DNA from: Alphaproteobacteria bacterium | GTDB taxonomy: Bacteria; Pseudomonadota; Alphaproteobacteria; Rhizobiales; Xanthobacteraceae | Assembly (NCBI GenBank): GCA_005885285.1 | Contig: VAZG01000187.1 | Coordinates: forward strand, 2,282 to 66,281 | Direction of reading: 5' to 3' | DNA: 64,000 nucleotides | The notes under the pieces: generated by a model | What the model was told of the DNA's origin: nothing | Database searches by the model: none | The model's input: only the letters and a program-made list of their open reading frames with translations | Made by a program: the position numbers and the translations under genes | Shown: positions 1-64,000 of the stretch, piece by piece | Layout of the letters: the number at the start of each line of letters is the position of its first letter | How positions within the stretch are numbered: the stretch's first letter is position 1

Positions 1-242
1 TCAGCACCAGGGCCGTCGCATGCTCTTCATCAGGTTCGTAAACAGGGCTGTCCAAGCAGTCAGGCGCTCTCGTCCCCGAAGGGCGGCAGCAGGCAAGAGA
101 TAGCGGACATTCCCCGTTTCGCGGCCCCGCCAGGGACGCTCACCGCGCGCGCGGATCTCTAAGTTTGCTCCTCCTCAACATGCTGGGTGCAACACCGGCG
201 CTAATCTTTCGTGCTCCTGCACAAGTTACTGTGCAGGCTTCG

Positions 243-561
243 CTACGTGACCTTGGCGCCGAAACCGACGTGGAAGTCGGTCTCGCTGACCCACATCCGA
301 TGCAGAATGCTTGCCAGCTTCCGAGCAACCGCAGTGATCGCGCACAGCATGCTCGACCGTTTGGCCGATCCGCAGGCCCCACGCCCGCAATGCCGACCAT
401 TTCCTGACCCGCAGTAGAAGGCTTGCAGCCGCCTCGCATGGCGCCTCCCGAACCGCTACGTGGCCCTGCTTGCTGATCCGTCCTTCATAGTCGATGGACG
501 TTCCAGATTGGTGTCGTCTCGGCGCAGCCAAAATGCTCTCCAACCGTTCGAGATCGCGCAA
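243..561 (-). mobile_element. IS110-family transposase remnant (C-terminal part, frameshifted)
   Basis: Minus strand reads PRRHQSGTSIDYEGRISKQG..EAAASLLLRVRKWSALRAWGLRI, then after a frameshift near 365 AKRSSMLCAITAVARKLASILHRMWVSETDF. This is the typical IS110 C-terminus; the N-terminal domain is absent. Confidence 0.8.
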
Positions 562-645
562 AGCGTCGGGGGATCATTGACACCGACATTTCCGGACTTA
601 TCGGCAACACGTCCTGAGGTTCGGGGTAGAAATTCCCCGGGCGGT

Positions 646-1294
646 TCAGTGTCCTGGATGAATAGCGTCGTTGAGATAGATGCAGGTAAGGATGGCAAAG
701 ACGTAAGCCTGCAGGAACGCGACAAGAAGTTCGAGCCAACATGTTGGCAAACAGACGCACGCTGTGTGAGAGCGGCCGCGTCAGGAAGGAGATGATTTCG
801 ATCGCGACGACAAGCGGCAGGATGTAGATCGGAATGCCCGAGGGCACGAAGATCCTAAAGAATTTCAGGCCGTTCCTGTAGAAGCCGTAGATCAGCACCG
901 TGAAGAACACGAGCAGGGCCAATGTGGCAGTAACGATGATGTGGCTCGCGACCGTGAAGGTGTAGGGAATGATGCCGATCACGTTTGAGACTAGGATGAA
1001 CATGAACAGTGAGAACACTAGCGGGAAGAAACTCATCCCTTCCGGGCCGGCGGTGGAGCGGATCATAGAGGCCACGAACTCGTAGCTCACTTCGGCCATC
1101 GACTGGAAACGCCCGGGAACCAATTGCCGGCCTGCAGCGCCACCCACGATCAACAAGCAAATTACCGCCACCGAGACCAACATGTAGACGGACGAATTGG
1201 TGAAGTAGATGGTCTGATTGCCGATCTGGCCGATTTTGAAGAGGTTGTCGATATTGAACTGGTGAATCGGATCAAGGGTCACGCGCGGTTCCAC
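646..1294 (-). pseudogene. atpB: F0F1 ATP synthase subunit a, internally deleted and frameshifted
   Basis: Subunit-a sequence ([21 protein letters not shown]) jumps near 734 into the C-terminal [29 protein letters not shown] in another frame. The intervening GH-containing helix is missing. Confidence 0.9.
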
Positions 1295-1548
1295 TGTCGA
1301 GCGGCTGAGCCGCTAGGCGAATTCGGCTTTGGCGAACGCGAGGTCACACGGGTGAAGCTACATCATTCGCGACTGGCGAACCATAAGTCAGAGAGGTTGA
1401 CTTAATAGTTGCCAAAAAGGCCAATGTCCGAGTCGGGTTAAACTGAGAAGAACTCAGTAGGAGCACATATTGTCCGCTTCGCTCCTGAACATTGCTCGAC
1501 GCAGCGCGCTGGGTGTTGAGCATCATTGTTTTGTCGGGACTCTGGAGC

Positions 1549-1562
1549 TTGATCTACATCAA
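1549..1562. promoter_or_regulatory. FixK/FNR box
   Basis: TTGAT-CTAC-ATCAA, perfect consensus, about 120 bp upstream of the cytochrome/oxidase operon. Confidence 0.75.
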
Positions 1563-1684
1563 TCCCAGTGTGCATCTTGGCTGACGTATTCGATTTCGCG
1601 GCCAAGGGAATCGACTACGTCGTCTCCATTTGTGAAGACTTTGCCTACGAGAAGTTGGGATCGAACTGAGCTTGGGGAGGCTGC

Positions 1685-2392
1685 GTGTCGCTACGAATTG
1701 CCATCGCCGGGTTGGGGATAGGCCTCTCCGTTCAGGTTTTTCCCGTTGGCGCTCAAACACCCGGCCAACCGCCGGACACGATGGCGGCACGCGTGGAGGC
1801 CTGCACCCCCTGTCATGGCAACCAGGGCGAAGGCACCAGCGACGTCTATTTTCCGCGGCTCGCAGGCAAGCCCGCCGGCTATCTTTACAACCAGCTTCTC
1901 GCGTTCGAGAACGGGCGGCGGAAGTACCCGCCGATGAACTACCTGCTTGAATATCTGGGCGATCCGTACCTCCAGGAGATGGCGGACTACTTCGCCAGCC
2001 AGCATCCGCCGTTGCCGGCGCCCGTACCCAGTGATGTCAGCCAGGACGTGCTGCGGCACGGCGAGGCCTTGGTGACCCGGGGAGACGCGTCGCGCCAGAT
2101 CCCCGCGTGCGCGAGCTGCCATGGACCGACGCTCACTGGCATGGAGCCGGCCATCCCGGGACTGCTTGGCCTGCGTCCGAACTACGTCAGCGCGCAGCTT
2201 GGGGCGTGGCGCTACGGGACTCGCACGGCGAAGGCTCCGGACTGCATGCAGATCGTTGCGGGCCATCTGACCGAAGCGGACGTCACGGCGGTTGCGGCTT
2301 TCCTTGCGACACGCCCCGCTCCGGAGAACGCGGCGCCGGTACCGAAGGGCACCTACATCCTGCCCTTCTTCTGCGGCAGCCAGCCGAACTGA
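1685..2392 (+). CDS. di-heme cytochrome c4/c553 family
   Basis: Signal peptide; CTPCH and CASCH heme motifs; RLAGKPAGYLYNQL typical of c4. Confidence 0.9.
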   Translation: MSLRIAIAGLGIGLSVQVFPVGAQTPGQPPDTMAARVEACTPCHGNQGEGTSDVYFPRLAGKPAGYLYNQLLAFENGRRKYPPMNYLLEYLGDPYLQEMADYFASQHPPLPAPVPSDVSQDVLRHGEALVTRGDASRQIPACASCHGPTLTGMEPAIPGLLGLRPNYVSAQLGAWRYGTRTAKAPDCMQIVAGHLTEADVTAVAAFLATRPAPENAAPVPKGTYILPFFCGSQPN

Positions 2393-2402
2393 GGAGGGAT
2401 CG

Positions 2403-3641
2403 ATGAGATCGGCGTGGCTGACTCTTCTTCTGTTTCTTGCTTCTACGGGTACGGTGGCCCAGGCGCAGGACAACCGCACCGTCGTCGTCACGCGCGGCGA
2501 GTACCTCGCCCGCGCCGGCGACTGCATCGCCTGCCATACCGCACCGGATGGCCAGATCTTCACCGGCGGGCGCGCCATGCCCACCCCGTTCGGCACGCTC
2601 TACACCTCCAACATCACGCCGGATCCGGAGACCGGTATCGGTAGATGGAGCCCCGACGATTTTTACAAGACCATGCACAGCGGCCGCTTTCCCGACGGCG
2701 GGTTGATCTATCCCGCGATGCCGTTCGGCTCCTACACGAAGGTCACCCGCGCCGACAGTGACGCGATCTTCGCGTACCTCAGGTCGATACCTCCGGTGAA
2801 CCAGAAGAACCGTCCGCACGACCTCCGCTTCCCGTACGGCAACCGATCTCTCATCCTCGGCTGGCGCACGCTGTTCTTCAGCGAGGGCGAGTACAAGTCC
2901 GACCCAAGCAAGTCGGCCGAATGGAATCGGGGCTCGTACCTCGTCGAAGGACTAGGCCATTGCGGCATGTGCCACTCGCCAATTAACGCGCTCGGGGGCA
3001 CGCCGCAATCCGAAGCATTCAAGGGCGGACTGATCCCAATGCAGAACTGGTACGCTCCTTCCCTCACCTCCAATCGCGAAGCGGGACTGGGCGACTGGAG
3101 CATCAAGGACATCACCGATCTCCTGCAGACCGGCGTCTCGGCGCGCGGCGTGGTGTACGGGCCGATGGCCGAGGTCGTCCACAACAGCCTGCAATACCTG
3201 AACGATGAAGATACGAAGGCGATGGCGGTGTACCTGAAGAGCATCGCCGAGTCGGGGACTCGGGTGCCATCGAGTTCCGCGCTACCCACCACCGAAAGCA
3301 GTCTGCTGACGAGTCTCGGAAAGACCGTCTACGACGCCCGCTGCGCGAGCTGTCACGGCGCCCAAGGCGAAGGCAAGCCGCCGCACTGGCCGCCGCTCGC
3401 CAACAACCAGTCGATCGAGATGGAGTCCGCGGTCAATCCGATCCGGATGGTGCTGAACGGCGGCTATCCGCCCGGCACCGAGGGCAACCCGAGGCCCTAC
3501 GGCATGCCGCCATTCGCCGGCCTATTGTCGGACAACGAAGTCGCTGCTGTCGTCACCTACATCCGCACCACCTGGGGCAATCGCGGCACGCCGGTGAGCG
3601 CCCGCGAGGCTAATGAATTGCGGTCGGCGCCCCTCAACTGA
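2403..3641 (+). CDS. tri-heme cytochrome c (gluconate/alcohol dehydrogenase cytochrome c subunit family)
   Basis: Start taken at ATG 2403 after GAGG; CIACH, CGMCH and CASCH motifs; YTSNITPDPETGIG signature. Confidence 0.9.
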   Translation: MRSAWLTLLLFLASTGTVAQAQDNRTVVVTRGEYLARAGDCIACHTAPDGQIFTGGRAMPTPFGTLYTSNITPDPETGIGRWSPDDFYKTMHSGRFPDGGLIYPAMPFGSYTKVTRADSDAIFAYLRSIPPVNQKNRPHDLRFPYGNRSLILGWRTLFFSEGEYKSDPSKSAEWNRGSYLVEGLGHCGMCHSPINALGGTPQSEAFKGGLIPMQNWYAPSLTSNREAGLGDWSIKDITDLLQTGVSARGVVYGPMAEVVHNSLQYLNDEDTKAMAVYLKSIAESGTRVPSSSALPTTESSLLTSLGKTVYDARCASCHGAQGEGKPPHWPPLANNQSIEMESAVNPIRMVLNGGYPPGTEGNPRPYGMPPFAGLLSDNEVAAVVTYIRTTWGNRGTPVSAREANELRSAPLN

Positions 3642-3654
3642 GGCAACGCAACAC

Positions 3655-3834
3655 ATGATCAACTCGGACCTACCAGAGCAGATCGCGAATACCGCAAATG
3701 ACCGTGTCGACAGGATCGTGGCCGCAGGTCCTCGAGGCGCGCTCACGCTGGCCGGAATCGGCACCGCCATCGTGATCGCGATGTGGTTCGCGTTCTACCT
3801 CTTCGTCTTCCTGCCCCGCGGAGCCCTGCAATGA
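3655..3834 (+). CDS. single-TM small protein, probable accessory subunit (IIa-like) of the ba3-type oxidase
   Basis: 59 aa with one hydrophobic helix; stop overlaps the subunit II start (ATGA). Confidence 0.55.
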   Translation: MINSDLPEQIANTANDRVDRIVAAGPRGALTLAGIGTAIVIAMWFAFYLFVFLPRGALQ

Positions 3835-4394
3835 CGGTGCAGGACGGCCATCACGGCGCCGAGGTCGCTGAGCGGACCGAGAAGCGCTGGGCGATGATCT
3901 CCATCATCATCATCGTGATGCTGGTGCTGCTCGCTGCCTTCGCTGGCATCCATCAGGCGACCATGCCGCAGGCCCGCGTCGAGACCACGGATCCCGCGCG
4001 CCTGCATCTCTCCGGCGAGTTCGTCGAGTCAAACCTCGGCACGGCGGCGGAGGCGGACGGGACGGTGACGGTGCGCGCCATCGGCCAACAGTATTCGTTC
4101 ACGCCGTCCTGCATCCTGGTGCCCGCACAGACGCCGGTCACGCTTCGGGCAACGAGCGCCGACGTGGTCCACGGAATCCTCATACAGGGCACCAACGTCA
4201 ACACCATGCTGGTCCCGGGCTACGTGTCCGAGCAGTTCATGCGGTTCGAGAAGACCGGCGACCACCTCATGCCTTGTCAGGAGTTCTGCAGTTTCGGCCA
4301 CGAAGGCATGTGGGGCAAGGTCAAGGTGATCGACAAGACGGAATTCGCTTCGCGGGCGAAGAACCGTGGGAGGCTGAGCTGTGTTGGTGAATAG
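3831..4394 (+). CDS. cbaB: B-family (ba3-type) cytochrome c oxidase subunit II
   Basis: One N-terminal TM helix; CuA ligands DVVHG..CQEFCSFGHEGM. Confidence 0.88.
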   Translation: MTVQDGHHGAEVAERTEKRWAMISIIIIVMLVLLAAFAGIHQATMPQARVETTDPARLHLSGEFVESNLGTAAEADGTVTVRAIGQQYSFTPSCILVPAQTPVTLRATSADVVHGILIQGTNVNTMLVPGYVSEQFMRFEKTGDHLMPCQEFCSFGHEGMWGKVKVIDKTEFASRAKNRGRLSCVGE

Positions 4395-6003
4395 GAAACT
4401 CATTCTCGCGCATTTCTGGCTCGCCTTTGGTGGCTTCGGGTTGGCGCTGTTACTGGGTGCCTGGCAGATGTTCGTCCGTAGCCCGCTCTATGCGTGGATC
4501 AGCAATCCGGAATGGTACTACCGGTCGCTGACGGCGCACGGCACGGTGATGGGCTATGTCTTCCCGACGCTTGTCGCGATGGGCTTCGGATACGCGATCA
4601 CCGAGTCTGCTCTGCAACAACGCCTCGTCGGCGTGCGCTGGGCCTGGGCGGGCTTCTGGCTCATCGTTCTGGGCGCCGTTATGGCGATGGTCCCGGTCGC
4701 GCTCGGCCGGGCCTCGGTGCTCTACACCTTCTACCCGCCGCTGATCGGCAACGCCTTCTACTACGTCGGCGTGGTTCTGGTCGTGGTCGGCTCCTGGATC
4801 TGGGTCGCGCTGATGTCGATCAATCTCCGGGTCTGGCGGCGCGAGCACCCGGGGGAACCCGTGCCGCTCGCGATGTTCGCCAACGTCGCTGGATCATATC
4901 TGTGGGCCTGGACGGCGGTCGGCGCGGCTCTCGAACTTCTACTCCAGATCATTCCGGTTGCGCTCGGCTGGAAGACGACAATTGACGCCGGGCTCGCCCG
5001 CGTGTTCTTCTCCTGGACGCTGCACGCCATCGTCTATTTCTGGCTGATGCCGACCTACATCGCCTACTACACGATCGTGCCTCGCGCGATCGGAGGCCGG
5101 CTTTACAGCGACTCGATGGGGCGGATCGCGTTCATCCTATTCCTGATCGTGGCCATGCCGATCGGCATTCATCACACCTTTGCCGATCCGCAGGTTGGCG
5201 CCGGATTCAAATTCATCCACTCGGCCTTCACCGCACTGGTCGCGCTGCCGACACTGCTGACCGTGTTCACGATCTGTGCCTCCGTCGAGATCGCGGGGCG
5301 ATTGCGCGGCGGTAGAGGTCTATTCGGCTGGATCGCGGTGCTGCCGTGGAAGAACCCGATCATGCTCGCGGTCGCTTTCTCTTTCGTGCTTCTCGGTTTT
5401 GGCGGCGCCGGCGGGCTGATTAACATGAGCTATCAACTCGACACCACCGTCCACAACACGCAATGGATCACCGGTCACTTCCACCTGATCTTCGGCGGTG
5501 CAATCGTCATCATGTATTTCGCAATCGCCTACGACCTGTGGCCCCATCTCACCGGCCGCGCGTTGCCGGACCTGCGGCTGGCACGCGCGCAGCTCTGGCT
5601 GTGGTTCGTCGGCATGATCGTGACCACGTTCCCATGGCACTGGGTCGGAATCCTCGGCATGCCCCGGCGAATGGCCTACTATGATTATGCGGACCCCGCG
5701 ATTTCGCCTCAGGCATTCTCGGTGACGTTGTCTGCGATCGGCGCCATCATCCTGCTGATCTCGGGTCTGCTGTTTCTCTTCATCCTGGCGACTGCGCATC
5801 GACAGACAGCAACGGAGGCAGGGGCCTACCGCTTCAGCGTCGCCGTCCATCCGCCAACAACGGTGCCTATCGCGCTCAACACGTTCGCGCTCTGGGTAGC
5901 GCTCATGATCGGCCTCACCGTCACCAATTACGGGTATCCCATCGCGGTGCTCGCCTCACGGCCGGACACGTCCGTCCCGGCGGTCTATGTTGGAGCGCAG
6001 TGA
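4381..6003 (+). CDS. cbaA: B-family (ba3-type) cytochrome c oxidase subunit I
   Basis: His ligands in TAHG, WTLHAIVYFW (His-Tyr pair), IHH and GHFH; PRR motif; B-family pattern. Confidence 0.9.
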   Translation: MLVNRKLILAHFWLAFGGFGLALLLGAWQMFVRSPLYAWISNPEWYYRSLTAHGTVMGYVFPTLVAMGFGYAITESALQQRLVGVRWAWAGFWLIVLGAVMAMVPVALGRASVLYTFYPPLIGNAFYYVGVVLVVVGSWIWVALMSINLRVWRREHPGEPVPLAMFANVAGSYLWAWTAVGAALELLLQIIPVALGWKTTIDAGLARVFFSWTLHAIVYFWLMPTYIAYYTIVPRAIGGRLYSDSMGRIAFILFLIVAMPIGIHHTFADPQVGAGFKFIHSAFTALVALPTLLTVFTICASVEIAGRLRGGRGLFGWIAVLPWKNPIMLAVAFSFVLLGFGGAGGLINMSYQLDTTVHNTQWITGHFHLIFGGAIVIMYFAIAYDLWPHLTGRALPDLRLARAQLWLWFVGMIVTTFPWHWVGILGMPRRMAYYDYADPAISPQAFSVTLSAIGAIILLISGLLFLFILATAHRQTATEAGAYRFSVAVHPPTTVPIALNTFALWVALMIGLTVTNYGYPIAVLASRPDTSVPAVYVGAQ

Positions 6004-6818
6004 TGAGCGCGCGCGAAATCTTCTCCTCTCGCAATCCCTATTTCGCAATCAGCGTCGGCGTCGTGGCCGGCATATTCGTACTGACCGCGGTCGGAGGCTT
6101 CATCATTCTGCCTTACGCCCAGCCCGAGCTGAAGTTCGCCGGCATTTGGGACGTGATCTGCAGCGCTGCGGGTCTGCCGCAGCGGTCAGCCTCCTCCGAC
6201 GCGGTCCAGCCCGTGCGTCGCCTCTCCGAGGTGGTCCTGACGCCGACAACACTCGCGCACCCGACGCAGGAGTCGATCGGACGCGGCGCCACGCTGGCGC
6301 AACGATGCGCGATCTGTCACGGGCCGACGGGCGTCAGTCGCGCGGACTCGCCGAACCTCGCCGGCCAGTATGGGATCGTGATCTACAAGGAGCTGGTCGA
6401 CTTTCGCTCAGGGGCGCGCACCAACGCGGTGATGGCGCCATTCGCCGTGAACCTGACCGACCGGGAAATCGTCGACCTCGCGGCCTACTACGCCTTTCTG
6501 CCCCGCCTGCCCGCCTACCACCCACAGCAGCAGCTTCGGAAGCCGCGCGTCGTGATCTACGGCGCGCCGATACGCGGCGTAGCGCCCTGTGGATCCTGCC
6601 ATGGCAGCTTGGACAACAAGGCCGGTAGCCCATGGCTTGAGGGGCAGTCGGAGACCTACCTGAAGTTCCAGCTTCACGCGTTCGCGTCAGGCCAGCGCAC
6701 CAACGACATCAGCCAGCAGATGCGCAATATCGCGCGCGCGATGACGCCGCAAGAGATCGATGAGGCAGCGGCCTACTACGCCTCGCAGCCGTCGGAGATC
6801 GTGAAGGCGACGGATTAG
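6003..6818 (+). CDS. membrane-anchored di-heme cytochrome c4-like protein
   Basis: N-terminal TM; CAICH and CGSCH motifs; PNLAGQY. Confidence 0.88.
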   Translation: MSAREIFSSRNPYFAISVGVVAGIFVLTAVGGFIILPYAQPELKFAGIWDVICSAAGLPQRSASSDAVQPVRRLSEVVLTPTTLAHPTQESIGRGATLAQRCAICHGPTGVSRADSPNLAGQYGIVIYKELVDFRSGARTNAVMAPFAVNLTDREIVDLAAYYAFLPRLPAYHPQQQLRKPRVVIYGAPIRGVAPCGSCHGSLDNKAGSPWLEGQSETYLKFQLHAFASGQRTNDISQQMRNIARAMTPQEIDEAAAYYASQPSEIVKATD

Positions 6819-7141
6819 GGTGCGTACTCATCTGTGGACGCCCTGCCAGATGCAAGCGGTATTTGAAGAAGGTTGGCACGTAGTCGGATGCTGCCATCTG
6901 TCCGGCCTCTGATGCAGCGATGGAGCTGCGGGCCCGTAGGGAGTTCGCGGACGGAAACCAAATCATAAACTTCCCGGCCGCCGCTCAGTCGCTTTTCGTC
7001 AACGGGCTTCGCAAACGACGTCATAGTCTGAGAAACGCGGCCGTTGTGAGTCGGCACGTCATTGAAGCAGTTGACTCATCTCCAAGGTCACCACTCAACC
7101 ATCCCGTCAACGCGCAGAAAAAAAGCAGTGGCGCGATCGCC

Positions 7142-7396
7142 TCAATCGGCTGAGGCGTTCTCAGTGATTGCTCGCGGCGTCCGGCCTCTCAGGGCTTCCA
7201 GAAGTTCTTCAGCCAGGAAGGGCTTGATCAGGACAGCGACACCATCGACCGGCTCAAGCAATGTAAGGCTCAGCCGCCCGGCGACAAAATAGGCCAGTCC
7301 CACTCCGACGGTCAAAATAACGTCTGTCTCGCTTGCGTGCGGCTGGCGAGCCAAAATGACCGTCTTTTTTGCGGCAGTGCCCAGTGTCCGCTCCAC
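7142..7396 (-). pseudogene. chimeric remnant: MASE1 sensor N-terminus fused to a response-regulator C-terminus
   Basis: VGLAYFVAGRLSLTLLEPVDGVAV (MASE1-like) runs directly into LIKPFLAEELLEAL (receiver-domain end). Confidence 0.5.
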
Positions 7397-7535
7397 TTGT
7401 TAGCCAACAAAAATCCGCGGATCACCTCACGTCAAAAGTCTTGCACAGTTGCCGCCACGTCGCGCGGCACCGCCAGCGGCTATAAACCCCCATCGCCGCT
7501 AATGCCACCGCACGTAGACGAGCTTTCTGGCAGTG

Positions 7536-7549
7536 TTGAGGTGGATCAA
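7536..7549. promoter_or_regulatory. FixK/FNR-like box (1 mismatch)
   Basis: TTGAG-GTGG-ATCAA between the divergent MASE1 remnant and DUF2254 gene. Confidence 0.45.
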
Positions 7550-7779
7550 AGCCGGCGACGATCCCTGCTGAATGGTTCCGTCTCGACAAGAGGCAAATTG
7601 AGCACCCCGCTCGAAAAATGCAGTAACTGGTGACATTTCAAACGCCCCTAACTCTTCAGAGATTTGGAGAATTCTTCGGGCAGTGACCAAACCGTCGATC
7701 AGGCAGCAGCAGATCGTTGCTACCCGCCGGGCTGGGCCAGGTAGACAACACGAGGCGATAAGAAGACCCGGGAAAAGAG

Positions 7780-9069
7780 ATGTTGATGAACTGGAGTCAA
7801 AAATACGGCCTCAGAAGCTATCTCAAGTCGTCGCTTTGGCTCGTTCCATTTATTGCCATTCCCATTGAACTCGTCGTCACACGATTATTGCATGGACTTG
7901 ACGGTTGGCTCGGATGGGCTCTTTTGGGCTTGACGGTGCAAGGCGCGCAAGCGTTGCTCGGGGCTTTTGTCACTGTAACGCTGTCTTTCGTGGTCTTCAC
8001 GTTCGGTTCGCTGCTCATCGCGATTCAGGTCGCCAGTGCGCAAATGACCCCCCGCATTATTGCCCCGACGTTGCTGCGAAACGGCGTCGTCAAATATACC
8101 GTTGGTCTCTTCATATTTACCTTGATGTTCATGCTGAGCGCGCAGAACAGAATGGACAAGGAAGTCCACCAGCTGGTCATGCTCGTCGCAGCCTTGCTTG
8201 GGATATCCTGCTTCGCCGCGTTCTTCTATCTGATCGATTACGCATCGCGACTATTGCGCCCTATCAGTATTTTGGCGCACGTCGGCAACAGCGGACTAGA
8301 GGTGATCGAAAGCGTCTATCCCGATCTTTGTCTCGCTGCCGACATCCGGGAACGCGACAGTATAGGGCTCGGTGCTCCGGATCGTGTCGTTCAGCATCAG
8401 GGAGCGTCAAGCATTATTCTTGCGGTAAATCTTGACCAGCTGATAGCTGATGCCGAGCGCTCGAACGGCGTCATCGAATTCGTTTGCCAGATCGGCGATT
8501 TTGTCTCGGTTGATGAACCCCTGTTCAACCTTTATGGCGGCACAAAGATGATCGACGAAGAGAGATTGCGGACATCGACAGCGCTCGGGTCAGAGCGCAC
8601 TATGGAGCAGGATCCTACCTTTGCATTTCGCATTATTGTCGACATTGCGCTGAAGGCGCTGTCGCCGGCGATTAACGATCCTACCACAGCCGTGCTGGCG
8701 ATCGACCAACTCCATCGCATGCTGCGAAACGTCGGCAAACGCGATTTGCGCACCGACGAACTATTCGACAAATCCGGACGATTGCGCGTGATTTTCCGAA
8801 CTCCGGACTGGGAGGATTTCGTCCATCTCGCATTCAGGGAGATACGCGCATGCGGTTCGAACCATCTCCAAATTGTAAGGCGGCTGCGGGCGATGATCGA
8901 AAACCTGGTGCAGACGCTCCCCGCGCGCCATCACCCAGCGCTATCTGAGGAGCTAGGCCTGCTCGATCGCGACATAGAACGGCATTTTACTTACCCGGAG
9001 GATCTGATGCTTGCTCGTATCGCGGATGCTCAGGGCCTTGGGGGGCATTCCGGAACGATCAAACGTTGA
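7780..9069 (+). CDS. DUF2254 family membrane protein
   Basis: Four N-terminal TM helices; IQVASAQMTPR and ALKALSPAINDPTTAV motifs. Confidence 0.85.
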   Translation: MLMNWSQKYGLRSYLKSSLWLVPFIAIPIELVVTRLLHGLDGWLGWALLGLTVQGAQALLGAFVTVTLSFVVFTFGSLLIAIQVASAQMTPRIIAPTLLRNGVVKYTVGLFIFTLMFMLSAQNRMDKEVHQLVMLVAALLGISCFAAFFYLIDYASRLLRPISILAHVGNSGLEVIESVYPDLCLAADIRERDSIGLGAPDRVVQHQGASSIILAVNLDQLIADAERSNGVIEFVCQIGDFVSVDEPLFNLYGGTKMIDEERLRTSTALGSERTMEQDPTFAFRIIVDIALKALSPAINDPTTAVLAIDQLHRMLRNVGKRDLRTDELFDKSGRLRVIFRTPDWEDFVHLAFREIRACGSNHLQIVRRLRAMIENLVQTLPARHHPALSEELGLLDRDIERHFTYPEDLMLARIADAQGLGGHSGTIKR

Positions 9070-9126
9070 ACGAACGCTGCACGCTTAGCTTGAGCCCTAA
9101 GTCGCCTGCACTGATGCAATGAGGAC

Positions 9127-9792
9127 TTGTTGGCGATGTTGGAGGACGACACCCTCGTTCACGCACGTCTGAAGACTCCGAAGGCCGCTGCCTTGGCCGG
9201 GATCGCTTTTTCCCTGCTGATGTTCACGATCTTTGGGCTGCTTCGGCGCTCCATTCCGGCCGACCCGCTGGAGTCCGGCGCATGGCTCACCACCGATACG
9301 AAGACGATCGCGCTCGCGTTGAACCTCATTCCTTTTGCCGGCGTTGCCTTCTTGTGGTTCATTGGAGTGCTGCGTGATCGGCTTGGTCGGCAGGAAGATC
9401 GCTTCTTTGCTACGGTGTTTTTCGGCAGTGCCCTGTTGTATCTGGCCATGCTGTTTACTGCTGCTGCGCTGATCGGCGCGGTTATGCTGCTGGCCTCTAC
9501 TGCCGAGCCGAATCAATTGATGAATTCCGCCACCTTTCGCTTCGCGCGTGCCGTCGCATACATCGTTACCAACGTGTACGCCACCAAGACGGCGGCCGTC
9601 TTCATGATTTCAACGTCAACTGTTGTGATCTACACCGGCATCGCCCCGCGCTGGATTGCCTTTATCGGGTATTTGTCGGCGTCGGTGCTGCTGATCGGCA
9701 GTTATTACATCGGGTGGAGTTTCGCGGTATTGCCCGTTTGGGTGCTTTTGATCAGCGTATATATTTTGGTTGACAACCTACGCGGACGTTAG
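9127..9792 (+). CDS. conserved integral membrane protein
   Basis: 221 aa with 5-6 TM segments; LKTPKAAALAGIAF and FLWFIGVLRDRLG look family-like. Confidence 0.7.
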   Translation: MLAMLEDDTLVHARLKTPKAAALAGIAFSLLMFTIFGLLRRSIPADPLESGAWLTTDTKTIALALNLIPFAGVAFLWFIGVLRDRLGRQEDRFFATVFFGSALLYLAMLFTAAALIGAVMLLASTAEPNQLMNSATFRFARAVAYIVTNVYATKTAAVFMISTSTVVIYTGIAPRWIAFIGYLSASVLLIGSYYIGWSFAVLPVWVLLISVYILVDNLRGR

Positions 9793-9854
9793 AAGCCAGA
9801 TGCGTTCTTTTCAAATCAACGAACCCCACCACGCGCAGCACAGAGGAGGTTACG

Positions 9855-10052
9855 ATGGCTGAAATAAATAAACTCTCTGTCGGCAAAGTGCTCGACAAGC
9901 TGCGCAGCAACGATGCGCAAAAAGGCGCAAAGACCACTCAGCTCGAAAAGAAAATTAATACGACTGATGAAGAGATACAGCGCTTGAGAGCGGCAAGCCG
10001 CCGTTTTAAGCGGGGGCCGCGAGCCGGCACGACCGGGCCCGGGCCCGATTGA
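9855..10052 (+). CDS. small hypothetical coiled-coil protein
   Basis: Strong RBS (GAGGAGG) upstream; MAEINKLSVGKVLDKLR. Confidence 0.55.
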   Translation: MAEINKLSVGKVLDKLRSNDAQKGAKTTQLEKKINTTDEEIQRLRAASRRFKRGPRAGTTGPGPD

Positions 10053-10300
10053 GATTTCCGCAAACCTTCTTCAAGAGCGTCGCCGATGGTCCTCGTGCTC
10101 GCCATCGCTGCGGGAAATACCATTCTTAGTGAGACGTTCGCGCTCCAGACTGAGGGTTCGTAGCCGTGGAGAGAGAATTCCCTTCAACGAATGCGCGAAG
10201 CAGACACCGCGACCAGAAAGCCCGCTTCCGCTAGCCGTCACCTTAAGAAAAGGCCTAGAGTTCGGACCTCGCGCGACAACGCTCGGTCCGAATCAACTCC

Positions 10301-10735
10301 TCACCAATAGCCAAACCAGCCAAACTGCTGTTGCCGCGCCACCAGGAACGCAGGGGGCGCCAAGCGTTTCTTTGTAAATTTGCGTTGGCGGTGCAGCCTC
10401 GGTTCTCGCTTTTTTGCATCGGATGATGGTAGCTGGCTGACATCAGACGATCGCAGTTGCGCATATGCCTCCCATTCCCCCGCCTTGGCAGGCGCGATCG
10501 TTGCCGGGGCCGCGGCGCTCTCCTCCATGTTCGCGACCTGTGCAGGGATGATCGTCGGGAGGTTAGTGTCGTAAACAATGCGCTCCGGCCATTTCCGATC
10601 GGAATGAATGCGGATGACGTAGGAAGCCGTACTAGCGCTGTGCTCAACCGGCAATTTCGGAAAATAGGCATCAGAAATAAACAGCAGCGCGAGCAACACT
10701 CCGCCAACATAGTAAAAATATCGCGCGAGGGGCAT
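10301..10735 (-). CDS. membrane-anchored hypothetical protein (IRIHSDRKWPERIVYDT family)
   Basis: N-terminal TM; paralog at 30162-30588. Confidence 0.7.
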   Translation of the reverse strand: MPLARYFYYVGGVLLALLFISDAYFPKLPVEHSASTASYVIRIHSDRKWPERIVYDTNLPTIIPAQVANMEESAAAPATIAPAKAGEWEAYAQLRSSDVSQLPSSDAKKREPRLHRQRKFTKKRLAPPAFLVARQQQFGWFGYW

Positions 10736-11019
10736 TGGTCGCTCCATCTCCCCCGCCATTGTTCCACCTGGCAAGCATTGATCGATTGTCAGCGTTCTGT
10801 GCGCCGCTCCTGACGCCGCTCCATGCCAGCAGTCTGGGCGTCGCCTCACATGCCGTACTGACCGCGGAGGATGCCGTTAGACTGAAGGCAGCAACCGATG
10901 CCAAAAGAGAAAGAGCCTTTCGACGGGAGATCACTTCCGAATTGAATATTTCGCTCTTGGTCAGAATTCCTCGGACGGATCTGGCCAATTTCTGATGCGC
11001 GTGGTTCCAAGGTGCAGTG

Positions 11020-11033
11020 TTGATCCAAATCAA
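11020..11033. promoter_or_regulatory. FixK/FNR box
   Basis: TTGAT-CCAA-ATCAA, perfect, between divergent genes. Confidence 0.7.
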
Positions 11034-11160
11034 CGAAGCAATCACACACGGCGCAACGCTCGTGGCAGGTTGCGGCTCTCCGGCGCAACTTGTTCCGGGA
11101 TCGTCTAGGCGATCAGAGGAATAGGGCTTTTCGGCAACTGTGCAAGGAAGGACAGTAATC

Positions 11161-11451
11161 ATGTCACGTCGAACGATCTTCTCGTTGTTTGCGTCCGTTA
11201 TAATGGGCATCGCGTGCATGGCCATGATTTCAACTGATGCGTTCGCATATCGCGGCGGTGGACGCGTTGGCGTAGGCCGCGTTGGTGTTCATCACGGAGG
11301 CGCCTATCGCGGCGGCGTTTACCGGGGCGCAGCCGTACGTCGTGGCGTGGCGGTAGGCGTTGGCGCTGCTGCCGTCGGCGCTGCTGCCTACGGGGCTTAC
11401 GGACGTTACGCGCCAAGCTGCGGATACTATCCCAATCCGCCCTGCTACTAG
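11161..11451 (+). CDS. small secreted Gly/Arg/Val-rich protein
   Basis: Signal peptide ending AFA; RGGGRVGVGRV..RRGVAVGVGAAAVG; C-terminal CGYYPNPPCY. Confidence 0.7.
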   Translation: MSRRTIFSLFASVIMGIACMAMISTDAFAYRGGGRVGVGRVGVHHGGAYRGGVYRGAAVRRGVAVGVGAAAVGAAAYGAYGRYAPSCGYYPNPPCY

Positions 11452-11742
11452 AGCTGTCGTGCAAGCCGGTCTCCTTGAGGGGACCGGACGATGCGAACAT
11501 TGGTTGTGGCCAGTGCGCGTTCGGCAGGCTTTACGTGATTCAATTCGGGCCAGCACTTGGCGCGACGCTTTTCTGGGTATCGCCGATACCAAAAGAATAC
11601 AGGCGCCGCGTTTGGTCGCTGATCAGGCCTGTCGGTGTGGTCTGAAAGCCGTTCGGCTTGCCCAGCCGCTACTCCTGAAGGACTGGAACGACCGGCTCTG
11701 CTGAACGTCCGAGTAATGCCGGTGCGTCACTCCTGGCGACAG

Positions 11743-12015
11743 ATGCCGTATACGTGGTACGTGACTTTCGAGGTGCAGAAACGCGGTGTATTGCCTCGGA
11801 GGAGAAGCCCTCGGGCAACTAGAAGATTTGAGACTGAAAAGGAAGCCAGGGACTTCGCACGAGCGAAGTTCGATGAGGGACTGACTGTCTATGCCGGCAC
11901 TATCAACCCTCATTTGCCGAGACAGTTGATACCCTCGAGAAGCATCCCTTCCTGGCTCGGACAGGAAGAACAAGAAAACGCGGCGCCAGATGGCGCTCGG
12001 AAGCAAAAAAAGTAG
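11743..12015 (+). CDS. hypothetical basic protein
   Basis: MPYTWYVTFEV..YAGTINPHLPRQLIPS; plausible composition, no recognised domain. Confidence 0.5.
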   Translation: MPYTWYVTFEVQKRGVLPRRRSPRATRRFETEKEARDFARAKFDEGLTVYAGTINPHLPRQLIPSRSIPSWLGQEEQENAAPDGARKQKK

Positions 12016-12611
12016 CAGGCGGAATTGCGATTTGCACAACGGTTCGACGATGCGAAACCGGCGAGCTGATCCATCCCGCCTGCGAGCCGCCGCTTCAAAG
12101 CGACTTGGTTCCGGGCCCATCCGAGTCTGCTCGCGTTCAGCAGCGCTCGCTGCTGTTCACGGAAAAGGTCAGTAACACGTACATGAATTGAACCCTAGGT
12201 GTGATTCTATTGATTGCTCTTGTGTGTTGCCATTTTGGCATGGGGCCCTGGAGCGCACGCGCAACCGCGAAAGCGTCGCGAGAAGCTGTTGTAGAGGGAG
12301 GTCTGAAAGGTAACTAAACGAGACCCTGTTCTCGTACGAACGGACCCCTCTTTGCGGCTGCGCGAGAAGAAATCGCGTCGTCGCATGGCGCACCCCAAGG
12401 AAACGCGTCAGCAGGCACAACCTAGCACCTGGCGAAATTGAAGTCAGTTGGAAACGACGTTGAATAGGCGCCAGCCCCATCTCCGTTCCGGGTCCATCAA
12501 GGTACGTCGCGACTAAGCCTCGGAATGTCCGCTTCGGCTCCCTGGCAGCGGAGATGGCTGCGCGCGGGGGCCGACGTCAGTTGGGCGCCAAAGGGTGCCA
12601 TGGTCGCGCAT

Positions 12612-13322
12612 CTACCCCGTCACCTCACCCGCCGGCTCCGGACTTAGCCAGCGATAGATCAAGCCACCAGCTGCGCCCCCGATCAATGGCGCCACCCAAA
12701 ACAACCAGAGCTGCGCCAGCGCCCAACCGCCCACGAAAAGCGCGGGCCCGGTGCTGCGCGCCGGGTTCACAGAAGTATTGGTCACGCGGATGCTGAACAG
12801 ATGAACGAGGGTCAGCGCAAGGCCTATGGCGATTGGCGCAAATCCCGTCGGCGCCTTGCCGTGAGTTGCGCCCATGATGACGAAAAGAAACATCATCGTC
12901 AGCACGACTTCGGTCAGCACGCAGGCGCCTAGTCCGTATTTGCCGGGCGAGTGATCGCCATATCCGTTCGCCGCAAATCCACCAGCAAGGTTGAAGTCGG
13001 GCGATCCGCTGGCAATGGCATACAGCACTGTGGCGCCGACGATCGCACCAACCACTTGCGCTACCACGTAGGGGAAGACGAGGCTGGGCGGGAACCGTCG
13101 TCCGAATGTCAATCCCACGGTCACCGCCGGATTGAGATGGCAGCCCGAGACGTGGCCGATGGCATAGGCCATCGTGAGCAGGGTGAGGCCGAAAGCCAAG
13201 GCCACGCCGAGCATTCCGATGCCCACCTGAGGAATTCCGGCCGCGATCACGGCACTGCCGCAGCCGCCGAACGTCAACCAGAAGGTACCGATTGCTTCGG
13301 CCGCAAGTTTCTTGCCGTCCAT
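12612..13322 (-). CDS. aqpZ: aquaporin Z
   Basis: [18 protein letters not shown]; two NPA motifs (HLNPAV, SVNPARS). Confidence 0.95.
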
Positions 13323-13618
13323 TACAATCCTCCCTGGTCACTGAGGTTCAATTTTCGCGAATTTCCAAATGGCAGTGAGCAATGCTAAACGGCCTGTCAG
13401 GAAGGAAAAAGTCTTAGCCAGCGACATTAACGTCGACCCAGGGTCACTCAGCGTAGTTCTGACCGTCGGACCTAAGTCCCGTTTACGGGGCACGGACGCA
13501 AGCGGGCCGGTAGCCGCCGCGTCTGCAGCGGCTCCGCCTAGGACGCCCGTCTCCGTTTTGTTGTGAATGGACCCGAGAGGCGGCTCAAAAAGCCGCCGAT
13601 TTCGCCCATGTCGTTCTG

Positions 13619-13743
13619 TTGGCAGTGATGCATCAGTCCGTCGTCAAGCTTGACCATTTCACCGGGCGTGCACGTGAGGCCGTTGCGCGCCTGGTGGTCA
13701 TTCCACCCGCTGTAGCCGTACCCGGGGGCCGCCCGCGTAGTAG
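13619..13743 (-). pseudogene. remnant of a YYxGGPWxGYSGWxDxxARN family gene
   Basis: Reads YYAGGP-(frameshift)-YGYSGWNDHQARNGLTCTPGEMVKLDDGLMHHCQ; homologous fragment at 39643-39711. Confidence 0.55.
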
Positions 13744-13744
13744 G

Positions 13745-13766
13745 CCCCTCACTGCGTAGTGAGGGG
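13745..13766 (-). terminator. hairpin, likely terminator of the 13796-14299 gene
   Basis: CCCCTCACT-GCGT-AGTGAGGGG, 9-bp perfect stem about 30 bp after the stop; no strong U tract. Confidence 0.45.
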
Positions 13767-13795
13767 TGCTACTAATTGAACGACGAGAAGTGACG

Positions 13796-14299
13796 CTATT
13801 GCGTCTTGATTGTCCCGTTCGCGTTGAAGTTGTTCTTCGGATCGTACCCGGCGTCGTGTAGATTTCGGATATAAAGGTCGTAGTCGCTGCTACTCACACC
13901 GCCCCCCGCTGCGGATGGGTAACCGCCATAGTAGGCCGCCCTAGCCCCGAAAGCTCCGCCCCCGTAGTATCGACCACCACCGTAGTAACCTGTGCCTGTG
14001 TGGTAGGGGCTGCCTCCCCATCCCACGTTGGGTGAGGTGGCCGCAACCGCGGCAGCTGTACCGACCGCTGCGGCGCCTGCGCCGATTGCACCGGCGCCAT
14101 AACCATAACCAGCCCGCCGCGCATGTCGACGCGCAACACCTGCACCGCTCATGGGGGTCAGCGGGCGACCCACCCGTGCCTGAGCGCTCTCGACTGATAG
14201 CGTGACGCCGCCTTGCTCAGACCGACCGAAGGAGAGCAGCGCCGTACACGCAAACGTCGAGGCTGCAACAGCAACTGTCATCAGACCCATCTGCTTCAT
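13796..14299 (-). CDS. secreted Gly/Tyr-rich protein (ESAQARVGRP family)
   Basis: Signal-like N-terminus; LSVESAQARVGRPLTPMSGAGVARR motif shared with 39185-39454. Confidence 0.7.
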   Translation of the reverse strand: MKQMGLMTVAVAASTFACTALLSFGRSEQGGVTLSVESAQARVGRPLTPMSGAGVARRHARRAGYGYGAGAIGAGAAAVGTAAAVAATSPNVGWGGSPYHTGTGYYGGGRYYGGGAFGARAAYYGGYPSAAGGGVSSSDYDLYIRNLHDAGYDPKNNFNANGTIKTQ

Positions 14300-14483
14300 G
14301 GACTTTCTCCGTTACCTGCTTGCCCCATTTCGAAAACCATATGGCCTTCTCGTCCACGCCCCTTTGCGCACAGCCACTGATCCACATCACGCGCCGCCTG
14401 CCGCCTGCGGCCATCTGCTCTGGCAGCCTTAGCGCGCTCAAATCGCCGGCGCCTCCATCCCCGGCAGTTTGAATGCGCCGGCG

Positions 14484-14705
14484 CTAACAAGTCATTCCGA
14501 CTGCGCACCTACGGACGGCTCGGCGGGTCTGGCGAACGGCGGTTCTTGCCACACAAACCCCGTTCACCCGCGTCATGCCCGCGCCGCAGGCTCGAGCGAC
14601 TTTCGTAATCATGCCGTCCGGTTGAGGAATCGGCGCAGGCGTCATTGCTTGTGCCGATGTTGCAACCGATAAGGCGAAGCCAGCAACAGCCAACAACCTG
14701 ATCAT
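14484..14705 (-). CDS. small secreted Arg/Cys-containing protein
   Basis: Signal peptide (SAQA); CGAGMTRVNGVCVARTAVRQTRRAVRRC. Confidence 0.65.
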   Translation of the reverse strand: MIRLLAVAGFALSVATSAQAMTPAPIPQPDGMITKVARACGAGMTRVNGVCVARTAVRQTRRAVRRCAVGMTC

Positions 14706-14818
14706 TCTGCTCCTCCCTTAACCGTCCAATCGCTCTGGCCTCCCACAGCCCGGGATGGTCCGGCTCTCGTGTTCAAGTACTTCCCTCTACTAATTTCCGG
14801 CACTGGTCGCTCGAAGGC

Positions 14819-14832
14819 TTGAGATAGATCAA
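14819..14832. promoter_or_regulatory. FixK/FNR-like box
   Basis: TTGAG-ATAG-ATCAA, about 115 bp upstream of the 14705 start. Confidence 0.55.
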
Positions 14833-15108
14833 GGTCCATAAGACGACCGAGCCGGAACCTTCTCGAAACCCAGAAGACCGGCCATGACGCGCCGAGCCGT
14901 CGGTCGTCCGACGCGGGTACAAGGCCGCGTTCGCTTGAGAGCCCTAGCACGCTCCGCTCCTCACGCCTGGTGACTTAGCAGCGGACATCCCAATTTCGTC
15001 GGTTCAAGATCACGACCCAGATTCCAAGCAGCGGCCAGATCTCCCCTCTTCTCCCCGAAAGCGACATTCAACGAGGCGACCGGAACGCAGCCCTGCCAGG
15101 TTCATGCG

Positions 15109-15122
15109 TTGACTTGAATCAA
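15109..15122. promoter_or_regulatory. FixK/FNR-like box
   Basis: TTGAC-TTGA-ATCAA upstream of the SulP gene. Confidence 0.55.
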
Positions 15123-15178
15123 ACGAACCTGTCGGCAGAGCCTTATTCAAAATTGTGAATCGGTGGCTTTGGTGCTGC

Positions 15179-16894
15179 ATGGCGAGTTCGGTGAGGCATC
15201 AAAAGGAGGCGACTCGGCTTGCGACTTGGCTTGGATGGTTTCCGCCAGTTCGCTGGTTGGCCCAGTATCAGTCCTCCTGGCTCTTCAGCGATATTGTCGC
15301 CGGAATCACGTTGGCCGCCTATGCGATACCCGTTTCCCTTGCCTATGCGGGACTTGCGGGCCTGCCTCCACAAGTTGGCGTCTATGGATATCTGCTCGGC
15401 GGTCTCGGCTACGCCCTGCTCGGCTCCTCGCGTCAGCTTGCGATCGGTCCTACCTCCGCCATTTCACTTATGATTGCTGGAACTGTGGGAGCTATGGCTG
15501 ATGGCGACGCTCAACGGTATGCGCAGATCGCAAGCCTCAGCGCCTTCACCGTCGCCGGACTTTGCCTGTTCGCATGGCTGCTGCGATTGAGTGCGCTCGT
15601 GAAGCTGATCAGCGACAGCATCCTTGTGGGCTTCAAGGCCGGCGCAGGCTTGACTATTGCGATGACTCAGCTGCCGAGTCTTCTCGGGGTTGCCGGCGGC
15701 GGGCATAACTTTTTTGACCGTAGCTGGCTGTTGCTGGGGCAACTCGGCCAGACGCAGTACGTCGTTCTCCTGGTCGGTGTTGTTGCGATCGGATTGCTCG
15801 TGCTCGGCGAGCGACTACTGCCGGGAAAGCCTGTCGCGCTCGGGGTTGTCACGCTAGCGATCATTGCTGCCATCATACTGGGGCTTCCCTCGCTCGGTGT
15901 ACCGACGACAGGGAAAATCCCGGCGGGCTTACCCGTCTTGGCAGGGCCGGCTCTCAGGTTGCGCGACGTCGAGGGAATAGTTCCACTGGCAGCCGGCTGC
16001 GTGCTGCTGGCGTATATTGAGAGCGTCTCCGCCGCCCGCGCCTTCGCTGCCAAACACGGATATGCCCTCGATCCCCGGCAAGAGCTTCTGGGGATCGGGG
16101 CAGCCAACTTCGCAGCAGCGATGGGGCAAGGTTACCCGGTAGCCGGTGGCCTGTCGCAATCGGCCGTGAATGACAAGGCTGGCGCGCGCACGTCCTTGGC
16201 ACTCGTCTTTGCCTCGATGACGCTTGCGCTTTGCTTGCTCTTTCTCACCGGCCTGCTCGAGAACCTTCCAAAGGCGGTGCTGGCTGCCGTCGTCTTGACC
16301 GCGGTGTACGGCTTGCTGGATTTTCCGGCGCTGTTCCGCATGTGGCGAGTTAGTAGGCTGGATTTCGGCGCCGCGACTATCGCTCTTCTGGCTGTGCTGC
16401 TTCTCGGCATACTCCAAGGCATTCTGCTTGCCGCACTGGCCTCGATACTATTGCTGCTCGCTCGCGTGTCGCAGCCAAATATTGCGTTTCTCGGCCGTGT
16501 TCCGGGCACCAACCACTATTCCGATCTGGCCCGTCATCCCGAAAACGAGCCGCTAACAAGCGCATTTGCCTTTCGTCCCGAAGCATCCCTGATTTACGTC
16601 AATGCCGACTCTGTTCGGGAAGCGGTCTTCAGGCGTCTTCGTGAAGCTGATTCTCCGGCCATTCGCCTGGCCGTCTGCGATCTCTCCGCCGCGCCATATA
16701 TGGATCTTGCAGGCTCACGCATGCTACGCGAGCTCCAGGCCGAACTTGCCGACCGCGGTATTTTGCTCCGCATCATCGGTGCTCGCGGATCGGTGCGCGA
16801 TCTGCTTCGGGCCGATGGCATCGAGGACAAGGTGGGACGCCTCGACCGCACCTTGACCCTCGACGGCTTACTTGCTGCCAATCTCCAGGTCTAA
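15179..16894 (+). CDS. SulP/SLC26 family anion permease with STAS domain
   Basis: DIVAGITLAAYAIPVSLAYA, GSSRQLAIGP; C-terminal STAS (DLSAAPYMD). Confidence 0.92.
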   Translation: MASSVRHQKEATRLATWLGWFPPVRWLAQYQSSWLFSDIVAGITLAAYAIPVSLAYAGLAGLPPQVGVYGYLLGGLGYALLGSSRQLAIGPTSAISLMIAGTVGAMADGDAQRYAQIASLSAFTVAGLCLFAWLLRLSALVKLISDSILVGFKAGAGLTIAMTQLPSLLGVAGGGHNFFDRSWLLLGQLGQTQYVVLLVGVVAIGLLVLGERLLPGKPVALGVVTLAIIAAIILGLPSLGVPTTGKIPAGLPVLAGPALRLRDVEGIVPLAAGCVLLAYIESVSAARAFAAKHGYALDPRQELLGIGAANFAAAMGQGYPVAGGLSQSAVNDKAGARTSLALVFASMTLALCLLFLTGLLENLPKAVLAAVVLTAVYGLLDFPALFRMWRVSRLDFGAATIALLAVLLLGILQGILLAALASILLLLARVSQPNIAFLGRVPGTNHYSDLARHPENEPLTSAFAFRPEASLIYVNADSVREAVFRRLREADSPAIRLAVCDLSAAPYMDLAGSRMLRELQAELADRGILLRIIGARGSVRDLLRADGIEDKVGRLDRTLTLDGLLAANLQV

Positions 16895-16958
16895 CCCGCC
16901 AGTATGCCGGTCCTGGGCGCAATAGCTTCTCCGGGCCCTTGAGAAGACCGGCGTCGGC

Positions 16959-16972
16959 TTGAGCTAGATCAA
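16959..16972. promoter_or_regulatory. FixK/FNR-like box
   Basis: TTGAG-CTAG-ATCAA upstream of the HdeD gene. Confidence 0.55.
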
Positions 16973-17175
16973 AAGCGTTCGCACATTCGGGTGGACTGCT
17001 TGCGACATCTGCAACACCACGGTTGGTGATAGTCGACACACTGGATCGCCTTCTGAGATTGCGGCTTGTGCGATGTGCTTGAGGTGGACTGCGAGCGCGA
17101 AGCTAAAGATCAGCGGCACGATCCGGATGGAAGGCTTAGAGCAGCGTCGGACAGCTTTCCGCATTGGAGGACGTC

Positions 17176-17781
17176 ATGACAAGCGCTACGCATACACTGC
17201 AAAATTCTCAAACCGCATCATCAGAGATGGCGCCGCTACGTGCCAAGTGGGGCTGGATCGTTGCCCTGGGCGCCGTCTATACAATTGCCGGTTTCTTTGC
17301 GCTCGGCAGCATCGCGATGGCTACAGTGGCGAGTGTGCTCGTCGTCGGCGTGGCAATGATTGTCGCCGGCGTTGCCGAAGTCATCAATGCCTTTCAGATC
17401 AAGAGCTGGGGCAAATTCCTGATTTGGGCCTTGCTCGGTGTGCTCTATATCGTTGCTGGTTTCGTGACATTCGAAAATCCCCTACTCGCCGCGGCTCTGC
17501 TCACACTCGTGCTGGGCGGCTCGCTGCTCGCTTCCGGGATCATGCGGATCATCTTGGCATTCAACATGAAGCGCGAAGCGCCCTCGATCTGGGTAGCGGT
17601 ATCCGGCGTCATCACTCTGCTGCTCGGCTTGTTGATCCTTGCGCGCTGGCCGATCAACAGCGTTTATATCCTCGGCTTGTTCCTCGGAATCGATCTCATC
17701 ATAGCAGGTGCGGGCTGGATCGGAATCGGTTTGGGCTTGCACCGCGGTCAGGCTTCGTCACATATGCCATCGCTGGCTTGA
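17176..17781 (+). CDS. HdeD family (DUF308) membrane protein
   Basis: LRAKWGWIVALG; six TM helices; WP..S.YILGLFLGIDL. Confidence 0.85.
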   Translation: MTSATHTLQNSQTASSEMAPLRAKWGWIVALGAVYTIAGFFALGSIAMATVASVLVVGVAMIVAGVAEVINAFQIKSWGKFLIWALLGVLYIVAGFVTFENPLLAAALLTLVLGGSLLASGIMRIILAFNMKREAPSIWVAVSGVITLLLGLLILARWPINSVYILGLFLGIDLIIAGAGWIGIGLGLHRGQASSHMPSLA

Positions 17782-17851
17782 TCGCGCTGCCATGCTGCTA
17801 ATCGTCGCGCGCCCGATGACTCAGAGATTTCGGTTTTTCGGAGAAGACTCC

Positions 17852-18085
17852 ATGCGCTGGTTCTATCTCGCCGTCATCGTCTTGTTCGCGGTCGCGACGC
17901 TTGTCTTCGCACTGCAGAACTTCGAAATCGTGACCATCTCGTTCCTCAGCTTCAAGGTTCACGCGCCGCTCGCGGTCGTGACGCTTGTCGTTTACGTCTT
18001 GGGCGCGGCGACGGGGGGTAGCCTCTTGACGCTACTGCGGCGATCTTACGAACGGTCAAGACAGGGCATTATGCCCGCTTCGTGA
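17852..18085 (+). CDS. LapA/DUF1049-like small membrane protein
   Basis: FALQNFEIVTISFL between two TM helices. Confidence 0.7.
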   Translation: MRWFYLAVIVLFAVATLVFALQNFEIVTISFLSFKVHAPLAVVTLVVYVLGAATGGSLLTLLRRSYERSRQGIMPAS

Positions 18086-18196
18086 GAAGGCTTGTGCAAA
18101 GGCTGGCTTTCGGCAGCCATTACCTTTGAGAGCGATTTATTACCGCACACACAGAGAGAGGTGTGCACAACGTGAGCGACGATCTAACTGACGCGT

Positions 18197-18628
18197 TCAC
18201 TCGAGTGTAATTCTGATTCCGCTCAGATTAGCCGAGAACTCCACGCCCGCCTTTGGACCCTGCAGCGTGATGATCACGCCCTTTTCATTCTTTAACTGCA
18301 CGCCTCCGACACCGCCGGCCAAAGCAGCGCCACCGCCGACAGCGGTATAGGTGCCGGCGAAGTCGTTCAACTGACTCAAATATGAAGCCCGCCCGACCAG
18401 GCGAGTGGTTGACGCGCCAATCGTCAGGCCCAGGCTCAAACCCGAAACCCTGAACGGATATTCGCGGCCATCATACGTCAATACCCCGCGCCCTAGGCCA
18501 GCTCCCGCAACCAAGCCAGCCTTTGTAAATGTGACGCGGAGAAATCCGATTTTTGCGTGAGAGGGGTGGACAGGAAGAAAGGTTGCAAGCAACGTCAGCA
18601 GAGCAAGTTGCACCAGATACCTGCGCAT
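18197..18628 (-). CDS. secreted beta-rich protein (possibly DUF1134/EipA-like)
   Basis: Signal peptide; GRGVLTYDGREYPFRVSGLS..GGVQLKNEKGVII; paralog at 23520-23957. Confidence 0.65.
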   Translation of the reverse strand: MRRYLVQLALLTLLATFLPVHPSHAKIGFLRVTFTKAGLVAGAGLGRGVLTYDGREYPFRVSGLSLGLTIGASTTRLVGRASYLSQLNDFAGTYTAVGGGAALAGGVGGVQLKNEKGVIITLQGPKAGVEFSANLSGIRITLE

Positions 18629-18816
18629 CGAAGCACCTCCTTGTCAGCAACCAAGCCGAGCCAATTCAGACTGATCTCCCACGTACTCGCGACAACAGAC
18701 TATTTCCTTCGGCCGTCAGAAAACGCAGCCTCGATCACGTCCCCTATCCCCTGCCATATGCGGCCATCGAACTCCGAAGCCACGTCGGCATTCTGCCTGG
18801 ATCCATTTTCTGCTGC

Positions 18817-19677
18817 TCATTCAGGCGGCGGCATTTGCGGACCCGATAGTCTCACCTCTCGCTCTGCCCGGAACACGTTGCTATAGAGATTGGCTATCCA
18901 TTGTCGCCCGCTCGAGGTCACATTGAGATAGCGGATCGCCGTCTGTATCTGCGGCGCGACATGGGTCCAGTAGAACTGTGGATATTTGTAGACAACGTCC
19001 GCAGGCGTGTCGTAGCCGAGCGTCTTGTTCAAGCCGACCTCTTCAAACTCGCAGAAGAGAGCATTCGCCTTTCTCATGTAGCTTGGATCCCCGAGTTGGC
19101 CGATGAGGTCCGCCGCGCGCAACAGCAATCCCTCTTCCTCGTGTAGATCGTCCTCGTTTTGTGAGGGCAGGTAGGGAAAGCGCGTATATTCAATAGCCCT
19201 GGCAATCCGAGCTGCATCCAGCCCTTCGACCCCGTCAAGGCGTTCGATGACGAACAATTTGGAGCGGTCTACATGATATGGCGCGAGCGCAGCATCGGAG
19301 GACCCGGTCGGCAAACGGACGGTACGGCCAGAGACATCCGCAACGAAGGATGCTTCTTCGTCGCCTTGAACGATTCCCCGGACGTAACCGATATCGTGTG
19401 TGAGGCACGCCAGAATGAAATTGGCGTAGTCGCTGGCCGTCGTGGGACGCTGCAACGCCCGGCCGATCAATATGTCATGGCCGACCAGGGTGACGAGCAT
19501 CGAATGCTCGATGTTGTGATAGAGCGCATCGCTGTTGCCAATACATTCCAAGGTGAGCTTTGCCGCAGAAGGGAGAAGTTCTGCGACCCACGCCTGCGAA
19601 GCGCCAAACCGGAGTCTGGTTTCTGCGTTCAGGAATGAGCCCAACGCCTGGGCCACCAACTCAGGTATGGTGATCAT
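18817..19677 (-). CDS. HD-domain metal-dependent phosphohydrolase (Npun_R2479-like)
   Basis: NSDALYHNIEHS, LTHDIGY and RAADLIGQLGDP motifs. Confidence 0.8.
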   Translation of the reverse strand: MITIPELVAQALGSFLNAETRLRFGASQAWVAELLPSAAKLTLECIGNSDALYHNIEHSMLVTLVGHDILIGRALQRPTTASDYANFILACLTHDIGYVRGIVQGDEEASFVADVSGRTVRLPTGSSDAALAPYHVDRSKLFVIERLDGVEGLDAARIARAIEYTRFPYLPSQNEDDLHEEEGLLLRAADLIGQLGDPSYMRKANALFCEFEEVGLNKTLGYDTPADVVYKYPQFYWTHVAPQIQTAIRYLNVTSSGRQWIANLYSNVFRAEREVRLSGPQMPPPE

Positions 19678-19823
19678 CGCAGGACCGGTCCTCGCTGTGT
19701 TGAAACGCCATCCAACAATATCGAGATCGGGAATTCGGCCACAGGGCCTCTTCCATAGAAAGGTTCAAGCGACGACCTTTGGCGCCGCTGCACCGCCCAC
19801 GCCGGAGAAGCGCGCCAAACCGC

Positions 19824-21062
19824 CTAGTGCCCCCCAAATACCAACGCCTTCAGTGGCAAAATGATTGCCTGCAGACGAAGGACGAGCGCGTGAACGAGAG
19901 CCACTGTATCGACGATGTGCAGATAAAGTTTCTTCAGAAAACCGAGGTCTTTCGATTCAAGCTCATCGTGGTGATTGGAGTAGACGTTTGCTATGCAGCT
20001 ACTTCCCGGTGGGACGTCGTTCAATCCGCCGTCATAGAGCGGCTCCAAAAACGCCAATACTGTGCCGGGCGGGCCGATCTTTTGCATCTCAGTGAGCAGG
20101 TTTGATCCAGTAATCTGCCCGGCTGCGATCACACTCTGTACCTTGGTGACGACGAGAGGGATGATGGTCATCGGTTTGCTGATGCAAGTCGCCTCGGCTA
20201 CCATGCCGACCTCAAGCACCTGCGCCTCGATCTGATTGAAGCCAGCAAAAAGCCTATTCTCTCCCGCGCCCTCCGGGATGAGGATGCCCGCCGCCCTGGT
20301 GACCGGCGCCGGCTGGACGATATCTCCGACCCGTAACACGAACTGGTCGACCCGTCCGTCAACACCGGCATAAGTGGTCATCTTGTCCAGTTCGACCTGA
20401 GCTTCGGCAAGCCCCGCTTCCGCACTTGCTTTCTGCGCAGGCAAGACGGTCGTAATCTTGGTTTGCGCCGACTCCTTGGCGGCCGCCGCCGCGTCAACGG
20501 CCCCTTGCCGTGTCGCCACCAGCGTTTGAAGCTTCTCAATCTCACGCGCTGCAACAATATCCGCATTGCGCTGCTGCAACGTTGACTTGGTTCGCAGTTC
20601 ATCCTGCGCCTGTCCCAGGGATCCCTTAGCTTCCTGAAGCTTGCCCTCGCTGGTCAGGACGTCGGCTCTTGCCGTCGCCATCGACGCATCCACCTCGACG
20701 ACCTGAAGGCGAGCCCGCTCAAGCGAAGCTTCCTGTCTCGTGCTGTCCATCTTGAACAGCGGATCGCCCTTCTTCACTCTCTGATTGTAATCGACGTAGA
20801 CCTTGGTTACCCGACCACCGACCTCGGGAAAGAGCGAAATGGTCCGGAACAGAGACGTCACATTTGTCGACGACGGATGGTTGTAAAGCACCACCGTGAT
20901 AAGGAGGACGGTCAGTATCAGGCAAAGCGTGATGCCCCACCGAAGTTCGTACCAGACCGAGAACAACGTGATTTCGCGGCCGAGGCGTTTGCCCTGTACA
21001 AAGCGACGGAACAGGAAGTCGGGGACCAGCGTCAGCATGGAGCACAGCATGAGCTCAAGCAC
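19824..21062 (-). CDS. HlyD family membrane fusion protein (YibH-like)
   Basis: GTG start overlapping the upstream stop; PEVGGRVTKVYVDYNQRVKKGDPLF lipoyl-like motif and coiled coil. Confidence 0.85.
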   Translation of the reverse strand: MLELMLCSMLTLVPDFLFRRFVQGKRLGREITLFSVWYELRWGITLCLILTVLLITVVLYNHPSSTNVTSLFRTISLFPEVGGRVTKVYVDYNQRVKKGDPLFKMDSTRQEASLERARLQVVEVDASMATARADVLTSEGKLQEAKGSLGQAQDELRTKSTLQQRNADIVAAREIEKLQTLVATRQGAVDAAAAAKESAQTKITTVLPAQKASAEAGLAEAQVELDKMTTYAGVDGRVDQFVLRVGDIVQPAPVTRAAGILIPEGAGENRLFAGFNQIEAQVLEVGMVAEATCISKPMTIIPLVVTKVQSVIAAGQITGSNLLTEMQKIGPPGTVLAFLEPLYDGGLNDVPPGSSCIANVYSNHHDELESKDLGFLKKLYLHIVDTVALVHALVLRLQAIILPLKALVFGGH

Positions 21063-21501
21063 GAACGGCCTCCTTCCGCGAACGAGGTTGATCAGCAGTC
21101 GCGGCATCCGGCGAAGCGGGAGCTGGACGGTCTTCCGGTTTGTGACCGACTTCCTGCCCGGCCATGGTTTCCACCGACTTTGCAATGCGGGTTACCGGGG
21201 TCAGGAAGTCCGGAATATCAATGAAGGCAAGCACGATCGCTGCGAACCAGAAAAGGTGCTCATGCGTAAGGAGCGCGAGCAGGCAGAGCAAAGCGATAAG
21301 GTCGAGCAGAATCTTTTTCGACTTGTGCGCCATTCGTTCCGGCAGCGAGTGGATGGTAAGGAAAACCACTCCCGTAAGAATGATGCAGGCAACGACAAAC
21401 ACCAACGTAACATTGAAGAGCACGTCGGTTTCGCCGGGCGCCGTAATGAAGAACGGCAAATGCGTTGTCGCTATCGGATTAGGTGACGCTGACAAGGACA
21501 A
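21055..21501 (-). CDS. small membrane protein (YibI/DUF3302-like) coupled to HlyD
   Basis: TIHSLPERMAH motif; TM helices; translationally coupled to the HlyD gene. Confidence 0.6.
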   Translation of the reverse strand: MSLSASPNPIATTHLPFFITAPGETDVLFNVTLVFVVACIILTGVVFLTIHSLPERMAHKSKKILLDLIALLCLLALLTHEHLFWFAAIVLAFIDIPDFLTPVTRIAKSVETMAGQEVGHKPEDRPAPASPDAATADQPRSRKEAVRA

Positions 21502-21565
21502 TCTCCTTATTTTGCGAGGCGGCGCCGCGGCCTCCCAGCCTGGGCTGCTTGCGAAGCAGCTTCGG

Positions 21566-21979
21566 TCAAATCGGACAGCGGTAGTAGCCGATCTCCATAT
21601 CCATGATGCCTGGAAACACCCGCGATATCTTGTTCGGCTCGAGCACCTTGAGACTGAACTGGACGTTCGAGAGCATGATGTCGGTCGCGCATCCCGCGAT
21701 GATATTCACGGTCTGACCATCCTCTTTCCTGCTCTTGATCTTGCAACTGGCAAATTTGCCTCTGAGTCGATCGGCCTCCACAATGAAGCCGCCGCCGTAC
21801 TGCTCGGACATTGCGGTAAACCCAATTTGGTTTGCTCGGCCTTTCCTGGTGAAGACCTGGCTGCATTGATCCGCATTCGTCGCCCATGCTCCGGAGAGGT
21901 CCACGGCATGCGCCTTTTCAACAACCATCAAGCCCGTCAATGTCGTGGCAGCGATGGCGAACTTGAGTAGCCGCTCCAC
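21566..21979 (-). CDS. secreted hypothetical protein
   Basis: GTG start with RBS; signal peptide (AHA); DLSGAWATNADQC; four Cys. Confidence 0.65.
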   Translation of the reverse strand: MERLLKFAIAATTLTGLMVVEKAHAVDLSGAWATNADQCSQVFTRKGRANQIGFTAMSEQYGGGFIVEADRLRGKFASCKIKSRKEDGQTVNIIAGCATDIMLSNVQFSLKVLEPNKISRVFPGIMDMEIGYYRCPI

Positions 21980-22066
21980 ACCCTCTCTCCATGCGTTGCT
22001 TTCAGCCGAAGCCTGACGGCCCACGCTGTTGCAAGCAGAACGAAACAAGAAATGCGATCCGAACGC

Positions 22067-22080
22067 TTGATCTAGATCAA
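22067..22080. promoter_or_regulatory. FixK/FNR box
   Basis: TTGATCTAGATCAA, fully palindromic, 65 bp upstream of the hypothetical-ppk2 pair. Confidence 0.8.
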
Positions 22081-22144
22081 AGGAGCGGCCTCACGCGGGC
22101 CCTAACCGGCAATCCAGGTGGGACGGTCATCAGGAGGATCAGCC

Positions 22145-22600
22145 ATGCCCGAAAAAATCGACGATCTGATACCCACGGCAAAGGAAGTCCAAGTACAAGC
22201 CGCCCTGAAGGAAGCCGAAAAGGCTGATCAGGATGCCCGCAGGCTCGTGGCTGCCGAGGCAGAAAAGCGCGCCTTGATCGACAAGCTTCGCGAGCCTTCG
22301 GGTTTGACCGAAGATGAAAAGGTCAAGCTTGCAGCGACCGTCATCCAGCGGGCAGTGCGGAACGGCCTTACCGAGGTTCAGGTCTACCGATTTCCCAACT
22401 CACTGTGCACCGACAAGGGCCGGGCTATCAACCAGCAGGAACGGGGGTGGGAAAAGACGCTTACGGGAATGGCTCAGGAAATCTATCAGCTCTGGTTCGA
22501 TTACCTGAAGCCGCGTGGCTACCGAATCCAATATCAGATCGTGGATTTTCCAGGAGGCATTCCGGGAGACATCAGCATTGTCATAGCCTGGGGCGACTAG
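22145..22600 (+). CDS. conserved hypothetical protein upstream of ppk2
   Basis: RBS AGGAGG; RFPNSLCTDKGRAINQ..W..TLTG..FPGGIPGDIS. Confidence 0.75.
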   Translation: MPEKIDDLIPTAKEVQVQAALKEAEKADQDARRLVAAEAEKRALIDKLREPSGLTEDEKVKLAATVIQRAVRNGLTEVQVYRFPNSLCTDKGRAINQQERGWEKTLTGMAQEIYQLWFDYLKPRGYRIQYQIVDFPGGIPGDISIVIAWGD

Positions 22601-22638
22601 TTGCCATTCAGATGCGCTAAGGGCTGAGGAGCGACGCC

Positions 22639-23442
22639 ATGGCCAGAAACGGACACGCCTCGTCCAAAATGAAGCGGAAGGATTACGAGAAGGAGCTGCG
22701 CAAGCTCCAGGTTCAGTTGTGCCACCTCCAGGAATGGGTGAAGGAGAAGAAGCTGCGGGCTATCATCTTGTTCGAAGGCAGGGATGCCGCCGGCAAGGGC
22801 GGCACGATCAAGGCGATCAGCGAAAAGGTAAGCCCCCGCGTATTTCGGGTCGTCGCGCTTCCCGCTCCCTCAGAGCGGGAAAAGAGCCAGATGTTTCTTC
22901 AACGCTACATGCAGCATTTTCCAGCCGGAGGTGAGATCGTCATCTTTGACCGCAGCTGGTATAATCGCGCCGGCGTCGAATATGTCATGGGCTTTTGTGC
23001 ACCCGAGGAGCATGAACGGTTTCTAGCCCTGTGCCCGCAAATTGAGAAATATATCGTCGACGCCGGCATCATCCTGATCAAGCTTTGGCTTGAGGTCGGA
23101 ATGGATGAGCAGGAGCAGCGGTTCAGGGCCAGAATTGACGACCCGCTCCGGCAATGGAAATTGAGCCCGATGGATACCGAATCCTATCGGCGCTGGTATG
23201 AATATTCGCGCGCGAGGGACCTGATGTTCAAGGCAACACATTCAAGACACGCGCCCTGGCACCTCATCCGCTCCGACGACAAGCGTCGTGCGCGGCTGAA
23301 CTGCATTGCGCATGTGTTGGAGTCAATTCCGTTCAAGCGCATATCGCGTGATCCCGTCCGGTTGCCAAAACGCTCCAATAAGGGACGCTATGATGACCAA
23401 GCCTCGCTGCGAGGAATGGAATTCATCGCCGGGCGTTATTGA
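22639..23442 (+). CDS. ppk2: polyphosphate kinase 2
   Basis: FEGRDAAGKGG Walker A, FDRSWYNR, DDKRRARLN. Confidence 0.95.
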   Translation: MARNGHASSKMKRKDYEKELRKLQVQLCHLQEWVKEKKLRAIILFEGRDAAGKGGTIKAISEKVSPRVFRVVALPAPSEREKSQMFLQRYMQHFPAGGEIVIFDRSWYNRAGVEYVMGFCAPEEHERFLALCPQIEKYIVDAGIILIKLWLEVGMDEQEQRFRARIDDPLRQWKLSPMDTESYRRWYEYSRARDLMFKATHSRHAPWHLIRSDDKRRARLNCIAHVLESIPFKRISRDPVRLPKRSNKGRYDDQASLRGMEFIAGRY

Positions 23443-23519
23443 GAAGCCGAACCGACGCATCTATTATCGACGGCATGGCGCTCATTCGGCAAGTTGCCTT
23501 TAGTTTCACTATCGCGCAC

Positions 23520-23957
23520 TTACTCCAGCGCGATTTCGACCCTGCTCACCGCGGCCGATAGTTCCACGCCGACCTTAGCCCCGTGTAGCTGGAGGATCAC
23601 GCCCTTGTTGTTTCGCAGCTGGACGCCACCCGCGCCGCCCGCGAGTGCGCCGCCGGCACCGATCGCACTGTAAGTGCCTGCGATGTCGTCCGGGCTGCGG
23701 ATGTTCAACGCCCGGCCCGCCAATTGGTTGGTCGATGTTCCAATCGTGGCCCCGAAACTCAGGCCGGAAACGCGAAAAGGATAATTGTGCCCGCGGAACG
23801 TCAGGACACCGCGACCACTGCCGACACCTAGGACGAATCCTGCCTTCTTGAAGTCGACGCGAACGGCACCAGTCTCCGCTCGCGAGGCCGTAGCGAGACT
23901 CGACGCGAGCAGTGCTGCCAGAGCCAGTTGAATAATCGATGTTGAGTGCTGTCTCAT
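23520..23957 (-). CDS. secreted beta-rich protein, paralog of 18197-18628
   Basis: GRGVLTFRGHNYPFRVSGLS..GGVQLRNNKGVIL. Confidence 0.65.
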   Translation of the reverse strand: MRQHSTSIIQLALAALLASSLATASRAETGAVRVDFKKAGFVLGVGSGRGVLTFRGHNYPFRVSGLSFGATIGTSTNQLAGRALNIRSPDDIAGTYSAIGAGGALAGGAGGVQLRNNKGVILQLHGAKVGVELSAAVSRVEIALE

Positions 23958-24034
23958 ATCCTTACCCGCTCTCTTGTCTCGTGTGCGCTGGCGTCAACCC
24001 TATAATGCCATGAGGCTGTGGTCGAAGCTCTCCA

Positions 24035-24048
24035 TTGATCCAGATCAA
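24035..24048. promoter_or_regulatory. FixK/FNR box
   Basis: TTGAT-CCAG-ATCAA, perfect, between divergent genes. Confidence 0.75.
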
Positions 24049-24125
24049 TGCTCCGCGCTGTCGTCGGGAAAGCCTTTCCCTTCCCGGCTGCCACAGCATC
24101 TGCGACAAGATATCGGACCGACGAA

Positions 24126-24445
24126 ATGCGACGACGTCTGCTGCGTGTTCTCATCTTCTACATGGTTATTATGCTGGTGTTGATCGCTGCGGCCCTCGCT
24201 GACGACCAACCCGCAGATCGTGCCATCCAGGAGGAGGTGTGGGCGATTCCGCTCACGATGCCCACGATCGCTTACGTAGTTCGTCCGATTGGCAACTGTC
24301 CGTTTCGGCTTGAGGTCATGAACCATGGTGTTTTGCTCAACCAGCCAGAGCGCAGCTTCTTTCCGATCGTTGAATTCAGAGATGCCGCGATGTGGTTCGC
24401 GCGGACGGACTAAATGGTCGCTGCGCCGACGGGCTCGGGATACGC
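24126..24445 (+). pseudogene. truncated secreted alpha/beta hydrolase (dienelactone hydrolase-like)
   Basis: VRPIGNCPFRLEVMNHG..FRDAAMWFAR, premature stop, then MVAAPTGSGY; the catalytic core is absent. Confidence 0.6.
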
Positions 24446-24503
24446 AGATCTTTGAACAGACAATCGAGGATTGACCCGAGAAGCGTAACGAAACTGGGAA
24501 CAG

Positions 24504-24878
24504 CTAAGCGAGGCCGGCTAATGCCTTCTCAATCGGGTCGATCAGCGATTTCGCGGAGAATGGCTTGGTGAGGAAGGCAATACATCCTGATTTCATCGCG
24601 GCCATGCGAACGGCAAGGTTGTCGTTAGCGGTGATGTAAATAACCGGAACAGAAATTCCAGCGGCTTTAAGGCGGTGCCTCACCTCGATGCCGGACGCAT
24701 CGTTCAAGTCAATGTCCAGAATGACGCAAAGCGCCTGATCGAAATCGCCGTGAGTTTGAAATGCCTCCGCAGACTGGAACAGCACGGTGTCGTAGCCATG
24801 TTCCCCCAATAACCTTTTCACGCCCCTCAGCGTGCCCAGGTCATCATCCACGACAAATACGGCTTTTCGGTTCGGCAC
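24504..24878 (-). CDS. single-domain response regulator
   Basis: VVDDD, LDIDL, YITA and KPF receiver motifs. Confidence 0.9.
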   Translation of the reverse strand: MPNRKAVFVVDDDLGTLRGVKRLLGEHGYDTVLFQSAEAFQTHGDFDQALCVILDIDLNDASGIEVRHRLKAAGISVPVIYITANDNLAVRMAAMKSGCIAFLTKPFSAKSLIDPIEKALAGLA

Positions 24879-25036
24879 GACCGGTAACCCTTAGTCCGTT
24901 TATCCGGGGCTAATTAGCGATACGGCTCAAGAACACGTTGCCATTATAACTCGCTCGGCCGATGAAGCTCAGATAACCAAAGACATCCGTGTTTGTTGGA
25001 ATCACATCGGTTAAATTCGATACGCTGCGCGCATCG

Positions 25037-25070
25037 GCTTTCCTATTGTCCCATGGGACAATAGGAAAGC
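25037..25070. repeat. perfect 34-bp palindrome containing a 7-2-7 motif
   Basis: GCTTTCCTATTGTCCCA|TGGGACAATAGGAAAGC. Confidence 0.9.
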
Positions 25071-25090
25071 AAGAGCTGTTGATAGATTGC

Positions 25091-25729
25091 TCAGCTCGTC
25101 TGTCGGCTACCTGACACACTGTCCAGGACGCCCGCTCGTTCGGCCAGGGAGACAAGTTCGGCGAGCGATTGGACTTGCATCTTCTCCATAACCCTGTGGC
25201 GATGAGCCTTGATTGTGCGTTCGGTCGCGCCCAGTGCGTTAGCGACCTCCTTGTTGGTCTTGCCGCGAATGACAAGTTCGAAGACCTCATGCTCGCGCGG
25301 CGTCAATGCAGCGATATGAGCGCGAATGGTGTCGAGCTCCATCCTTATGCTACGTGTCGCTTCATGACGCGAGATTGCTCGCTGAATGCTGCGAAGCAGT
25401 TGATCAGGCTTAACCGGCTTTGTCAGGAAATCATCCGCGCCCGCCTTGATCGCCTGGACCGTAGTCGGAACATCGGTATAACCTGTCAGAAACACGATTG
25501 GCAGCGTCGAGCCGAGTTCGCCGAGGCGGCTTTGCAGCTCCGGACCGCTCAAACCAGGTATCCGCACATCAAGAAGCAGACAGCCTGGACCGCTCTCATT
25601 GGGCAAGCGATCCAGCAAATGCTGGGCCGAAGGATATGTTGCGACTTCGTAGCCAGCCTTCTTCAAGCGGCGTTCGATGGCCGTCCGGAACGAAGCATCA
25701 TCATCGACAATATGCACGATGCCCAGCAT
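25091..25729 (-). CDS. FixJ/NodW-type response regulator (REC + LuxR HTH)
   Basis: HIVDDD, LLLDVRIPG, LTPREHEVF..TIKAHRHRVMEKM. Confidence 0.92.
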   Translation of the reverse strand: MLGIVHIVDDDASFRTAIERRLKKAGYEVATYPSAQHLLDRLPNESGPGCLLLDVRIPGLSGPELQSRLGELGSTLPIVFLTGYTDVPTTVQAIKAGADDFLTKPVKPDQLLRSIQRAISRHEATRSIRMELDTIRAHIAALTPREHEVFELVIRGKTNKEVANALGATERTIKAHRHRVMEKMQVQSLAELVSLAERAGVLDSVSGSRQTS

Positions 25730-26175
25730 AACGTATCTCCCAAGGCAGCTTTGATCGCGTGAAACCGATCTGATCTTCCATCGCAAGGACAATGCGAACT
25801 TCCGGCCACAACCACAGCACGAGTTCGAGATTCCCCATGGCGACGACAACCGCAATGCCAATCGACCTGTCATGATATCTCTTCTTCGGATGCCGCCGCA
25901 GGCTTTGCTCGTGGGCCGCACTGTTGAAACGACTCAAATCGAGATGTTCCGCGTCAAGCGTGGTGTCCGACCCACCGTCGGCGTTCGCCGTTGCACGCGG
26001 GCCGAACAAAACCCGAGAACAAGACGACTCCAGCGGGAACGAAGTCGGGCGGAGAAGGAGGTCAGCGACGATGACAATCATGCTACGCGCACTCAACGCA
26101 CTCGAACGTCCGATTGTGTCGATGAGAGTATGGACCCAACGCGGAGCGCACAACCCGCGAAAAATTGCCGCGCAT

Positions 26176-26235
26176 GCAAAAATGCCCCCAAGGACAATGC
26201 CCTTCCGGACAATGACCCTTAGGACAATGGCCCTC
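26176..26235. repeat. 15-bp tandem repeats (about 4 copies, core GGACAATG.CCC)
   Basis: gcaaaaatgccccca/aggacaatgcccttc/cggacaatgaccctt/aggacaatggccctc. Confidence 0.8.
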
Positions 26236-26370
26236 AAGCCAATAGTCGACTGCACGGGCTGCGTCGTAAACCATTCCCGACAGAGTGAGATATCGGCGCC
26301 GGAGTTCCGAACCCCTTACATTTCAATCCCTTACGGAACGAACGGATTGCGTAGACAGGGGGAGATATCC

Positions 26371-27042
26371 ATGCTTGTCAACATCAACGCTGTTTCAGCC
26401 AAGAGACAAAATGCTCTCGGTGAGCTTGGAGAGCTTTCCCGCTCACGGATCTTTTTAAGCGAATTCAAATATAATAGGGGCGCTGAGATCTACGGAGAAA
26501 CGGAGACCGCGGACTACATCTACCAGGTGCTGGAGGGTGCGGTCCGGAGTTATAAGCTTCTGTTCGACGGCCGCCGCCAAATCGGGGCCTTCCACCTGGT
26601 TGGCGACATCTTTGGGTTGGAAAATGGCGCCGCCCACCGTTTTACCGCAGAGGCAATTGTCGACACGACCGTGCGCCTGATGAAGCGGCGCAGTCTCGAA
26701 CACGTGGCGGAAACCGACGTGGTCGTAGCACTTGACCTCTTGATCATGACGACCGGCAACCTTCAGCACGCTGAGGATCACATGCTGCTGCTGGGACGCA
26801 AGACATCCCTTGAGCGCGTTGCCGCATTCCTTTTGGAGATGGATCGGCGCTTGACCGCCAAGAGCGTGATGGCCCTTCCGATGTCTCGTCGCGATATCGC
26901 TGACTATCTCGGCCTTACCCTCGAAACTGTATCGCGCGCGCTGTCATATCTTCACGCCAAAGGGATCCTTGGTTTCCTGGGGCCAACCCAACGTCAGATC
27001 GTTTTGTTGGACCGTCTCCGATTGGCCGAGCTCGATCTTTGA
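26371..27042 (+). CDS. fixK: FixK-like Crp/Fnr transcription regulator
   Basis: GRRQIGAFHLVGDIFGLE; HTH SRRDIADYLGLTLETVSR; lacks the N-terminal FNR Cys cluster. Confidence 0.85.
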   Translation: MLVNINAVSAKRQNALGELGELSRSRIFLSEFKYNRGAEIYGETETADYIYQVLEGAVRSYKLLFDGRRQIGAFHLVGDIFGLENGAAHRFTAEAIVDTTVRLMKRRSLEHVAETDVVVALDLLIMTTGNLQHAEDHMLLLGRKTSLERVAAFLLEMDRRLTAKSVMALPMSRRDIADYLGLTLETVSRALSYLHAKGILGFLGPTQRQIVLLDRLRLAELDL

Positions 27043-27097
27043 CCGCTGCGATAACACGCGAACGTGCTGTGAAACTCCATCACGCCAATGCGGCACC

Positions 27098-27111
27098 TTG
27101 ATACAGATCAA
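27098..27111. promoter_or_regulatory. FixK/FNR box
   Basis: TTGAT-ACAG-ATCAA, perfect, upstream of the CoA transferase. Confidence 0.78.
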
Positions 27112-27187
27112 GGCTCCGGCTTTCGCGGGCTTCATTCTCCCCGATAAACGTCCAGCCTGCGGTCCGCAGCGTACCGGAGTTCACAGG

Positions 27188-27835
27188 ATGAAAGCCGTTT
27201 CCGCGGAGGAAGCTGTTGCCCTGATCCCGAACGGCGCGACCGTCATGGTCGGCGGCTTCATGGGAGTCGGGACGCCGGAACGCCTTCTCGACGAACTGGT
27301 CCGGCAAAGGAAATCCGAGCTCACCATCATCAGCAATGACGCAGCGGTCCCCGGCCAAGGCGTCGGGAAATTGTTCGACGCAGCGCTCGTCGCGGCGCTC
27401 ACGGCGAGCCACATCGGGCTCAATCCGAACGTACAAAAGCAGATGATGGCCAATAAAGTCGCGGTCGACTTGGTACCTCAGGGCACATTGGTCGAGCGTA
27501 TTCGGGCTGGCGGCTGCGGCCTGGGAGGTGTGCTGACGCCGACAGGCGTCGGGACCATGGTCGAGGAAGGCAAGCGAAGGATCGAACTCGACGGCAAGAG
27601 CTTTTTGCTGGAGACGGCGCTTCGCTCGGATTTCGCTCTGATCCATGCATTCCTGGCAGACTACCTCGGCAATCTCACCTACGCGCTGACGGCGCGCAAC
27701 TTTAATCCCGTCATGGCAATGGCGGCCGATACCGTCATCGTCACCGCGGAGCACATTGTTCCGGTCGGCGTCATCGCGCCCGACCATGTTGTAACGCCTG
27801 CGCCGCTCGTCGATTATCTCATCGCCAACGGGTGA
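27188..27835 (+). CDS. 3-oxoacid/acetate CoA-transferase subunit A (AtoD/ScoA family)
   Basis: MVGGFMGVG, PQGTLVERIRAGGCG. Confidence 0.9.
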   Translation: MKAVSAEEAVALIPNGATVMVGGFMGVGTPERLLDELVRQRKSELTIISNDAAVPGQGVGKLFDAALVAALTASHIGLNPNVQKQMMANKVAVDLVPQGTLVERIRAGGCGLGGVLTPTGVGTMVEEGKRRIELDGKSFLLETALRSDFALIHAFLADYLGNLTYALTARNFNPVMAMAADTVIVTAEHIVPVGVIAPDHVVTPAPLVDYLIANG

Positions 27836-27838
27836 AGC

Positions 27839-28489
27839 ATGGATGCTCAATCTCTTATCGCGCGACGAGTAGCGCTTGAGCTTCGATCAGGTGACTTGGT
27901 CAACCTCGGCATTGGCATTCCGACCCTGGTTGCCAACTACGTTCCACCGAGCCTCAAAGTATTCTTCCAGTCGGAGAATGGATTGATCGGCACGGGACCA
28001 ATTCCCGAGCAGGGCATGGCCCATCCATTGCTCACGGACGCCGGCGGCCGGCCGATCAGCGCACTGCCCGGTGCATGCACCTTCGACAGCGCGATGTCGT
28101 TCGGGTTGATCCGCGGCGGGCATGTGAATGTGACCGTTCTTGGCGGTCTTCAGGTCGACGCCGAAGGACACCTTGCGAACTGGATGATCCCCGGCAAGAT
28201 GGTGCCGGGGATGGGCGGCGCGATGGACCTGGTGAGCGGTGCGAAGCGAGTCATCGTCGCCATGCAACATGCCGCGAAAGGGAAATCGAAAATCGTCCAG
28301 AAGTGCGCCCTGCCCCTGACCTCTTCCCGGCCGGTCGATCTGGTCGTCACGGAAATGGCCGTGATCGGTTTTTCGGGCGGAAAGATGACGCTGCAGGAGA
28401 CCGCCCCTGGCGTGACTGTCGCCGAGGTCATGGCGGTGACGGAGGCGGATTTGTTCATCCCAGCCAGTGTTCCGGAAATGAAGCTCTGA
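27839..28489 (+). CDS. 3-oxoacid/acetate CoA-transferase subunit B (AtoA/ScoB family)
   Basis: NLGIGIPT, catalytic SENG, PGMGGAMDL. Confidence 0.92.
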   Translation: MDAQSLIARRVALELRSGDLVNLGIGIPTLVANYVPPSLKVFFQSENGLIGTGPIPEQGMAHPLLTDAGGRPISALPGACTFDSAMSFGLIRGGHVNVTVLGGLQVDAEGHLANWMIPGKMVPGMGGAMDLVSGAKRVIVAMQHAAKGKSKIVQKCALPLTSSRPVDLVVTEMAVIGFSGGKMTLQETAPGVTVAEVMAVTEADLFIPASVPEMKL

Positions 28490-28628
28490 CCAGAAAGGGT
28501 GCATGCTCGGGGATCCGACGTGCGTATCTTCAGCGAATTCATCCGCGCACCCATTTTCGGGCAAGAATTGATTTCGTTTGCAAAGTGGCAAAACGTGCGA
28601 GATTGCCCTTTTGGGCCGAGCCGTTCTC

Positions 28629-29678
28629 ATGCGCTTTACCAAGCCCAGGGACCTCCGTTCGATACCGAGCGCCACCGGGGGAATCGCTCGTCTGGCATGC
28701 GTCCGAATGCGAGAAGCAGGTAAAGACATAACATCTGTTCTCTCCGGGGCAGGATTGACTATCGCGGAGGTAAACGATCCGGCCGTTCGCCTCGAGGTGC
28801 GCACCCAAATCAAGGTTTTGGAACTGGCTGCCCAAGACCTTCAAGATGAGTTTCTTGGACTTCATCTGGCCCGAGGGTTCGACCTGCGTGAAATCGGTCT
28901 GCTCTACTACGTAATGGCCTCTTCCGAGCAACTTGCGGACTCCCTTCGTAACGCAGAGCGCTATAGCGTGATGAACAATGAAGGGATCCGACTGCGCTTC
29001 CGTTCAGACGCTGCAACGGTCATAACGCTTGAATACCTGAACGTTGACCGACTTTCCGATCGGCACCAGGTCGAGTTTTGGCTCACTACAATAGTGCGTC
29101 TATGCCGACAGTTGACAAACAACCGACTAGCGCCTCGACAAATGACGCTCAGGCATTTTCGCGATGGCGCGCCCGCTGAATACAAATCGTTTTTGGCGGG
29201 TGATATTGAATTTGGTGCTGATGCCGACGAAATCGTTTTTCCGAAACATTTCGCTTCTCTTCCGATCGTCGGGGCCGACACTCACCTGAACAAATTGCTA
29301 CGGAGATATGCAGATGAAGCGCTTGCTCGCCGGCCGCAAGAGCGCAACAGCGTGCGTGCGAATGTGGAACGAGCGATTCCGGAGTTGCTTCCACATGGCA
29401 AAGCCACAATTTCGGAAGTTGCGCGCCAACTTGGTTTCAGTTGTCGTACGCTCTCGCGCGCGCTTTTGGCCGAGGGCGTAACCTTTACCAAAATACTGGA
29501 GGAATTAAGGGCTGCTCTCGCCAGACGCTACCTCAGAGATCGCGAGCTGCCTATCTCGGAAATAGCGTGGCTCCTAGGGTACCGGGAGATTGGCTCTTTC
29601 ACGCATGCATTCAAACGATGGACCGGAACGAGCCCGAGCCAATTCCGATCGTCGAGGACGCCTCCAGCCAGGAAGTAA
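28629..29678 (+). CDS. AraC family transcriptional regulator
   Basis: C-terminal double HTH (EIAWLLGYREIGSFTHAFKRWTG). Confidence 0.9.
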   Translation: MRFTKPRDLRSIPSATGGIARLACVRMREAGKDITSVLSGAGLTIAEVNDPAVRLEVRTQIKVLELAAQDLQDEFLGLHLARGFDLREIGLLYYVMASSEQLADSLRNAERYSVMNNEGIRLRFRSDAATVITLEYLNVDRLSDRHQVEFWLTTIVRLCRQLTNNRLAPRQMTLRHFRDGAPAEYKSFLAGDIEFGADADEIVFPKHFASLPIVGADTHLNKLLRRYADEALARRPQERNSVRANVERAIPELLPHGKATISEVARQLGFSCRTLSRALLAEGVTFTKILEELRAALARRYLRDRELPISEIAWLLGYREIGSFTHAFKRWTGTSPSQFRSSRTPPARK

Positions 29679-30161
29679 CCATACCAATTGCCAAATCGTC
29701 CTTCGAAGGTTTTCGGCGCCAAAACGCAAATTATTGGCACGCAATAACAAGACCGGGTTGCGGGTGTTTGTTAACACGTCAGCGCCGCCGGCCCAACGGC
29801 TCTTCGCGGTTGATCCAGTTTCATTTGGCAGAACCTGACAATGGACCGAGCGGACTTTTTATTCTGGCTTTCGCTTTTCTGGCTCTTCGTTCTGTCGGGT
29901 GCGGCGATCTGGATACTATTGGCGCCTTAGGAGAGGCCGGGGCGACGTTCGCCAGCCGGTAATACGGCAAGTTCGAACGCGCACCCGCCTTGCGTCGAAT
30001 TCTGGCACGTGTTGTCTCGGCCGGGTGTCTACTTCGCCTCAACGTCGGGCGGAGGCGACCTGCGACGAGCAATGGATTCACATCGACCATGACCGAGCAA
30101 GTGGCCGCGGAAAGTAATACGAGAATTTGTCAGCGCTGTGCGGGCCGGTCGGCTAACCTCC

Positions 30162-30588
30162 TCACCAGACTCCGTTACCGAACCAAGCAAATTGCGGTTG
30201 CCGGGCTGCCGGCAGATGTCTCTTGGCAACCTTGTATTGGCGTTGCAGCTTTGGCTTTCGCAATTTTTGGACGAATGGCTGCAATTGCTCGGTGTCGGAC
30301 AGCTGCGCAAACGCCTCACGCACCCTCACTTTGGCTGAGACGTCGGCGATCATTGCCGAGGCGTTGGCGCCGACCTCCGCGCTCGCGATCTGCACGGGAA
30401 TGATTGTCGGGAGGCTCGTATCGTAAGCAATGCGCTCCGGCCATTTCCGATCGGAATGAATACGGATGATGTACGAACCCGTGCCGGCCCTGTGCGTAAT
30501 CGGCGGTTTCGGAAGATATGCATCCAAAATAAAAAGGCAGTACGAGCAATATTCCGCCAACGAGCGAAAAATATCGCGCGAGAGGCAT
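30162..30588 (-). pseudogene. frameshifted paralog of 10301-10735
   Basis: MPLARYFSLVGG start in one frame and IRIHSDRKWPERIAYDT body in another; +1 shift near 30535. Confidence 0.7.
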
Positions 30589-30867
30589 CCGTTGCGGCAC
30601 CTGGTAAGCATTGGCAAGCATTGGTCGAAGTCGGCCCCTCCATGAATAACGACGCCAGTCCATTGGTATGATTGCGACGCCGGTCCGTCCGCTCCGCGGC
30701 GCGGCAACGAAAACGGCTATCTTGGTGGAAATCGCCGCAAACCAAGGTTGCACTCCGCGGCCCTTCGAGTCGAACTCGGGCACGGTCCTGTTGCGGCAGA
30801 TATCCGCTTTGGCCCGACCCGAGCGATCCGCGACGTCGGAAGAGTGCTATCCGCGCGAAAGATCCAA

Positions 30868-31107
30868 TCAGCGGCGACCGACGCGATCCACCGGACCGCC
30901 GCGATTCCTGGGCGTTCCAGGCGCGCCGACCCCGGGGGTCACCACCGCGCGCGCGACGGGCCGTGGACGAAGCACCACACCCGCCCTCACGGTGCAGCCA
31001 ACAGGGTAGTCGACATATTGGCAGTAGACCACGGCACCAACCTGTTCCGTACCAGCTGTTACGAAGCCAGCGACAAGCAGCGCGGATGATGCGATCAAGA
31101 ATTTCAT
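30868..31107 (-). CDS. small secreted Arg/Val/Pro-rich protein
   Basis: Signal peptide; VVYCQYVDYPVGC..RPRPVARAVV. Confidence 0.65.
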   Translation of the reverse strand: MKFLIASSALLVAGFVTAGTEQVGAVVYCQYVDYPVGCTVRAGVVLRPRPVARAVVTPGVGAPGTPRNRGGPVDRVGRR

Positions 31108-31214
31108 CTTGATCTCCCTGGGCCGGAAGTTCCCAATATTCCCCCGAGAGGGCGAACTTCAGTGCAGTCCTCTCAAAGTACAATGCGAGGATGGCGACGG
31201 GCCGATGATCAGGA

Positions 31215-31228
31215 TTGATACAGATCAA
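31215..31228. promoter_or_regulatory. FixK/FNR box
   Basis: TTGAT-ACAG-ATCAA, perfect, about 108 bp upstream of the 31107 start. Confidence 0.72.
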
Positions 31229-31257
31229 GCTCCGTTGTTCATCGAGCCGCGCCGCCA

Positions 31258-31716
31258 CTATTCAGACCACCAGCGCTTCTGCAGTTTTCCCCCCTCGTTG
31301 CCGCCTGCCGTCAGCGTCATCCGCAACACCTCGAAAATCACGGCCGTCGACCAGCCAAACAGCAGCACGCCGTTCATTGCGGTCATTGGTCCAAGCAAAT
31401 GCCAGCGGACGACCGGCGTCACGTCGCCGTAGCCGAGCGTCGTGTAGTTTACAAAGGCGAAATAGATGAGATCAGTATCTGCCGGCGCGGTATTGGTAAT
31501 CGCGTAAATCAATGACCAGACCAGCACCTCCGCCAGGTGCGCGAACATCAAGACCGTCACGGCGGCAATCATGACTGCGATCAATCGAAGCGTTTGACGT
31601 GACGTTGCCAACTCGTCCGCAATGCGCGTTACCTTTATGACGGCCGTCATCACCAAAGCATGGATCGCAATGTTGCAGACACTGGCAGCTGCGCCCACGA
31701 GATATTGACGCAACAT
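31258..31716 (-). CDS. 2-TM potassium channel family protein
   Basis: Selectivity filter TTLGYGD between TM helices. Confidence 0.85.
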   Translation of the reverse strand: MLRQYLVGAAASVCNIAIHALVMTAVIKVTRIADELATSRQTLRLIAVMIAAVTVLMFAHLAEVLVWSLIYAITNTAPADTDLIYFAFVNYTTLGYGDVTPVVRWHLLGPMTAMNGVLLFGWSTAVIFEVLRMTLTAGGNEGGKLQKRWWSE

Positions 31717-31798
31717 GGCTGTGCCTCCGGCGATGGGGCTGTTTCTTCCAGGCGAGGAATGTCGGCGATCGATTTGTATTCTCTGGCCAGTCAATGCC

Positions 31799-32590
31799 CT
31801 AATCGATGATGTGATATCCACCGTCTATGTACATGACGTCGCCGGTGATAAGTTTCGCGCCGTCGAGCGCTAGAAAAGCGGTCGCCGCACCGACATCATC
31901 GATGCTTACGAGACTTCGCGCGGGAGCCTTGGCCTGCGCCTTGTCCATCAACTCGTCGAAATCGGGAATCCCTGAAGCCGCGCGCGTCGCCAGCGGCCCC
32001 GGTGAAATCGCGTGCACCCGGATACCTTTGGGGCCGAGCTCAGCTGCCATGTAGCGAACGGCGGCCTCCAGCGCCGCCTTCGCAACTCCCATGACGTTAT
32101 AGTTCTGCACCACCATCTGGCTGCCATAGTAGGTCATGGTGAAGAGCGTACCGCCGTTCTTCATCAGCGGCTCCGCCAGATGCGCCATCCGCATGAATGA
32201 CCAGCAGGAAACGTCCATCGTCTTGAGGAAACCGTCGCGCTGAACGTCGACCACCCGCCCGTGCAGCGCCTCCTTCGGGGAGAACGCGATCGAGTGAAGC
32301 AGAAAATCGAGTCTGCCCCACTCCTTCTTGATGCGCTCGAACGCCTGTTCCATTTGTCCTTCAGCAGTCACGTCGAGCGGCATGAGGATCGGCGCCTCAA
32401 GCTCCTTCGCCAGCGGTTCGACATGTTTCTTTGCCCGGTCGTTCAGATAAGTGACCGCCAATTCCGCGCCCAGCGCCCGAAACGCCTTGGCGCATCCCCA
32501 CGCGATCGACTGATCGTTGGCGATGCCGACCACGAGTCCCTTTCGTCCTCTCAGCGCAACCTTGGTTTCGGGAAATACCGGAATTGTCAT
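31799..32590 (-). CDS. fabI: enoyl-ACP reductase
   Basis: [36 protein letters not shown]. Confidence 0.92.
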
Positions 32591-33813
32591 GAGGCTCTCA
32601 CCTGTTTTGGGATCGAAGACGAATGCCGATCACACAGCAGTGACAATGTGTGCTGCGCAATCATCAACTCTTCATTGGTTGGCACGATGTAAACGGGGAT
32701 GCGGCTACCTGCGCGAGATATCCGCGGCGCGTGCCGGGCATTCTCCGCTGGATCAAGCGACACACCGAGCCATTCGAGCCGCTCCGCAATCCTTGCGCGA
32801 ATGCCGACGGAGTTTTCGCCAATGCCCGCGGTAAAGACAAAGGCATCCAGTCCTTGCAAGGCGGCCGCCAGCATTCCGGCATGGAGCGCGACCCTGTAAA
32901 CAAAATGGTCGATCGCAAATGCCGCCCAGGGATCGCTGCTGTTCTGAAGCTCCCGCATATCGTTGCTGACGCCGGAAAGCCCCTTTAGCCCGCAATCGCG
33001 GTACAGAAAATCCTGCGCCTCGGCCGGCGACATGCCCTTTGCCGACATGAGATACAGCACGACGCCAGGATCGATCTGGCCGGTCCGCGTTCCCATGGGA
33101 AGTCCGTCGAGAGCGGTGAAGCCCATCGTGCTTTCCACGCTGCGGCCTCCGTGAATGGCGCACATCGAAGCGCCGCTGCCCAGATGCGCGACGATAACGC
33201 GCCCTTGCGCGATCTCAGGTGCGATGTTCGGCAAGCTTTTCGCGATGTACTCGTAGGAAAGTCCATGGAACCCATAACGCCGTACACCTTCATCGTGCAG
33301 CCTTCGGGGTATGGCGTAATGATCCGCCAGCTCGTCATGGTCGCGGTGAAACGCCGTGTCGAAGCAAGCGACCTGAGGCAGTGAGGGGAATTTGGCAAGA
33401 AGGGAACGGATTGGCGCCAGGTTATGGGGTTGATGAAGTGGCGCAAGCGTCGTCAAGCGCTCTAGACGCGCAACCACGCCATGGTCGATCAATACGGGCC
33501 GATCGTAATCGGGACCGCCGTGGACGACCCGATGCCCGACAGCGAGTGGACTGAGTTGGAGTTCGTCGCGCAGCCAAGCGGCCGCGACCAGCAGTGCAGC
33601 CGGAACGTCCGGAATACTCTCAATCGGATAGGCGCGGTCTGCCAGCGTATCGCCGGTCGTTCCTGTGGCGCGCAACCGGGGACGGCTTCCGATGCCGTCC
33701 ATCTGGCCCTTGATCTCTCTTCGCAGCCTGCCCTCCCCATCGAGTGCGAACACCTGGAACTTGACGCTTGAGGAGCCGGCATTGACGACCAGGATTGCAT
33801 CCATGGCGGTCAC
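32587..33813 (-). CDS. ackA: acetate/propionate kinase
   Basis: [34 protein letters not shown]. Confidence 0.93.
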
Positions 33814-34787
33814 GCGGCGGCTGTCTGCGCGCGAGTGCGGCGCGCGTTGGCATAAAGAGTAGCAACCGCGCAGGACGCCATGCGAGATCTCGGTGTATCC
33901 GCTCGAGAAGTCAGCACGACTGGAACGCGCGCACCGAGAACGATGCCGGCTCCGTCTGCCTTGGCGAAATACGTGAGATTTTTCGCAAGCATGTTGCCGG
34001 ATTCAAGATCCGGCACCAGCAGAATCTGGGCGCGGCCCGCGACCTCCGATTTGATCCCCTTGATCCTTGCCGCTTCCTTGTCGATCGCATTGTCGAACGC
34101 AAGTGGCCCGTCAAGCAGGCCCCCGGTGATCTGCCCACGGTCCGCCATCTTGCAGAGCGCCGCCGCCTCGATTGTCGAAGGTATCTTGGATGTAACGGTC
34201 TCGACCGCCGATAGGATGGCGACCCTGGGCAAGGTGCCGAAGCCCGCTTGCGTGTATAGATCGATAGCGTTCTGCACGATGTCGCGCTTGGCATCGAGGT
34301 CCGGAAATATATTGATCGCGGCGTCGGTGATAAACACCGTCTCGCTGTAAGCGGGGACGTCCATCACAAACACATGACTGACGCGCCGCTCCGTGCGCAG
34401 GCCACCGACTTTTGCCGTGACACTTCGCATGAGCTCGTCGGTGTGCAGGCTTCCTTTCATCAGCATTTCGCCCCTGGCCGCATGAATCAGCTCGACGGCC
34501 TTCGCCGCGGCGGCTTCGCTATGTGGGGTGTCGATCAGCTCAAACCCGCTGATGTCGATGTTGTGCTTGGAAGCGGCGCCCTTGATCTTCGCCGCAGGCC
34601 CCACCAGTATCGGCTTGATGATGCCAGCTTCGGCAGCGTCAGCTGCACCGCGCAGCGAGCTTTCGTCGCATGGATGCACGACGATTGTCGCTGCCGACGG
34701 GATCGCTTTCGCCGCTGCTATGAGACGATCGTATTTTGCGCCGGGCCTGGCTTCGCCCGCTTCAAGAGATGAAATGCTCATGTCCAA
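33810..34787 (-). CDS. pta: phosphate acetyl/butyryltransferase
   Basis: [34 protein letters not shown]. Confidence 0.88.
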
Positions 34788-34809
34788 CTCCCAATCGCCT
34801 CACAAAGAC

Positions 34810-37002
34810 CTATGACGCTTTCGCCTGCGGTTCCGCGGTCAGCCCAAACAGCTCAGTCACACGATCGAACCGCCTTGCGGTCTCGCCTGAGATTTTATCT
34901 CGACTTGCGGACAGCACCTCACGGATGACGTCCAGGCCAGCGCGACGTTCGGCCTCGCTCGGCGGCAGCAGTTTTGGGATGGCGGCGAGGCTCGCCTCAG
35001 GCTCGAGGAGCAGCATGAAGAACTGCTCGCGCACGATTGTCTTGAATTGCGCAAGCGTCAGGCGTGAACCGGCCACGCTCGCGCGGGCCCGCCGCAGCGC
35101 CTCCAGGCTCCGCTCGTCAACCATTCCGCGGGCCATGCCGACATAGAGCAGGCCGCGAATGACGCATTCCTTGAGACCGCCACTGGCGATCTGCGACTTC
35201 AGCTCCGCGATGCGCGTCTCCAGAAGCTTGCGATGTTCAGGCGACATCTCGGGCTTGGGCGACACATCCGCATCCGGCTTGATTCCAACCGCAGCCTGCA
35301 GCGCGGGCGATCCATAGATGCCCAGAAAAAGCGACTCGCTGACAGATTCCTGCGTGTCGCGCCAATAATCGAGAACATTGATGATGTTCTTCGAGACGGT
35401 CTCCTGGAAAGCAAGAAATGGATTATCCTCCGTCGCCGGCTTGCGGTGTTCGCGAACATTGTCAGCCGCTTCGGCGACTACCCTCATGGCCGCATTATCG
35501 CTGCCGAAGGCTTCGTACGAAAAGCGGAGCGGATGCCATTTGCGCATCCACTCCGCCAGTTGGGGAGTAACTGCGGCGCGAAGCCATGGCTGCACGAAAT
35601 TTCGGTAGTTGGCGAGGTTGATCTCGGACACCCGTGCGGCTGTCGCAAACCGCCGTTCATCCTCGGCCGTATTGCCGCCCATGGCCCGAACATCATCGAG
35701 GGTACGCTGCTCGCAACGCATGATCCACTTCCCGCCCGCAAGCTCTGCATTGGCGGTATCAGCGGATTTGGCTTCGAAGGTTGCCTCGTAAAGCCCCGGC
35801 GGGAGCACATCGATCAGGTCGATATTGCTTGAAAATTCGCTATGCTCTTTTTTGGCAACGCCGCCGGATACGAATATTCCGAGATGCCCGACCGTTTCGT
35901 GAACGGTGTAGACAATGGTCTGCCCGTAGGATCGGATCTCTTCGACGTCGCTGTAGAGATCGAGAATCCAGTGAAGCGCCTGCTGCGGCGGTGTGATGTT
36001 GTCGCCCTTTGAACAGAATACGACGATCGGTGAACGGATATTCCGCAGGTCAACAACCCTGCCGTCAGATGTCTTGATGCGCCCCGCGGCGAGCTTGTTG
36101 CCAACGAACAACTCATCGACGATGAACTGAATCTCCTCGGCATTGAGGTTGACATGTCCACCCCACCAGCGCTCGAAATCGAGATAGCGATCCGCCTCGG
36201 TATCGATCTTTGAATAGACGTTGTACTGCTTGGTCCACAGCGTGTTCGATGGATTCATGTTCTCGAAGTTCTGGACCAGCCAGGCGCCGTCGAACTTGCC
36301 GCCACCGAGGTCGCTGGTGAGGGCGGCCGACCAGCTTCCGCCCAGCAAACCGCCCGAATAGCGCATCGGGTTCTTGCCGTGGACACCGGCCCAGTAGGAT
36401 AACGGCGCACCGGCGATGATGATCGGGCCAAACAATTCCGGCCTCAGCGAAGCCAGGATCATGACGGCCCAACCGGCCTGGCAATTGCCGATCACGCACG
36501 GCTTGCCGTCGGCATCCGGATGCAGAGCGATGACCTTGTCGATGAAAACCGCTTCGGCCCGTGCAACGTCCCCGATCGTTTGGCCGGGCATTGGGTCGGG
36601 CAGGAAGCCAATGAAATAGCAGGGATGGCCGGCCTTCATTGCAACGCCGATTTCGCTGTCGGATTTAAAGCCGCCGATTCCGGGTCCGTGCCCCGCGCGG
36701 GGATCGACCACGACGAATGGACGGCGCTTCAAATCGATTTCCACTCCAGCCGGAGGAACGATACGCACGAGTCCATAATTCACCGGCCGCTTGAGGTTCC
36801 TTCCGTCGACGATTAACTCGACCTCATAGTCGAGGACATGGGGCGCGGTTTGGGCCAGATGCTCGCAATATTGAAGACCGCGCTGGCGCATGACATCCAG
36901 AAACAGGACGCTGCGTTGCCCGGTGTCCACCAGATACTCGAAGGCAGGTGCGAAAATCCCGGGCAGCGCGGCGCCCGAAACTGCCGGCTCGTTGGTTGTC
37001 AT
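34810..37002 (-). CDS. DUF3141 family alpha/beta hydrolase (PHA synthase-like)
   Basis: RPFVVVDPRAGHGPGIGGFK; nucleophile elbow GNCQAG; GHLGIFVS. Confidence 0.85.
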   Translation of the reverse strand: MTTNEPAVSGAALPGIFAPAFEYLVDTGQRSVLFLDVMRQRGLQYCEHLAQTAPHVLDYEVELIVDGRNLKRPVNYGLVRIVPPAGVEIDLKRRPFVVVDPRAGHGPGIGGFKSDSEIGVAMKAGHPCYFIGFLPDPMPGQTIGDVARAEAVFIDKVIALHPDADGKPCVIGNCQAGWAVMILASLRPELFGPIIIAGAPLSYWAGVHGKNPMRYSGGLLGGSWSAALTSDLGGGKFDGAWLVQNFENMNPSNTLWTKQYNVYSKIDTEADRYLDFERWWGGHVNLNAEEIQFIVDELFVGNKLAAGRIKTSDGRVVDLRNIRSPIVVFCSKGDNITPPQQALHWILDLYSDVEEIRSYGQTIVYTVHETVGHLGIFVSGGVAKKEHSEFSSNIDLIDVLPPGLYEATFEAKSADTANAELAGGKWIMRCEQRTLDDVRAMGGNTAEDERRFATAARVSEINLANYRNFVQPWLRAAVTPQLAEWMRKWHPLRFSYEAFGSDNAAMRVVAEAADNVREHRKPATEDNPFLAFQETVSKNIINVLDYWRDTQESVSESLFLGIYGSPALQAAVGIKPDADVSPKPEMSPEHRKLLETRIAELKSQIASGGLKECVIRGLLYVGMARGMVDERSLEALRRARASVAGSRLTLAQFKTIVREQFFMLLLEPEASLAAIPKLLPPSEAERRAGLDVIREVLSASRDKISGETARRFDRVTELFGLTAEPQAKAS

Positions 37003-37066
37003 GCTCAAATCTCTCACTCCCTGCAGCAGCCCATGCGTCAGGATTGCGCTTGGGCGGAGGAGACCT

Positions 37067-37080
37067 TTGATATAGGTCAA
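37067..37080. promoter_or_regulatory. FixK/FNR box
   Basis: TTGAT-ATAG-GTCAA, 65 bp upstream of the DUF3141 start. Confidence 0.7.
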
Positions 37081-37170
37081 GGGAGCCCGCCGCTCGCTTA
37101 ACACGTCGTTACATTGCTGCCGCGGTTTGCAAGCGAGGGAAAATAGCCACCACCGGTCGGGGTCAGAATG

Positions 37171-38292
37171 CTAACCCTCCGCGACGAGTTTTTCTCCGTC
37201 CTGCGCCGCAACAGGCGAGACAGCGCCAGCCTGATCCTCGCGGATCCATGCCGTCATCAGTTCCCAGGCTACCGCCAGGATGATGGGCCCGATAAAAAGG
37301 CCGACGATGCCATGCGCCAGCATGCCGCCCAAGACGCCGATGAAGATGACAAGCATCGGCGTGCTCAGTCCGCGTCCCATCAGCATGGGCTTCAAGATGT
37401 TGTCAGCCAGCCCCACGATCAGCAGATAGATTGTTAGCGGGAGAGCCACCGCAAACTCCTTGGTCGCCCAAATCCATATGATGACGGGAATGAGGACGAT
37501 CGCCGACCCGATCTGCAGGATTGCAAGGATCAGCACGGCGAACGCCAACGCGCCCGCGTGAGGCACGCCCGCAAGTTTCAATCCGATTCCGGCTAGCAGC
37601 GACTGGAGGACGGCAACGCCGATTACTCCCTGGGACACCGTGCGTATTGTCAGCCCTGCCAGCGCAACAAAATCATCGCTTCGCTGCGCCATGAGACGCG
37701 ACTGCATTCTTCTTGTCGCCGCAACGAGGTGCGGGCCGTGGACAAACAGGAAACCGGACAACGCCACTGACAGAACAAACTTGAGCGTACCCATGCCCGC
37801 ACTGCCGGCAAAGGCGAGTACCGGACCGGCCAGTGGCTTCAGGTGCGGAGCTACCTGACGCAACACAGCCCCAAGATTTGTAGCAGCCTGGTCCCAGAGG
37901 CCGTAAACCCGCGGACCGATGATCGGCCAGTCTTTGACGCCGTCTGGCGGCGACGGAATAGCCAAGTTGCCTGCGCCGAGCTGGCCCGCGAAGCCTTGCA
38001 ATCCATCGATCAAGCCCACTCCGAGCCACGTCACCGGTCCGATGATGATCGCGAGACTGACAGCCGTGATGATCATAGCCGCCAGCTTCGGCCGATCGCC
38101 AAGCTGTAGCGATAGCCAGCTGTACGGCGGGTACAGGGCCACGGTGAGAATCATACTCCAGGCCAGTATGGGAATGAATGGACGAACAAGGACGAACGAC
38201 CAGTAAAGTAGGAAGGTCAGCAGAGCCAGGCGGATCGCCAGTTGTGTGATCTCGTCGCCGGATTTGATTTGCCGAAACAGCCGTAGGGTCAT
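37171..38292 (-). CDS. AI-2E family transporter
   Basis: DNILKPMLMGRG..GIVGLFIGPIILA. Confidence 0.9.
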   Translation of the reverse strand: MTLRLFRQIKSGDEITQLAIRLALLTFLLYWSFVLVRPFIPILAWSMILTVALYPPYSWLSLQLGDRPKLAAMIITAVSLAIIIGPVTWLGVGLIDGLQGFAGQLGAGNLAIPSPPDGVKDWPIIGPRVYGLWDQAATNLGAVLRQVAPHLKPLAGPVLAFAGSAGMGTLKFVLSVALSGFLFVHGPHLVAATRRMQSRLMAQRSDDFVALAGLTIRTVSQGVIGVAVLQSLLAGIGLKLAGVPHAGALAFAVLILAILQIGSAIVLIPVIIWIWATKEFAVALPLTIYLLIVGLADNILKPMLMGRGLSTPMLVIFIGVLGGMLAHGIVGLFIGPIILAVAWELMTAWIREDQAGAVSPVAAQDGEKLVAEG

Positions 38293-38407
38293 CGCTTCAA
38301 CATCCCGCCCGCCCGCATTGCACGCGCAACGACTACGCGCGAACGATGCAGCATGTGAGAACCTCCATTCGCGTCCCAAGCCTATTGTCGCCTGCGCAAA
38401 CCCGGGC

Positions 38408-38421
38408 TTGATCCAGATCAA
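38408..38421. promoter_or_regulatory. FixK/FNR box
   Basis: TTGAT-CCAG-ATCAA, perfect, between divergent AI-2E and GNAT genes. Confidence 0.75.
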
Positions 38422-38510
38422 GCATCGCCAGGGCGGGATTGTTCTCCCTTGCGAGGGCATAATGCCGGCACAACGCCTTGCTGTTTCGAGCAGACCGGGA
38501 AGCATTTCTC

Positions 38511-39032
38511 ATGTCCGGAGCCGCCGACTATTCGGCCGTCGAGCATCTTCGCGACGGGCGTCCGATTGAAATTCGCGCACTTCGTCCCGATGACAGAGCC
38601 GAGATGCTCGCGGCCGTCGGACGAACCAGCACGCAATCGCTGCGACGACGCTTTTTCGTACCAAAAAAGGTTTTCTCGGAGCAGGAATTGGCGTTTTTTC
38701 TCAACATCGATTTCGAAAACCATGTCGCGCTCGTCGCGCAGATCGATGAAGACGGATCTCCGACGATCGTCGCTGGTGGACGCTATATCGTTGTCCAGCC
38801 CGGCCAGGCTGAGATAGCTTTCGTCGTGGTCGATGCCTATCAAGGTCAAGGTATTGGCACGATCCTCATGCGCCATCTTGCCGTTCTGGCGTGCGATGCC
38901 GGCCTCAACGAGCTGATTGCGGAGGTGTTACCCGAGAACACCGCGATGCTGAAAGTGTTCGGCAAATTCGGCTTTCGACCAAGCTCAAAACGGGAGCCCC
39001 AGGTCAGACATCTGACCATGCGGCTTAACTGA
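38511..39032 (+). CDS. GNAT family N-acetyltransferase
   Basis: LRDGRPIEIRALRPDD; VVDAYQGQGIGT acetyl-CoA loop; ENTAMLKVF. Confidence 0.88.
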   Translation: MSGAADYSAVEHLRDGRPIEIRALRPDDRAEMLAAVGRTSTQSLRRRFFVPKKVFSEQELAFFLNIDFENHVALVAQIDEDGSPTIVAGGRYIVVQPGQAEIAFVVVDAYQGQGIGTILMRHLAVLACDAGLNELIAEVLPENTAMLKVFGKFGFRPSSKREPQVRHLTMRLN

Positions 39033-39184
39033 GCAGGAGGGCGCGCTGCTTTTTGGTCAGAGACTTGTCGCAGCGCTTAGGTGCGTTCCCTTGTGAGGGC
39101 ACCATATGCCCCGCCCTCCAGCCTCGTTGTCCGGCCAACGAAACATTCTGGAGGGCATATTTTGTGGCGCGATCAGGTTAAGCC

Positions 39185-39454
39185 TCAGCGGCAGACATAC
39201 GACCCATTTACCAGTACGCGGACACAGCGCGTGGCGGCTGCACCAACAGTCGCTCCGCCTACTACCGCGCGCCGTGTCGTTCGTCGCGCAACGCCTGCAA
39301 CGCTCACCGGGGTTCCCGGCCGTCCCACCCTGGCCTGCGCGCTTTCAATTGACAGCGAAAGACCGTTCCTTGCTGACCAGTCTGCGGACCCTAGAGCTCC
39401 ACATGCGACAACGGCGACAACCAAACATACCTTCTTAACGCTGATTTGCCTCAT
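39185..39454 (-). CDS. small secreted protein (ESAQARVGRP family)
   Basis: LSIESAQARVGRPGTPVSVAGVARRTTRR. Confidence 0.7.
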   Translation of the reverse strand: MRQISVKKVCLVVAVVACGALGSADWSARNGLSLSIESAQARVGRPGTPVSVAGVARRTTRRAVVGGATVGAAATRCVRVLVNGSYVCR

Positions 39455-39506
39455 AGCAACCTCCTCTGCTTGTCGAAACAACGATAGTCATCGGGGACTG
39501 GCATGA

Positions 39507-39520
39507 TTGATCTAGGTCAA
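39507..39520. promoter_or_regulatory. FixK/FNR box
   Basis: TTGAT-CTAG-GTCAA, 53 bp upstream of the 39454 start. Confidence 0.7.
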
Positions 39521-39642
39521 GGAACCTCGTTGGCTTGACGTGGAGTCGCGGCAAGCCATGGCCGGGGAGCAGGACCTACCTTAGTCGCATTCCGAGAGCG
39601 AAGGCGTAGAGGTCAGGCCCACTTTCACTTCACTATGCAGTG

Positions 39643-39711
39643 CGGGCCTACTACTACGAGGGCGGCCCCTGGTGTGGCTACAGCGGGTGGGATGACTACA
39701 CGGCGCGCAAC
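39643..39711 (+). pseudogene. fragment RAYYYEGGPWCGYSGWDDYTARN, homologous to 13619-13743
   Basis: Direct similarity of the two translated fragments. Confidence 0.55.
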
Positions 39712-39744
39712 TCCCTTCACGATCATGGTTTCCAAAAATCGAGA

Positions 39745-41418
39745 TCACATCATCTGCTCAGCCGAGTGATGCTCGCCCACGGGAATAGCGAGCTCGAAAA
39801 TGGAGCCACCAGAGTCCGACTTAACAAGCCGCAATTTGCCTCCGTGGCTTTCGGCCACAGTAATACAAATAGCGAGCCCCAATCCCGTGCCGCCAGATTT
39901 CGTCGTAAAGAACGGATCAAATATGCGCTCTCGATCCTGGACAGGAATTCCGGGTCCGGAGTCTTGAACCGTCAGCAATACGGTCGAGCGGCCGTCGAAG
40001 CTCGTCGTGAGCCGCAGACGTCGTGCTTCAGGGATCACCGAGCTCATTGCGTCGATAGCGTTTTTGACGAGGTTCAAAAGCACTTGCTGGAGTTGCGTGC
40101 CATCCAGATGCACCTTCGGAAGGTTGCCTTGGAACTCTGTAGCGATAGATATCTCGTTGATTTGAAGATCGTATTGCAGCAATCTTAGTACTACCCGAAC
40201 AACATCCTCTACGTGTGCTAGCGCCCTTCGGTCGGTCGTCTTTTTCGTCAGTTCGCGCATGCTCGAAATGATTGCACCCGCGCGATAGCTTTCGGCTTCT
40301 ATGTCACCAAGGATGTCGTCCATTTCTTCCAGATCTGGAGGGTTCGAGCGCAGCTTGCTGATGGCTGTACTGGCATTAAGTGCGATAGCACCCAATGGCG
40401 TCCTTAGCTCATGGGCGACAACAGCCGTGACCGCGTCTACGCTCAAAAGCCGGTTAGCGCGTTCGCGTCGTTGCAAGATGATGGCGCTGGCGAGGCGCGA
40501 ATAGAGAAACATTGTTTCGATGAGCAACACGCTCAGCAACATGCAACTGCCGATTAGAACGAAGCAACGAGCCGCGTACCAACCGATGGAAAATCGTACC
40601 GAACTGGCGATGGCAGCAACCAGGAAGTTTGGCATCCAGGCGAGCAAAGTCACCATCAACCATAAATCGAGGATCGTGCGCCTGCGAGACAATAACACGG
40701 CGAGCGCCGTACCGCCCCAGACCCAAAGCGCAACGTTGATCTGGTTGGCGAACCGCGTTTGCAACGTCTGGTTGGCGCTGTAGAGGCTCGGGAGATAGTC
40801 CGCTTTCGTTATCACGATCCAGGCCAGTCCAGCGGTCACCCCAAGTACGCAGACAACAGTGATTCCAATAGTGGTCATCGTCGATCTGCCCGGCAGCGTG
40901 GCCGCTCCAATCGGATCTTTGGCGAGCGCATAGACGAGGATCGCGGTCGGAAACGTCGTGTGCCAAAGCACGAAGAACCAAGCTGGAGTGTTCAATTCAT
41001 CACCGATCAGACCAGCTGGCGCGTACGCCCCCGGAAACGCCAGCGTCTGCAACAGCGCAAACGAGCCGCTGAACATGTAACCGCTTGCGAGCGCGAGAAG
41101 GGCGCGCAGAGGCTGTATCGAGAATTGAGCAAACAGAAGGGTTGCCGTGATAAAATCGACAACGCTCAAGACAGTCTGCAAAACCGGAATGAAGGCATCA
41201 ACGCGAGCCACCTGTATGCTCGCGAACGGTGCGATAACAGCCGCCGCGACGGTCAAAAGGACAATGATGCCGACCGCTATCGCCTGTTGTCGTCCGGTTG
41301 CCGGCATCGTTGCGATAACTAATGGGAAATCTTGCCCCTCTTTTCGAGCAGCGTCGACTGCGGCCTCCGGCAAAACGGCCTTTCCAGAATCCGCTTGGTG
41401 AACTTGCGCCGATTTCAT
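39745..41418 (-). CDS. sensor histidine kinase with MASE4-like membrane domain
   Basis: Multi-TM N-terminus (FPGAYAPAGL..AWFFVLWH); HELRTPL, NLVKNAIDA, DSGPG and FFTTKSGGTGLGL boxes. Confidence 0.9.
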   Translation of the reverse strand: MKSAQVHQADSGKAVLPEAAVDAARKEGQDFPLVIATMPATGRQQAIAVGIIVLLTVAAAVIAPFASIQVARVDAFIPVLQTVLSVVDFITATLLFAQFSIQPLRALLALASGYMFSGSFALLQTLAFPGAYAPAGLIGDELNTPAWFFVLWHTTFPTAILVYALAKDPIGAATLPGRSTMTTIGITVVCVLGVTAGLAWIVITKADYLPSLYSANQTLQTRFANQINVALWVWGGTALAVLLSRRRTILDLWLMVTLLAWMPNFLVAAIASSVRFSIGWYAARCFVLIGSCMLLSVLLIETMFLYSRLASAIILQRRERANRLLSVDAVTAVVAHELRTPLGAIALNASTAISKLRSNPPDLEEMDDILGDIEAESYRAGAIISSMRELTKKTTDRRALAHVEDVVRVVLRLLQYDLQINEISIATEFQGNLPKVHLDGTQLQQVLLNLVKNAIDAMSSVIPEARRLRLTTSFDGRSTVLLTVQDSGPGIPVQDRERIFDPFFTTKSGGTGLGLAICITVAESHGGKLRLVKSDSGGSIFELAIPVGEHHSAEQMM

Positions 41419-41619
41419 TGCTGCGCGGTCCTGAGCGTTAGACGGTTCTATCCGTCAGGCTGGCCGAATGGAAGGGCACAGTTAGCCTCGAACAGCAGTT
41501 AGGCCAGTCGCTTGCGTCACAGTCGGACCAGCTGAACTATCGTACTTGCCAGTTAGGCTCCGGCCTCGTAGCGCCATGGCCAAGCGATCACGGCGCCGCC
41601 ATGCGCACCCTCGCAAGCC

Positions 41620-41647
41620 CATGCTTGATCTAGCTAGATCAAGCATG
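41620..41647. repeat. perfect 28-bp palindrome: FixK box with CTAG duplicated
   Basis: CATGCTTGATCTAG|CTAGATCAAGCATG. Confidence 0.9.
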
Positions 41648-41744
41648 ACCACTGCGGGTTGATCGAGGGACCTGGGCCGGGTAGCGCGGCCTTGCTATCT
41701 CCTCTGTTTGTCAAGCAAACGGTAGACATCCGGGACGAGTACCC

Positions 41745-41758
41745 TTGATCTAGGTCAA
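41745..41758. promoter_or_regulatory. FixK/FNR box with no obvious downstream gene
   Basis: TTGAT-CTAG-GTCAA, identical to the 39507 site. Confidence 0.55.
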
Positions 41759-42006
41759 GGGACAGCATTGGGCGGTTAACGCGACAGCGGCAGGTAGCGC
41801 TCGAACCATCCGAGCGTTCATTCGGACATGTCCTCAAGGACAATGTCCTTTGATGCAATTGAGAACGCAGACCCGATGGCATAGTCAGGATAAACGATCC
41901 AGGAAACGGCTGCTGCTGTTCGGGCTGGCGCACTTTCGAAAAATGGATCAGCAGCTTCGTGACTGCGAATATTTCGTCACTAGAACTTCGGCATGGGGGA
42001 CACATG

Positions 42007-42038
42007 TATTATGACCCAAGTCTATTATGACCCAAGTC
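42007..42038. repeat. 16-bp perfect tandem duplication
   Basis: TATTATGACCCAAGTC x2. Confidence 0.9.
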
Positions 42039-42446
42039 GTCATCACGGCAAGCAGCAAGCGCGACCACGCGAGCCGAGATTCTTGCGTTGCACGGAGAAC
42101 AAAACGAAACTTCCAGTTTGATTCTATGGAGGCCGTGGCACATTCCCGGTTCGAACGCGAAACCCAACGGGTAATGGACGGATTGCTGCGCGAATGTCTT
42201 GAGAGGCCAGATGCCACAGACCCCTGTGAGCGCCTCAGGCTATTGAATTCCAGGTCACTGCGGCGCCCATGCACCTGACACTCACCCCAACACCGCGGTG
42301 GGGATTAGGGCCCAGCTTTGCCGCCTGCACCGGAACAAGACAGGCGCAGTGTCCACCCTCGTTCGCTGGGCAATTCATAATCTTGCTGGTGAAGACGCTG
42401 GTAAAAACCGGCTCTCGGCTATCTTCATCAATAAAATCAACGTGAG

Positions 42447-42467
42447 CGAATCCAGCCCGGGGAGCCA
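42447..42467 (+). mobile_element. tRNA 3'-end fragment (Asn-like), putative att site
   Basis: CGAATCCAGCCCGGGGAGCCA gives T-loop, acceptor arm and CCA; the rest of the tRNA is absent upstream. Confidence 0.7.
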
Positions 42468-42818
42468 GACGCCTCTTCCGCCCCCATTCGCGGCTGTTCA
42501 CGCCCCTCCTCAAATCCGTCAAAAAGCCCTGTAAAACAAGCACTTCTTGCAGTCGCTGCGGGCCGCGCCGGTTCGTGACTATTCGCTGGCAGCCGCAAGG
42601 TTTCAGGGCATCAAAACAGAGTATCGCCAAAAAACAGGGCATGTATTTGCGCAGGGATAGACCGCAGATCGCGCAATTTTACGACAGAAGAAAACCCGAC
42701 GACCGGTCAGATTTAAATTCAGCGAAACGCACCCGACAGGCGTCGATCACGAGTTGAAGGGCTGCCAACAATCTCAAGAGTGTAGCGCCCGCTTTGCGCC
42801 TGCCCGAACGATGATCCG

Positions 42819-44660
42819 TCATCGCACACGTGCTTTGATTAACGGCAGCGTAAAGCAGAACACCGCACCGCGCAGGCGGTTTTCGGCCCAGATGGTTCCT
42901 CCGTAGCTTTCGATGATGGTTCGCGCAATCGGCAATCCCAGCCCGGTGCCTTGTGGCTTCGTCGTGACAAACGGATCGAAGATTTGCGTCAGGTTTTCCT
43001 GGCGAATCCCTGTTCCCGAGTCCGATATTCTTACCTCGGCGAAATCCGATTCCGCATTACGGCGGGTCCGAATGGTCAAATTGTGCGGTGCTGGCGCGCC
43101 TTCCATAGCGTCCATCCCGTTCATCACGAGGTTGATGATCACTTGTTGCATGTGGATCGGGTCAGCGCGCACCGACAACGCTTCAGGCGCAAGTACGGTC
43201 CGCAGTGTAATTTCCCGTTTGACGGCCTCGGGCATGACGATTTTGACCAGATCCGGAACTGTGTCGTTCAGATCCAACGCTTGCAGCTCGGCCTTTGTTC
43301 GATCGTTCAGTAGATTGCGCAAGCCACCGATGATTTCGCTCGCGCGCTGCTCGTCCCGAATAATGTCGGAAAGGATTTCGCCAATCTGAGTGAGATCGGG
43401 CGGACTGGCCTTGAGCAATATTTGCGCGGCTTCGGTATTGCTCAGAATAGCTCCCAAGGGCTGGTTAAGCTCGTGGGCGATGGATGACGACAGCACGTTT
43501 GCGGTCGTCACTCGATTCAAGCGCACGACCTGCCGGCGGCGACTTATTGCTTCAGTTTCAGCGAAATGGCGCCCGCGGTGCTCGATGACCAGCCATGCAA
43601 TGATGGCGGTCTGGAGCAGCAGAGCCGCTAAGCCCACAGTAATTTGCCAGCGGTACTGATCCCACGGGCTCGGGGGGCGAAAGTAGATCTCGCTGCCCGC
43701 CTGCAGGCGGCTTTCACTGATGTTCCAGCGCTTCAGCTCCCGCCAGTCGTATTTTGGCGCCCCGTATTCGATCGGAGGCATTTTGATCGCGCCCGGCGAC
43801 TCTCCGCTCAGGATGCGGACTGCGACGCTCGCGGCCTGTCGTCCCACATCCGCGGTATTGGTGAGCGGTCCACCAACAATCCCCCGACCAAAAAAGGTAT
43901 CGGTATGGCTAAACATCGGCACGTTGGCAACCGCGTTGAGGCGGGCAAATACTTTTCCTTCTTCATGCGTAACACCCGCCGCGTCAACCGACAGCAACCC
44001 AAAGAAGATGGCGGAGCGCGGTGGCAGCACGGCAGCCCGCTGAAGCATGTCTTCAAACGACAATTCGTTGAACCATGTAAAGGATACGCGGCTCGTTAAT
44101 GTTTGCATAGCTTCGCGCAATCGCGCTTGCCAATACCTCTCGATGGGCGAGTTACCAATCACGATCACAATATTGGTCGTCTCTGGAAGTAGCTTCAGCA
44201 TGCTCTCGACTGCACTTGCGAAATCTTTCGAGACCGCAACGACACTGTCGTTGGCAGTAAACGCGCTAAGGAGCGCTTGCCGCTGTTCGACGCCCGTGTG
44301 CACTGCCGGCACGGAGGGAAAAAGCCTCTGTCGGTTTCGCTGGAAGAAGTCTACCGCCGGCGCGCCGATGGTGATGACCAAGTCAAGCCGTCGCTTGACA
44401 AAGAGAGCGTGCAAATAATCGACAAACGGGCCCTCCTCGTCCTCGGCGAAACGCGCGGTTGCGAGCGACGTCTCAGAAATGTCGAGGGGCTCCTTCGATT
44501 GCTGCCCCAGCTCTTCGCGGATGATTCTTGCGTATTCGCTCCAGGGCGCAAAATCGCGACCGAAGGAATGCAGAAGCATGACCCGCTTTGGCTCGGAGGA
44601 CGCCTCGCCGGTCATCGCGAAGAGTAAGACGACTGCACTGAGGAGTATCCGAACTCTCAT
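42819..44660 (-). CDS. sensor histidine kinase with periplasmic ABC-binding-like domain (NodV-like transmitter)
   Basis: Signal peptide, periplasmic domain, one TM; AHELNQPL, NLVMNGMDA, DSGTG, TTKPQGTGLGL. Confidence 0.9.
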   Translation of the reverse strand: MRVRILLSAVVLLFAMTGEASSEPKRVMLLHSFGRDFAPWSEYARIIREELGQQSKEPLDISETSLATARFAEDEEGPFVDYLHALFVKRRLDLVITIGAPAVDFFQRNRQRLFPSVPAVHTGVEQRQALLSAFTANDSVVAVSKDFASAVESMLKLLPETTNIVIVIGNSPIERYWQARLREAMQTLTSRVSFTWFNELSFEDMLQRAAVLPPRSAIFFGLLSVDAAGVTHEEGKVFARLNAVANVPMFSHTDTFFGRGIVGGPLTNTADVGRQAASVAVRILSGESPGAIKMPPIEYGAPKYDWRELKRWNISESRLQAGSEIYFRPPSPWDQYRWQITVGLAALLLQTAIIAWLVIEHRGRHFAETEAISRRRQVVRLNRVTTANVLSSSIAHELNQPLGAILSNTEAAQILLKASPPDLTQIGEILSDIIRDEQRASEIIGGLRNLLNDRTKAELQALDLNDTVPDLVKIVMPEAVKREITLRTVLAPEALSVRADPIHMQQVIINLVMNGMDAMEGAPAPHNLTIRTRRNAESDFAEVRISDSGTGIRQENLTQIFDPFVTTKPQGTGLGLPIARTIIESYGGTIWAENRLRGAVFCFTLPLIKARVR

Positions 44661-44835
44661 GCTTTTTTGAAACTATTGAGAGACTTTAGAGCAATGTCAG
44701 GTGGCCGACTCTACTCGAATTGCCGGCATCGCGGGGGGATTAGTTGCGGGAATGCGATAACGCACTCTCTCACAGGTTGTAGACCAACAATGTAAACAGC
44801 CCTGTCATTTTTGGGCCATTTCAAATAGCTCCCGA

Positions 44836-45189
44836 TCACGGGACAGTATTGATCGCGTCAATGAGCAATTTCGCCAGAAACGGCTTTCTCAGATAGGCCA
44901 CGCAGCCCACTTCAAATGCCTCCTGGCGAGTGGCCTCATTGTGGATCGCGGTCATGAATATGACGGGCATACATCGGCCTGATGACTTCAGTCGCCGTTT
45001 TAGGTCGATTCCCGACATTCCCCCGAGATGAATGTCGAGGAGGAGGCAGTCCGCTTCGCAATTGGCAATGTCGTCAAGAAACGATTCCGCCGACGGAAAC
45101 GCTTGAACGCGAAAGCCGTGCGCTGACAAAAGGCGATCAAGACCCTGCAGCATGCTTGGATTGTCATCAATGACTGCAATGGTGCGCAT
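44836..45189 (-). CDS. single-domain response regulator
   Basis: VIDDN, LLLDIHL, FMTA, KPF. Confidence 0.9.
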   Translation of the reverse strand: MRTIAVIDDNPSMLQGLDRLLSAHGFRVQAFPSAESFLDDIANCEADCLLLDIHLGGMSGIDLKRRLKSSGRCMPVIFMTAIHNEATRQEAFEVGCVAYLRKPFLAKLLIDAINTVP

Positions 45190-46112
45190 GCGATTGCCAA
45201 TCCGAATAACGCAATGGATACGTGTACGGCCGATCGCAACGTTGGCGGTCCGGGGATACGACCTCGAAACCGGATGCATCACTCTACATGTCGCATGCCG
45301 TCGCAAAAGATAACTCGGCGATTAGCCTGCTCTGCAAACCATAGTCTTGCACAACGGTTCTTCGACGCTATGCAAAAACAGCATTGAGTCAGTAATCGTA
45401 AGACAGCGGAGCGGGGCCTGCTCGGATATCCCTTCGTTCGCCTCGAAACCCGGCCGCTGTTAGGGATTTGCCAACCCTTTGTGCGTCAGTTCGGCGATCT
45501 TGCTTTTGTCTGATTTTGCATAGTGCTCTGCAGGCAGAGTGCTTAGCATCGTCAACAATCTAGTGCCGAGCCGCCGTTTTTTGGCTCGTTAGATGTGTGC
45601 GCAATGGTGGAATGCAGGATGGCCGTATGGGGTGACCTGGCTGGCAAAATGATCAGGATTTTATCAGTCTTGGCGCTGGCGATGATCTGCGCCTCCTGCA
45701 AAACCGACTCGAGCCTATTCGGGATGGCGTGAGCCGAGACTCGCTGCGGGCTGGGTATGTCCGGAAATGCGACGGCTTGCCGAAAATGCAGGCGTTATCG
45801 GTCTCCTGGCCTCTATTCTTATCTGGATCAGCGCCTACACCGCTTACCTCTAGCCATCATCAACAATGCCGTGGCTGCTCCCGATATCGCCAGAGCATGG
45901 CGAGAAATCTTTGTCACATTTGTCATAATCGTTGCGGCGCCGGGACGAGCCGTTCCCGTTGACCGTCGGCACAACCCTGAGTTATTGTCCTGACATCGGT
46001 GCGCTATTCGTAGCGCCAACCTATTGACCAGCGACGGTTTTGACGCGGCGCGGCGGCGCCGGCTTTTTGAAGTTGCTTTATGTGGCTCTCTCCTGGCCGA
46101 GGGCGAAAACCT

Positions 46113-46721
46113 GTGACCGACGCTCCTGTGATTCACGTCGTGGACGACGATCCGGCATTTCGCTCGGCTGTTTCGCGCCTGCTGAAATTGTCTGGCTATG
46201 AGGTTGCGGGCTACGAGTCCGCAGGCTGTTTCCTGCGCGCCATCGAGAATACCAGACCCGGCTGCATCCTACTCGATGTTCAAATGCCGGCCCTTGGCGG
46301 GCTGCAGCTTCAGGACGAGCTTGCCAGGCTCTCCCACAGTTGGCCGATTATTTTCATGACCGGCTACGGGGATATTCCAACCAGCGTGCGTGCAATTAAG
46401 GCCGGCGCCGAGGACTTTCTCTCCAAGCCAGTCTCAAAGGAGACATTGCTGAAGGCGATCGAACGCGCACTCGTCCACTATGCAGCGACACGGCAGAGCC
46501 AGGACGAGCTAAATTCGCTCAGATCCCTGATTTCGACGTTGACGTCGCGCGAAGCGGAGGTTTTTGCATTAATGGTCCGCGGCAGGCCGAACAAGCAGAT
46601 TGCGCATCAGCTTGGTACGTCCGAACGAACCGTCAAGGCTCATCGGCATATGGTGATGCATAAGCTGCAGGTTCAATCCTTTGCCGAGGCGGTCTCCATC
46701 GCGGAGCGCGTGGGCTATTGA
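46113..46721 (+). CDS. FixJ/NodW-type response regulator
   Basis: HVVDDD, LLDVQMP, LTSREAEV..TVKAHRHMVMHKL. Confidence 0.92.
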   Translation: MTDAPVIHVVDDDPAFRSAVSRLLKLSGYEVAGYESAGCFLRAIENTRPGCILLDVQMPALGGLQLQDELARLSHSWPIIFMTGYGDIPTSVRAIKAGAEDFLSKPVSKETLLKAIERALVHYAATRQSQDELNSLRSLISTLTSREAEVFALMVRGRPNKQIAHQLGTSERTVKAHRHMVMHKLQVQSFAEAVSIAERVGY

Positions 46722-46818
46722 CGCCACCGTCCTCCGACGCAAAGGGCGCCTGATAGGGTTCCTTGCGCTCAACCGTTGTCATCTTCGTATTTCGCGGCAG
46801 GGTTGAAAAATCGCCAAT

Positions 46819-46834
46819 TTGCCCCAAAGGGCAA
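46819..46834. promoter_or_regulatory. 7-2-7 palindromic motif
   Basis: TTGCCCC-AA-AGGGCAA, similar to 25046-25061. Confidence 0.45.
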
Positions 46835-46909
46835 TATCGCGCCAAGGCGCGCCGTGGTGTGCTGCGGCCGGCTGGAACCGTCCCATTGTGCAGTTTCGGG
46901 GGGTTTCCA

Positions 46910-47359
46910 ATGGATATTGATCAGTGGCTCGCAGCCGTCGAGGAAACGCCGTTCAATCAGCGAGGTAACCCGTGCAGCGATCTTGTCGAACAGGCGGAGA
47001 GATTGGCTCTCGCGCACATAGACGAGCCGCTGCACATTTCCACCTTGTGCCGTACCCTTGAGGTAAGCGAGCGAACGCTGCGCAAGGCCTTCCATAAAGC
47101 TTGCGGCCTTGCGCCGTGCCGGCGTCTTCGAATATTGCGCCTATCGCGGGCGAGGCGCGCGCTTTTGTGCGCGGATGCCGAGCTCGTAACTGTAACGGAG
47201 ATTGCAACCTGCTTCGGCTTCGGCGAATTAGGACGCTTCTCTGTCGAGTACCGCAAAGTGTTTGGCGAAAGTCCTTCGCAGACGCTGCATCGCGCCTCAC
47301 AGGGCAATACTTTTCCCGCCAGCCGTGCTGTCCAAAACATTCTCCCTTTCGGAATTTGA
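46910..47359 (+). CDS. short AraC-type HTH regulator (EutR-like DNA-binding domain only)
   Basis: LCRTLEVSERTLRKAF..VTEIATCFGFGELGRFSVEYRKVFGESPSQTL. Confidence 0.75.
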   Translation: MDIDQWLAAVEETPFNQRGNPCSDLVEQAERLALAHIDEPLHISTLCRTLEVSERTLRKAFHKACGLAPCRRLRILRLSRARRALLCADAELVTVTEIATCFGFGELGRFSVEYRKVFGESPSQTLHRASQGNTFPASRAVQNILPFGI

Positions 47360-47736
47360 GGGCATCGGTTTCCACGATCCCTCCTAAGAGCGGCAGTTTT
47401 TTGCGTGACTTTGGAGTAAACGGCCGACGCGAGTTTCGCGGGCACCACCTTGGAGCGAGACATCCGATTGCTCATTGCTACAGTGTGATTCCAGACAAGA
47501 GGACAAGCAGATGACGAGCTGCGTATCCGAATGGAAGTCTGGTTGTCGGCCGATTCGACCAGCGAAAACTTTCGAACTGAGTTCTTGGCGAATGGCGTCT
47601 TGCCTAACAAAAGCCGGACGCTCTTGAAGTTTGTCCGATTTTGCATAGTCGCCCCGGGGGGTGCGCGTTACCCTCCCAGAGCAATTTCGGGGACGGAGCC
47701 TCCTGAGCGCCCTAGCGCAACAAAAGGAATATTCAC

Positions 47737-49179
47737 ATGTTGACGAAACGCGATCTGCTTCGGTCCGCCGCCTTGGCTGCCATTACCGCCACAACGGCGA
47801 AGTCCATCCCGGCGCTAGCGCAGACGAGCGCGGATCGCCCTGGCTTCCTCAAGGCCAAGGACATTGCCGAGGCAGGTTTCATCTTCGGCCTTCCGATCGT
47901 GATGAACTATGGTGTGATGTACGAGTACGCCGTCGATCGCAATTCGGGTCAGTTCAAGGCCCCGTTCAATCAGATCAAGAACGAATCCAGCGTATTCACC
48001 TACAAAGACACGGCCATTCCCACACCGAACAGCGACACGCCGTATTCGCTTGTCTGGATGGACTTGCGGGCGGAGCCTGTCGTTCTTTCCGTTCCGGCGG
48101 TGGATCCGAAGCGCTACTACTCGGTCCAGCTCTGCGACGGCAATACCTATAACTACGGCTATATCGGCAGCCGTGCCAGCGGAAGCGAGGCCGGCGATTA
48201 CATGGTTGTCGGCCCCGAGTGGAAGGGCACGACCCCGCCCGGGATCAAGAAGGTCTTCAAGTCGGGCACACAGCTGTCGCTGGCGATCTATCGCACCCAG
48301 CTTTTCAATCCGGACGACATCGAAAACGTGAAGAAGGTGCAGGCCGGCTACAAGGTACAGACGCTATCCGCCTATCTGAACCAGCCGGCGACGGTGGCTG
48401 CCACTGCCATCGACTTCCCGAAAATCGACAAGGAGCTCGTGAAGACGAATTTCTTCGAATATCTGGACTTCGCGCTGCAATTGGCGCCCCCACAGGAAAA
48501 TGAGAAGGAGATACGCGCACAGCTTGCACGCATCGGCGTCGGGCCGGACAAGACCTTCAATTTCAAGGATCTCCCGCTGGAGCAAAAGCTGGAGATCGGC
48601 CTGGGTATGAAAGAAGGTGAGAAGAAGATTGACGAGGGCGTGGCCAATGCCGGCAAGGCGATCAATGGCTGGCGGGTCAGCGGCCTGCCAGGCGATAGCG
48701 CCTACTACAGTGGCGACTGGTTGAAGCGCGCTGTCGCCGCAAAGGCCGGCATATACGGCAATAGCCCACAGGAGGCGATGTATCCATTCACCCGCGTCGA
48801 CAGCGACAGTCAGACGCTCGACGGTAGCAAGAGTAACTATACGCTGACATTCCCTCCCGGTCAGCAGCCGCCGGTGAATGCCTTCTGGTCGCTCACGATG
48901 TACGACGGGAAGATGCAGCTTCTGATCGAAAATCCAATCAACCGCTATCTCATCAACTCGCCAATGCTGCCGGGCATGAAGAAGGACTCCGATGGCTCCC
49001 TTACACTTTACATCCAGAACAAATCACCGGGCGCGGACAGGGAATCCAACTGGCTGCCTGCTCCGAACGGTCCGATCTATCTGGTGATCCGCCTCTACTG
49101 GCCGAAGGCCGAACCACCGTCGATCTTGCCGGCGGGCGAAGGCACGTGGAAACCGCCAGGAGTGATGCGGGTTTCGTAG
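47737..49179 (+). CDS. DUF1254/DUF1214 domain exported protein with Tat-like signal
   Basis: KRDLLRS; TPNSDTPYS, FWSLTMYD, NWLPAP, RLYWP motifs. Confidence 0.9.
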   Translation: MLTKRDLLRSAALAAITATTAKSIPALAQTSADRPGFLKAKDIAEAGFIFGLPIVMNYGVMYEYAVDRNSGQFKAPFNQIKNESSVFTYKDTAIPTPNSDTPYSLVWMDLRAEPVVLSVPAVDPKRYYSVQLCDGNTYNYGYIGSRASGSEAGDYMVVGPEWKGTTPPGIKKVFKSGTQLSLAIYRTQLFNPDDIENVKKVQAGYKVQTLSAYLNQPATVAATAIDFPKIDKELVKTNFFEYLDFALQLAPPQENEKEIRAQLARIGVGPDKTFNFKDLPLEQKLEIGLGMKEGEKKIDEGVANAGKAINGWRVSGLPGDSAYYSGDWLKRAVAAKAGIYGNSPQEAMYPFTRVDSDSQTLDGSKSNYTLTFPPGQQPPVNAFWSLTMYDGKMQLLIENPINRYLINSPMLPGMKKDSDGSLTLYIQNKSPGADRESNWLPAPNGPIYLVIRLYWPKAEPPSILPAGEGTWKPPGVMRVS

Positions 49180-49311
49180 GAGCACGAGATAGCAGCCTCG
49201 GCATCGGGGATTCCGAGCGATTGCCGAACCCAAGGGATCGGCGTCGCGTCGCAATGATGGCCACTAACGCCGGCAGCGGTGGCGATCGGCCCAGCGTTTG
49301 GAGTAACGAGC

Positions 49312-50634
49312 ATGATGTCGACGAAATTGCCGATTTGGCTTCGCTTTTTCCTTCTTGTCGGTGTTGTCATCTTTGCGGCAGGCGCAGGTCTCCTTGCCTA
49401 TCGATATTACACCCGCCCGGCAACGCTGACGGTGGCGGTCGGCTCGATCGACGGCGAGGCCGCCAAGGCAATGTCCGCGATCGCAAGCGAGCTCGTTTCG
49501 ACCAACGCGCCGGTGCGGCTTAAGGTTATCGACAGCGGCACCGCACTTGAGGCCGCTAATGCCTTCTCCGCGGGCAAAGTCGATCTCGCCGTGGTTCGCG
49601 GCGATGTCGGCGACCTGTCGCAAGCCCAAGCCGTCGTCGTCGTCAGCCATATGGTCGTACTGATGATTGCACCGCCCGGATCGCCCATCGACGGCATCGA
49701 CGGCCTGAAGGGACATACGATCGGCGTGGTCGGCGGCGCAGCGAACGCCAAAATTGTCGACGTGTTGACCAAGGAATATGATCTGGCCAATGCAAAAGTT
49801 GTGTTCAAGAACCTTGCCTTGACGGATGTCCGGCAAGCCATTCAGTCAAAACAGGTTAGTGCCCTGCTTGTCGCGATCCCGCTCGCCGAAAAATATCTCG
49901 CGCTCGTTCGCGGATTTTTTCAGCTCGACCACAAGAAGGTGCCGGTGCTGATCCCAATCGAGTCCGCGGCGGCAATCGCCGAGGCCGAACGCGCCTTTGA
50001 AAGTTTCGACGTCCCCAAGGGCACGCTGCGGGGAGCGCCACCGGTCCCGGACGATGACCTGACGACCTTGCGGACCTCGTTATATCTGGTGGCCCAGAAG
50101 AAGCTCGGCACCGATCTCGTCACCAGCCTGACGCAAGCGATCATGAGGGTGCGCAGGGATCTTCTGCGCGAGCAGCCGATCTTCGCGCAGATCACCGCGC
50201 CCAGCACCGACCAGGACGCCTACCTTCCATTGCACCCTGGAGCGGCAGCCGTGTACAACAGCACCACGCAGAGTTTTATGGATGAATACGGCAACTGGAT
50301 CTATCTGACGCCGATGGTGCTTGGCGGCGTTGCTACCATGCTTGCCGCAGCCTGGAATTTTCTCGGCATCGGCAAGTCCGCGCCTGAAGGCCCGCTGGAT
50401 TCTCTTTATGCCCTGGCGCGCCGAATTCGGAAGGTCAACACAGACATCGAATTGTCGGACATCGAAGAAGAAATCGACGACATCCTAAAAGCGGAGCGCG
50501 TCAAATCCACTGCCGGAGACGAGAGCGCGGTCGATGCTGTCACATTGAACGTGGCAGCCCATCGGCTGGAGAGCTTGATTCACGACCGGCGCGCATTGCT
50601 CGCGAAGAGACCCGCCGTTGCCTCCGCGGCCTAG
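49312..50634 (+). CDS. TAXI-family TRAP solute-binding-like protein with membrane anchors
   Basis: TLTVAVG..VDLAVVRGD..PLHPGAAAVY; additional C-terminal TM. Confidence 0.75.
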   Translation: MMSTKLPIWLRFFLLVGVVIFAAGAGLLAYRYYTRPATLTVAVGSIDGEAAKAMSAIASELVSTNAPVRLKVIDSGTALEAANAFSAGKVDLAVVRGDVGDLSQAQAVVVVSHMVVLMIAPPGSPIDGIDGLKGHTIGVVGGAANAKIVDVLTKEYDLANAKVVFKNLALTDVRQAIQSKQVSALLVAIPLAEKYLALVRGFFQLDHKKVPVLIPIESAAAIAEAERAFESFDVPKGTLRGAPPVPDDDLTTLRTSLYLVAQKKLGTDLVTSLTQAIMRVRRDLLREQPIFAQITAPSTDQDAYLPLHPGAAAVYNSTTQSFMDEYGNWIYLTPMVLGGVATMLAAAWNFLGIGKSAPEGPLDSLYALARRIRKVNTDIELSDIEEEIDDILKAERVKSTAGDESAVDAVTLNVAAHRLESLIHDRRALLAKRPAVASAA

Positions 50635-50705
50635 TCGATACCGACCACGTCGCCCACCCGACGCGGAGCTGACCGAAGCAGAGAATAAAACCATGGAGAG
50701 CCGTC

Positions 50706-50918
50706 ATGAAACATCTGATGATTCCGGTATTGCTGGCAGCAGGCCTCATTGCCCTGAGCACGATGGAAGCAAGCGCTGTCGTTTGCGCGCGTGGGGTGGT
50801 TCGTGCTGGCTGCGTCGCCGCCGGCGGCAGTGCCGCCGTGGTGAGAGCGCCAGTCGTCCGTCCTGCCGGTGCGGTTGTCGCGCCACGGGGTGCCGTGGTT
50901 CGCCGCAGAGTGTACTGA
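50706..50918 (+). CDS. small secreted Arg/Val-rich protein
   Basis: RBS GGAG; signal peptide (EASA); VCARGVVRAGC..VVRRRVY. Confidence 0.65.
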   Translation: MKHLMIPVLLAAGLIALSTMEASAVVCARGVVRAGCVAAGGSAAVVRAPVVRPAGAVVAPRGAVVRRRVY

Positions 50919-51014
50919 TATTTCAGCACGTATCGGCATCGCCAGGCTCATCCGGTCGCTCTGTTGCCAAGTAGATGCAGAGCGATGGCTGCTGCTTCGA
51001 GACAATGGTGAATC

Positions 51015-51758
51015 ATGAATGCAATCGCGCTATCGTGCATCACGTTTGCATGCATCTCTGGCGGTGCCCTGCTCGGCATGTTCCTTCCCGGGCATCACCT
51101 GAGCACCGATGATAAGGATTTTGTCAGGCTGGGCACGGGCCTCATCGGGACTATCGCCGCGCTTGTCCTCGGCCTCCTGATCGCCTCGGCAAAGAGCTCT
51201 TACGACACACAGAGCACCCAAGTCACGCATATGACGAGCAATATTGTCCTGCTCGACAATCTGCTGACGGAGTATGGACCGGAGACGAATGCACTACGGA
51301 ATCTGTTACGGCGCGGCGTCGTTGTCTTAGCCGATCGAATGTGGCGTGAGAACAGTTCTGACGTCGCCAAGGTCAGCCCATTCGCGGCGAGCAGCGAAAG
51401 CGAAACATTCTTTGCGAAACTTCAGCAGCTATCGCCGCAGAACGATTCACAGCGCTCCCTGCAAGCCAGGGCCATACAGATCGCCACCGACATTGCGCAA
51501 ACCCGCTTGCTGCTGTTCGCGCAGACGAACAACTCAATCCCGATGCCGTTCCTGGTCGTTCTGATTTTCTGGCTCACCATCATCTTTGGTACCTTCGGGC
51601 TGTTTACGAAACCAAATGCAATCGTTTTTAGCTCGCTGTTCGTTTTTGCGTTGTCGGCGGCCGGCGCGATTTACCTCGTTCTGGAGCTGGGCCAGCCGTT
51701 TGCGGGTCTGATGCAAATCTCCAGCGCGCCGCTTCGCAACGCCCTCATGCCGCTTTGA
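51015..51758 (+). CDS. DUF4239-like membrane protein
   Basis: IAALVLGLLIASAKSSYD; LELGQPFAGLMQIS. Confidence 0.75.
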   Translation: MNAIALSCITFACISGGALLGMFLPGHHLSTDDKDFVRLGTGLIGTIAALVLGLLIASAKSSYDTQSTQVTHMTSNIVLLDNLLTEYGPETNALRNLLRRGVVVLADRMWRENSSDVAKVSPFAASSESETFFAKLQQLSPQNDSQRSLQARAIQIATDIAQTRLLLFAQTNNSIPMPFLVVLIFWLTIIFGTFGLFTKPNAIVFSSLFVFALSAAGAIYLVLELGQPFAGLMQISSAPLRNALMPL

Positions 51759-52074
51759 GTTACCGCGTGACGGCAAAGCGAGGCAGCCGTTATTTGGCGA
51801 TCAGATCCATTTGGAGCACTTGGTCCGCGACTGCAATGACCAATTGAGAGCTCACAATTATCATCGAGAATGAGATCGGCATCTCAGGCCTCCTACTCGG
51901 TCTGGCTCGTCGGCTCTCCACTTTCTTCGGAGCCGGCGGCTTTCGTCGATGCGAAAACGGACCGACAAATCTTTTGTGGCCAACAAAGGGCCGTTTTTGC
52001 ATAGACAAGCTGGGCGAATGCTATTTGGCTCGTCGGATTGAGGCATCTGTCAAACAAGCCAAAGGGATACTGAC

Positions 52075-52347
52075 ATGCGGGCCCAAATTGCATACCCGGC
52101 GATCCTCACAGCATCCGTATTAGGTTCGATGCTGACGGCCACAGCACAAACCGGCGAGTTCCCCCTTCAAATCCCTGGCTCAGTCGTTCACCGCGGCTGG
52201 GAGATTCAAGACCAGGCACAAGCTGCCCGATCAGCCACGGCCGCCAGATCGGTGAGGCGCACCGGCGGAAGTTACGATGGTTCGAAATCTGCGAAGCCAG
52301 TAGCAGGTGGCGTCACGACAACCTCCGGGACCAAGGGCGAACGATGA
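52075..52347 (+). CDS. small secreted hypothetical protein
   Basis: Signal peptide (ATA); followed by a terminator-like hairpin. Confidence 0.45.
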   Translation: MRAQIAYPAILTASVLGSMLTATAQTGEFPLQIPGSVVHRGWEIQDQAQAARSATAARSVRRTGGSYDGSKSAKPVAGGVTTTSGTKGER

Positions 52348-52411
52348 GATACTGCTAAGGATGTTGGTGATTTCTCCTTGGTCGCGCACTGAGCGCTGGT
52401 TTAGAAGAAGC

Positions 52412-52435
52412 AAGGCCGCCAACTGAGGCGGCCTT
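52412..52435. terminator. hairpin AAGGCCGCC-AACTGA-GGCGGCCTT
   Basis: 9-bp perfect stem between convergent units. Confidence 0.6.
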
Positions 52436-52533
52436 ATTTCTTCGTGCCAACAGCTTGCCGCTAGAGTTTTCGACCATGCGTCCCCAGCCGCAACGGGCGC
52501 AAATTCGGCATGTTGGCGCGGTCCTGCATCAAT

Positions 52534-52664
52534 TTAGTAGCACGGCCCATACGGATAGTATCCGCAACGAGCAGCTCCGTAAGCTCCAGCGGCAGCTGCT
52601 CCCACTGCAGCAGCTCCGACGCCTACCGCCACTCCACGGCGTACGACTGCACCACGATAAACGC
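52534..52664 (-). pseudogene. 3' remnant of a paralog of the 11161-11451 peptide
   Basis: Reads VYRGAVVRRGVAVGVGAAAVGAAAAGAYGAARCGYYPYGPCY*. Confidence 0.75.
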
Positions 52665-52874
52665 GAGATCAATCTGCCTGCCGACGCGCGGACCGAGCAG
52701 TCCGGAAATCACCAGCGACGCGGAGAATGCGGCGAAGAACCAGTTGCTCGAAATGCCGAGATCGTCCGCGATGGGATCCGCAAGGATCGCAGGCAGGTAG
52801 TAGCTCGACGCCCAGGCGAGAGTCTGTGTGGTCCCCAGCGCGACGACGACAGATAACTGACGGTGTACGGCCAC
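52665..52874 (-). pseudogene. arsK: ArsK-like MFS transporter, N-terminal fragment only
   Basis: ALGTTQTLAWASSYYLPAILA..GPRVGRQIDL, cut after about 70 aa. Confidence 0.7.
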
Positions 52875-52875
52875 T

Positions 52876-54246
52876 TCAGGAACATCCGCAGCCGGTCTTC
52901 CCCGCGACTTTCGCGCTGGCATCTTCCATGCAGCACGCGTCGATACCTACCGGCGCTGGACCCCCGCAGCATCCTGCCGCAGCGGTGCCACCTTCGACAC
53001 CGCCGCGTGTGCAGACACCTGTCTCCGGCAGCTTGAGTTCAACGCGTTCGGCGGCTTCACGATCGCCTGCGATGTCTGCAGTGATCGAGCGTACCTGTTC
53101 GTATCCGGTGATCATCAAAAACGTCGGGGCGCGGCCATATGATTTCATACCAGCGATGTAGAAGCCGGGTTCGTCTTGTTGCAGTTCGCGAGCGCCATGC
53201 GGTCGAACCGTGCCACAGCTATGTTCGTTCGGATCGATCAGCGGCGCCAGGGCGACGGGTGCCTCTATCGCCGGATCCAACCCGAGACGCACCTCGCTGA
53301 GGAACGAGAAATCCGGGCGGAAGCCGGTTGCCACCACCAATTCGTCGACGAGGATATGGCGCCCACAGCAGCTGGAGCCAGCAGTAACCTGCAGCCGATC
53401 GTCAACCAACGCGATCTTTGTGACGGGGAATCCAGCCTCGACTTTCACTTGTCCGGACGCGACGAGCGATGCGAAGTGTGCGCCAAGCTCGCCACGGGCG
53501 AGGAGTTTATCGTTAGAACCGCCGCCAAACGCTTTCGCCGGATCGTTGCCGCGCAACAACCAGATTACGTCCGTGCCCGGCACCTGGTGCGCGAGAGTGA
53601 CCAAATCCGTTAGCGTGCCAATTGCCGAATGCCCGGCACCGAGAACGCCGACGGTCTGCCCAGCGAAGCGCGCACGATCCCTTCCGAGGACATCCGGTAT
53701 ACCGTAGGAAATTATAAACTGCGCCTCGCCCTCGCCGATTGCCGGCAGGCCGTTGGCGCCAGCTGGGTTCGGCGACGACCAGGTTCCCGACACGTCGATC
53801 ACGGCGTCGGCGCGTAACATCTCCGGTCCTTTTCCATTTTGGTAGCGGATTTCGAATGGCGCGTTTTCGCGGCCGCGCGTCTTCGCCTTGTCGAACCCCA
53901 ACCGACTTACGGCCGTGACGCGGCTGGATGTCCAGATGACATCCTTCAAGGGCGTCTTGGTGGCGAGCGGACCAAGGTAGCGATCGAGGAGTTCGGCGCC
54001 GGTTGGATAGACGTGTGGGTCCGGCGAGTTCCAGCCAGTCGACGAAAGCAGCCTCTCGGCGGCCTTATCGACGTTGTACTCCCAAGGCGAGAAGAGCTGA
54101 ACGTGCTGCCATTGACGCACGGCATGCGCGGGCTCGGACCCCGCTTCCAGGACGATCGGCCTAAGACCCCGTTCAAGCAAATGGGCGGCGGCCGCGAGCC
54201 CAACGGGACCTCCGCCGATGATGGCGACTGTTTTCGGCTGATCCAT
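52876..54246 (-). CDS. flavin-dependent monooxygenase, ArsV-like (organoarsenical oxidase)
   Basis: GxGxxG FAD and NADPH motifs (IGGGPVG, GAGHSA), ATGF, GMKSYGRAPTFL; Cys-rich tail; arsR-X-arsK context. Confidence 0.75.
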   Translation of the reverse strand: MDQPKTVAIIGGGPVGLAAAAHLLERGLRPIVLEAGSEPAHAVRQWQHVQLFSPWEYNVDKAAERLLSSTGWNSPDPHVYPTGAELLDRYLGPLATKTPLKDVIWTSSRVTAVSRLGFDKAKTRGRENAPFEIRYQNGKGPEMLRADAVIDVSGTWSSPNPAGANGLPAIGEGEAQFIISYGIPDVLGRDRARFAGQTVGVLGAGHSAIGTLTDLVTLAHQVPGTDVIWLLRGNDPAKAFGGGSNDKLLARGELGAHFASLVASGQVKVEAGFPVTKIALVDDRLQVTAGSSCCGRHILVDELVVATGFRPDFSFLSEVRLGLDPAIEAPVALAPLIDPNEHSCGTVRPHGARELQQDEPGFYIAGMKSYGRAPTFLMITGYEQVRSITADIAGDREAAERVELKLPETGVCTRGGVEGGTAAAGCCGGPAPVGIDACCMEDASAKVAGKTGCGCS

Positions 54247-54296
54247 TGTGGCTTCTCCTATCAAACTAGAAATATCGAATTTAAGGGCCCGGAAAG

Positions 54297-54614
54297 TCAG
54301 GCCGCGGCGCTCGTGTCCTTGCACTCGGCGGCGTCCGCGCAACACTCGGCAACGAGGAAATCCACCAGCCCTCGCATGACCTCGTAGTTCGCATGGCACA
54401 CCAACGTGGTGGCTTCTCGCACTTGGCTAATCAGGCCAACCATCACCAACGTTTTGATGTGATGCGAAAGGGTCGAGGGAGCGATCTTCAGCTTGTCCTG
54501 CAGGCGGCCGACCGGCAGACCCGCGTCGCCCGCGCGAACCAGCGCTCGGTAGATTTTAAGCCGGGTCGGATTGCCCAAGGCTTCGAGGTGTGCTGCTGCG
54601 TCATCAAGCTTCAT
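54297..54614 (-). CDS. arsR: ArsR family repressor
   Basis: LEALGNPTRL, STLSHH; C-terminal ECCADAAEC. Confidence 0.88.
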   Translation of the reverse strand: MKLDDAAAHLEALGNPTRLKIYRALVRAGDAGLPVGRLQDKLKIAPSTLSHHIKTLVMVGLISQVREATTLVCHANYEVMRGLVDFLVAECCADAAECKDTSAAA

Positions 54615-54649
54615 TGTTTCATCGTAGCATCGTCGTATTCGAATGACAA

Positions 54650-54669
54650 CCATATTTCTAGGATAATGG
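54650..54669. promoter_or_regulatory. putative ArsR operator
   Basis: CCATATTTCTAGGATAATGG overlapping the arsR start; resembles 61144-61163. Confidence 0.5.
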
Positions 54670-55019
54670 AACTATCAGAACTTGACAGCACCGTTCAATT
54701 CCATGACTCTCGCACGCGGCTTGAAGCGTTCCGGTTGCTGATCAAGCATGAGCCGCAAGGCGTTGCTGCGGGCGAGTTGGCTCGTCTTCTGTCGGTGCCC
54801 CAGAATACCCTTTCAGCCCATCTGAACGTGCTGACTCATGCCAATCTGGTGACGTCGGAGCGCCGAAGCCGGTCGATCATCTATCGCGCTCGACTGGATA
54901 GGCTGGAAGCGCTTTTGCTATTTTTGATGCAAGACTGCTGCAATGGACGCCCTGATGTCAGCACTCAGGTAATGAAGAGCGTAGCGAAGCAATTTTCCGC
55001 TACAAGGAGGGAACGCTGA
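54666..55019 (+). CDS. arsR: ArsR family repressor (atypical N-terminus, two Cys)
   Basis: TRLEAFRLLIKHEP, QNTLSAHL, DCCNGRPDVS. Confidence 0.75.
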   Translation: MELSELDSTVQFHDSRTRLEAFRLLIKHEPQGVAAGELARLLSVPQNTLSAHLNVLTHANLVTSERRSRSIIYRARLDRLEALLLFLMQDCCNGRPDVSTQVMKSVAKQFSATRRER

Positions 55020-55717
55020 TGCCGACTTTCGATCTGCGTCGGCGACTCTTCGCCGAGTTACTCGGTACAGCCCTCCTAGTAACAACGGTGGTCGGCTCCG
55101 GTATCATGGCCGAAACCCTGACAAAGGATGTCGCGCTTGCCTTGCTGGGCAACACGCTTCCCACGGGGGCGATCCTTGTTGTGCTCATCACTGTGCTTGG
55201 TCCGATCTCTGGGGCTCATTTCAACCCGGCCGTCTCGATCGTATTTGCGTTGAAACGCGAGCTTAGCACTCGGGAAACTGCGCTCTATATCATAGCGCAA
55301 ATCGTCGGCGGCATCCTGGGCACGATGATTGCGCACGGCATGTTTGCACTTCCCTTGCTGGAAGCTTCGATGAAGATCCGCACAGGTGGCGCGCAATGGT
55401 TCGCGGAGGCCATAGCGGCCTTTGGCTTGGTGGCAACCATCCTAGCAGGAACTCGCTTTCAGCAAAGCGCAGTTCCGTGGCTGGTCGGACTCTATATCAC
55501 AGCAGCCTATTGGTTCACCGCATCAACCTCGTTCGCAAATCCGGCCGTTGCGATCGCGCGATCGTTCACCAACACGTTTTCTGGCATTCGCCCGCTCGAC
55601 CTGCCCGGCTTCATCATCGCGGAGATCTGCGGTGCCGTGATTGGTATGATCGTGATGGCCTGGCTCTTGCGCCCCGACCCTTACGCCAAACCGCTTGATC
55701 CGGAGGCCAAATTATGA
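55019..55717 (+). CDS. MIP-family arsenite channel (AqpS-like)
   Basis: HFNPAV and SFANPAV motifs; located between arsR and arsC. Confidence 0.88.
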   Translation: MPTFDLRRRLFAELLGTALLVTTVVGSGIMAETLTKDVALALLGNTLPTGAILVVLITVLGPISGAHFNPAVSIVFALKRELSTRETALYIIAQIVGGILGTMIAHGMFALPLLEASMKIRTGGAQWFAEAIAAFGLVATILAGTRFQQSAVPWLVGLYITAAYWFTASTSFANPAVAIARSFTNTFSGIRPLDLPGFIIAEICGAVIGMIVMAWLLRPDPYAKPLDPEAKL

Positions 55718-56130
55718 GCGTGACCATCTATCACAATCCGGATTGCGGTACGTCGCGCAATGTACTCGCCATGATCAGACAGGGCGGAATCGAGCCTGAG
55801 ATCGTTGAATATCTAAAAACGCCACCATCGCGCGAGAAACTGATCGAATTGATCAAAGCGATGAACGTCAGCGTCCGGGCGCTTCTGCGGGAGAGGGGCA
55901 CGCCATATCACGAACTTGGTCTATGGGAGGCAAATTTGACGGACGACCAGCTAATCGACCAGATGCTCGCGCACCCGATCCTGATCAACCGTCCCATCGT
56001 GGTGACGGATAAAGGCGTGATGCTTTGCCGTCCGTCCGAGACCGTTCTTCCCCTGCTTCCTAACCCGGATATTGGGCGGTTCGTCAAGGAAGACGGCGAG
56101 ATTGTCGAGGCCGGTGCTCTTAAAGATTAA
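55714..56130 (+). CDS. arsC: glutaredoxin-dependent arsenate reductase
   Basis: HNPDCGTSRN, HPILINRPIV, CRPSE. Confidence 0.93.
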   Translation: MSVTIYHNPDCGTSRNVLAMIRQGGIEPEIVEYLKTPPSREKLIELIKAMNVSVRALLRERGTPYHELGLWEANLTDDQLIDQMLAHPILINRPIVVTDKGVMLCRPSETVLPLLPNPDIGRFVKEDGEIVEAGALKD

Positions 56131-57282
56131 ACGCAGTTCGGAATGGGTAATACCGCACTGGCGCTCCTGCGGGCAGGTCGTCGTGCTCAGCAGGAATACA
56201 GCCGAGACCATCGGCGAGGACCAGGGGGCGCAAGCGTGCTGACCCTCCCCGTCCGAGCTTCTCCAATAACGGAGTCCCTTGCGAATCGTGACCGACCACG
56301 CGGACAGGTACGAATTCGGTACGGCCCAAACGGTGCGAAAAGCTCGAGCCAGCTTTGGCCATCACCGTCGCGTGCTCAAGTGTACCGCCAGCGGCTTCCC
56401 CGGCTTCAGGGCAAGCGAAAGCTTCTCGCAGCTGCCGCCGGCCGCCAGGACTGAGGAAACAACATGGTCCGCATCGCTGCCTGAAACGCCACCTGAACAG
56501 ATCAGCAGGTCGAAAGTGCGGGCTGCCCGCGCGATTTGCCTGGTCAGTCGTTTTGGATCGTCGGGACAGCACCCGAGCATGCGCAGCTCAAGTGCCGGCG
56601 AAGAGAAGAGAGCTTGCAACATTGGACCGTTGCTGTCGTAGATCTGGTGTGGGCGTCGCGATCCGCCGGGCCGGGTCAGTTCGTCGCCGGTAGAGAGGAC
56701 GGCAACCCGGACGCGCCGCCGGACCTTGACGTGGGTCGCACCGGAGGCGGAGAGGATCGCGACATGTCTCGCATCGATCAACGTACCGGCTTCGATAATT
56801 TCCGAGCGGATGCCGACATCTTCGCCCGAACGGCGAATATTGAGCCCCGCCTCGGCGGGTTTTTCGATTGTGACATTTCGCTCCCGCGCGGTCGCCCTCT
56901 CTTCCATTACGACGGCAGCAACACGCTTCGGAACGGCGGCGCCGGTCAAGAGCCGCACCACCTCTCCCGCTGCGAGCCCAGGCGCAGCAAACGATCCGGC
57001 AACAACCTTGCCGGCCAGCTGGAAAGGACCGGTGGATGCTGCGGCGACATCGCCGGCATGGATTCCGTACCCGTCCACCGCGCTTTGGTCGAATGGAGGC
57101 AGTGGTATCTCGGAAACAACGGGGACTATCGTGATGCGACCCGCGCACGCGCGCAACGCGACCGTCTCTTTCCCCGCCACGGGCGCGACCACCCCGCGCG
57201 CGATCTTCAGTGCAGCGTCGACGCCGAGCAATCCGGGCCGGTCACAGACGCTCTCGGTGAAAAGCACTAGCCCCTCCCACAA
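56120..57282 (-). pseudogene. moeA: molybdopterin molybdotransferase, frameshifted with internal deletion
   Basis: SAVDGY, LLTGA, STGDEL, DSNGPML, SGGVS and KPGKP motifs, then a frameshift near 56380; the conserved LPGNP segment is absent before RTEFVPVRV. Confidence 0.85.
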
Positions 57283-57286
57283 AGAT

Positions 57287-57310
57287 GCCCGGGCACCTTG
57301 GCACCCGGGC
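57287..57310 (-). terminator. hairpin downstream of aioA
   Basis: GCCCGGGTGC-CAAG-GTGCCCGGGC (two G-U pairs) followed by ATCTTT. Confidence 0.45.
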
Positions 57311-57340
57311 TTTCGAGTTTAGGGAAGAAGGGCGAACATG

Positions 57341-59803
57341 TCAGGCCGTGTAGTCGAGGGACTTGAAGCTGAGGTGCTTCACGCCCTCCGGCGCGTCCGC
57401 AAGCTTACGGATGTTGCCCCAGGTCTGCTTGTAGTTCGGGATGACGAACTCGTTCACGCCGGGCGACACGACATTGCCTTGAACGCCATTCGGATTGGCG
57501 AACAGCATGAAGGTCTGCTTCCGCTTGGCCGTCGGCGTCGGATAGACCATCGCCTGGGTAGAACCGTTTTCGTTGTAAACCTCGACCAGATCGCCTTGCT
57601 TGAGCTTTAGCTCGCTCATGTCGTCCGGGTTCATCTGGATGTAGGGATAGGGCATGCGATCCATGACGAACTCGTTGTCCTGATCGAGATACGCGTTCTG
57701 CCAAGTGATGTTGGCGCGACCATTGTTGACGAGGAATGGCCACTTCTTACGTTCATCTTCCTTGCCGGGCGCCTGGAGGCCACGCCATTGCGTCTCCATA
57801 AATGTCGCCTTGCCATCCTTGGATTTGAATTTGCCGTCTGCAAATAAGCGCTTGGTACCAACGATCTTGCCGTCCTTGAAATCAGTCGCGGGCTCCTGAA
57901 AACCATTGGTCCCCATGGCTCTCAGCCGCTCATACGTAACGAACTCGCCACCCGCTTCATGACCATGGTAGCCGTCCATGAAAGCGTCTTCCTCGGTCTT
58001 CCAATCGAAGCCCTTGAACTTGTCGGCGTACTGACCTTTGCCCTGCTCGCGGAGCACGCGCTCCATGTTGTTGGCAATGCGCGCCGCGATAAGGCTGTCA
58101 GGCATCGCCTGCCCCGGCGGGTCCATGTACTTCTCGGTCAAACGCATGCGGCGTTCGCCGTTCATGGAGGTAAGATTAGCCTCGCCCGAGGTCGCTGCAG
58201 GAAGCCAGACGTGGCAGGCCTCGCCGATCTTGGTGGGAACGATATCCACGTCGACGGCAAATAGTCCCCCCTTCTTGATCGCCCCGACGATGGCGTTCAC
58301 CATCGCGGTGCGATCGCCATAGGGCACCGACATCATGGCATCCTTCACCATGTCGGTACGCTTCTTGTAGGCTTGCTTGAACTTGAAGGCGTTGAGCGTC
58401 GTCTTGTAGTGGTCGCATCCCCAGATGTGATGCACGCCGCCTTTGCCCGAGATCAACAGCTTGTCGACGTAGGCTGCTGGCCGTCCGACATGGGCGTCGG
58501 ATGGCCGCGAATAACCTTCCTGATGGCCGCCCATGCGGACACAACCACCACCAGGTCGACCGATATTGCCAGTGGCCAAGGCGACATTCACGAGCGCCCC
58601 ATTGGTGCGATAGTTGTCGTTGCCCCAAATGAGGCCCTTTTCGTAGGCGAACATGGTGCGCCGTCTTGCATTGCCCGCCTTGGGCTGTGCGATCCACTCG
58701 GCTGACTTCTGGATCTGGTCCACCGTAAGGCCGGTGAGCTTGGCGGCGTCTTCGAGGCTGACCTTGTTGGCTGCGACCGCCTTGTCGAAATTCTTGGTCG
58801 ACGCATCAATAAAGGCTTTGTCGGTCCAGCCTTTGCCCGCGATGTAGGTCAGCCAGGCGTTGAACAGCGCGAGGTCGGTGCCGGAATTGATGGCAAGATG
58901 CATCACGTTGTCTTTGCCAGCCTCGACTTCGCAGGCATTGACGGTGACGGTTCGCCGCGGATCGACGATCACGATCTTTCCGCGCTCAACCGGCTCGGAG
59001 CCGAACTCGGCTTTTTTCTTGTCCACCGAAGTGCCGCGCAGATTCGGCACCCAATGGTTCAGGAAATAGTTGGTCTGGGTTTCCAGCGCGTTTGTGCCGA
59101 CCGCGACGATAGTATCGGCAAGCTCGGCATCCTCGTAGCAGTTGTTGAGTTCGCCGACGCCCATGTCGCGGGTGGCGTGAACTTCGGAATTGTAGGCAGG
59201 ACGGTTGTGGATGCGGATGTTCTTGACCTTCATGGCCCCGAAATAGAGTTTGCCGGTGCCCCAGGTATTCTCGTAACCGCCGCCTGCACCACCGTGGTCG
59301 AAAGCGGAAACGAATAATCCGTCCTCGCCCATGTCGTTAATTACCGCGACGGTAACGCGCGCCACGAGATCGAGCGCATCGTCCCAGCCGGTCGGCTGCA
59401 TCTGCCCGTAGCGCCACACCATCGGGTCCGTAAGGCGCTGGAGCTGGGTATTGCGCTGCTGTGAATAGCTCATCTCGGCCATGCGCGCGCCGCGCACCGA
59501 GCCGAGACCGGAATTTACCACGCAGTCCTTGTCGGGCTTGATGACGATATGCACGTCGTTCCCGTTCTGCCGCACGATGTTGTACATAGATGGCGAATAC
59601 CAGGCCTCCGTCTCGGCACCCTGTTGCTTGCTAAGGTCGGTTCCGAATTTGTTTTGATCTGCTGCGGTGCCGCCTTGCTTGTTGGTCGGCCAAGTGTACG
59701 CCTTGTAGCCGCAACCAACGATGCAGTAGTGGCAGGTGACGTTGAATTCCTTGGCGTCCTTGGGGACGATCGGAAGACGGTCGATCTGACGCTTGTAAGC
59801 CAT
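57341..59803 (-). CDS. aioA: arsenite oxidase large subunit
   Basis: MAYKRQIDRLPI start; CHYCIVGC [3Fe-4S] motif; HNRPAYNSE; AFDHGGAGGG. Confidence 0.97.
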   Translation of the reverse strand: MAYKRQIDRLPIVPKDAKEFNVTCHYCIVGCGYKAYTWPTNKQGGTAADQNKFGTDLSKQQGAETEAWYSPSMYNIVRQNGNDVHIVIKPDKDCVVNSGLGSVRGARMAEMSYSQQRNTQLQRLTDPMVWRYGQMQPTGWDDALDLVARVTVAVINDMGEDGLFVSAFDHGGAGGGYENTWGTGKLYFGAMKVKNIRIHNRPAYNSEVHATRDMGVGELNNCYEDAELADTIVAVGTNALETQTNYFLNHWVPNLRGTSVDKKKAEFGSEPVERGKIVIVDPRRTVTVNACEVEAGKDNVMHLAINSGTDLALFNAWLTYIAGKGWTDKAFIDASTKNFDKAVAANKVSLEDAAKLTGLTVDQIQKSAEWIAQPKAGNARRRTMFAYEKGLIWGNDNYRTNGALVNVALATGNIGRPGGGCVRMGGHQEGYSRPSDAHVGRPAAYVDKLLISGKGGVHHIWGCDHYKTTLNAFKFKQAYKKRTDMVKDAMMSVPYGDRTAMVNAIVGAIKKGGLFAVDVDIVPTKIGEACHVWLPAATSGEANLTSMNGERRMRLTEKYMDPPGQAMPDSLIAARIANNMERVLREQGKGQYADKFKGFDWKTEEDAFMDGYHGHEAGGEFVTYERLRAMGTNGFQEPATDFKDGKIVGTKRLFADGKFKSKDGKATFMETQWRGLQAPGKEDERKKWPFLVNNGRANITWQNAYLDQDNEFVMDRMPYPYIQMNPDDMSELKLKQGDLVEVYNENGSTQAMVYPTPTAKRKQTFMLFANPNGVQGNVVSPGVNEFVIPNYKQTWGNIRKLADAPEGVKHLSFKSLDYTA

Positions 59804-59815
59804 GATCTTCTCTCC

Positions 59816-60337
59816 TCACAGCACGTTGGACAGGCGGCCGTACAAAAGCTCATCCACGCCCTCGGCGTAGATGTCGCCCTTGTCGTCGACACGTAGTGCG
59901 TATTGCGGAAGATTTTGGGTGGCGTGACCCCAGACCTGCTGGCCGCCCGACTCACAGTCGAAGCGGGAGTAGTGACCAGGACAATTCAATGTCTTGTCGC
60001 CCGCGTTGTAGTTCAGCGGAAAGCCCTTGTGCGGACACGTGGTCGAGAAGCCGACGATGTCGCCATCGGCGCCGACGCCGCCCGGAACGCGCTTGCCCAG
60101 CTTGAGCAACACGCCGGGCGCATCCGTATCCGGATACGCGACGGTGACAGGTTCGTTCGGCTTGAGATCGGAGATATTCGCAAGACGGTTGGAAGGGTAA
60201 TCAACCCGCGCAGCTCCCGGTGCAGCCTTGGCCTGAACCGGTACCATCGTTGCCACCGCGGCTCCCGCGGCAGCGAAACCGGCACCGCCTAGGAATCGGC
60301 GACGGCCGGCATCAACCATCTTATCGCAATGGCTCAT
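59816..60337 (-). CDS. aioB: arsenite oxidase Rieske small subunit
   Basis: Tat signal RRRFL; CPHKG and CPGHYS Rieske motifs. Confidence 0.96.
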   Translation of the reverse strand: MSHCDKMVDAGRRRFLGGAGFAAAGAAVATMVPVQAKAAPGAARVDYPSNRLANISDLKPNEPVTVAYPDTDAPGVLLKLGKRVPGGVGADGDIVGFSTTCPHKGFPLNYNAGDKTLNCPGHYSRFDCESGGQQVWGHATQNLPQYALRVDDKGDIYAEGVDELLYGRLSNVL

Positions 60338-60357
60338 GGACGTTCTCCTCGGACGCG

Positions 60358-60410
60358 CCGGTACGCCTACCGACGAGGTTTCCTCAAGGATGCGACCGGT
60401 ACGCCTACCG
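60358..60410. repeat. 15-bp direct repeat CCGGTACGCCTACCG x2
   Basis: Copies at 60358-60372 and 60396-60410; each is a mini-hairpin CGGTA/TACCG. Confidence 0.85.
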
Positions 60411-60458
60411 GCCGAGCGTCTCGTTCAAAAATCGCCACACGGCTCCTAAAGCTCGGAC

Positions 60459-60484
60459 GACATGTCGAGATGTCTCGACATGTC
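60459..60484. promoter_or_regulatory. perfect 12-2-12 inverted repeat, ArsR/SmtB-type operator
   Basis: GACATGTCGAGA-TG-TCTCGACATGTC between divergent aioB and arsR. Confidence 0.75.
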
Positions 60485-60569
60485 TAATAGTAGAAACATT
60501 CTGGCTTGTCACCTGTGTGTCGGTTAAAAGACAAAGAGAAATCTGGAATCGCAAGACGGAATCGAAGCA

Positions 60570-61028
60570 ATGCGCAAAACGATGCTGGCAGTCGCGAGTC
60601 ACGCCGGCCCGATCTCGACTGGAAACCGGCGCAGTGAAGCACACGCGATTTCCGCTCTTTCTGCCTTGGCGCAACCGACACGCCTCGCGATCTTCCGTCT
60701 GCTGATCAAGCATGAGCCCGTAGGAATGACCGCTGGAGTGATCGCCGATACCGTCGGTGCACCGCACAACACTTTATCGTCTCACCTTGCCATCCTGGTC
60801 CGGGCGGGGCTGCTGCGGAGTTCCCGCGAAGGACGAACGATCATCTATCGTTCTGACGTGGACGGCATGCAGTCGTTGTTGTCGTTTTTGGTCAACGACT
60901 GCTGCGACGGGCATCCAGAACTCTGCAATCTTGCGGCTCCCGCCGCTGGATGTTGCACCGCCGCTCCAGCGAAAAACGGCGCTCGGAAGTCTGCGTCGGC
61001 TGCTCGTAGAGCAAAGCGCACCCGCTAA
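60570..61028 (+). CDS. arsR: ArsR family repressor
   Basis: ALSALAQPTRL, HNTLSSHL, DCCDGHPELC. Confidence 0.9.
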   Translation: MRKTMLAVASHAGPISTGNRRSEAHAISALSALAQPTRLAIFRLLIKHEPVGMTAGVIADTVGAPHNTLSSHLAILVRAGLLRSSREGRTIIYRSDVDGMQSLLSFLVNDCCDGHPELCNLAAPAAGCCTAAPAKNGARKSASAARRAKRTR

Positions 61029-61143
61029 GCCAAAAACGCCGCTCTGAGCGGCCCTCTGGTTTGTCATGCCAACGTCATCTCAATGATGACGCTGGCCGTC
61101 GTCGAAAAAAGCTTTCCTGGAATAGCGTCCTAGTCTAGTATCT

Positions 61144-61163
61144 CCATATGTCGAGACTTATGG
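61144..61163. promoter_or_regulatory. putative ArsR operator
   Basis: CCATATGTCGAGACTTATGG overlapping the start codon; shares ATGTCGAGA with the 60459 site. Confidence 0.55.
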
Positions 61164-62023
61164 ACGAATACGATGCTGTAGCCGGGCTGGGGTCGCTCGG
61201 CCAATCCACGCGGCTCGCCGTTCTTCGCAATCTCTTGAAAGTTCACCCCGACGGCCTCAACGCCGGCGACATCGCGCGCATGTGCGAGGTGCCGCACAAC
61301 ACCATGTCGGCGCACCTTGGCGTTCTCAGCCGCGCCGGCCTCGTCCTGGTTGAGCGGCAAGGCCGGGTGATGAATTACCGCGCCGACCTCGGCGGATTCC
61401 GGGGCCTGGTCGAATTCCTGGCGCGCGATTGCTGTGGCGGACGACCCGAACTCTGCGCCGACATTTTGCAGCGATACCCTGTCGTAACCGATGAGCCGAA
61501 GGCAACGGAGAGTGTCATGACTCCTGCGTTCAACGTTCTCTTTCTCTGCACTCATAACTCTGCGCGTTCGATCATAGCGGAGGCTTTACTTGAAAAGATC
61601 GGCCGCGGAGGCTTCCGCGGCTATTCCGCTGGGGCGGAGCCCGCCGCAGCCCCCCTTCCGGAAGTGATCGATCGGCTGAGGGTTCTTGGCCACGACGTGT
61701 CCCGCTTGCGGTGTAAGTCTTGGGATGAGTTCAAACGTCCGGAAGCACCTCGCATGGATTTCGTCATCGCACTGTGCGATGCGCCGCATGGCCAGTTTTG
61801 TCCTGACCTTGCCGGCCCATTCATCACCGCTGCCTGGCCCCTCCCCGATCCGGCGCAGTTCAAGGGTTCGGCAACAGAGCGTACCACCCTGTTGAACGAG
61901 CTTTACGCCATGGTTCGTCGGCGGCTTGAGATATTCACGAGTCTTCCGTTCAAGACGCTCGATCGCATGGCTCTCAAGGCGCGCCTGGACGAAATTGGCG
62001 ATACGGCGCGCGTAGCGCCCTGA
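61160..62023 (+). CDS. ArsR-ArsC (LMW-PTP type) fusion protein
   Basis: ArsR domain ([10 protein letters not shown]) followed by [11 protein letters not shown] and WPLPDP. Confidence 0.88.
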
Positions 62024-62036
62024 CAGGAAAATAAAG

Positions 62037-63077
62037 ATGAAGGTCGGCATCAATGGCATGGGGCGCATCGGCAGGCTCGCGCTGCGTTCCGCCATGGGTG
62101 GCATCTATCGGCCGGAGACCGATCCCCGCGCGCGAAATCGACTGGATATCTTTCATGTCAACGAGGTCAAAGGCGGGATCGCGGCGACGGTGCATCTCAT
62201 CGAATTCGATAGCATCCATGGGCGCTGGCACGAAACCATCGGGGTGGCCGATCGCTCCATCGTTATAGGAAAGAAGAGCGTCAGCTTCAGTGAACACGCT
62301 TCACCTGCCGATGTCGCCTGGGGCGATCTCGGCTGCGACGTCGTGTTGGAATGTACCGGCAAATTTCTCAAGCCGGACCAATTGCAAGCCTACTTCGATC
62401 GCGGCGTGAAAAGGGTGATCGTTGCGGCTCCTGTCAAGGACGACGCGGCGCTCAACATCGTGGTGGGCGTCAACGAGCAGCTCTACGATCCGTCAAGGCA
62501 TCGGCTGCTGACGGCGGCATCATGTACGACCAACTGCCTGGCGCCGGTCGTCAAGGTGATCCATGAGGCGATTGGAATCCGACACGGGCAGATCACGACG
62601 ATCCACGATCCCACGAACACCAATGTGGTCGTCGATGCTCCACACAAGGATTTGCGGCGCGCGCGCTCAGCGATGTTGTCCCTGCAGCCGACAAGCACGG
62701 GCAGCGCCACTGCGATTGCTCTGATTTATCCGGAGCTAAAGGGCAAATTAAACGGCCACGCTGTACGGGCGCCGGTGCTCAATGCGAGCTTGACCGACTG
62801 CGTATTTGAAGTTTCACGACCGACCACGGTTGAGGAAGTCAACACGCTATTTAAATCCGCATCAGAAAGCGTGTTGGCCGGAATCCTCGGATTGGAGACG
62901 CGACCTCTGGTGTCGGCCGATTACACAAACGACTCACGGAGCAGCATCGTTGATGCCCTAAGTACGATGGTCACCGACGAAACCTTGCTGAAGGTCTACG
63001 CCTGGTACGACAATGAAGTAGGTTATGCCTGCCGGATGATCGATCTTGCGAACCTGGTTCGGGAGCTTGGGCCATGA
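62037..63077 (+). CDS. ArsJ-associated glyceraldehyde-3-phosphate dehydrogenase
   Basis: [25 protein letters not shown]; adjacent to arsJ. Confidence 0.93.
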
Positions 63078-64000
63078 TGGCAACAGCGCGCAACTATCTG
63101 ATCGTTACAGCGTCCTATTGGGGATTTACGCTGGTCGACGGTGCGCTTCGGATGCTGGTCCTCTTTCATTTTTTCCGTTTGGGCTACACGCCCTTCACGC
63201 TCGCGTTTCTTTTCCTCCTCTACGAAACGGCAGGTATCGGGGCTAATCTGGCCGGCGGGTATTTTGCATCCCGCTTCGGCATTCCCCGCATGCTTGCGGT
63301 CGGGCAGACATTGCAGATCGCGGGATTGATCATGCTCTCCGCGCTCAATCCCGGATGGGGCGCGGTAATGTCGGTCGCGTGGGTCGTGGTCGCGCAAGGA
63401 ATCGCAGGCGTCGCCAAAGACGTCACCAAGACCGCCTCCAAATCCGCAATCAAGGCGACCTCAGCCGAAGGCAGCGGGCAGTTGTTTCGGTGGGTTGCGT
63501 GGTTTACGGGCTCGAAGAACGCCATGAAAGGGATCGGCTTCTTCATCGGCGGTTTGTTGCTCGATCTCGTTGGCTTCCGGCCCGCACTATGGATGATGGC
63601 CGCGTTGCTCGGCGTCATCTTCGTTGCCGGTCTGTTGCTTTTGCCACGGCAGCTAGGCAAGGCCAAGTCGTCGAAAACGATGCGCGAGCTATTCGGCAAG
63701 TCGAGGGGCGTGAACCTGTTGGCGGCGGCCCGGATATTCATGTTCGGGGCCAGGGACGTTTGGTTCGTGGTCGGTTTGCCGGTTTTTCTGTACGGCTACG
63801 GTTGGAAATTTCTGCAGGTGGGTGGCTTCCTGGCGGCTTGGACAATTGCTTATGGAGGAATTCAGGCCGTCGCACCGACGCTCGTCTCACGCAGCCCTGA
63901 TGGCCTGAGCCGCGAGGTTCCGGCATCCCGGCTTTGGGCGGCGGTGCTTGCGGCGGTGCCGATTACGCTGGCGGTGATCATGAATACAACTGACGTTGCG
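63074..64000 (+). CDS. arsJ: organoarsenical efflux MFS transporter ArsJ (runs off the window end)
   Basis: Read manually from ATG 63074: [48 protein letters not shown]. Confidence 0.92.

Follow-up and report, generated by a model that had tools for sequence, protein, structure and literature searches.

A probable low-oxygen regulon cluster of the FixK type in an uncultured Bradyrhizobium relative from soil

Boxes and genes of the block

The left 42 kb of the window, the 64,000-nt stretch of DNA analysed here, carry fourteen 14-bp palindromes of the form TTGAT-N4-ATCAA, referred to below as FixK boxes. The first, TTGATCTACATCAA at 1549..1562 (24.4 bits), sits between a divergent ATP-synthase-a gene (485-1282, -) and an oxidase operon (1685..6818, +; Pfam, NCBIfam), with its centre 129.5 bp from the start at 1685. 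The operon encodes a ba3-type (B-family-like) haem-copper oxidase, with genes for cytochrome c, a dihaem/trihaem cytochrome c, a 59-aa CoxIIa-like protein, COX2, COX1 and a further cytochrome c. The box at 7536..7549, TTGAGGTGGATCAA, is the lowest scoring of the fourteen (16.9 bits), has a -10-like AATGGT on its + side and lies between an 84-aa gene (7142-7396, -) and a DUF2254 gene (7780-9069, +), which is followed by 218-aa and 65-aa genes reaching 10052. Further boxes precede the genes for a 96-aa secreted Gly/Arg/Val-rich protein (box 11020..11033; gene 11161-11451, +), a 73-aa signal-peptide protein (box 14819..14832, with a -10-like GAAATT at the expected spacing; gene 14484-14705, -), a SulP/STAS anion transporter (box 15109..15122, 63.5 bp upstream; gene 15179-16894, +) and a DUF308 membrane protein together with a LapA-domain protein (box 16959..16972; genes 17073/17176-18085, +). 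The perfect box TTGATCTAGATCAA (22067..22080, 27.7 bits) is common to two divergent units, 151aa-PPK2 on the + strand (22145-23442) and 137aa-148aa-HlyD-like-286aa-EipA-like on the - strand (21979 down to 18197). Likewise, the box at 24035..24048 is common to the gene for an EipA-like (DUF1134-type) periplasmic protein (23520-23957, -) and that for a small membrane protein (+, likely start 24126, end 24413).

These units are followed by a FixJ-like response regulator gene (25091-25729) and then a single-domain receiver gene (24504-24878), together spanning 24504..25729 on the - strand (Pfam), and by the gene for a 223-aa FixK-like CRP/FNR regulator without cysteine (26371..27042, +; Pfam, best NCBIfam match FixK), in agreement with an earlier note on this DNA that had placed such a regulator in the block. 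The box at 27098..27111 lies 83.5 bp upstream of the genes for CoA-transferase subunits A/B (27188-28489, +), and that at 31215..31228 precedes a gene for a 79-aa secreted protein (30868-31107, -), which is possibly co-transcribed with a 132-aa gene (30162-30560). An operon on the - strand (31258..37002; Pfam) encodes DUF3141 (PHA-synthase-like), Pta/Ptb, AckA, FabI and a K+ channel; with the DUF3141 start codon set from called genes of 730 aa, its box (37067..37080, with a -10-like AATCCT) is 71.5 bp upstream. Among soil metatranscriptome contigs, just two 151-nt pieces matched, both in fabI. One box (38408..38421) is common to an AI-2E family transporter gene (37171-38292, -) and a GNAT acetyltransferase gene (38511-39032, +), and another (39507..39520, with a -10-like TATCGT) lies 59.5 bp upstream of the gene for an 89-aa signal-peptide protein (39185-39454, -).

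The final boxed region lies upstream of a gene for a MASE4-domain sensor histidine kinase (39745..41418, -; Pfam, NCBIfam). Here, the promoter of the 89-aa gene recurs in decayed form at 41694-41771, and this copy includes the box at 41745..41758, which has 78 bp of flank in common with box 39507 at 74% identity (repeat D2). As the start codon of this copy has been lost, the box would be a relic, unless it drives the kinase via a long leader; the kinase orthologue in one related locus (L013) is 78% identical and has a box ~315 bp upstream too. The perfect 18-bp palindrome TTGATCTAGCTAGATCAA at 41625..41642, previously listed as a disrupted site, does read TTGATCTAG|CTAGATCAA, i.e., as a FixK box whose spacer is 4 bp too long; it scores 12.5 bits per half and is probably inactive as a box. 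As to gene content, the Pfam assignments bear out the earlier description of a ba3-type oxidase with c-type cytochromes, PPK2, DUF3141 PHA-synthase-like/Pta/AckA/FabI, CoA transferase, transporters and small secreted proteins.

Box clustering, promoter spacing and conservation

Scanning the window with TTGATNNNNATCAA, at most one mismatch allowed, gave 17 matches against 1.14 +/- 0.96 expected from 100 shuffles, of which 0/100 reached 17; the exact TTGA-N6-TCAA core was also found 17 times, against 0.87 expected. Every coordinate of the 14 TTGAT-N4-ATCAA sites listed previously is present in the scan, while the one-mismatch matches at 4810, 38830 and 45157 and the core-only matches at 20526, 25924 and 40064 fall within provisional gene calls and have low scores. 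A PWM trained on the 14 listed sites was bimodal, placing these at 16.9-27.7 bits and all other matches at or below 14.2 bits; PWM matches of at least 8 bits numbered 12, against ~5.4 by chance. The PWM found no strong box in 41759-64000, which agrees with the reported lack of boxes to the right of 42447, and all 14 strong boxes fall in the left 65% of the window (binomial P = 0.0036, for a boundary picked post hoc). The claims that the sites are intergenic, stand at promoter distance and precede most units of the block also held: after correction of gene starts 14/14 are intergenic, in 12/14 a plausible start codon lies 59-135 bp from the centre, the exceptions being box 7536 (146/237 bp) and box 41745 (333 bp, measured to the start of the kinase gene), and boxes stand in front of ~20 of the roughly 24 transcription units of the 1-42 kb block.

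The window and the 80 related loci together contain 413 unique boxes, across which an A at +29.5, a T at +30.5 and a T at +33.5/+34.5, counted from the centre of the box, stand out. This A/T signal 29-34 bp downstream points to a -10 hexamer at class II promoter spacing, and individual window boxes have nAnnnT at the -10 position on the gene-facing side. Judged from this spacing, their position before first genes and their conservation, the boxes look like functional class II activator sites. The box is the sole promoter block conserved to at least 90% upstream of the CoA transferase (44 sequences), AI-2E (30), 151-aa (20) and 79-aa (14) genes. It is kept upstream of CoA transferase in 43/43 orthologous promoters and, among relatives, upstream of the AI-2E gene in 29/29, the 151-aa orthologue in 19/19, the GNAT gene in 14/14, DUF3141 in 14/14 and the 79-aa gene in 12/12; the corresponding values are 1/24, 2/32 and 1/32 for internal genes of the DUF3141 operon and 0/15 for the PPK2 orthologue, box-gene pairing being near 0 for internal genes and regulators in the relatives compared. 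Most of the 80 loci around regulator orthologues hold 3-11 boxes per 20 kb, against ~0.3 expected. The clustering of boxes in 1-41758 is a real and conserved layout.

These comparisons also refute a reading of the 14-mers as a dispersed REP/MITE-like repeat or as chance occurrences of no regulatory role, to which we assign practically no likelihood. The D2 copies at 39507 and 41745 and the weak consensus flanks of the PWM (CC...GG) would be in keeping with a repeat. However, flanks are unrelated outside D2, orthologous promoters conserve the box and the -10 positions only, the box keeps a fixed distance to the first genes of operons and no shuffle attains the observed count; it is the promoter footprints and the box-gene pairing in relatives that decide the matter.

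The FixK-like regulator and the occupant of the boxes

The regulator matches the sequence of the FixK2 crystal structure (4I2O) with E 2.5e-81 and ~71% identity, and its recognition helix, LTLETVSRALS, is identical to that of Bradyrhizobium diazoefficiens FixK2. That it might be FixK2 itself was rejected on this level of identity; as orthologues in B. japonicum-group genomes likewise stand at 72.5%, the regulator is a FixK2 paralogue. The FixJ-like protein scores 185.9 bits with NCBIfam FixJ, under the cut-off of 255, and its gene is divergent from the FixK-like gene, a gene order kept in 73/80 loci. The FixJ-like/receiver pair has no box and no adjoining sensor kinase, and no FixL is adjacent by Pfam and NCBIfam. 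The + strand carries GGACAATG three times in tandem at 15-bp intervals (26192..26229), 142-179 bp ahead of the FixK-like gene. These repeats are conserved with an adjoining CCAATAG over 72 unique upstream regions and are candidates for sites bound by the FixJ-like regulator. Since the FixK-like promoter lacks a box but has these repeats, it is probably activated by the divergent FixJ-like regulator, for which the MASE4 kinase is a candidate partner.

FNR, FixK and DNR proteins recognise almost identical boxes (PMC2908626), so a canonical FixK2, or a different member of the family, encoded elsewhere could occupy them. It is conceivable, if rather doubtful, that the boxes are mainly driven by FixLJ-FixK2 (or an FNR/AadR-type protein) encoded elsewhere, with the local FixK-like protein as a modulator or competitor, e.g., a feedback repressor. 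Its status as a paralogue and the lack of a FixL next to the FixJ-like/FixK-like genes would fit such a role, as would findings in B. diazoefficiens, where FixK2 activates the genes bll2109 and bll3466 (PMC9104804), the proteins Bll2109, Bll3466 and Bll7696 are undetected under microoxia (PMC6515984) and a negative-feedback role on fixK2, instead of that of the main activator, has been suggested for Bll3466 (PMC4064962). However, regulator promoters are without a box in 77/80 loci, which argues against the local gene being a simple FixK2 target here. This gene also comes with a conserved repeat element of its own and with the divergent partner, and box clustering is densest around it.

We consider it probable, at about 0.8, that the block is a chromosomal, vertically inherited FixK-type (CRP/FNR) low-oxygen regulon cluster of an uncultured soil Bradyrhizobium relative. 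In this regulon cluster each palindrome would bind a FixK-type dimer centred ~40-41 bp upstream of the transcription start (class II activation), switching on ~20 transcription units together. The set would comprise the alternative ba3-type oxidase and cytochromes c, the SulP transporter, PPK2, CoA transferase, the AI-2E transporter, the GNAT acetyltransferase, envelope proteins and four uncharacterised small secreted proteins, and the DUF3141-Pta-AckA-FabI-K+ channel operon may allow substrate-level ATP synthesis as well as an overflow of carbon or redox. We infer both the O2 dependence of the boxed genes and the identity of the FixK-type protein on the boxes, and the FixJ-like regulator, phosphorylated by a putative non-adjacent kinase, would probably turn on the FixK-like gene.

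Chromosomal setting and known counterparts

The block had been described earlier as a portable island, which the tRNA, repeat, Pfam, GC and junction results and the relatives' loci do not support. That 42 kb were gained as one hypoxia cassette through insertion into an att site around 42447 appears very improbable. Gene modules are shuffled between relatives, a 155-bp remnant at 6816-6970 has copies adjoining IS110-family transposase genes in the three annotated plasmid records inspected, and the oxidase genes share 75% nucleotide identity with genes on Methylobacterium plasmids that carry the annotation b(o/a)3-type oxidase, as might be expected of mobile DNA. However, plasmid matches do not extend beyond single genes, no tRNA gene was found in the window, the block is not bordered by direct repeats, the Pfam results for the subset of ORFs scanned include no integrase or recombinase domain, and the sequence around 42447, read by eye only, shows nothing obviously att-like. 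The GC content is alike inside (0.55-0.65) and outside (0.54-0.61) the block, and the right-hand gene junction is identical in four independent contigs from different soil samples. The same box-gene modules surround the orthologous regulator in 80 loci of Bradyrhizobium and relatives, which indicates that the cluster is ancestral and chromosomal and argues for vertical inheritance with local shuffling. Cultured strains with these modules include Bradyrhizobium sp. URHD0069, B. valentinum LmjM3 and Bradyrhizobium sp. TZ2 and STM 3562. For the analogous lxa locus of Burkholderia cenocepacia no genomic island was predicted, and like the block it has typical GC and synteny that varies between species (PMC3721108).

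By analogy, the layout is of an already known kind, the closest counterparts being lxa and the B. diazoefficiens FixK2 regulon. In strain J2315, lxa groups 50 genes within 50.7 kb of the chromosome, and 17 TGA-N6-TCA motifs lie between the genes (Sass et al., 2013, PMC3721108). Both loci encode acetate kinase, phosphate acetyl/butyryl transferase, PHA synthase, a sulphate-transporter-family protein, cytochrome c and regulators. In contrast, the lxa host is a betaproteobacterium, its regulator is not identified as FixK-type, and lxa is rich in universal stress proteins, whereas no USP-family match occurred among the window proteins scanned. Low-oxygen induction and a role in anoxic survival were shown for lxa by experiment, whereas low-oxygen control of the block is a prediction.

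The B. diazoefficiens genome is about 9 Mb in size. Its one FixK2 iModulon has the motif at 104/122 operons (PMC10454721), which we estimate as ~1 motif-bearing operon per 80 kb, compared with 14 boxes in 42 kb here. The FixLJ-FixK2 system has the same box (TTGA-N6-TCAA; 4I2O), recognition helix, class II-type spacing and bacterial family, and like targets, namely a respiratory oxidase, a PHA-synthase paralogue, acetate metabolism and small uncharacterised proteins (PMC9104804, PMC10454721, PMC2908626). In contrast to FixK2, the regulator here has Ser at the position of the redox-sensitive Cys183, its gene is not 3' of fixLJ, and the window is without fixNOQP and fixGHIS, the oxidase being ba3-type. 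An extended FixK and a reduced FNR regulon were described for Rhodopseudomonas palustris and the predicted core Bradyrhizobiaceae regulon, with a FixK motif indistinguishable from FNR and DNR motifs (Dufour et al., 2010, PMC2908626); these studies give genome-wide member lists and describe no physical supercluster around a FixK paralogue. The B. diazoefficiens paralogue loci of Bll3466, Bll2109 and Bll7696 resemble the present one in encoding a FixK-like protein distinct from FixK2, and the genes are induced by microoxia (PMC6515984, PMC9104804). The USDA110 operon blr3456-blr3459 contains pta (blr3457) and ackA (blr3458) (PMC10888616) and is near bll3466 by locus-tag numbering, as DUF3141-Pta-AckA-FabI is near the regulator here, a proximity that suggests orthology to the bll3466 locus. 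The B. japonicum-group loci compared have a smaller cluster, with 3-4 boxes per 20 kb.

FixK-type boxes and the genes behind them

The palindrome TTGATNNNNATCAA, with at most one mismatch, matches 17 times in the window against 1.14 expected, a number reached in no shuffle, and for the exact core TTGA-N6-TCAA the count is likewise 17, with 0.87 expected. A pattern scan of the window recovered all 14 FixK/FNR-type sites listed in the earlier note at their correct coordinates (1549, 7536, 11020, 14819, 15109, 16959, 22067, 24035, 27098, 31215, 37067, 38408, 39507 and 41745). We trained a weight matrix on these 14 sites and ran it over the window, which gave a bimodal distribution of scores, with the 14 sites at 16.9-27.7 bits and the rest at or below 14.2 bits; among the weaker matches, 12 score at least 8 bits against about 5 by chance. 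As originally described, the strong sites are confined to 1549-41758 (the block), with none in the remaining 22 kb of the window, and once start codons had been corrected all 14 proved to be intergenic. This intergenic over-representation of TTGAT-N4-ATCAA palindromes (14 strong sites versus approximately 1 expected) is as expected of a FixK-type class II regulon. The box centre lies 59-135 bp from a plausible start codon in 12 of the 14 cases, and four boxes are flanked by divergent gene pairs, where each could serve both sides. By our own count, a box precedes about 20 of the approximately 24 transcription units in the block. The units clearly lacking one are the FixJ-like and receiver genes, the FixK-like gene and the AraC gene, joined perhaps by the aquaporin and the 165-aa gene.

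The gene map was drawn from Pfam and NCBIfam scans, the called genes of near-identical soil contigs and codon-model calls; small genes were missed by simple GC3-based calling, hence the use of codon-model calling and a targeted scan downstream of each box. From left to right, the map runs from ATP synthase subunit a (485-1282, minus strand) through an operon for a ba3-type oxidase, three c-type cytochromes and a 59-aa CoxIIa-like protein (1685-6818, plus), an 84-aa gene (minus), DUF2254 with two small genes (plus), a 152-aa gene of unknown function (10301-10759, minus) and a 96-aa secreted Gly/Arg-rich protein (11161-11451, plus) to a 165-aa gene, an aquaporin (MIP) and a 167-aa gene, all on the minus strand. 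A 73-aa secreted protein (14484-14705, minus) is followed on the plus strand by a SulP/STAS transporter and then by a DUF308 protein with a LapA-domain protein. A leftward run from 21979 down to 18197 encodes 137-aa, 148-aa, HlyD-like, 286-aa and EipA-like proteins, and to its right stand a 151-aa gene with PPK2 (plus), a second EipA-like gene (minus) and a small membrane protein (plus). The regulatory genes come next, namely a single-domain receiver and a FixJ-like regulator (24504-25729, minus) and the FixK-like regulator (26371-27042, plus), with CoA-transferase subunits A and B and an AraC regulator to the right on the plus strand. The remainder comprises a 132-aa gene of unknown function (30162-30560, minus), a 79-aa gene (30868-31107, minus), the leftward operon DUF3141-Pta-AckA-FabI-K+ channel (37002 down to 31258), an AI-2E transporter (minus), a GNAT acetyltransferase (plus), an 89-aa secreted protein (39185-39454, minus) and a MASE4 histidine kinase (39745-41418, minus).

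Four small proteins of 73-96 aa (the 96-, 73-, 79- and 89-aa products), each encoded directly behind a FixK box, carry a signal peptide and an Arg/Gly/Val/Ala-rich tail and match no Pfam family; a VARxxxRxTRRAV-like stretch is common to two of them. The 152-aa and 132-aa genes are paralogues within the block, with a common stretch about 80% identical in DNA, and have homologues in 26-27 of the related loci around orthologues of the FixK-like regulator.

The site described as disrupted at 41625 is a perfect 18-bp palindrome, TTGATCTAGCTAGATCAA, a box with four bases added to its spacer. Positions 41694-41771 repeat, at 74% identity over 78 bp, the promoter, box and ribosome-binding site of the 89-aa gene, with the start codon altered from ATG to AGG. 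This copy lies in a 1.4-kb stretch without a convincing gene (41420-42818), of the same length in four other soil contigs; the alternatives for it are a paralogue in decay and a long regulated leader of the MASE4 kinase.

Right of the block, beyond this 1.4-kb stretch, lie a second two-component set, then DUF1254/DUF1214 and a cluster for arsenite oxidase and arsenic resistance; a 613-aa kinase is encoded at 42819-44660. The weight-matrix scan of the window placed no strong box before any of these right-flank genes. Three intergenic copies of a 20-nt motif, TTTGTCYGATTTTGCATAGT, are found here (45505-45524, 45910-45929 and 47630-47649), close to the second two-component set (REC 44836-45189, REC-LuxR 46113-46721) and upstream of DUF1254/DUF1214 (47737). 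The motif could be the operator of this LuxR-type regulator, in which case a separate small regulon would adjoin the FixK block. The arsenic cluster (52600-63100), in which no FixK boxes were found, contains the AioB/AioA arsenite oxidase (57341-60337, minus) together with several ArsR-type regulators, ArsC, an aquaglyceroporin, an ArsR-phosphatase fusion and GAPDH-like and MoeA-like genes. Rfam returned no family at gathering score over the whole window.

Promoter spacing and conservation of the boxes

Pooling the boxes of the window with those of 80 related loci, i.e., the regions around the regulator's orthologues, gave 413 unique boxes, which were averaged over both orientations. A sharp A/T signal appeared at +29.5 (A), +30.5 (T) and +33.5/+34.5 (T) from the box centre, which by its position corresponds to a predicted -10 hexamer at class II CRP/FNR spacing, with the box centre near -40.5/-41.5. 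Most boxes of the window have nAnnnT at that -10 spacing on their gene-facing side. We also aligned unique orthologous upstream regions of the CoA transferase (44 sequences), AI-2E (30), the 151-aa gene (20) and the 79-aa gene (14). If the region of the ribosome-binding site and start codon is set aside, only the box is conserved as a block at 90% or more in these four alignments, and some of the predicted -10 positions are conserved as well.

The pairing of boxes with genes among the relatives is almost perfect for operon-first genes and absent elsewhere. A box precedes CoA-transferase A in 43/43 cases, the 151-aa gene in 19/19, DUF3141 in 14/14, AI-2E in 29/29, GNAT in 14/14 and the 79-aa gene in 12/12, versus 0/43 for CoA-transferase B, 0/15 for PPK2, 1/24 for Pta, 2/32 for AckA and 1/32 for FabI, all internal genes. 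The regulator genes are equally bare (receiver 0/64, FixJ-like 3/73, FixK-like 3/80). Three independent computations, namely the -10 signal, the upstream alignments and the box-gene pairing, thus agree in indicating that the sites are functional. Four soil metatranscriptome runs gave fragmentary contigs only. As FNR, FixK and DNR boxes are mutually indistinguishable (PMC2908626), we infer, rather than read from the sites, which protein sits at the boxes and whether the local paralogue acts as activator or modulator.

A FixK2 paralogue and its divergent FixJ-like neighbour

The earlier note had placed a FixK-like regulator in the block, and domain content, top NCBIfam match and FixK2 match all concur with it. 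The protein, of 223 aa, has cNMP-binding-like and Crp-type HTH domains, its top NCBIfam match is FixK, and it matches the crystal-structure sequence of Bradyrhizobium diazoefficiens FixK2 (4I2O) with an E value of 2.5e-81. The E--SR recognition helix, LTLETVSRALS, is the same in both proteins, therefore the same box specificity is expected. That the protein is FixK2 itself was ruled out by an identity of about 71%, the lack of Cys183 and a different gene arrangement. We likewise dropped the canonical FixLJ-FixK2 locus as an identity for the window, since tblastn with the FixK2 crystal-structure sequence gave about 72% even in loci of the B. japonicum group; at the orthologous locus of that group (B. 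yuanmingense, B. agreste, DOA9 and others), the encoded proteins share only 72.5% identity with FixK2. FixK2 is oxidation sensitive at Cys183 (PMC9104804). The local regulator is devoid of cysteine and has Ser at this position, and should therefore escape the oxidation-dependent post-translational control of FixK2.

An orthologue of FixK2 (Bll2757 of B. diazoefficiens) would be expected downstream of fixL-fixJ-orf138 on the same strand, whereas the local regulator gene is divergent from the FixJ-like gene and the single-domain receiver behind it, an order kept in 73 of the 80 loci. No adjacent kinase was found in the window, and none lies between the local regulator and the FixJ-like/receiver pair; some relatives have a kinase there, with a likeness to FixL limited to the kinase core (NCBIfam). 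The regulator's own promoter has no FixK box, and a core-only site at 25924 was rejected as an autoregulatory box because just 3 of 80 relatives have a box upstream of the regulator gene. Instead, three tandem GGACAATG repeats, 15 bp apart, stand upstream of the FixK-like gene at 26192-26229. Both the repeats (in 2-4 copies) and the adjoining CCAATAG are conserved in relatives, and a plausible role for the repeats is that of target of the divergent FixJ-like regulator.

Ancestry of the cluster and a possible module

The block had been read as a portable hypoxia island. Mobility is not supported by the features of the window: we found no tRNA gene in it, no direct repeats flanking the block and no integrase or recombinase domain in the Pfam results for the scanned subset of ORFs, and GC is alike within and beyond the block. 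An att-like site had been proposed at 42447, where the sequence, by reading, has no obvious feature. A megablast of 50 kb against PLSDB matched single genes only, and the sequence is therefore not a known plasmid. The junction between block and right flank is the same in four contigs from different soil samples. The 80 genomes comprise Bradyrhizobium and uncultured Alphaproteobacteria related to it; in most of them the regulator's orthologue is surrounded by 3-11 boxes per 20 kb, against about 0.3 expected, and the same box-plus-gene modules recur in varying order. The closest relative and the window are collinear between the HlyD-like gene and GNAT, save for the CoA-transferase/AraC segment. 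This recurrence of boxes and modules around the orthologous regulator across the 80 genomes is the decisive point and makes the cluster an ancestral feature of the lineage; it has been reshuffled locally and is larger in the window than in the B. japonicum group.

The nearest analogue in architecture is the lxa (low-oxygen-activated) locus of Burkholderia cenocepacia J2315, which has 50 genes in 50.7 kb with 17 intergenic TGA-N6-TCA motifs (PMC3721108), is of typical GC and is not predicted as an island (PMC3721108). Its genes include acetate kinase, phosphate acetyl/butyryl transferase, PHA synthase, a sulphate-transporter-family protein and cytochrome c (PMC3721108), and anoxic persistence requires the locus (PMC3721108). 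Like lxa, the block gathers tens of genes on the chromosome, with many FNR/Anr-like motifs between genes and functions in fermentation, storage, electron transfer and transport. In contrast to lxa, which has multiple universal stress proteins, no USP-family match occurs in the Pfam results for the subset of window ORFs scanned. Low-oxygen induction and a role in anoxic survival are experimentally shown features of lxa.

The FixLJ-FixK2 regulon of B. diazoefficiens has been studied in depth; one FixK2 iModulon has its motif at 104 of 122 operons (PMC10454721), and an extended FixK regulon has been predicted for Bradyrhizobiaceae (PMC2908626). The genes of this species' three FixK paralogues, Bll2109, Bll3466 and Bll7696, are induced in microoxia (PMC6515984), with bll2109 and bll3466 activated by FixK2 (PMC9104804). 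Since pta and ackA belong to the USDA110 operon blr3456-blr3459 (PMC10888616), which by locus-tag numbering is near bll3466, we infer that the window may correspond to the bll3466 region. In the open-access literature we found no described counterpart of a physical supercluster that has at its centre a FixK2 paralogue free of cysteine, accompanied by an orphan FixJ-like partner.

It is tempting to speculate, with a probability of perhaps one in four, that the cluster is a self-contained, FixL-independent module for low oxygen or energy stress and an alphaproteobacterial counterpart of lxa. The orphan FixJ-like regulator would, via the GGACAATG repeats, switch on the cysteine-free FixK2 paralogue, which would then activate some 20 neighbouring operons, including those for the uncharacterised small secreted Arg/Gly/Val-rich proteins. 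The MASE4 sensor kinase, itself behind boxes, would be among the targets and would close a positive feedback loop. Such a module would be widespread in soil relatives of Bradyrhizobium and expanded in the lineage of the window. The organism is present in many soil metagenomes: of the words sampled from a 10-kb stretch, 20 runs contained 67-97%. The cluster may offer a compact, testable list of the response to hypoxic soil pores, comprising an alternative oxidase, acetate-linked ATP synthesis, polyphosphate use and envelope or secreted proteins of unknown function. The tight pairing of boxes with first genes yields operon and regulon predictions for many unannotated genes, among them DUF2254, DUF3141, the 151-aa partner of PPK2, EipA-like proteins and the small secreted proteins, and suggests that poorly understood FixK2 paralogues could be hubs of their own physical regulon clusters. 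The cluster reveals no new type of regulatory system.

The only mobile trace found is a 155-bp non-coding element directly after the oxidase operon (6816-6970). Sequences with 80-90% identity to it occur on 111 plasmid records from Alphaproteobacteria (Bradyrhizobium, Sinorhizobium, Paracoccus, sphingomonads and others). Three annotated records were inspected, and in each of them an IS110-family transposase gene on the opposite strand ends some 115-125 bp from the plasmid copy; the window has no transposase, and its copy is therefore an orphan. Rfam gave no family at E<=1 over 6700-7450, which spans the element. The plus strand folds (-63 kcal/mol, z -2.0) into conserved stems that include G-U pairs, with loops that vary, and the sequence may represent either the end of an IS110/IS1111-type element, non-coding and possibly encoding an RNA, or the preferred target of such an element.

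What the first reader, a model, noticed from the sequence alone, without database searches (positions are those of the whole stretch)
11161..52664. Dispersed set of small secreted cationic Arg/Gly/Val-rich peptides, mostly behind FixK boxes
Six intact genes (11161, 13796, 14484, 30868, 39185, 50706) and one remnant (52534) encode a signal peptide plus a short low-complexity Arg/Val/Gly-rich mature region. Five of the six intact ones also have paired Cys (CGYYPNPPCY, VCARGVVRAGC, YCQYVDYPVGC). Four have a FixK box 53-128 bp upstream (11020, 14819, 31215, 39507), and 14299 has a weak one (14377). Such genes are usually left as hypothetical. Their composition fits membrane-active or antimicrobial peptides, polyanion binders (polyP, EPS, eDNA) or amyloid-like matrix proteins. 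This is my best candidate for an undescribed hypoxia-induced secreted peptide system; the function is entirely inference.
Basis: partly seen in the sequence, partly recalled or inferred. Interest (0 to 1): 0.72.

Follow-up and report, generated by a model that had tools for sequence, protein, structure and literature searches.

The report
Small cationic exported proteins behind FixK boxes
Six tiny genes in a low-oxygen gene island of a Bradyrhizobium-like soil bacterium are real and conserved; they encode exported, arginine-rich mini-proteins from five unrelated families, four of which sit behind a FixK/FNR-type site in many genomes, and their function is still unknown.

Summary
All six ORFs and the remnant are where stated. 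Each ORF has a Shine-Dalgarno sequence, a Sec-like signal peptide and a 46-141 aa mature part with net charge +5 to +8. Five have paired Cys.

They are real genes. Four families have 863 to about 2,900 homologues (p39185, p11161 and p50706 by word-index search, E<=0.001 or 0.01; 1,404 50%-identity clusters for the p39185/p13796 module), and the p14484 and p30868 families were found in 15-20 related genomes. dN/dS is 0.12-0.31. Soil metatranscriptome contigs cover three of them.

They are not one family. Profile comparison relates only p13796 and p39185. None matches Pfam, NCBIfam or PDB.

The FixK-box link is real and conserved. A box with at most one mismatch lies 40-145 bp upstream in 80% (p39185), 89% (p30868), 59% (p14484), 54% (p11161) and 29% (p13796) of homologues, against 5.6% of neighbouring genes. 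p50706 never has one.

The window is a FixK island, with 17 boxes where 0.9 are expected and with FixJ-like and FixK-like regulator genes.

Function is inferred only. The most likely reading is disordered cationic envelope proteins of the low-oxygen regulon acting on the cell's own envelope. An antimicrobial role looks unlikely.

The parts
11161..11451 (+). p11161: 96-aa precursor. Signal peptide MSRRTIFSL...DAFA, then an Arg/Gly-rich stretch, the small-residue segment RRGVAVGVGAAAVGAAAYGAYG, and the C-terminal loop CGYYPNPPCY.
   Evidence: ORF and SD. Family of 1101 hits with a near-invariant mature core. dN/dS 0.16. Metatranscriptome contig of a close relative on 11148-11312, with 4 of the 5 listed differences at third codon positions.
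11020..11033 (.). FixK/FNR-type box TTGATCCAAATCAA, 127 nt upstream of p11161.
   Evidence: An exact box is present in 38 of 72 family members, at two preferred spacings (58-67 and 112-131 nt).
13796..14299 (-). p13796: 167-aa precursor. Signal peptide, the conserved module ESAQARVGRPLTPMSGAGVARRHARR, a Gly/Ala stretch and a Gly/Tyr-rich tail. No Cys in the mature part.
   Evidence: Paralogue of p39185 over the N-terminal 76 aa (50% identity; hhalign 99.7%). dN/dS 0.31. Metatranscriptome contigs at 100% identity on 14170-14320 and 13715-13890.
14377..14390 (.). Degenerate box GTGATGTGGATCAG (read on the - strand), 77 nt upstream of p13796.
   Evidence: In the family, 12 of 41 members have a box with at most 1 mismatch at 40-145 nt, and 15 of 41 have an exact TTGA-N6-TCAA within 300 nt.
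14484..14705 (-). p14484: 73-aa precursor. Signal peptide ...SAQA, then a mature part with four Cys (ACGAGMTRVNGVC ... RRCAVGMTC).
   Evidence: Homologues in 15 genome loci. dN/dS 0.20.
14819..14832 (.). FixK/FNR-type box TTGAGATAGATCAA, 113 nt upstream of p14484.
   Evidence: 10 of 17 family members have a box with at most 1 mismatch.
30868..31107 (-). p30868: 79-aa precursor. Signal peptide, then VVYCQYVDYPVGC followed by an Arg/Pro/Val-rich tail ending in RVGRR.
   Evidence: The identical protein occurs on many soil metagenome contigs. Homologues in 20 further loci. dN/dS 0.19.
31215..31228 (.). FixK/FNR-type box TTGATACAGATCAA, 107 nt upstream of p30868, in the gap after the K+ channel gene.
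   Evidence: 16 of 17 (exact box) and 16 of 18 (at most 1 mismatch) family members have a box.
39185..39454 (-). p39185: 89-aa precursor. Signal peptide, the module ESAQARVGRPGTPVSVAGVARRTTRR, the stretch AVVGGATVGAAATR, and the C-terminal hairpin CVRVLVNGSYVCR.
   Evidence: 2856 hits by word-index search, and 1404 50%-identity clusters by exhaustive HMM search with the p39185 profile, mostly matching the N-terminal module. dN/dS 0.22. AlphaFold gives only the signal helix and a C-terminal beta-hairpin (residues 79-88, pLDDT about 77). 230-nt metatranscriptome contig at 100% identity on 39167-39396.
39507..39520 (.). FixK/FNR-type box TTGATCTAGGTCAA, 52 nt upstream of p39185. TATCGT lies 28-33 nt from the box centre, where a -10 element would be if the box is centred at -41.5.
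   Evidence: 43 of 49 homologues have an exact box 51-65 nt from the start codon, including Bradyrhizobium LT670845.1.
50706..50918 (+). p50706: 70-aa precursor. Signal peptide ...MEASA, then VVCARGVVRAGC followed by an Ala/Val/Arg/Pro tail ending in RRRVY. No FixK box.
   Evidence: 863-hit family. Conserved position between a TAXI-type binding-protein gene and a bestrophin-like gene; no box in 4 distinct loci; dN/dS 0.12-0.28.
52537..52662 (-). Remnant of a p11161-type gene. Only the C-terminal ...RRGVAVGVGAAAVGAAAAGAYGAARCGYYPYGPCY survives; the stop codon is at 52534-52536.
   Evidence: tblastn 82% identity over 44 aa. In-frame TGA upstream, no signal peptide, and it abuts an MFS N-terminal fragment.
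26371..27042 (+). FixK-like CRP/FNR regulator gene, the probable reader of the boxes.
   Evidence: Pfam cNMP_binding + HTH_Crp_2. Best NCBIfam match is FixK, 215 bits, below the 300-bit equivalog cut-off.
25091..25729 (-). FixJ-like response regulator gene, divergent from the FixK-like gene.
   Evidence: Best NCBIfam match is FixJ, 186 bits, below the 255-bit cut-off.

Best explanation
Shown:
- The six ORFs are genuine protein-coding genes from five unrelated families: p11161 (plus its remnant), p13796/p39185, p14484, p30868 and p50706.
- Each encodes a Sec-type signal peptide followed by a short, strongly cationic (Arg, not Lys), Gly/Ala/Val-rich mature protein that is largely predicted disordered.
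- Five carry one or two short Cys-x8-10-Cys loops.
- In Bradyrhizobium-like bacteria, four families (and part of the p13796 family) sit as monocistronic units behind a TTGAT-N4-ATCAA site at fixed spacings. The window also encodes FixJ-like and FixK-like regulators in the middle of a box-dense island.

Inferred:
- The genes are switched on by FixK at low oxygen from class II promoters.
- The products are exported to the periplasm, where the Cys loops are oxidised to disulfide hairpins.
- The Arg-rich disordered segments bind anionic envelope components (phospholipid head groups, LPS, peptidoglycan or periplasmic glucans), while the conserved small-residue stretches (for example RRGVAVGVGAAAVGAAAYG and RRAVVGGAAVGAAAAG) drive self-association or shallow membrane insertion.

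On this reading they are envelope-conditioning stress proteins of the low-oxygen regulon that act on the producer's own envelope. They are analogous in role, not in sequence, to small stress-induced envelope proteins such as OsmB or SlyB. They are not a dedicated secreted peptide weapon.
For: Real genes:
- SD sites, and conserved starts and stops.
- Large families.
- dN/dS 0.12-0.31.
- Transcript contigs for p39185, p13796 and a p11161 relative in soil metatranscriptomes that carry only 18-35-nt spurious pieces for the other genes in the 16.5 kb laid.

Export:
- n/h/c signal-peptide anatomy in all six, and an even number of Cys in five mature parts.
- In the alignments the signal-peptide region varies while the mature core is near-invariant.

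Disorder and hairpin:
- AlphaFold models have mean pLDDT 53-54. Only the signal helix, a weak helix over the Gly/Ala stretch (p11161) and a C-terminal hairpin (p39185) are predicted.

FixK control:
- 17 boxes against 0.87 expected in the window.
- A box with at most 1 mismatch at 40-145 nt in 80%, 89%, 59%, 54% and 29% of p39185, p30868, p14484, p11161 and p13796 homologues, against 5.6% of 1094 neighbouring genes.
- Fixed spacing of 51-65 nt for p39185.
- FixJ-like and FixK-like genes in the island.

Acting on the producer's own envelope rather than as a weapon:
- The genes are single-copy, syntenic and spread across the genus.
- They have no consistently adjacent partner gene.
Against: - No experiment or dataset here shows O2 or FixK dependence, translation, export, disulfides or any ligand.
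- SignalP was not available; the signal-peptide call is heuristic.
- An exported protein with +8 net charge is unusual for Sec substrates. The Gly/Ala stretch could instead be a true transmembrane helix, which would change the topology.
- p50706 lacks the box, and most p13796 homologues lack a good one, so 'low-oxygen regulon' does not cover the whole set.
- The five families may well have five different functions. The shared composition could partly reflect GC-rich codon bias.
Confidence: 0.5

Rival explanations
1. They are small integral-membrane subunits or modulators of low-oxygen-induced membrane proteins (channels, transporters, oxidases). The Gly/Ala/Val stretch would act as a glycine-zipper transmembrane helix packing against a partner.
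For: - Conserved stretches of about 18-20 small or hydrophobic residues flanked by Arg.
- AlphaFold places a helix over residues 58-82 of p11161.
- The genes lie next to membrane-protein genes: a K+ channel (p30868, in 9 of 18 genomes), a bestrophin-like channel (p50706, conserved), and SulP and AqpZ in the window.
Against: - Mean hydropathy of the stretch is low (about 1.4 for p11161, my estimate from the sequence, not a tool result).
- Cys loops lie beyond the stretch, and Arg clusters lie on both sides of it.
- The N-terminal segment looks cleavable.
- Adjacency to any one partner is only partial.
- p30868, p50706 and p14484 have no such stretch.
Confidence: 0.2
2. They are extracellular polyanion binders or matrix proteins (EPS, eDNA, polyP, amyloid-like fibres) released under hypoxia.
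For: - Extreme positive charge.
- Gly/Tyr-rich tails in p13796 and its longer relatives.
- A PPK2 gene lies behind another FixK box in the island.
Against: - The genes identified in the window and the related loci include no curli/Fap-like or other outer-membrane secretion gene. Several neighbouring ORFs have no family match, so a novel one cannot be excluded.
- A Sec signal alone delivers only to the periplasm.
- PolyP made by PPK2 is cytoplasmic.
Confidence: 0.1
3. They are antimicrobial or competition peptides (bacteriocin-like, membrane-active).
For: - Small, cationic, disulfide-stapled and hydrophobic/cationic in composition.
- A weak sub-threshold Pfam match of p14484 to Moricin (E = 0.18).
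Against: - The genes identified around them include no immunity, ABC-exporter or maturation gene that travels with them. An HlyD-like/ABC-transporter pair lies beside the p50706 homologue in one of four loci, and several neighbouring ORFs remain unannotated.
- They are conserved orthologues across a genus under purifying selection, not a strain-variable arsenal.
- The Moricin match is far below threshold.
- Control by an oxygen regulon is not typical of bacteriocins (background knowledge).
Confidence: 0.07
4. The p13796/p39185 N-terminal module is a pro-peptide or recognition unit. The proteins are processed at the RR-x2-RR sites to release short peptides (signal or effector).
For: - The module is nearly always N-terminal and is combined with many different C-terminal tails, in proteins of 63-286 aa.
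- The same 20-residue unit occurs 3-5 times in tandem, between acidic spacers, in two metagenomic proteins. One of them is on a eukaryote-like marine contig.
Against: - No protease or modification gene is linked to it.
- The two repeat proteins are singletons from short contigs of unknown origin.
- Dibasic sites are also simply what an Arg-rich binder would contain.
Confidence: 0.06
5. The ORFs are spurious: chance open frames in GC-rich DNA, or non-coding RNAs.
For: - Low-complexity, GC-codon-rich composition.
- GC3 is not elevated (0.56-0.66).
- p50706 as read here is not in the public protein collection, so it may not have been called as a gene on this contig.
Against: - dN/dS 0.12-0.31 in this reading frame.
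- Conserved start, SD, stop and length across dozens of species.
- No Rfam match in the window.
Confidence: 0.02

Closest known systems
FixLJ-FixK2 low-oxygen regulon of Bradyrhizobium diazoefficiens (Mesa et al. 2008, cited in PMC6515984; Fernandez et al. 2019, PMC6515984)
   Same: - The same palindromic TTGAT-N4-ATCAA site upstream of the genes.
- FixJ-like and FixK-like regulator genes in the island.
- Island content typical of microoxic metabolism: cytochromes c, Pta-AckA, a PHA-synthase-like protein and stress genes.
- Published regulon lists contain many short 'hypothetical protein' entries (bsr/bsl tags).
   Different: - No publication found here describes these five families.
- The only bridge to strain USDA 110 is a source-given label, 'bsr2672', on one homologue of p39185. 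That tag returned no hit in the full-text search or in the two supplements searched.
- Regulation by FixK is inferred from the box, not measured.
Small stress-induced glycine-zipper envelope proteins (E. coli OsmB, SlyB/Pcp; Pfam Gly-zipper_Omp, Gly-zipper_YMGG, Rick_17kDa_Anti)
   Same: - Small, exported, with conserved Gly/Ala-rich stretches, and induced by a stress regulon (background knowledge).
- JGI labels one p39185 homologue 'outer membrane lipoprotein SlyB'.
   Different: - No Pfam or NCBIfam match even at E <= 1.
- No conserved lipobox: the Cys in the p39185 signal peptide is Phe in many orthologues.
- Strong Arg excess and C-terminal Cys loops.
Small Cys-hairpin secreted proteins of Rhizobiales (NCBIfam GCG_CRPN prefix-to-repeats domain; 'cysteine rich repeat protein' labels)
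   Same: p14484 (ACGAGMTRVNGVC), the p39185 tail (CVRVLVNGSYVC) and the tails of long p13796 relatives (C-x-PGT-x5-DG-x4-C) all have a C-x2-G-x4-6-[ND]G-x1-4-C hairpin. From memory, this resembles that family. One p14484 homologue is labelled 'Cysteine rich repeat protein' in UniRef.
   Different: No NCBIfam or Pfam model matched, so the resemblance is a recalled motif pattern, not a tested membership.
Cationic antimicrobial peptides
   Same: Size, charge and disulfide stapling.
   Different: No linked export or immunity genes were recognised; the genes are vertically conserved under purifying selection; no family match.

Membership tests
FixK/FNR (CRP-family) class II activated promoters | Palindromic TTGAT-N4-ATCAA site upstream of the gene. 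| tested here: met
   Exact TTGA-N6-TCAA at 11020, 14819, 31215 and 39507. A 2-mismatch site for p13796. None for p50706. Conserved in homologues at 5-16 times the control frequency.
FixK/FNR (CRP-family) class II activated promoters | Site centred near -41.5 relative to the transcription start. | not testable with these tools
   No TSS data. Spacings to the ATG (52-127 nt) and a TATCGT at the expected -10 position for p39185 are compatible. Metatranscriptome contig ends lie inside the predicted transcripts.
FixK/FNR (CRP-family) class II activated promoters | Expression depends on the regulator and on low oxygen. | not testable with these tools
   No isolate RNA-seq was found for orthologues. 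Only soil metatranscriptomes were available.
FixK/FNR (CRP-family) class II activated promoters | A cognate regulator is encoded in the genome. | tested here: met
   CRP/FNR protein at 26371-27042, best match FixK (215 bits, below the equivalog cut-off), and a FixJ-like regulator at 25091-25729.
Sec-exported proteins with a cleavable signal peptide | Positive n-region, hydrophobic h-region, and small residues at -3/-1. | tested here: met
   The heuristic scan is met by all six. SignalP is not available. In p11161 the n-region SRRTIF also resembles a Tat motif; this is unresolved.
Glycine-zipper envelope proteins (Pfam PF13488, PF13441, PF05433) | A match to the family HMM. | tested here: not met
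   No Pfam hit at E <= 1 for any of the six.
GCG_CRPN / cysteine-rich repeat small proteins (NCBIfam) | A match to the family HMM. | tested here: not met
   No NCBIfam hit at E <= 1 apart from two irrelevant sub-threshold ones.
Bacteriocins / ribosomal antimicrobial peptides | Linked immunity, export or maturation genes, and patchy strain-specific distribution. | tested here: not met
   Neighbours are metabolic and transport genes without consistent partners. The families are orthologous across more than 70 species-level genomes, with dN/dS below 0.35.
Functional amyloids (curli CsgA, Fap) | Imperfect repeats plus a dedicated outer-membrane secretion operon. | tested here: not met
   No Pfam match. 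The genes identified in the window or related loci include no CsgG/FapF-like gene.
   hhalign on mature-region alignments: p13796-p39185 99.7%; every other pair 17% or less.

The most novel reading that the evidence does not exclude
The roughly 20-residue unit (A/G)xVGRPLTPVSVAGVARR-x2-RR may be a portable functional peptide module rather than just the conserved start of one bacterial family. In Nitrobacteraceae it sits right after a signal peptide, behind a FixK box, fused to many different tails. In two metagenomic proteins it is repeated 3-5 times between acidic spacers, like a prohormone or a Kex2-type repeat precursor; one of those proteins is on a eukaryote-like marine contig. If so, these would be processed cationic peptides with a conserved molecular target shared across domains, produced by soil bacteria specifically at low oxygen.
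Probability: 0.08. Interest if true: 0.8.

Novelty: new variant of a known kind. Interest (0 to 1): 0.55.

Why it matters
FixK/FNR regulons are the central switch for microoxic life and for symbiosis in Bradyrhizobium, and a sizeable part of them is still labelled 'hypothetical'.

This work shows that at least four unrelated families of tiny, highly cationic, exported proteins are conserved FixK-box targets. The evidence covers dozens of species-level genomes for p39185, p30868 and p14484, and soil metagenome contigs for p11161. Three of the window's six genes (or a close relative) are also picked up in shallow soil metatranscriptomes. Together this defines a concrete, testable class of low-oxygen envelope factors.

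They are short enough to synthesise and easy to delete. They could bear on envelope permeability, stress tolerance or nodule persistence.

The result also corrects the idea of a single 'peptide system'. It supplies consensus sequences from which family models could be built, since no Pfam or NCBIfam model matched any of the five families.

Tried and rejected
- Pfam and NCBIfam scans of all six proteins found nothing usable.
- PDB sequence searches with three family profiles returned only chance hits with E > 0.05.
- AlphaFold on 59- and 56-sequence alignments gave mean pLDDT 53-54. The models are too poor for fold search.
- Rfam on the whole window gave no match.
- Homology among all the families was rejected by hhalign, apart from p13796/p39185.
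- An obligatory partner gene was rejected:
  - the ~145-aa membrane protein next to p11161 and p30868 is adjacent in only 5 of 19 p30868 homologues and 3 of 81 p11161 homologues;
  - the K+ channel, GNAT and AI-2E genes are adjacent in only a subset.
- Mapping to B. diazoefficiens USDA 110 locus tags and published FixK2 transcriptomes failed:
  - the only lead was a 'bsr2672' label;
  - that tag is absent from the searchable full texts and from the two supplements checked;
  - Mesa et al. 2008 is not held in the library.
- No isolate RNA-seq for orthologues was found.
- The lipoprotein idea for p39185 (VVAC) was rejected because that Cys is not conserved.

Full report
**What is there**

Each is preceded by a Shine-Dalgarno-like motif.

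A simple anatomy check finds the following in every one:
- a positively charged n-region, a hydrophobic core (mean Kyte-Doolittle 2.0-3.3) and an AXA-type cleavage site;
- a mature part of 46-141 aa with net charge +5 to +8, almost no Lys, Asp or Glu, and 38-67% Gly+Ala+Val;
- mature Cys counts of 2, 0, 4, 2, 2, 2.

The remnant at 52537-52662(-) is real. It matches the last 44 residues of p11161 at 82% identity and keeps the stop codon. It has an in-frame TGA just upstream and abuts an MFS-transporter N-terminal fragment, which looks like a deletion junction.

A six-frame screen for 'SD + signal-peptide-like start + 40-180 aa' returns only ten ORFs in 64 kb, and all six are among them. The set is therefore not cherry-picked from noise.

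**Are they genes?**

Yes.
- Five of the six exact sequences are already in public protein collections as 'hypothetical protein'.
- p39185 has 2856 word-index hits and 1404 clusters at 50% identity in an exhaustive HMM search. p11161 has 1101 hits and p50706 has 863.
- p14484 and p30868 homologues turn up in 15 and 20 of the Bradyrhizobium-type loci fetched for p39185.
- In the alignments the signal-peptide region varies while the mature core is almost invariant.
- Pairwise Nei-Gojobori dN/dS medians are 0.16 (p11161), 0.31 (p13796), 0.22 (p39185), 0.20 (p14484) and 0.19 (p30868). For p50706 the range is 0.12-0.28.
- No Rfam family matches anywhere in the window.

Shallow soil metatranscriptomes (80-400 Mb) give further support:
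- a 230-nt contig identical to 39167-39396;
- contigs identical to the 5' end (14170-14320) and the 3' end (13715-13890) of p13796;
- a contig from a close relative on 11148-11312, with four of the five listed differences at third codon positions.

Apart from 18-35-nt pieces of unrelated or chimeric contigs, nothing lay on the other genes in the 16.5 kb laid. These contigs are unstranded, and DNA carry-over cannot be excluded, but the selectivity argues for abundant transcripts.

**One family or several?**

Several. BLAST and profile-profile comparison of mature regions relate only p13796 and p39185 (50% identity over the first 76 residues; hhalign 99.7%). Every other pair scores 17% or less.

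None of the six matches Pfam or NCBIfam at E <= 1, and the three family profiles searched (p39185, p11161, p50706) match no PDB sequence.

What the families share is architecture, not ancestry: a signal peptide, Arg-rich low-complexity sequence, and a short Cys-x8-10-Cys loop.

- **Loops.** CGYYPNPPC, CVRVLVNGSYVC, CGAGMTRVNGVC, CQYVDYPVGC and CARGVVRAGC.
- **Small-residue stretches.** Three members also have a conserved stretch flanked by Arg: RRGVAVGVGAAAVGAAAYG, RRAVVGGAAVGAAAAG and RRAGYGYGAGAIGAGAAAVG.
- **Structure prediction.** AlphaFold on deep alignments predicts little beyond the signal helix, a weak helix over the p11161 Gly/Ala stretch and a C-terminal hairpin in p39185. Mean pLDDT is 53-54, so the proteins are mostly disordered.
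- **N-terminal module.** The p13796/p39185 module (signal peptide + ...SAQARVGRPLTPVSVAGVARR-x2-RR + Gly/Ala stretch) is combined with many different C-terminal tails, in proteins of 63-286 aa.

**The FixK boxes**

The window contains 17 exact TTGA-N6-TCAA sites against 0.87 expected. It also encodes a FixJ-like response regulator (25091-25729) and a FixK-like CRP/FNR regulator (26371-27042). For both, FixJ/FixK are the best NCBIfam matches, but below the equivalog cut-offs.

Other boxes precede cytochrome c genes, a SulP transporter, a DUF308 protein, a gene pair ending in PPK2, CoA-transferase, a DUF3141 (PHA-synthase-like) gene, an AI-2E transporter and a GNAT gene. The Pta-AckA-SDR-K+ channel genes lie between two boxes. 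The region is therefore a low-oxygen regulon island, and within the window alone four boxed genes out of six is only mildly remarkable.

The decisive test is comparative. I examined 79 loci from species-representative genomes (Bradyrhizobium, Nitrobacter and soil MAGs) and 80 metagenome loci.

| Family | Exact box within 300 nt | Box with <=1 mismatch at 40-145 nt, distinct upstream regions |
|---|---|---|
| p39185 type | 43 of 49, fixed at 51-65 nt from the start codon | 41/51 |
| p30868 type | 16 of 17 | 16/18 |
| p14484 type | 8 of 14, plus 4 of 4 in metagenome loci | 10/17 |
| p11161 type | 38 of 72, in two modes (58-67 and 112-131 nt) | 33/61 |
| p13796 type | 15 of 41 | 12/41 |
| Control: likely neighbouring genes | not computed | 61/1094 (5.6%) |

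For p39185, the box centre is 59 nt from the ATG, and TATCGT sits where a -10 element would lie if the box is centred at -41.5.

p50706 has no box in the window or in four distinct loci. It instead keeps a conserved position between a TAXI-type binding-protein gene and a bestrophin-like gene.

**How it probably works**

*Shown:* these are real genes with export-type N-termini, a cationic disordered mature part, paired Cys, a conserved FixK-type cis-element for four to five families, regulator genes nearby, and transcription in soil.

*Inferred:*
- FixK activates the genes at low oxygen.
- Sec exports the products.
- The Cys loops are oxidised in the periplasm.
- The Arg-rich segments bind anionic envelope components.
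- The small-residue stretches mediate self-association or shallow membrane insertion.

I favour a role on the producer's own envelope, for four reasons:
- The genes are single-copy, syntenic and spread across the genus under purifying selection.
- No exporter, immunity or maturation gene travels with them; an HlyD-like/ABC-transporter pair beside one p50706 homologue is not conserved.
- A Sec signal alone reaches only the periplasm.
- Cys pairs are what an oxidising compartment would use.

The rivals are ranked in the report sections: small transmembrane modulators of hypoxia-induced membrane proteins, extracellular polyanion or matrix binders, antimicrobial peptides, and processed peptides. 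None is excluded by data. The five families may not share one function.

**Comparison with what is known**

The regulatory side matches the Bradyrhizobium FixLJ-FixK2 paradigm (PMC6515984 and references therein). Published FixK2-dependent gene lists contain many short hypothetical genes. I could not tie these families to specific USDA 110 tags beyond a source label, 'bsr2672', on one p39185 homologue.

On the protein side, the nearest analogies are small stress-induced glycine-zipper envelope proteins and the Cys-hairpin small secreted proteins of Rhizobiales. Membership in the corresponding Pfam and NCBIfam families was tested and not met.

I therefore rate this as a new variant of a known kind: uncharacterised protein families within a known regulon type.

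**Limits**

- There is no SignalP, TSS, Ribo-seq, proteomic or oxygen-shift data.
- The metatranscriptome evidence consists of unstranded assembled contigs.
- Structure models are of low confidence.
- The homologue sets come from capped searches (best 80 loci each). Some metagenome loci are near-duplicates; this was handled by counting distinct upstream regions.

Noticed in passing
window 1-64000 (boxes at 1549, 7536, 11020, 14819, 15109, 16959, 22067, 24035, 27098, 31215, 37067, 38408, 39507, 41745, plus weaker sites at 20526, 25924, 40064): The whole window is a FixK-box-dense island, with 17 sites against 0.87 expected. It holds FixJ-like (25091-25729) and FixK-like (26371-27042) genes, cytochromes c, a Pta-AckA-SDR-K+ channel operon, DUF3141, AI-2E, PPK2, CoA-transferase, DUF308, SulP and AqpZ. 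Parts of it are syntenic in about 15-20 of 79 related genomes.
   Followed up: partly
P0502 (locus L182 155-1015) and P0628: The unit VGRPLTPVSVAG(V/S)ARR-x2-RR of the p13796/p39185 module occurs 5 times (P0502) and 3 times (P0628) in tandem between acidic spacers. P0502 lies on a 1.9-kb Tara Oceans marine contig with AT-rich flanks that looks eukaryotic. The origin and meaning are unknown.
   Followed up: partly
window 39640-39715 (+): The fragment RAYYYEGGPWCGYSGWDDYTARNS resembles the C-terminal GGPW-GY-GWxDY-ARNGI-C-PGT module of long p13796-family members (for example P0614 and P0550). It then diverges, so it looks like a decayed small-protein gene on the other side of box 39507.
   Followed up: partly
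window 10301-10735 (-) and 30162-30611 (-): These are two paralogues of a ~145-aa protein with one N-terminal hydrophobic segment and a conserved YVIRIHSDRKWPERIVYDT(N/S)LPTIIP core. It has no Pfam or NCBIfam match. In the second copy the expected N-terminus (MPLARYFSLVGG...) lies in another frame (ORF 30316-30783), so it may be frameshifted. The family lies directly downstream of p30868 homologues in 5 of 19 genomes.
   Followed up: partly
window 52623-52922 (-): A 99-codon ORF that looks like the N-terminus of an MFS transporter ends where the p11161-like remnant begins. This probably marks a deletion or rearrangement junction.
   Followed up: no
window 18197-18628 (-), 21566-21979 (-), 23520-23957 (-), 24126-24413 (+): These are further signal-peptide-bearing ORFs of 95-145 aa without family matches (18197-18628 was not scanned). 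Three of them are next to FixK boxes 22067 and 24035. They were not analysed for conservation.
   Followed up: no
window 57341-59803 (-): A large molybdopterin oxidoreductase with an N-terminal Rieske_3 domain (arsenite-oxidase AioA-like architecture) lies at the far end of the window.
   Followed up: no
window 11161-11190: The p11161 signal peptide starts MSRRTIFSL, close to the twin-arginine consensus S/T-R-R-x-F-L-K, and this is conserved in the family. Tat rather than Sec export is possible.
   Followed up: no

Follow-up and report, generated by a model that had tools for sequence, protein, structure and literature searches.

A tRNA-Asn 3′-end duplicate as the probable attR of an IME with FixK-boxed cargo, abutting a probable older island remnant, in a soil Bradyrhizobium

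The accretion of islands at tRNA genes is a well-known route of bacterial genome growth. In Bradyrhizobium japonicum USDA6T, the island BJ6TGI10 lies in trnN-GTT, measures 14.9 kb and has a 53-bp duplication, and several islands are stacked at one tRNA in each of trnK, trnQ and trnI (PMC3927601). In Mesorhizobium, three IMEs adjoin tRNA-Asn, and the IMEs with delineated boundaries are of the MOBF (traACD-type) class (PMC8627217). The stacking of elements at a common site is treated in the CIME/accretion model (Pavlovic 2004; Bellanger 2011; reviewed in PMC5704250).

The locus described here belongs to a stretch of 64,000 nucleotides, referred to as the window (G000:C301:2282-66281), from a soil Bradyrhizobium MAG of 6.24 Mb in 623 contigs. 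We conclude that the segment at 42447-42474 is very probably the attR of an IME of ~47.7 kb, named IME-1, which resides in the 3′ end of the single tRNA-Asn(GTT) gene and abuts the remnant of an older island. The features on which this reading depends are collected in Table 1.

Table 1. Features of the attachment site, the cargo to its left and the accessory DNA to its right, in window coordinates.
Feature	Position	Strand	Remarks
IME-1 cargo	1..42446	.	between both repeats if C16 joins C301; GC 59.1%; collinear with G121 element and G004 block
FixK-type boxes TTGAYNNNNRTCAA, n=11	span 1549..41758	.	1549, 11020, 15109, 22067, 24035, 27098, 31215, 37067, 38408, 39507, 41745
FixJ-type response regulator (receiver + LuxR/GerE)	25091..25921	-	divergent from fixK-like gene
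FixK-type CRP/FNR regulator	25924..27042	+	Pfam HTH_Crp_2/Crp/cNMP_binding; true start probably internal
Perfect 16-nt tandem repeat TATTATGACCCAAGTC x2	42007..42038	+	~400 nt inside attR
Inner right arm of IME-1 (P-arm-like)	42330..42446	+	~115 nt kept relative to inner attR arm of G121 element
att core, 28-bp direct repeat	42447..42474	+	probable attR of 47.7-kb element; also attL-type core of older remnant at right
Remnant left (integrase-proximal) arm of probable second, older tRNA-Asn island	42475..42642	+	integrase gene deleted
First gene of right accessory block: sensor histidine kinase with periplasmic ABC_sub_bind-like domain	42819..44660	-	Pfam
Arsenic cluster	55019..64000	.	Pfam: aquaglyceroporin, ArsC, MoeA, AioA, AioB, ArsR, ArsR-LMWP, GAPDH, ArsJ

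The 21-mer CGAATCCAGCCCGGGGAGCCA occurs once in the window, at 42447-42467 on the forward strand, and was matched in none of 100 dinucleotide shuffles. ARAGORN finds no tRNA gene in the window, so the 21-mer is a fragment without the remainder of such a gene, as a first-pass annotation of this DNA had claimed. An Rfam scan of 41900-43000 gave nothing meaningful: the 21-nt fragment is shorter than the tRNA model can recognise, and the interval matches no other RNA family. Genome-wide there is exactly one further copy, at C16:5496-5516, where it forms positions 55-75 of a tRNA-Asn(GTT) and comprises the 3′ half of the T-loop, the 3′ strand of the acceptor stem and the encoded CCA. This tRNA gene (75 nt, C16:5442-5516) is the only tRNA-Asn among the 41 tRNAs found in the assembly, and the earlier attribution of the fragment to an Asn-like tRNA is thereby borne out. 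Exact identity extends to a 28-bp direct repeat, CGAATCCAGCCCGGGGAGCCAGACGCCT, whose second copy lies in the same orientation at C16:5496-5523; it consists of tRNA positions 55-75 plus 7 nt, and identity stops sharply on either side. When a 32-mer was searched genome-wide with up to 7 substitutions, these two copies alone were recovered. A complete tRNA gene on one side, paired with a directly repeated portion of its 3′ end on the other, is the arrangement of a tRNA-targeting element.

Contig C16 carries, in order, valS(-), a TolC-like gene(-), pcm(-), tRNA-Asn(+), an integrase gene, an HTH gene and the C-terminus of a relaxase. The integrase is an intact ORF of 447 aa (C16:5744-7087) that starts 227 nt after tRNA-Asn, so that a tyrosine recombinase gene adjoins the tRNA-side att site; its Arm-DNA-bind_3 (E 9e-25) and Phage_integrase (E 2.8e-10) domains are those of a P4-type tyrosine integrase. 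The small ORF beyond it has an HTH_17/TIGR01764 excisionase-type domain that scores above its cutoff. Because the tRNA and the integrase are directed away from the core genes, the island must extend rightwards from the tRNA on C16, and the repeat of the same orientation in the window therefore has the island at its left. The first-pass annotation had read the fragment as attR and had predicted an intact tRNA and an integrase upstream of the window, and both predictions agree with what C16 contains.

C16 runs off its contig within the C-terminus of a DUF3363 protein, the relaxase, and C301 starts within that gene. Over its initial 397 nt, C301 aligns with C16:8476-8872 in the same orientation (373/397, about 94%); the leading 73 nt are identical, third codon positions account for 16 of the 24 mismatches, and the relaxase ORF stays open when the contigs are joined. 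Such imperfect end-to-end overlaps occur 162 times in this assembly, with 86-100% identity, as expected for a MAG from a mixed population. The bin contains other relaxase modules on C11 and C574, and we prefer the junction of C16 with C301, which we regard as likely, because C11 is only 85.6% identical to C301 and C16 is 94.6% identical. With this join, the repeat-to-repeat distance is 47,707 bp and the element begins on C16/C301, ~5.2 kb before the window. The two att ends would still pair with each other if the join were wrong. When metagenomes were searched from the first cargo genes, no independent contig linking the relaxase, the integrase and the tRNA was among the matches listed; all six contigs listed, of 17, break at the relaxase module. 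Exact contig-end overlaps are absent from the right ends of both C301 and C230.

The completed relaxase is a 647-aa ORF (C301:2-1942, completed by C16) with a DUF3363 domain (E 3e-105). Its best NCBIfam match is RlxS (NF041267), at 627 bits over model positions 3-622 of 654; this is below the equivalog cutoff of 850 bits, and the protein is hence called RlxS-like rather than RlxS. A conserved module of ~780 nt beside the relaxase is a candidate oriT. No T4SS or T4CP families, that is, neither a conjugative pore nor a coupling protein, were found among the scanned ORFs of the element, a set that spans the contig break at the join and includes some small ORFs with no match. PF03135 and PF02534 (VirB4/TrbE and VirD4/TraG) are absent from the whole bin, which leaves no helper in evidence. 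Since the element has a relaxase of its own and conjugation genes were not found, it is an IME by gene content, and the earlier designation as an island would be narrowed to an IME, which is neither a plain island nor an ICE.

The cargo encodes an ATP-synthase a-chain paralogue, a B-family haem-copper oxidase with c-type cytochromes, DUF2254, an aquaporin, SulP, PPK2 and a receiver protein, together with a CoA-transferase, FabI, AckA, a Pta-like protein, DUF3141, an AI-2E transporter and a MASE4 histidine kinase (Pfam/NCBIfam assignments). The best NCBIfam match of the CRP/FNR regulator is FixK (214 bits, below the cutoff of 300), and that of the divergently transcribed response regulator is FixJ (185 bits, also below cutoff). 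At E<=1e-15, the island-borne protein is the only FixK-type match in the bin. With a strict TTGAYNNNNRTCAA motif, 11 of the genome's 33 FixK boxes fall inside the island, where base composition predicts, by our estimate, about 0.01 in 45 kb. The last of them is at 41745 and none occurs in 41746-64000, the region right of the repeat included, in accord with the earlier remark that the boxes stop just left of the fragment. We propose, as a very probable part of the same reading, that this cargo is a low-oxygen gene set under FixK/FixJ control. Its GC content is 59.1%, compared with 63.6% in the core flank on C16, 61.9% in the genome and 58.6% right of the repeat. The position of the 1-42 kb block within a repeat-bounded unit, together with this composition, supports the earlier proposal that the whole block is island cargo. 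Of the AT-rich sequence with short repeats that the first-pass annotation had described on both sides of the fragment, the repeats are real; the AT-richness is only relative, at ~56-58% GC against 61.9% for the genome.

The sequences next to the two cores have the appearance of attachment-site arms. Between this genome and the soil MAG G121, conservation covers ~115 nt on the inner side of attR and ~70 nt on that of attL; similarity ends just past the core, and the sequence outside attR is unrelated. The inner right arm contains GCTGGTGA at 42385-42392 and GCTGGTAA at 42397-42404, both candidate arm-type integrase sites. In the 75.9-kb merged sequence, all four exact copies of GCTGGTAA lie within 190 nt of the two att cores, and they are found in both inner arms of the element; they may thus be bound, as arm-type sites, by an integrase equipped with an arm-binding domain. 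The tandem repeat TATTATGACCCAAGTC is possibly a site for an accessory factor.

The DNA right of the repeat also resembles the edge of an island. The segment 42447-42642 aligns at 172/197 (87%) with the tRNA-Asn 3′ end and the ~175 nt preceding the integrase in another congener, G143; the local alignment score has a z of ~96, and no other attR-outside flank is comparable. Across 300 congeners this arm was found in G143 and G301 only; in both cases it immediately follows the 3′ end of an intact tRNA-Asn and precedes an integrase or an integrase remnant. The G143 integrase is 48% identical to that of IME-1 (44% by tblastn). Homology of our genome to G143 ends ~40 nt short of where the integrase would begin, and no integrase remnant is present right of the arm in the window. 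The repeats ACAGAGTAT/ACAGGGCAT, at 42604-42642, lie inside the arm. Since the right-hand block begins with the integrase-proximal arm of another island, the arsenic side would therefore be the stump of an older island and not core. Tandem islands had been raised as a tentative possibility in the first-pass annotation, and the 168 nt right of the repeat, as the integrase-proximal arm of another type of tRNA-Asn island, lend this idea substance: the second element shares the att core, has no integration or transfer genes and keeps its att-proximal arm.

Elsewhere in the genus, the right-flank DNA is missing or elsewhere in 24 congeners and never next to tRNA-Asn, and neither G121 nor G004 has the right-hand arsenic block between tRNA-Asn and tRNA-Cys. 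The G143 island and the right block have no cargo homology. A third att core, which would be the distal site of the older island, was not found in the 94%-complete assembly; matches to the core with 2 mismatches are at chance level and on unrelated contigs, and C301 reaches its right end, among PhoB-type genes, before the block does. An origin of the arsenic block as a tRNA-Cys island was considered and rejected, as a duplicated tRNA-Cys 3′ end was found nowhere and tRNA-Cys is not followed by an integrase.

Related elements occur in the genus. Homologues of the IME-1 integrase (E<=1e-60) are present in 17 of 300 congeners, and in four of these they adjoin tRNA-Asn: G121 (86% identical), B. 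australiense WSM 1791 (G122) and G254 (71% each), and G309 (56%). In each of the four, a second core of the same orientation lies downstream on the same contig, at 57.2 kb in G121, 19.6 kb in G122, 18.7 kb in G254 and 12.4 kb in G309. G121 holds tRNA-Asn, the integrase, HTH and relaxase genes, the hypoxia cargo and the repeat on a single contig. All 14 FixK boxes in the 110 kb of this contig that were examined are within the element, the last ~700 nt before attR, as in our genome. To the right of its attR, G121 continues through segments that are 91-96% identical to C212, C311, C61 and the tail of C230, and then reaches tRNA-Cys.

The core-like flanks of G121 are 91-96% identical to those of our genome, yet its cargo, collinear with window 18-39 kb, is merely 67-79% identical. 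Because the cargo has diverged far more than the core, the two elements were exchanged after the hosts split, and we take this comparison as the best available evidence for mobility. In a distant species, G004, a homologous block occupies the same locus with core-like divergence; the integrase, the relaxase and the second repeat are all missing. We read this block as a decayed, anchored version, and a long vertical residence in that lineage is possible. In G012, G020 and G022, the pcm/tRNA-Asn flank and the flank formed by tRNA-Cys and the C230 gene are only 5-14 kb apart and the block is absent; the gene beyond tRNA-Cys in these genomes matches C230 of our genome, which also bears tRNA-Cys. 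The comparison with strains lacking the block, which the first-pass annotation had called for, thus favours insertion: the block is missing from this site in relatives, its distribution is patchy and its composition atypical. Synteny extends here to the outer flanks only, since neither flank from the window is beside tRNA-Asn in 24 congeners. TrbE-type T4SSs with DUF3363 relaxases of their own are present in relatives, for example in G122 (C24, ~790-798 kb) and G309 (C105), where these genes sit elsewhere in the genome, outside the tRNA-Asn elements.

The junction itself, consisting of the island end, the repeat and the right flank, recurs at 99-99.8% identity in two independent soil-metagenome contigs, Ga0209577_10011686 and Ga0066673_10000184. 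A probe of the repeat plus the right flank retrieved these two contigs from the metagenomes, both with occupied sites, and no empty site (attB).

From the gene families involved, the following course of events may be envisaged. The P4-type integrase, with its arm-binding domain, would recombine a circular attP with the T-loop and acceptor 3′ end of the tRNA gene. The incoming element would supply a replacement tRNA 3′ end, and the displaced original 3′ end would stay as the 28-bp duplicate at attR; the tRNA would be intact at attL because the element brought the replacement. IME-1 would have integrated at the tRNA-side att site of a resident, decaying island and so come to lie between that island and the tRNA, making the repeat the shared junction of a tandem array formed by accretion. 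The histidine kinase and the arsenic block would then belong to the older accessory DNA. Excision would be expected to give an attP joint of the inner right arm ...AAAATCAACGTGAG, the core and TATTCGCTGCTACTCGC..., and an attB joint of tRNA-Asn ...GGTCGCTGGTT, the core and CTTCCGCCCCCATTCG.... Without a T4SS or coupling protein, transfer of IME-1 would need a helper ICE, and mobilisation in trans could be provided by TrbE-type ICEs like those in relatives. This conditional sense applies to the mode of recombination, to the sequence in which events took place, to mobilisation in trans and to any present activity.

Several other explanations have to be weighed against this one. The duplicate could be a true attR of a fossil island, anchored and no longer excising or transferring, with the block inherited vertically. 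The bin has no helper T4SS or T4CP, the junction is occupied in all three assemblies in which it was seen with no empty site found, and the block of G004 has core-like divergence and no mobility genes, all of which would suit a fossil. Such a state is harder to reconcile with intact integrase (447 aa, both domains), excisionase-type and relaxase ORFs, with a perfect 28-bp repeat and conserved arms, and above all with the cargo identity of 67-79% against 91-96% in the core of G121, which points to whole-element exchange after host divergence. We hold this explanation to be a serious but doubtful one. It is unlikely that the two ends have been mis-paired, in which case C16 would continue into the relaxase module of C11 with other cargo, and the block in the window would be part of a second, related element, in tandem or merged into the bin from another strain; the repeat would still be an attR, with a different element size and content. 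The overlap between C16 and C301 is merely 94% identical, C11 ends in a relaxase N-terminus with 90% protein identity to that of C301 and a geometry that suits the open end of C16, and the six metagenome contigs listed, of 17, all break near the relaxase. Against this stand the 94.6% identity of C16 to C301, exact over 73 nt at the contig start, as opposed to 85.6% for C11, the presence of two att cores and only one such integrase in the assembly, and the correspondence of both inner ends with the two ends of the single-contig element in G121.

We judge it very improbable that the hypoxia block belonged to the ancestral chromosome, between tRNA-Asn and tRNA-Cys, and that only an integrase-HTH-relaxase module was inserted at the tRNA, the downstream 28-mer being unrelated. 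The G004 block, at this locus with core-like divergence and neither mobility genes nor repeat, is what such a history might leave. No repeat separates the relaxase from the cargo, however, as the 32-mer search with 7 substitutions gave two copies only, and in both our genome and G121 the repeats enclose the module together with the cargo. Moreover, the cargo-side attR arm is conserved between these two genomes and shares GCTGGTAA with the integrase-side arm, and G012, G020 and G022 are without the block at this site. That the repeat is a chance match, or the junction an assembly chimera, could be entertained for a fragmented MAG of 623 contigs; it is effectively refuted by 28 bp of exact identity with no match in 100 shuffles, by the recurrence of the junction in two independent assemblies and by the same architecture on single contigs of four relatives.

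If the duplicate is accepted as the attR of IME-1, a bounded and probably mobilisable element carries the hypoxia block as cargo, the arsenic block is an older accessory segment of the same integration hotspot, and neither block belongs to the core chromosome. The FixK-boxed oxidase, the DUF3141 module and the ArsR-controlled aio genes would thus have to be read as island-borne traits. The interval from tRNA-Asn to tRNA-Cys would be an integration hotspot of Bradyrhizobium, at which at least two types of integrase share one target specificity. We tentatively suggest, as one possibility, that IME-1 and its sisters (the G121 element and the decayed G004 block) form a tRNA-Asn family by which an entire FixK regulon, together with its own regulators, is moved as one unit among free-living soil Bradyrhizobium. 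The mobile unit, put forward with equal reserve, would consist of the regulators, the B-family oxidase, PPK2, the DUF3141/pta/ackA/fabI module and 11-14 boxed promoters. If this is correct, the ability to live at low oxygen would reside in a cassette that can be transferred and replaced, and would not be a core trait, because the element supplies the only FixK-type regulator of the genome. The locus itself is a clear case, outside pathogens, in which a transcription factor is carried along together with most of the boxed promoters that it targets. The att junction as such is textbook; less ordinary is the cargo, a self-regulated FixK regulon bounded by att sites in two genomes and exchanged between lineages.

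Compared with described systems, IME-1 has in common with the ICEMlSymR7A family (IntS, RdfS, RlxS) a P4-type integrase at a tRNA 3′ end, a small HTH protein of excisionase type and RlxS as the best relaxase match. It differs in that the family's own trb T4SS and TraG were not found, its target is tRNA-Asn and not tRNA-Phe, its RlxS score is 627 against a cutoff of 850, and it carries no symbiosis genes. With the Mesorhizobium IMEs it shares a tyrosine integrase, a gene of the recombination-directionality-factor type, a relaxase without a T4SS, the tRNA-Asn target and variable cargo, whereas its relaxase is an RlxS-like DUF3363 protein and no coupling-protein gene was found. The CIME model is matched in that two elements with unrelated cargo and the same target share one att core, the resident being without an integrase and keeping its att-proximal arm; at this locus, the two integrase types are distantly related (48%) and have a common target specificity. 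In a true CIME both att sites are retained, but a distal site of the older island was not found at this locus, and the older island may therefore be a further-decayed remnant that is not cis-mobilisable. Unlike BJ6TGI10, IME-1 is ~47.7 kb long, has a 28-bp duplication, carries a relaxase and a FixK/FixJ regulon and lies alongside an integrase-less remnant. By description, the two nevertheless agree in genus, in target gene, in the pairing of an intact tRNA with a partial 3′ duplicate, in a GC content of ~59%, below the genome average, and in an integrase at the tRNA side.

The bin (94% complete) contains no detectable FixK-type regulator other than the one carried by the island that ends at attR, the 28-bp repeat. 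A 54%-identical paralogue of the island's FixJ-type regulator occurs in the older block on the right (coordinates are collected in the table). A perfect tandem repeat lies within the island close to attR. At the other end of the cargo, a module of ~780 nt adjoins the start of the relaxase and recurs, at 82–86%, in C11 and C574, two other contigs of the same genome with relaxase modules, and in the IME of the relative G143. All six of the metagenome contigs listed, out of 17, break at this module, a candidate for an oriT or a recombination module.

Features of the window and its contig discussed here
Feature	Position	Remark
Relaxase-side module	C301:2093-2871	~780 nt; extends up to window 590
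ATP-synthase a-chain ORF	window 485-1294	contains the ~117-nt gap point (~735)
FixK-type regulator	window 25924-27042	island
Perfect 16-nt tandem repeat, TATTATGACCCAAGTC x2	window 42007-42038	~400 nt inside attR
FixJ-type paralogue	window 46080-46721	right-hand block

Because four independent metagenome contigs (L107, L110–L112) contain ~117 nt that are absent from C301 at C301:3016/3017, this segment of the MAG may have been collapsed or deleted. The adjoining 610 nt are 94.8% identical to the element of G121, the closest element-bearing relative, compared with ~70–79% for the remaining cargo. Another metagenome contig, Ga0066673_10000184 (L075), has 111 nt more than the window at 39716/39717, directly downstream of the MASE4 histidine-kinase gene.

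The tRNA-Asn gene together with ~80 nt upstream (C16:5360-5516 in the MAG, G000) is inverted with respect to pcm in about half of the congeners searched, for example G007, G024, G011, G009, G008, G002 and G019, and is collinear with pcm in G000, G013, G020, G017, G004, G012 and G001. In the complete genome G005 (C1:3785727-3802302, L041), ~15 kb separate pcm from the tRNA-Asn 3' end; this stretch probably represents a further island inserted at that tRNA, with cargo unrelated to the window.

In G004 (C17:75000-109400; L038, L043), a homologous hypoxia block with 10 FixK boxes but without integrase, relaxase or second repeat occupies the entire interval from tRNA-Cys to tRNA-Asn. This block looks like an anchored or decayed form of the element.

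What the first reader, a model, noticed from the sequence alone, without database searches (positions are those of the whole stretch)
59816..61028. Arsenite oxidase apparently under direct ArsR repression instead of AioXSR/sigma54
The best-studied proteobacterial aioBA operons need AioX, AioS, AioR and RpoN. Here the divergent neighbour is an arsR, I see no TGGCAC-N5-TTGC element, and a perfect 12-2-12 inverted repeat (60459-60484) lies about 120 bp upstream of aioB. This predicts a one-component, derepression-type switch for arsenite oxidation. aioXSR-less clusters are known, but I do not know of this operator architecture being characterised.
Basis: partly seen in the sequence, partly recalled or inferred. 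Interest (0 to 1): 0.65.

Follow-up and report, generated by a model that had tools for sequence, protein, structure and literature searches.

The report
ArsR operator on arsenite oxidase promoter
A small arsenic-sensing repressor gene sits back-to-back with the arsenite oxidase genes, and its conserved palindromic binding site lies on the oxidase promoter, so this soil bacterium and about 40 relatives probably switch on arsenite oxidation by simple derepression, without the usual three-protein AioXSR sensor.

Summary
A perfect 12-2-12 inverted repeat (60459-60484) lies between aioBA (minus strand) and a divergent arsR (60570-61028). It is unique in the 6.24 Mb genome.

The genome has no aioX and no aioS or aioR orthologue. 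The intergenic region has no sigma-54 promoter and no AioR box.

The same arsR/aioBA arrangement occurs in the Nitrobacter hamburgensis X14 plasmid and in about 43 Bradyrhizobium-like species; 38 of 39 of those genomes lack AioX. Across them the core ATGTCGAGA-N2-TCTCGACAT is nearly invariant. It sits at a fixed distance directly after a conserved sigma-70-like promoter (GTGACA-N17-TATnnn) that points at aioB.

Related palindromes also precede arsR orthologues that are not next to aioBA, so the palindrome is the cognate operator of this ArsR clade.

The protein is an AfArsR-type sensor: closest structure 6J05, with an invariant Cys111/Cys112/Cys119 triad.

Best reading (about 0.65): ArsR blocks the aioB promoter and cytoplasmic As(III) releases it. 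Binding, the transcription start and derepression are all inferred, not shown.

There is precedent in Thermus (an arsR-family gene controls aioBA) and in Thiomonas AioF, so this is a new variant of a known kind.

I also found two covarying stem-loops of unknown role in the aioB leader.

The parts
57341..59803 (-). aioA, arsenite oxidase large (molybdopterin) subunit, 820 aa
   Evidence: TIGR02693 at 1298 bits (cut-off 359); Pfam Rieske_3, Molybdopterin and Molydop_binding. 89% identical to N. hamburgensis X14 plasmid AioA.
59816..60337 (-). aioB, arsenite oxidase small (Rieske) subunit, 173 aa, with a twin-arginine signal (GRRRFL)
   Evidence: TIGR02694 at 200 bits (cut-off 96); translation.
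60358..60373 (-). aioB-proximal leader stem-loop UCGGUAGGCGUACCGG, followed by the Shine-Dalgarno GAGGAGA and the aioB ATG
   Evidence: Repeat found. Covariation: 99.6% of cells paired, and compensatory GC to AU and AU to CG changes in 3 of 6 pairs.
60396..60411 (-). aioB-distal leader stem-loop CCGGUAGGCGUACCGG, followed by a Shine-Dalgarno-like GAGGAAAC
   Evidence: 97.1% of cells paired, 5 of 6 pairs with a change on both sides. The motif is unique to this leader in the genome and has no Rfam family.
60459..60484 (.). Perfect 12-2-12 inverted repeat; the conserved core is ATGTCGAGA-N2-TCTCGACAT (60462-60481). Proposed ArsR operator covering the aioB transcription start region.
   Evidence: exists, unique, non-random. 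(about 2 bits per position across 43 species, fixed spacing to the promoter). (related palindromes upstream of arsR-type genes that are not next to aioBA).
60484..60490 (-). -10-like element of the aioB promoter (CTATTAG; TATTAG frame). Relatives have TATTAA, TATTGA or TATCGT at the same place.
   Evidence: The position is conserved, 17 nt after the -35. The tool's strict sigma-70 scan, which requires T at position 6, reported nothing.
60507..60512 (-). -35-like element of the aioB promoter, GTGACA. TGACA is nearly invariant; distant members have ATGACA or CTGACA.
60570..61028 (+). arsR, 152 aa, an AfArsR-type ArsR/SmtB metalloregulator. Winged HTH at residues 33-84; Cys111, Cys112 and Cys119 in an invariant DCCDGHPELC motif; basic C-terminal tail.
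   Evidence: Pfam HTH_20 at 58.5 bits and NF033788 at 63 bits. PDB 6J05 (AfArsR) at E 3.4e-21, with Cys-Cys and the third Cys aligned to Cys95/96/102. Invariance in 40 orthologues.

Best explanation
This is a one-component, derepression-type switch for arsenite oxidase.

aioBA is transcribed from a sigma-70-type promoter: -35 GTGACA at 60507-60512, a 17-nt spacer, and a -10-like TATTAG at 60484-60489. The start region of that promoter is covered by the palindrome ATGTCGAGA-N2-TCTCGACAT (60462-60481, extended to a perfect 12-2-12 at 60459-60484).

A dimer of the divergently encoded AfArsR-type ArsR (60570-61028) binds this palindrome when arsenic is absent and blocks RNA polymerase. The two half-site centres are 11 bp apart, one helical turn.

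Cytoplasmic As(III) binds the C-terminal Cys111/Cys112/Cys119 site. ArsR then leaves the DNA and aioBA is expressed. No AioX, AioS, AioR or sigma-54 promoter takes part.

Shown here: the sequence elements, their uniqueness, their conservation and fixed geometry, the absence of aioXSR, the family and cysteine site of the regulator, and the link between palindrome and regulator clade.

Inferred: the transcription start site, physical binding, which of the island's three ArsR paralogues binds, release by As(III), and how arsR itself is expressed.
For: - Anatomy: a perfect 12-2-12 repeat between aioB and the divergent arsR.
- Uniqueness: one copy in 6.24 Mb at up to 2 mismatches.
- aioXSR is absent. 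There is no AioX hit. The best AioS-like hits are at most 27% identical and the best AioR-like hits at most 38% over most of the query (one 46% hit covers the ATPase domain only). True orthologues (Bosea against pSinA) share 60% (AioX), 42% (AioS) and 53% (AioR).
- There is no sigma-54 promoter or AioR box, while the control loci have both.
- The same arrangement occurs in the N. hamburgensis X14 plasmid and in 40-plus species. Of 39 such genomes, 38 lack AioX.
- In an unbiased sample of 251 genomes of the family, 29 carry aioA. Of these, 14 have aioX beside it and 8 have the divergent arsR instead.
- In an alignment of 43 intergenic regions the only strongly conserved blocks upstream of the leader are TGACA, TTC.A.TAT and the palindrome, with no indels between them in 40 of 43.
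- More distant members (ArsR 55-64% identical) keep the order -35, N17, -10, palindrome, although the sequence around these elements has diverged.
- Related palindromes ATGTCGA-N6-TCGACAT lie upstream of arsR orthologues that have no aioBA neighbour. In L045 and L046 they sit directly after a CTATAT-like -10 that points to arsR.
- The regulator's closest structure is AfArsR (6J05), with the As(III)-binding cysteines aligned and invariant.
- A Pro to Ala change at the start of the recognition helix goes with a G to T change at half-site position 3 in L088, L092 and L093. This is weak evidence, possibly a single evolutionary event.
- Thermus precedent: loss of the aio-linked arsR-family gene gives constitutive aioBA (PMC8963470).
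Against:
- The -10 lacks the usual final T in most members, and the strict sigma-70 scan found nothing.
- The island holds two more AfArsR-type paralogues (61148-62023 and 54393-55019) with similar recognition helices. In aioXSR-type relatives the same palindrome precedes an arsR2-gapdh-arsJ operon. The binding protein could therefore be ArsR2, or several ArsRs together.
- The one characterised proteobacterial ArsR-family regulator of aioBA, AioF, binds only when arsenic is present and acts positively.
- The genome is 94% complete in 623 contigs.
- I could not identify a promoter for arsR itself.
Confidence: 0.65

Rival explanations
1. The palindrome is an ArsR-family operator, but the protein that works on it is another ArsR of the island, or several of them. 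Candidates are the ArsR-phosphatase fusion at 61148-62023 and the ArsR at 54393-55019. The adjacent arsR would then be only one contributor, or would mainly regulate itself.
For: All three paralogues share the DCCxGxP motif and similar recognition helices. In the aioXSR-type genome G268 the same palindrome lies 95 nt upstream of arsR2-gapdh-arsJ with no ArsR1-type gene nearby. A half-site, ATGTCGAGAC, overlaps the arsR2 start codon in the window.
Against: The adjacent arsR is the constant partner of the palindrome in 40-plus loci, whereas arsR2 lies within 4 kb in only about 17 of them. The protein and operator co-vary in L088, L092 and L093.
Confidence: 0.15
2. ArsR works like Thiomonas AioF. 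It binds the aioB upstream region only when arsenic is present and stimulates transcription, instead of repressing it when arsenic is absent.
For: AioF is the only ArsR/SmtB protein shown by EMSA to bind an aioB regulatory region in a proteobacterium, and it binds only with arsenic (review PMC7533571).
Against: The site lies directly after the -10, over the predicted start. That is a repressor position, not an activator position. AioF is encoded inside the aioBA operon and works together with AioXSR, which is absent here. The protein keeps the sensor site of the classical repressor AfArsR. The Thermus loss-of-function variant is constitutive.
Confidence: 0.07
3. aioBA needs a further, unrecognised activator, for example PhoB as in Halomonas sp. 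HAL1, an oxygen or redox regulator of the neighbouring FixK-type island, or a factor acting on the two leader stem-loops. ArsR would then only fine-tune expression.
For: PhoBR controls aioBA in an aioXSR-less Halomonas (PMC4563254 abstract). In N. hamburgensis and a few relatives the -35 box is part of a Pho-box-like direct repeat, CTTGTCAC-N4-CTGTCAT (read). Two covarying leader hairpins of unknown role exist.
Against: The second Pho-like repeat is not conserved across the clade. The conserved -35/-10 pair looks self-sufficient. The hairpins are missing in more distant arsR-aioB loci that keep the promoter and operator.
Confidence: 0.1
4. The palindrome acts mainly as RNA, as a 5'-terminal stem-loop that stabilises the aioBA transcript, and not as a protein-binding DNA site.
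For: If transcription starts just after the -10, the palindrome is transcribed. It then folds into an 11-bp stem at the 5' end of the leader.
Against: The sequence itself is nearly invariant, with few compensatory changes, unlike the leader hairpins that vary by compensation. The same sequence occurs upstream of arsR genes in other contexts and orientations.
Confidence: 0.03

Closest known systems
AfArsR of Acidithiobacillus ferrooxidans (PDB 6J05), the type-2 As(III)-responsive ArsR repressor
   Same: Closest solved structure (E 3.4e-21). Same winged-helix ArsR/SmtB fold family. C-terminal Cys-Cys and third Cys align with Cys95, Cys96 and Cys102. An inverted-repeat operator next to a promoter, and divergent gene organisation.
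   Different: The cysteine spacing is CC-X6-C here and CC-X5-C in AfArsR. This protein has a conserved N-terminal extension (MRKTMLAVASHA...) and a basic C-terminal tail with a further Cys pair. The controlled operon is aioBA (arsenite oxidation), not arsenic resistance genes.
The arsR-family gene upstream of aioBA in Thermus tengchongensis (PMC8963470)
   Same: aioBA has an adjacent ArsR-family regulator and no aioXSR. Natural disruption of that regulator gives constitutive aioBA, which is the phenotype predicted here.
   Different: Different phylum. No operator was defined there, only predicted motifs. Sequence relatedness of the two regulators was not tested here; no Thermus record was among the 25 best plasmid hits listed for this ArsR. 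Those authors state that the one-component system was known only in Thermus.
AioF of Thiomonas arsenitoxydans (ArsR/SmtB family; Moinier et al. 2014, read through review PMC7533571)
   Same: An ArsR/SmtB protein that binds the aioB regulatory region and links arsenic to aioBA expression.
   Different: AioF is encoded inside the aioBA operon. It binds only in the presence of arsenic, acts positively, and works together with AioXSR and sigma-54. Here the gene is divergent, aioXSR is absent, and the site is in a repressor position.
AioXSR/RpoN-dependent aioBA (Agrobacterium tumefaciens, Sinorhizobium sp. M14 pSinA, Bosea sp. F3-2)
   Same: Homologous aioBA (AioA 74-82% identical), the same bacterial order, and arsenic-island context.
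   Different: Those loci carry aioX-aioS-aioR upstream, a TGGCAC-N5-TTGC promoter and a GTTCGGAAATCYGAAC box. None of these is present here. They sense periplasmic As(III), whereas this system would sense cytoplasmic As(III).

Membership tests
ArsR/SmtB metalloregulators, AfArsR-type As(III) sensor | Winged helix-turn-helix domain of the ArsR/SmtB family | tested here: met
   Pfam HTH_20 at 58.5 bits (cut-off 27) and HTH_5 at 22.2 (cut-off 22); NCBIfam NF033788 at 63 bits (cut-off 55).
ArsR/SmtB metalloregulators, AfArsR-type As(III) sensor | C-terminal three-cysteine As(III) site (Cys95, Cys96, Cys102 of AfArsR) | tested here: met
   In the alignment to 6J05, Cys111/Cys112 lie on Cys95/Cys96 and Cys119 on Cys102, with a one-residue insertion. 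DCC(D/N)GHPE(L/I/F)C is invariant in 40 orthologues.
ArsR/SmtB metalloregulators, AfArsR-type As(III) sensor | Inverted-repeat operator overlapping the regulated promoter | tested here: met
   A perfect 12-2-12 repeat directly after a conserved -35/-10. The promoter assignment is by consensus and conservation only.
ArsR/SmtB metalloregulators, AfArsR-type As(III) sensor | DNA binding without As(III) and release with As(III) | not testable with these tools
   Needs EMSA or footprinting and reporter assays.
AioXSR/sigma-54-dependent aioBA regulation | aioX, aioS and aioR genes present | tested here: not met
   tblastn of the Bosea and pSinA proteins against the whole genome gave no AioX hit. AioS-like hits were at most 27% identical. 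AioR-like hits were at most 38% over most of the query, with one 46% hit over the ATPase domain only. Orthologue yardstick: 60%, 42% and 53%. The genome is 94% complete.
AioXSR/sigma-54-dependent aioBA regulation | -24/-12 promoter (TGGCAC-N5-TTGC) and AioR box upstream of aioB | tested here: not met
   Neither is in the intergenic region at up to 2 or 3 mismatches respectively. The positive controls pSinA and Bosea have them.
AioF-type regulation (Thiomonas) | Regulator encoded within the aioBA operon and acting together with AioXSR | tested here: not met
   arsR is divergent and upstream of aioB, and aioXSR is absent. The AioF description comes from PMC7533571. Sequence similarity to AioF was not tested because no AioF sequence was available.
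Arsenite oxidase AioBA | Large Mo-bisPGD/3Fe-4S subunit and small Rieske subunit with Tat signal, adjacent as aioB-aioA | tested here: met
   TIGR02693 at 1298 bits and TIGR02694 at 200 bits, both equivalog models above their cut-offs. GRRRFL and the CPHKG...CPGH motifs are in AioB.

The most novel reading that the evidence does not exclude
In the Bradyrhizobium/Nitrobacter lineage, a cytoplasmic ArsR repressor with a defined operator has replaced the periplasmic AioXSR/sigma-54 system as the master switch of arsenite oxidation. This happened by placing an ArsR-controlled promoter-operator module, otherwise used for ars resistance operons in the same family, in front of aioBA. In addition, the aioB leader of the Bradyrhizobium-like subclade carries a previously undescribed pair of covarying stem-loops. 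These act as a second, post-transcriptional control element.
Probability: 0.3. Interest if true: 0.65.

Novelty: new variant of a known kind. Interest (0 to 1): 0.5.

Why it matters
Regulation of arsenite oxidation is understood almost entirely through AioXSR and RpoN. Clusters without aioXSR ('Type III') are known, but how they are regulated is mostly unexplained. The exceptions are PhoBR in one Halomonas and a natural variant in Thermus.

This locus gives a concrete, conserved and testable cis-element and regulator pair for a large group of soil Bradyrhizobium-like bacteria and for the N. hamburgensis plasmid. In an unbiased sample it accounts for 8 of the 15 aioA genomes of this family that lack aioX.

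The model implies that these organisms induce a periplasmic enzyme in response to cytoplasmic As(III). That would change induction thresholds and the coupling to arsenic uptake and efflux.

The compact arsR-PaioB module could also serve as an arsenite biosensor part. Relatives with a frameshifted arsR offer ready-made natural tests.

Tried and rejected
- Strict sigma-70 scan of 60250-61250: no hit, because the -10 lacks T at position 6. The promoter call therefore rests on conservation and spacing.
- Rfam search of 60200-61250 at E up to 10: only one chance-level hit inside aioB.
- NCBIfam has no HMM for AioX, AioS or AioR, so I used protein queries from Bosea and pSinA.
- The AioF paper (PMC4178639) is not held. 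I took AioF properties from a review.
- I looked for an arsR promoter on the plus strand. TTGTCA (60506-60511) has no -10 at 16-18 nt, and the conserved TAAAAG lies only 13 nt away. No convincing promoter was found.
- Pho-box idea: a perfect second repeat occurs only in the Nitrobacter-like subset and is not conserved, so I kept it only as a weak rival.
- The minimum-free-energy fold pairs the two leader elements with each other. The consensus fold does not support this and prefers two local hairpins.
- Earlier scan notes near this place concern other features and did not bear on the switch.

Full report
**What is there.** The finding spans three things:
- aioB (59816-60337, minus strand; TIGR02694 at 200 bits);
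- a 232-bp intergenic region;
- a divergent arsR (60570-61028, plus strand; Pfam HTH_20, NCBIfam NF033788 at 63 bits against a cut-off of 55).

aioA follows aioB (57341-59803; TIGR02693 at 1298 bits).

The surroundings are an arsenic island:
- an arsR-aqpS-arsC(grx) unit at 54393-56130;
- a short moeA-like gene;
- a second arsR fused to a low-molecular-weight phosphatase domain (61148-62023);
- the ArsJ-type GAPDH and an MFS transporter.

The perfect 12-2-12 inverted repeat GACATGTCGAGA-tg-TCTCGACATGTC lies at 60459-60484. Its near edge is 121 nt from the aioB ATG and 85 nt from the arsR ATG.

**Is it more than chance?** The 18 specified core positions occur once in the 6.24 Mb assembly, even with two mismatches allowed. 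Perfect repeats with 12-nt arms and a gap of 0-6 occur at three places in the window. The genome scan listed 175 hits, many of them nested versions of one site, and most are terminators or a repeated element.

**No AioXSR, no sigma-54 promoter.** I took AioX, AioS and AioR from Bosea sp. F3-2 and from Sinorhizobium sp. M14 pSinA and ran tblastn against the whole genome.
- AioX gave no hit.
- AioS gave only generic kinase-domain hits, at most 27% identical.
- AioR gave NtrC-like hits of 32-38% over most of the query, plus one 46% hit confined to the ATPase domain.
- True orthologues between the two reference organisms share 60%, 42% and 53%.

The assembly is 94% complete.

TGGCAC-N5-TTGC is absent from the intergenic region at up to two mismatches. 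pSinA has an exact copy 36 nt before aioB, and Bosea has CGGCAC-N5-CTGC. The box GTTCGGAAATCYGAAC is shared by both reference loci and is also absent from the intergenic region.

**Conservation.** The closest plasmid-borne aioA is on N. hamburgensis X14 plasmid 2 (89% identical). That locus has the same divergent ArsR/SmtB gene and no aioXSR.

A search of species-representative genomes with the ArsR found 69 loci. About 43 of them, mostly Bradyrhizobium-like MAGs and isolates, have arsR divergent from aioBA. Of 39 such genomes, 38 lack an AioX orthologue. The single exception carries aioX-aioS on another contig.

I also took an unbiased sample of 251 genomes of the same family. Of these, 29 carry aioA:
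- 14 have aioX beside aioA;
- 8 have the divergent arsR instead;
- 7 are cut by contig ends, are distant, or have another arrangement.

**The intergenic architecture.** I aligned 43 intergenic regions and also stacked them without gaps, anchored on the palindrome. Three blocks reach high information content, and no indels separate them in 40 of 43 sequences:
- TGACA, within (G)GTGACA;
- TTC.A.TAT;
- ATGTCGAGA-N2-TCTCGACAT.

Read in the aioB direction, this is -35 GTGACA (60507-60512), a 17-nt spacer, -10-like TATTAG (60484-60489), and then the palindrome immediately after.

More distant members (ArsR 55-64% identical) keep the same order and spacing although the sequence around these elements has diverged. 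Examples are ATGACA-N17-TATCGT followed by ATTTCGAGA-tc-TCTCGACAT, and GTGACA-N17-TAGGAT followed by the palindrome.

The operator therefore covers the predicted start of aioB transcription, which is the position of a repressor. The region between the palindrome and arsR is poorly conserved, and I could not identify an arsR promoter.

**The palindrome belongs to the regulator clade.** Related palindromes ATGTCGA-N6-TCGACAT precede arsR orthologues that are not next to aioBA (L045, L046, L057, L058, L059). In L045 and L046 they sit directly after a CTATAT-like -10 that points at arsR.

In aioXSR-type genomes of the same family, the palindrome sits upstream of an arsR2-gapdh-arsJ operon or of other genes of the arsenic island.

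So the promoter-operator module is a general device of arsenic islands in this family. In the aioXSR-less lineage it stands in front of aioBA.

This also raises a caveat: other ArsR paralogues may recognise the same site. The window's three ArsRs have similar recognition helices. Two things point to the adjacent arsR. It is the constant neighbour of the palindrome. And a Pro to Ala change at the start of the recognition helix goes with a G to T change at half-site position 3 in three loci. That second point is weak and may reflect a single event.

**The regulator.** The closest solved structure is AfArsR (6J05, E 3.4e-21). Cys111/Cys112 align with Cys95/Cys96, and Cys119 aligns with Cys102 after a one-residue insertion. 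The motif DCC(D/N)GHPE(L/I/F)C is invariant in the orthologues. There is no CVC motif of the R773 type. This is the As(III) site of a classical repressor that is released by As(III).

**Mechanism proposed.** ArsR binds the palindrome and blocks the aioB promoter. Cytoplasmic As(III) releases it. Everything beyond the sequence anatomy is inferred: the transcription start, binding, release, and which paralogue acts.

**Comparison with what is known.** A review classes clusters without aioXSR as 'Type III' and describes AioF of Thiomonas. AioF is an ArsR/SmtB protein encoded in the aioBA operon that binds only with arsenic and cooperates with AioXSR (PMC7533571).

N. hamburgensis X14 is listed as having aioBA without aioXSR (PMC3834237).

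In Thermus tengchongensis an arsR-family gene lies upstream of aioBA. Its natural disruption makes aioBA constitutive. Those authors say such a one-component system was known only in Thermus (PMC8963470).

Three literature searches found no paper on the operator described here.

The finding is therefore a new variant of a known kind: a standard ArsR repressor-operator pair recruited to an unusual target, conserved across many species.

**Also seen: leader stem-loops.** The aioB leader holds two copies of CCGGTAGGCGTACCGG (60396-60411 and 60358-60373). Each is followed by GAGGA(A/G)A, and only the second is followed by the ATG.

Across 40 sequences, 98.3% of cells pair, against 92.9% in shuffles. 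Eight of 12 pairs show changes on both sides. Of the one-sided changes, 17 cells are G.U pairs on the aioB-sense strand, and 3 cells are C.A, which would be wobble pairs on the other strand. This favours an RNA structure.

The motif is unique in the genome and absent from aioXSR-type leaders. It is absent from the more distant arsR-aioB loci and matches no Rfam family. Its role is unknown.

**Verdict.** Interest is moderate.

Noticed in passing
window 60358-60373 and 60396-60411 (minus-strand sense): Two copies of a 6-bp stem / GGCG-loop hairpin (CCGGUAGGCGUACCGG) in the aioB 5' leader. Each is followed by a Shine-Dalgarno-like GAGGA(A/G)A. They show strong covariation and strand-specific G.U pairs across 40 species. 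There is no Rfam match and no other copy in the genome. They are present only in the Bradyrhizobium-like subclade.
   Followed up: partly
window 61140-61165; L011, L014, L040, L033 upstream of arsR2: The start codon of the ArsR-phosphatase fusion gene (61148) lies inside a half-site, ATGTCGAGAC. Relatives have the everted pair GTCTCGA-t-ATGTCGAGAC there, with a -10-like TCTAAT 8 nt upstream. This suggests an operator over a nearly leaderless start.
   Followed up: partly
window 61068-61096: A second inverted repeat, GCCAACGTCATC-N5-GATGACGCTGGC, lies between arsR and arsR2. It is partly conserved in relatives with the same gene order (TGTCATGCCAACGTCATC block).
   Followed up: no
L063/L094 (Bradyrhizobium sp. 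SYSU BS000235), L060, L095: The aioBA-linked arsR is frameshifted or truncated in some relatives, while the palindrome and aioBA look intact. These may be natural constitutive variants, or assembly errors in the MAGs.
   Followed up: no
window 54393-55019: The third ArsR paralogue of the island has DCCNGRPDVS, so it lacks the third cysteine of the AfArsR triad. The listed ORF has a long, probably untranslated N-terminal extension.
   Followed up: no
window 56362-57282: The moeA-like gene after aioA is short. It has 306 aa and matches only positions 3-282 of the 401-position MoeA profile. No cytochrome c gene follows aioA, unlike in Bosea and pSinA.
   Followed up: partly
window 25039-25068 and 41620-41647: Two other perfect palindromes in the window: TTTCCTATTGTCCCATGGGACAATAGGAAA and CATGCTTGATCTAGCTAGATCAAGCATG. 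The second contains a TTGAT-N4-ATCAA, FixK/FNR-like core.
   Followed up: no
genome-wide (contigs C21, C105, C139, C147 and others): A 24-nt perfect palindrome, ACCCGGAATCTCGAGATTCCGGGT, recurs on about 20 contigs. It is probably a REP-like or mobile-element repeat.
   Followed up: no
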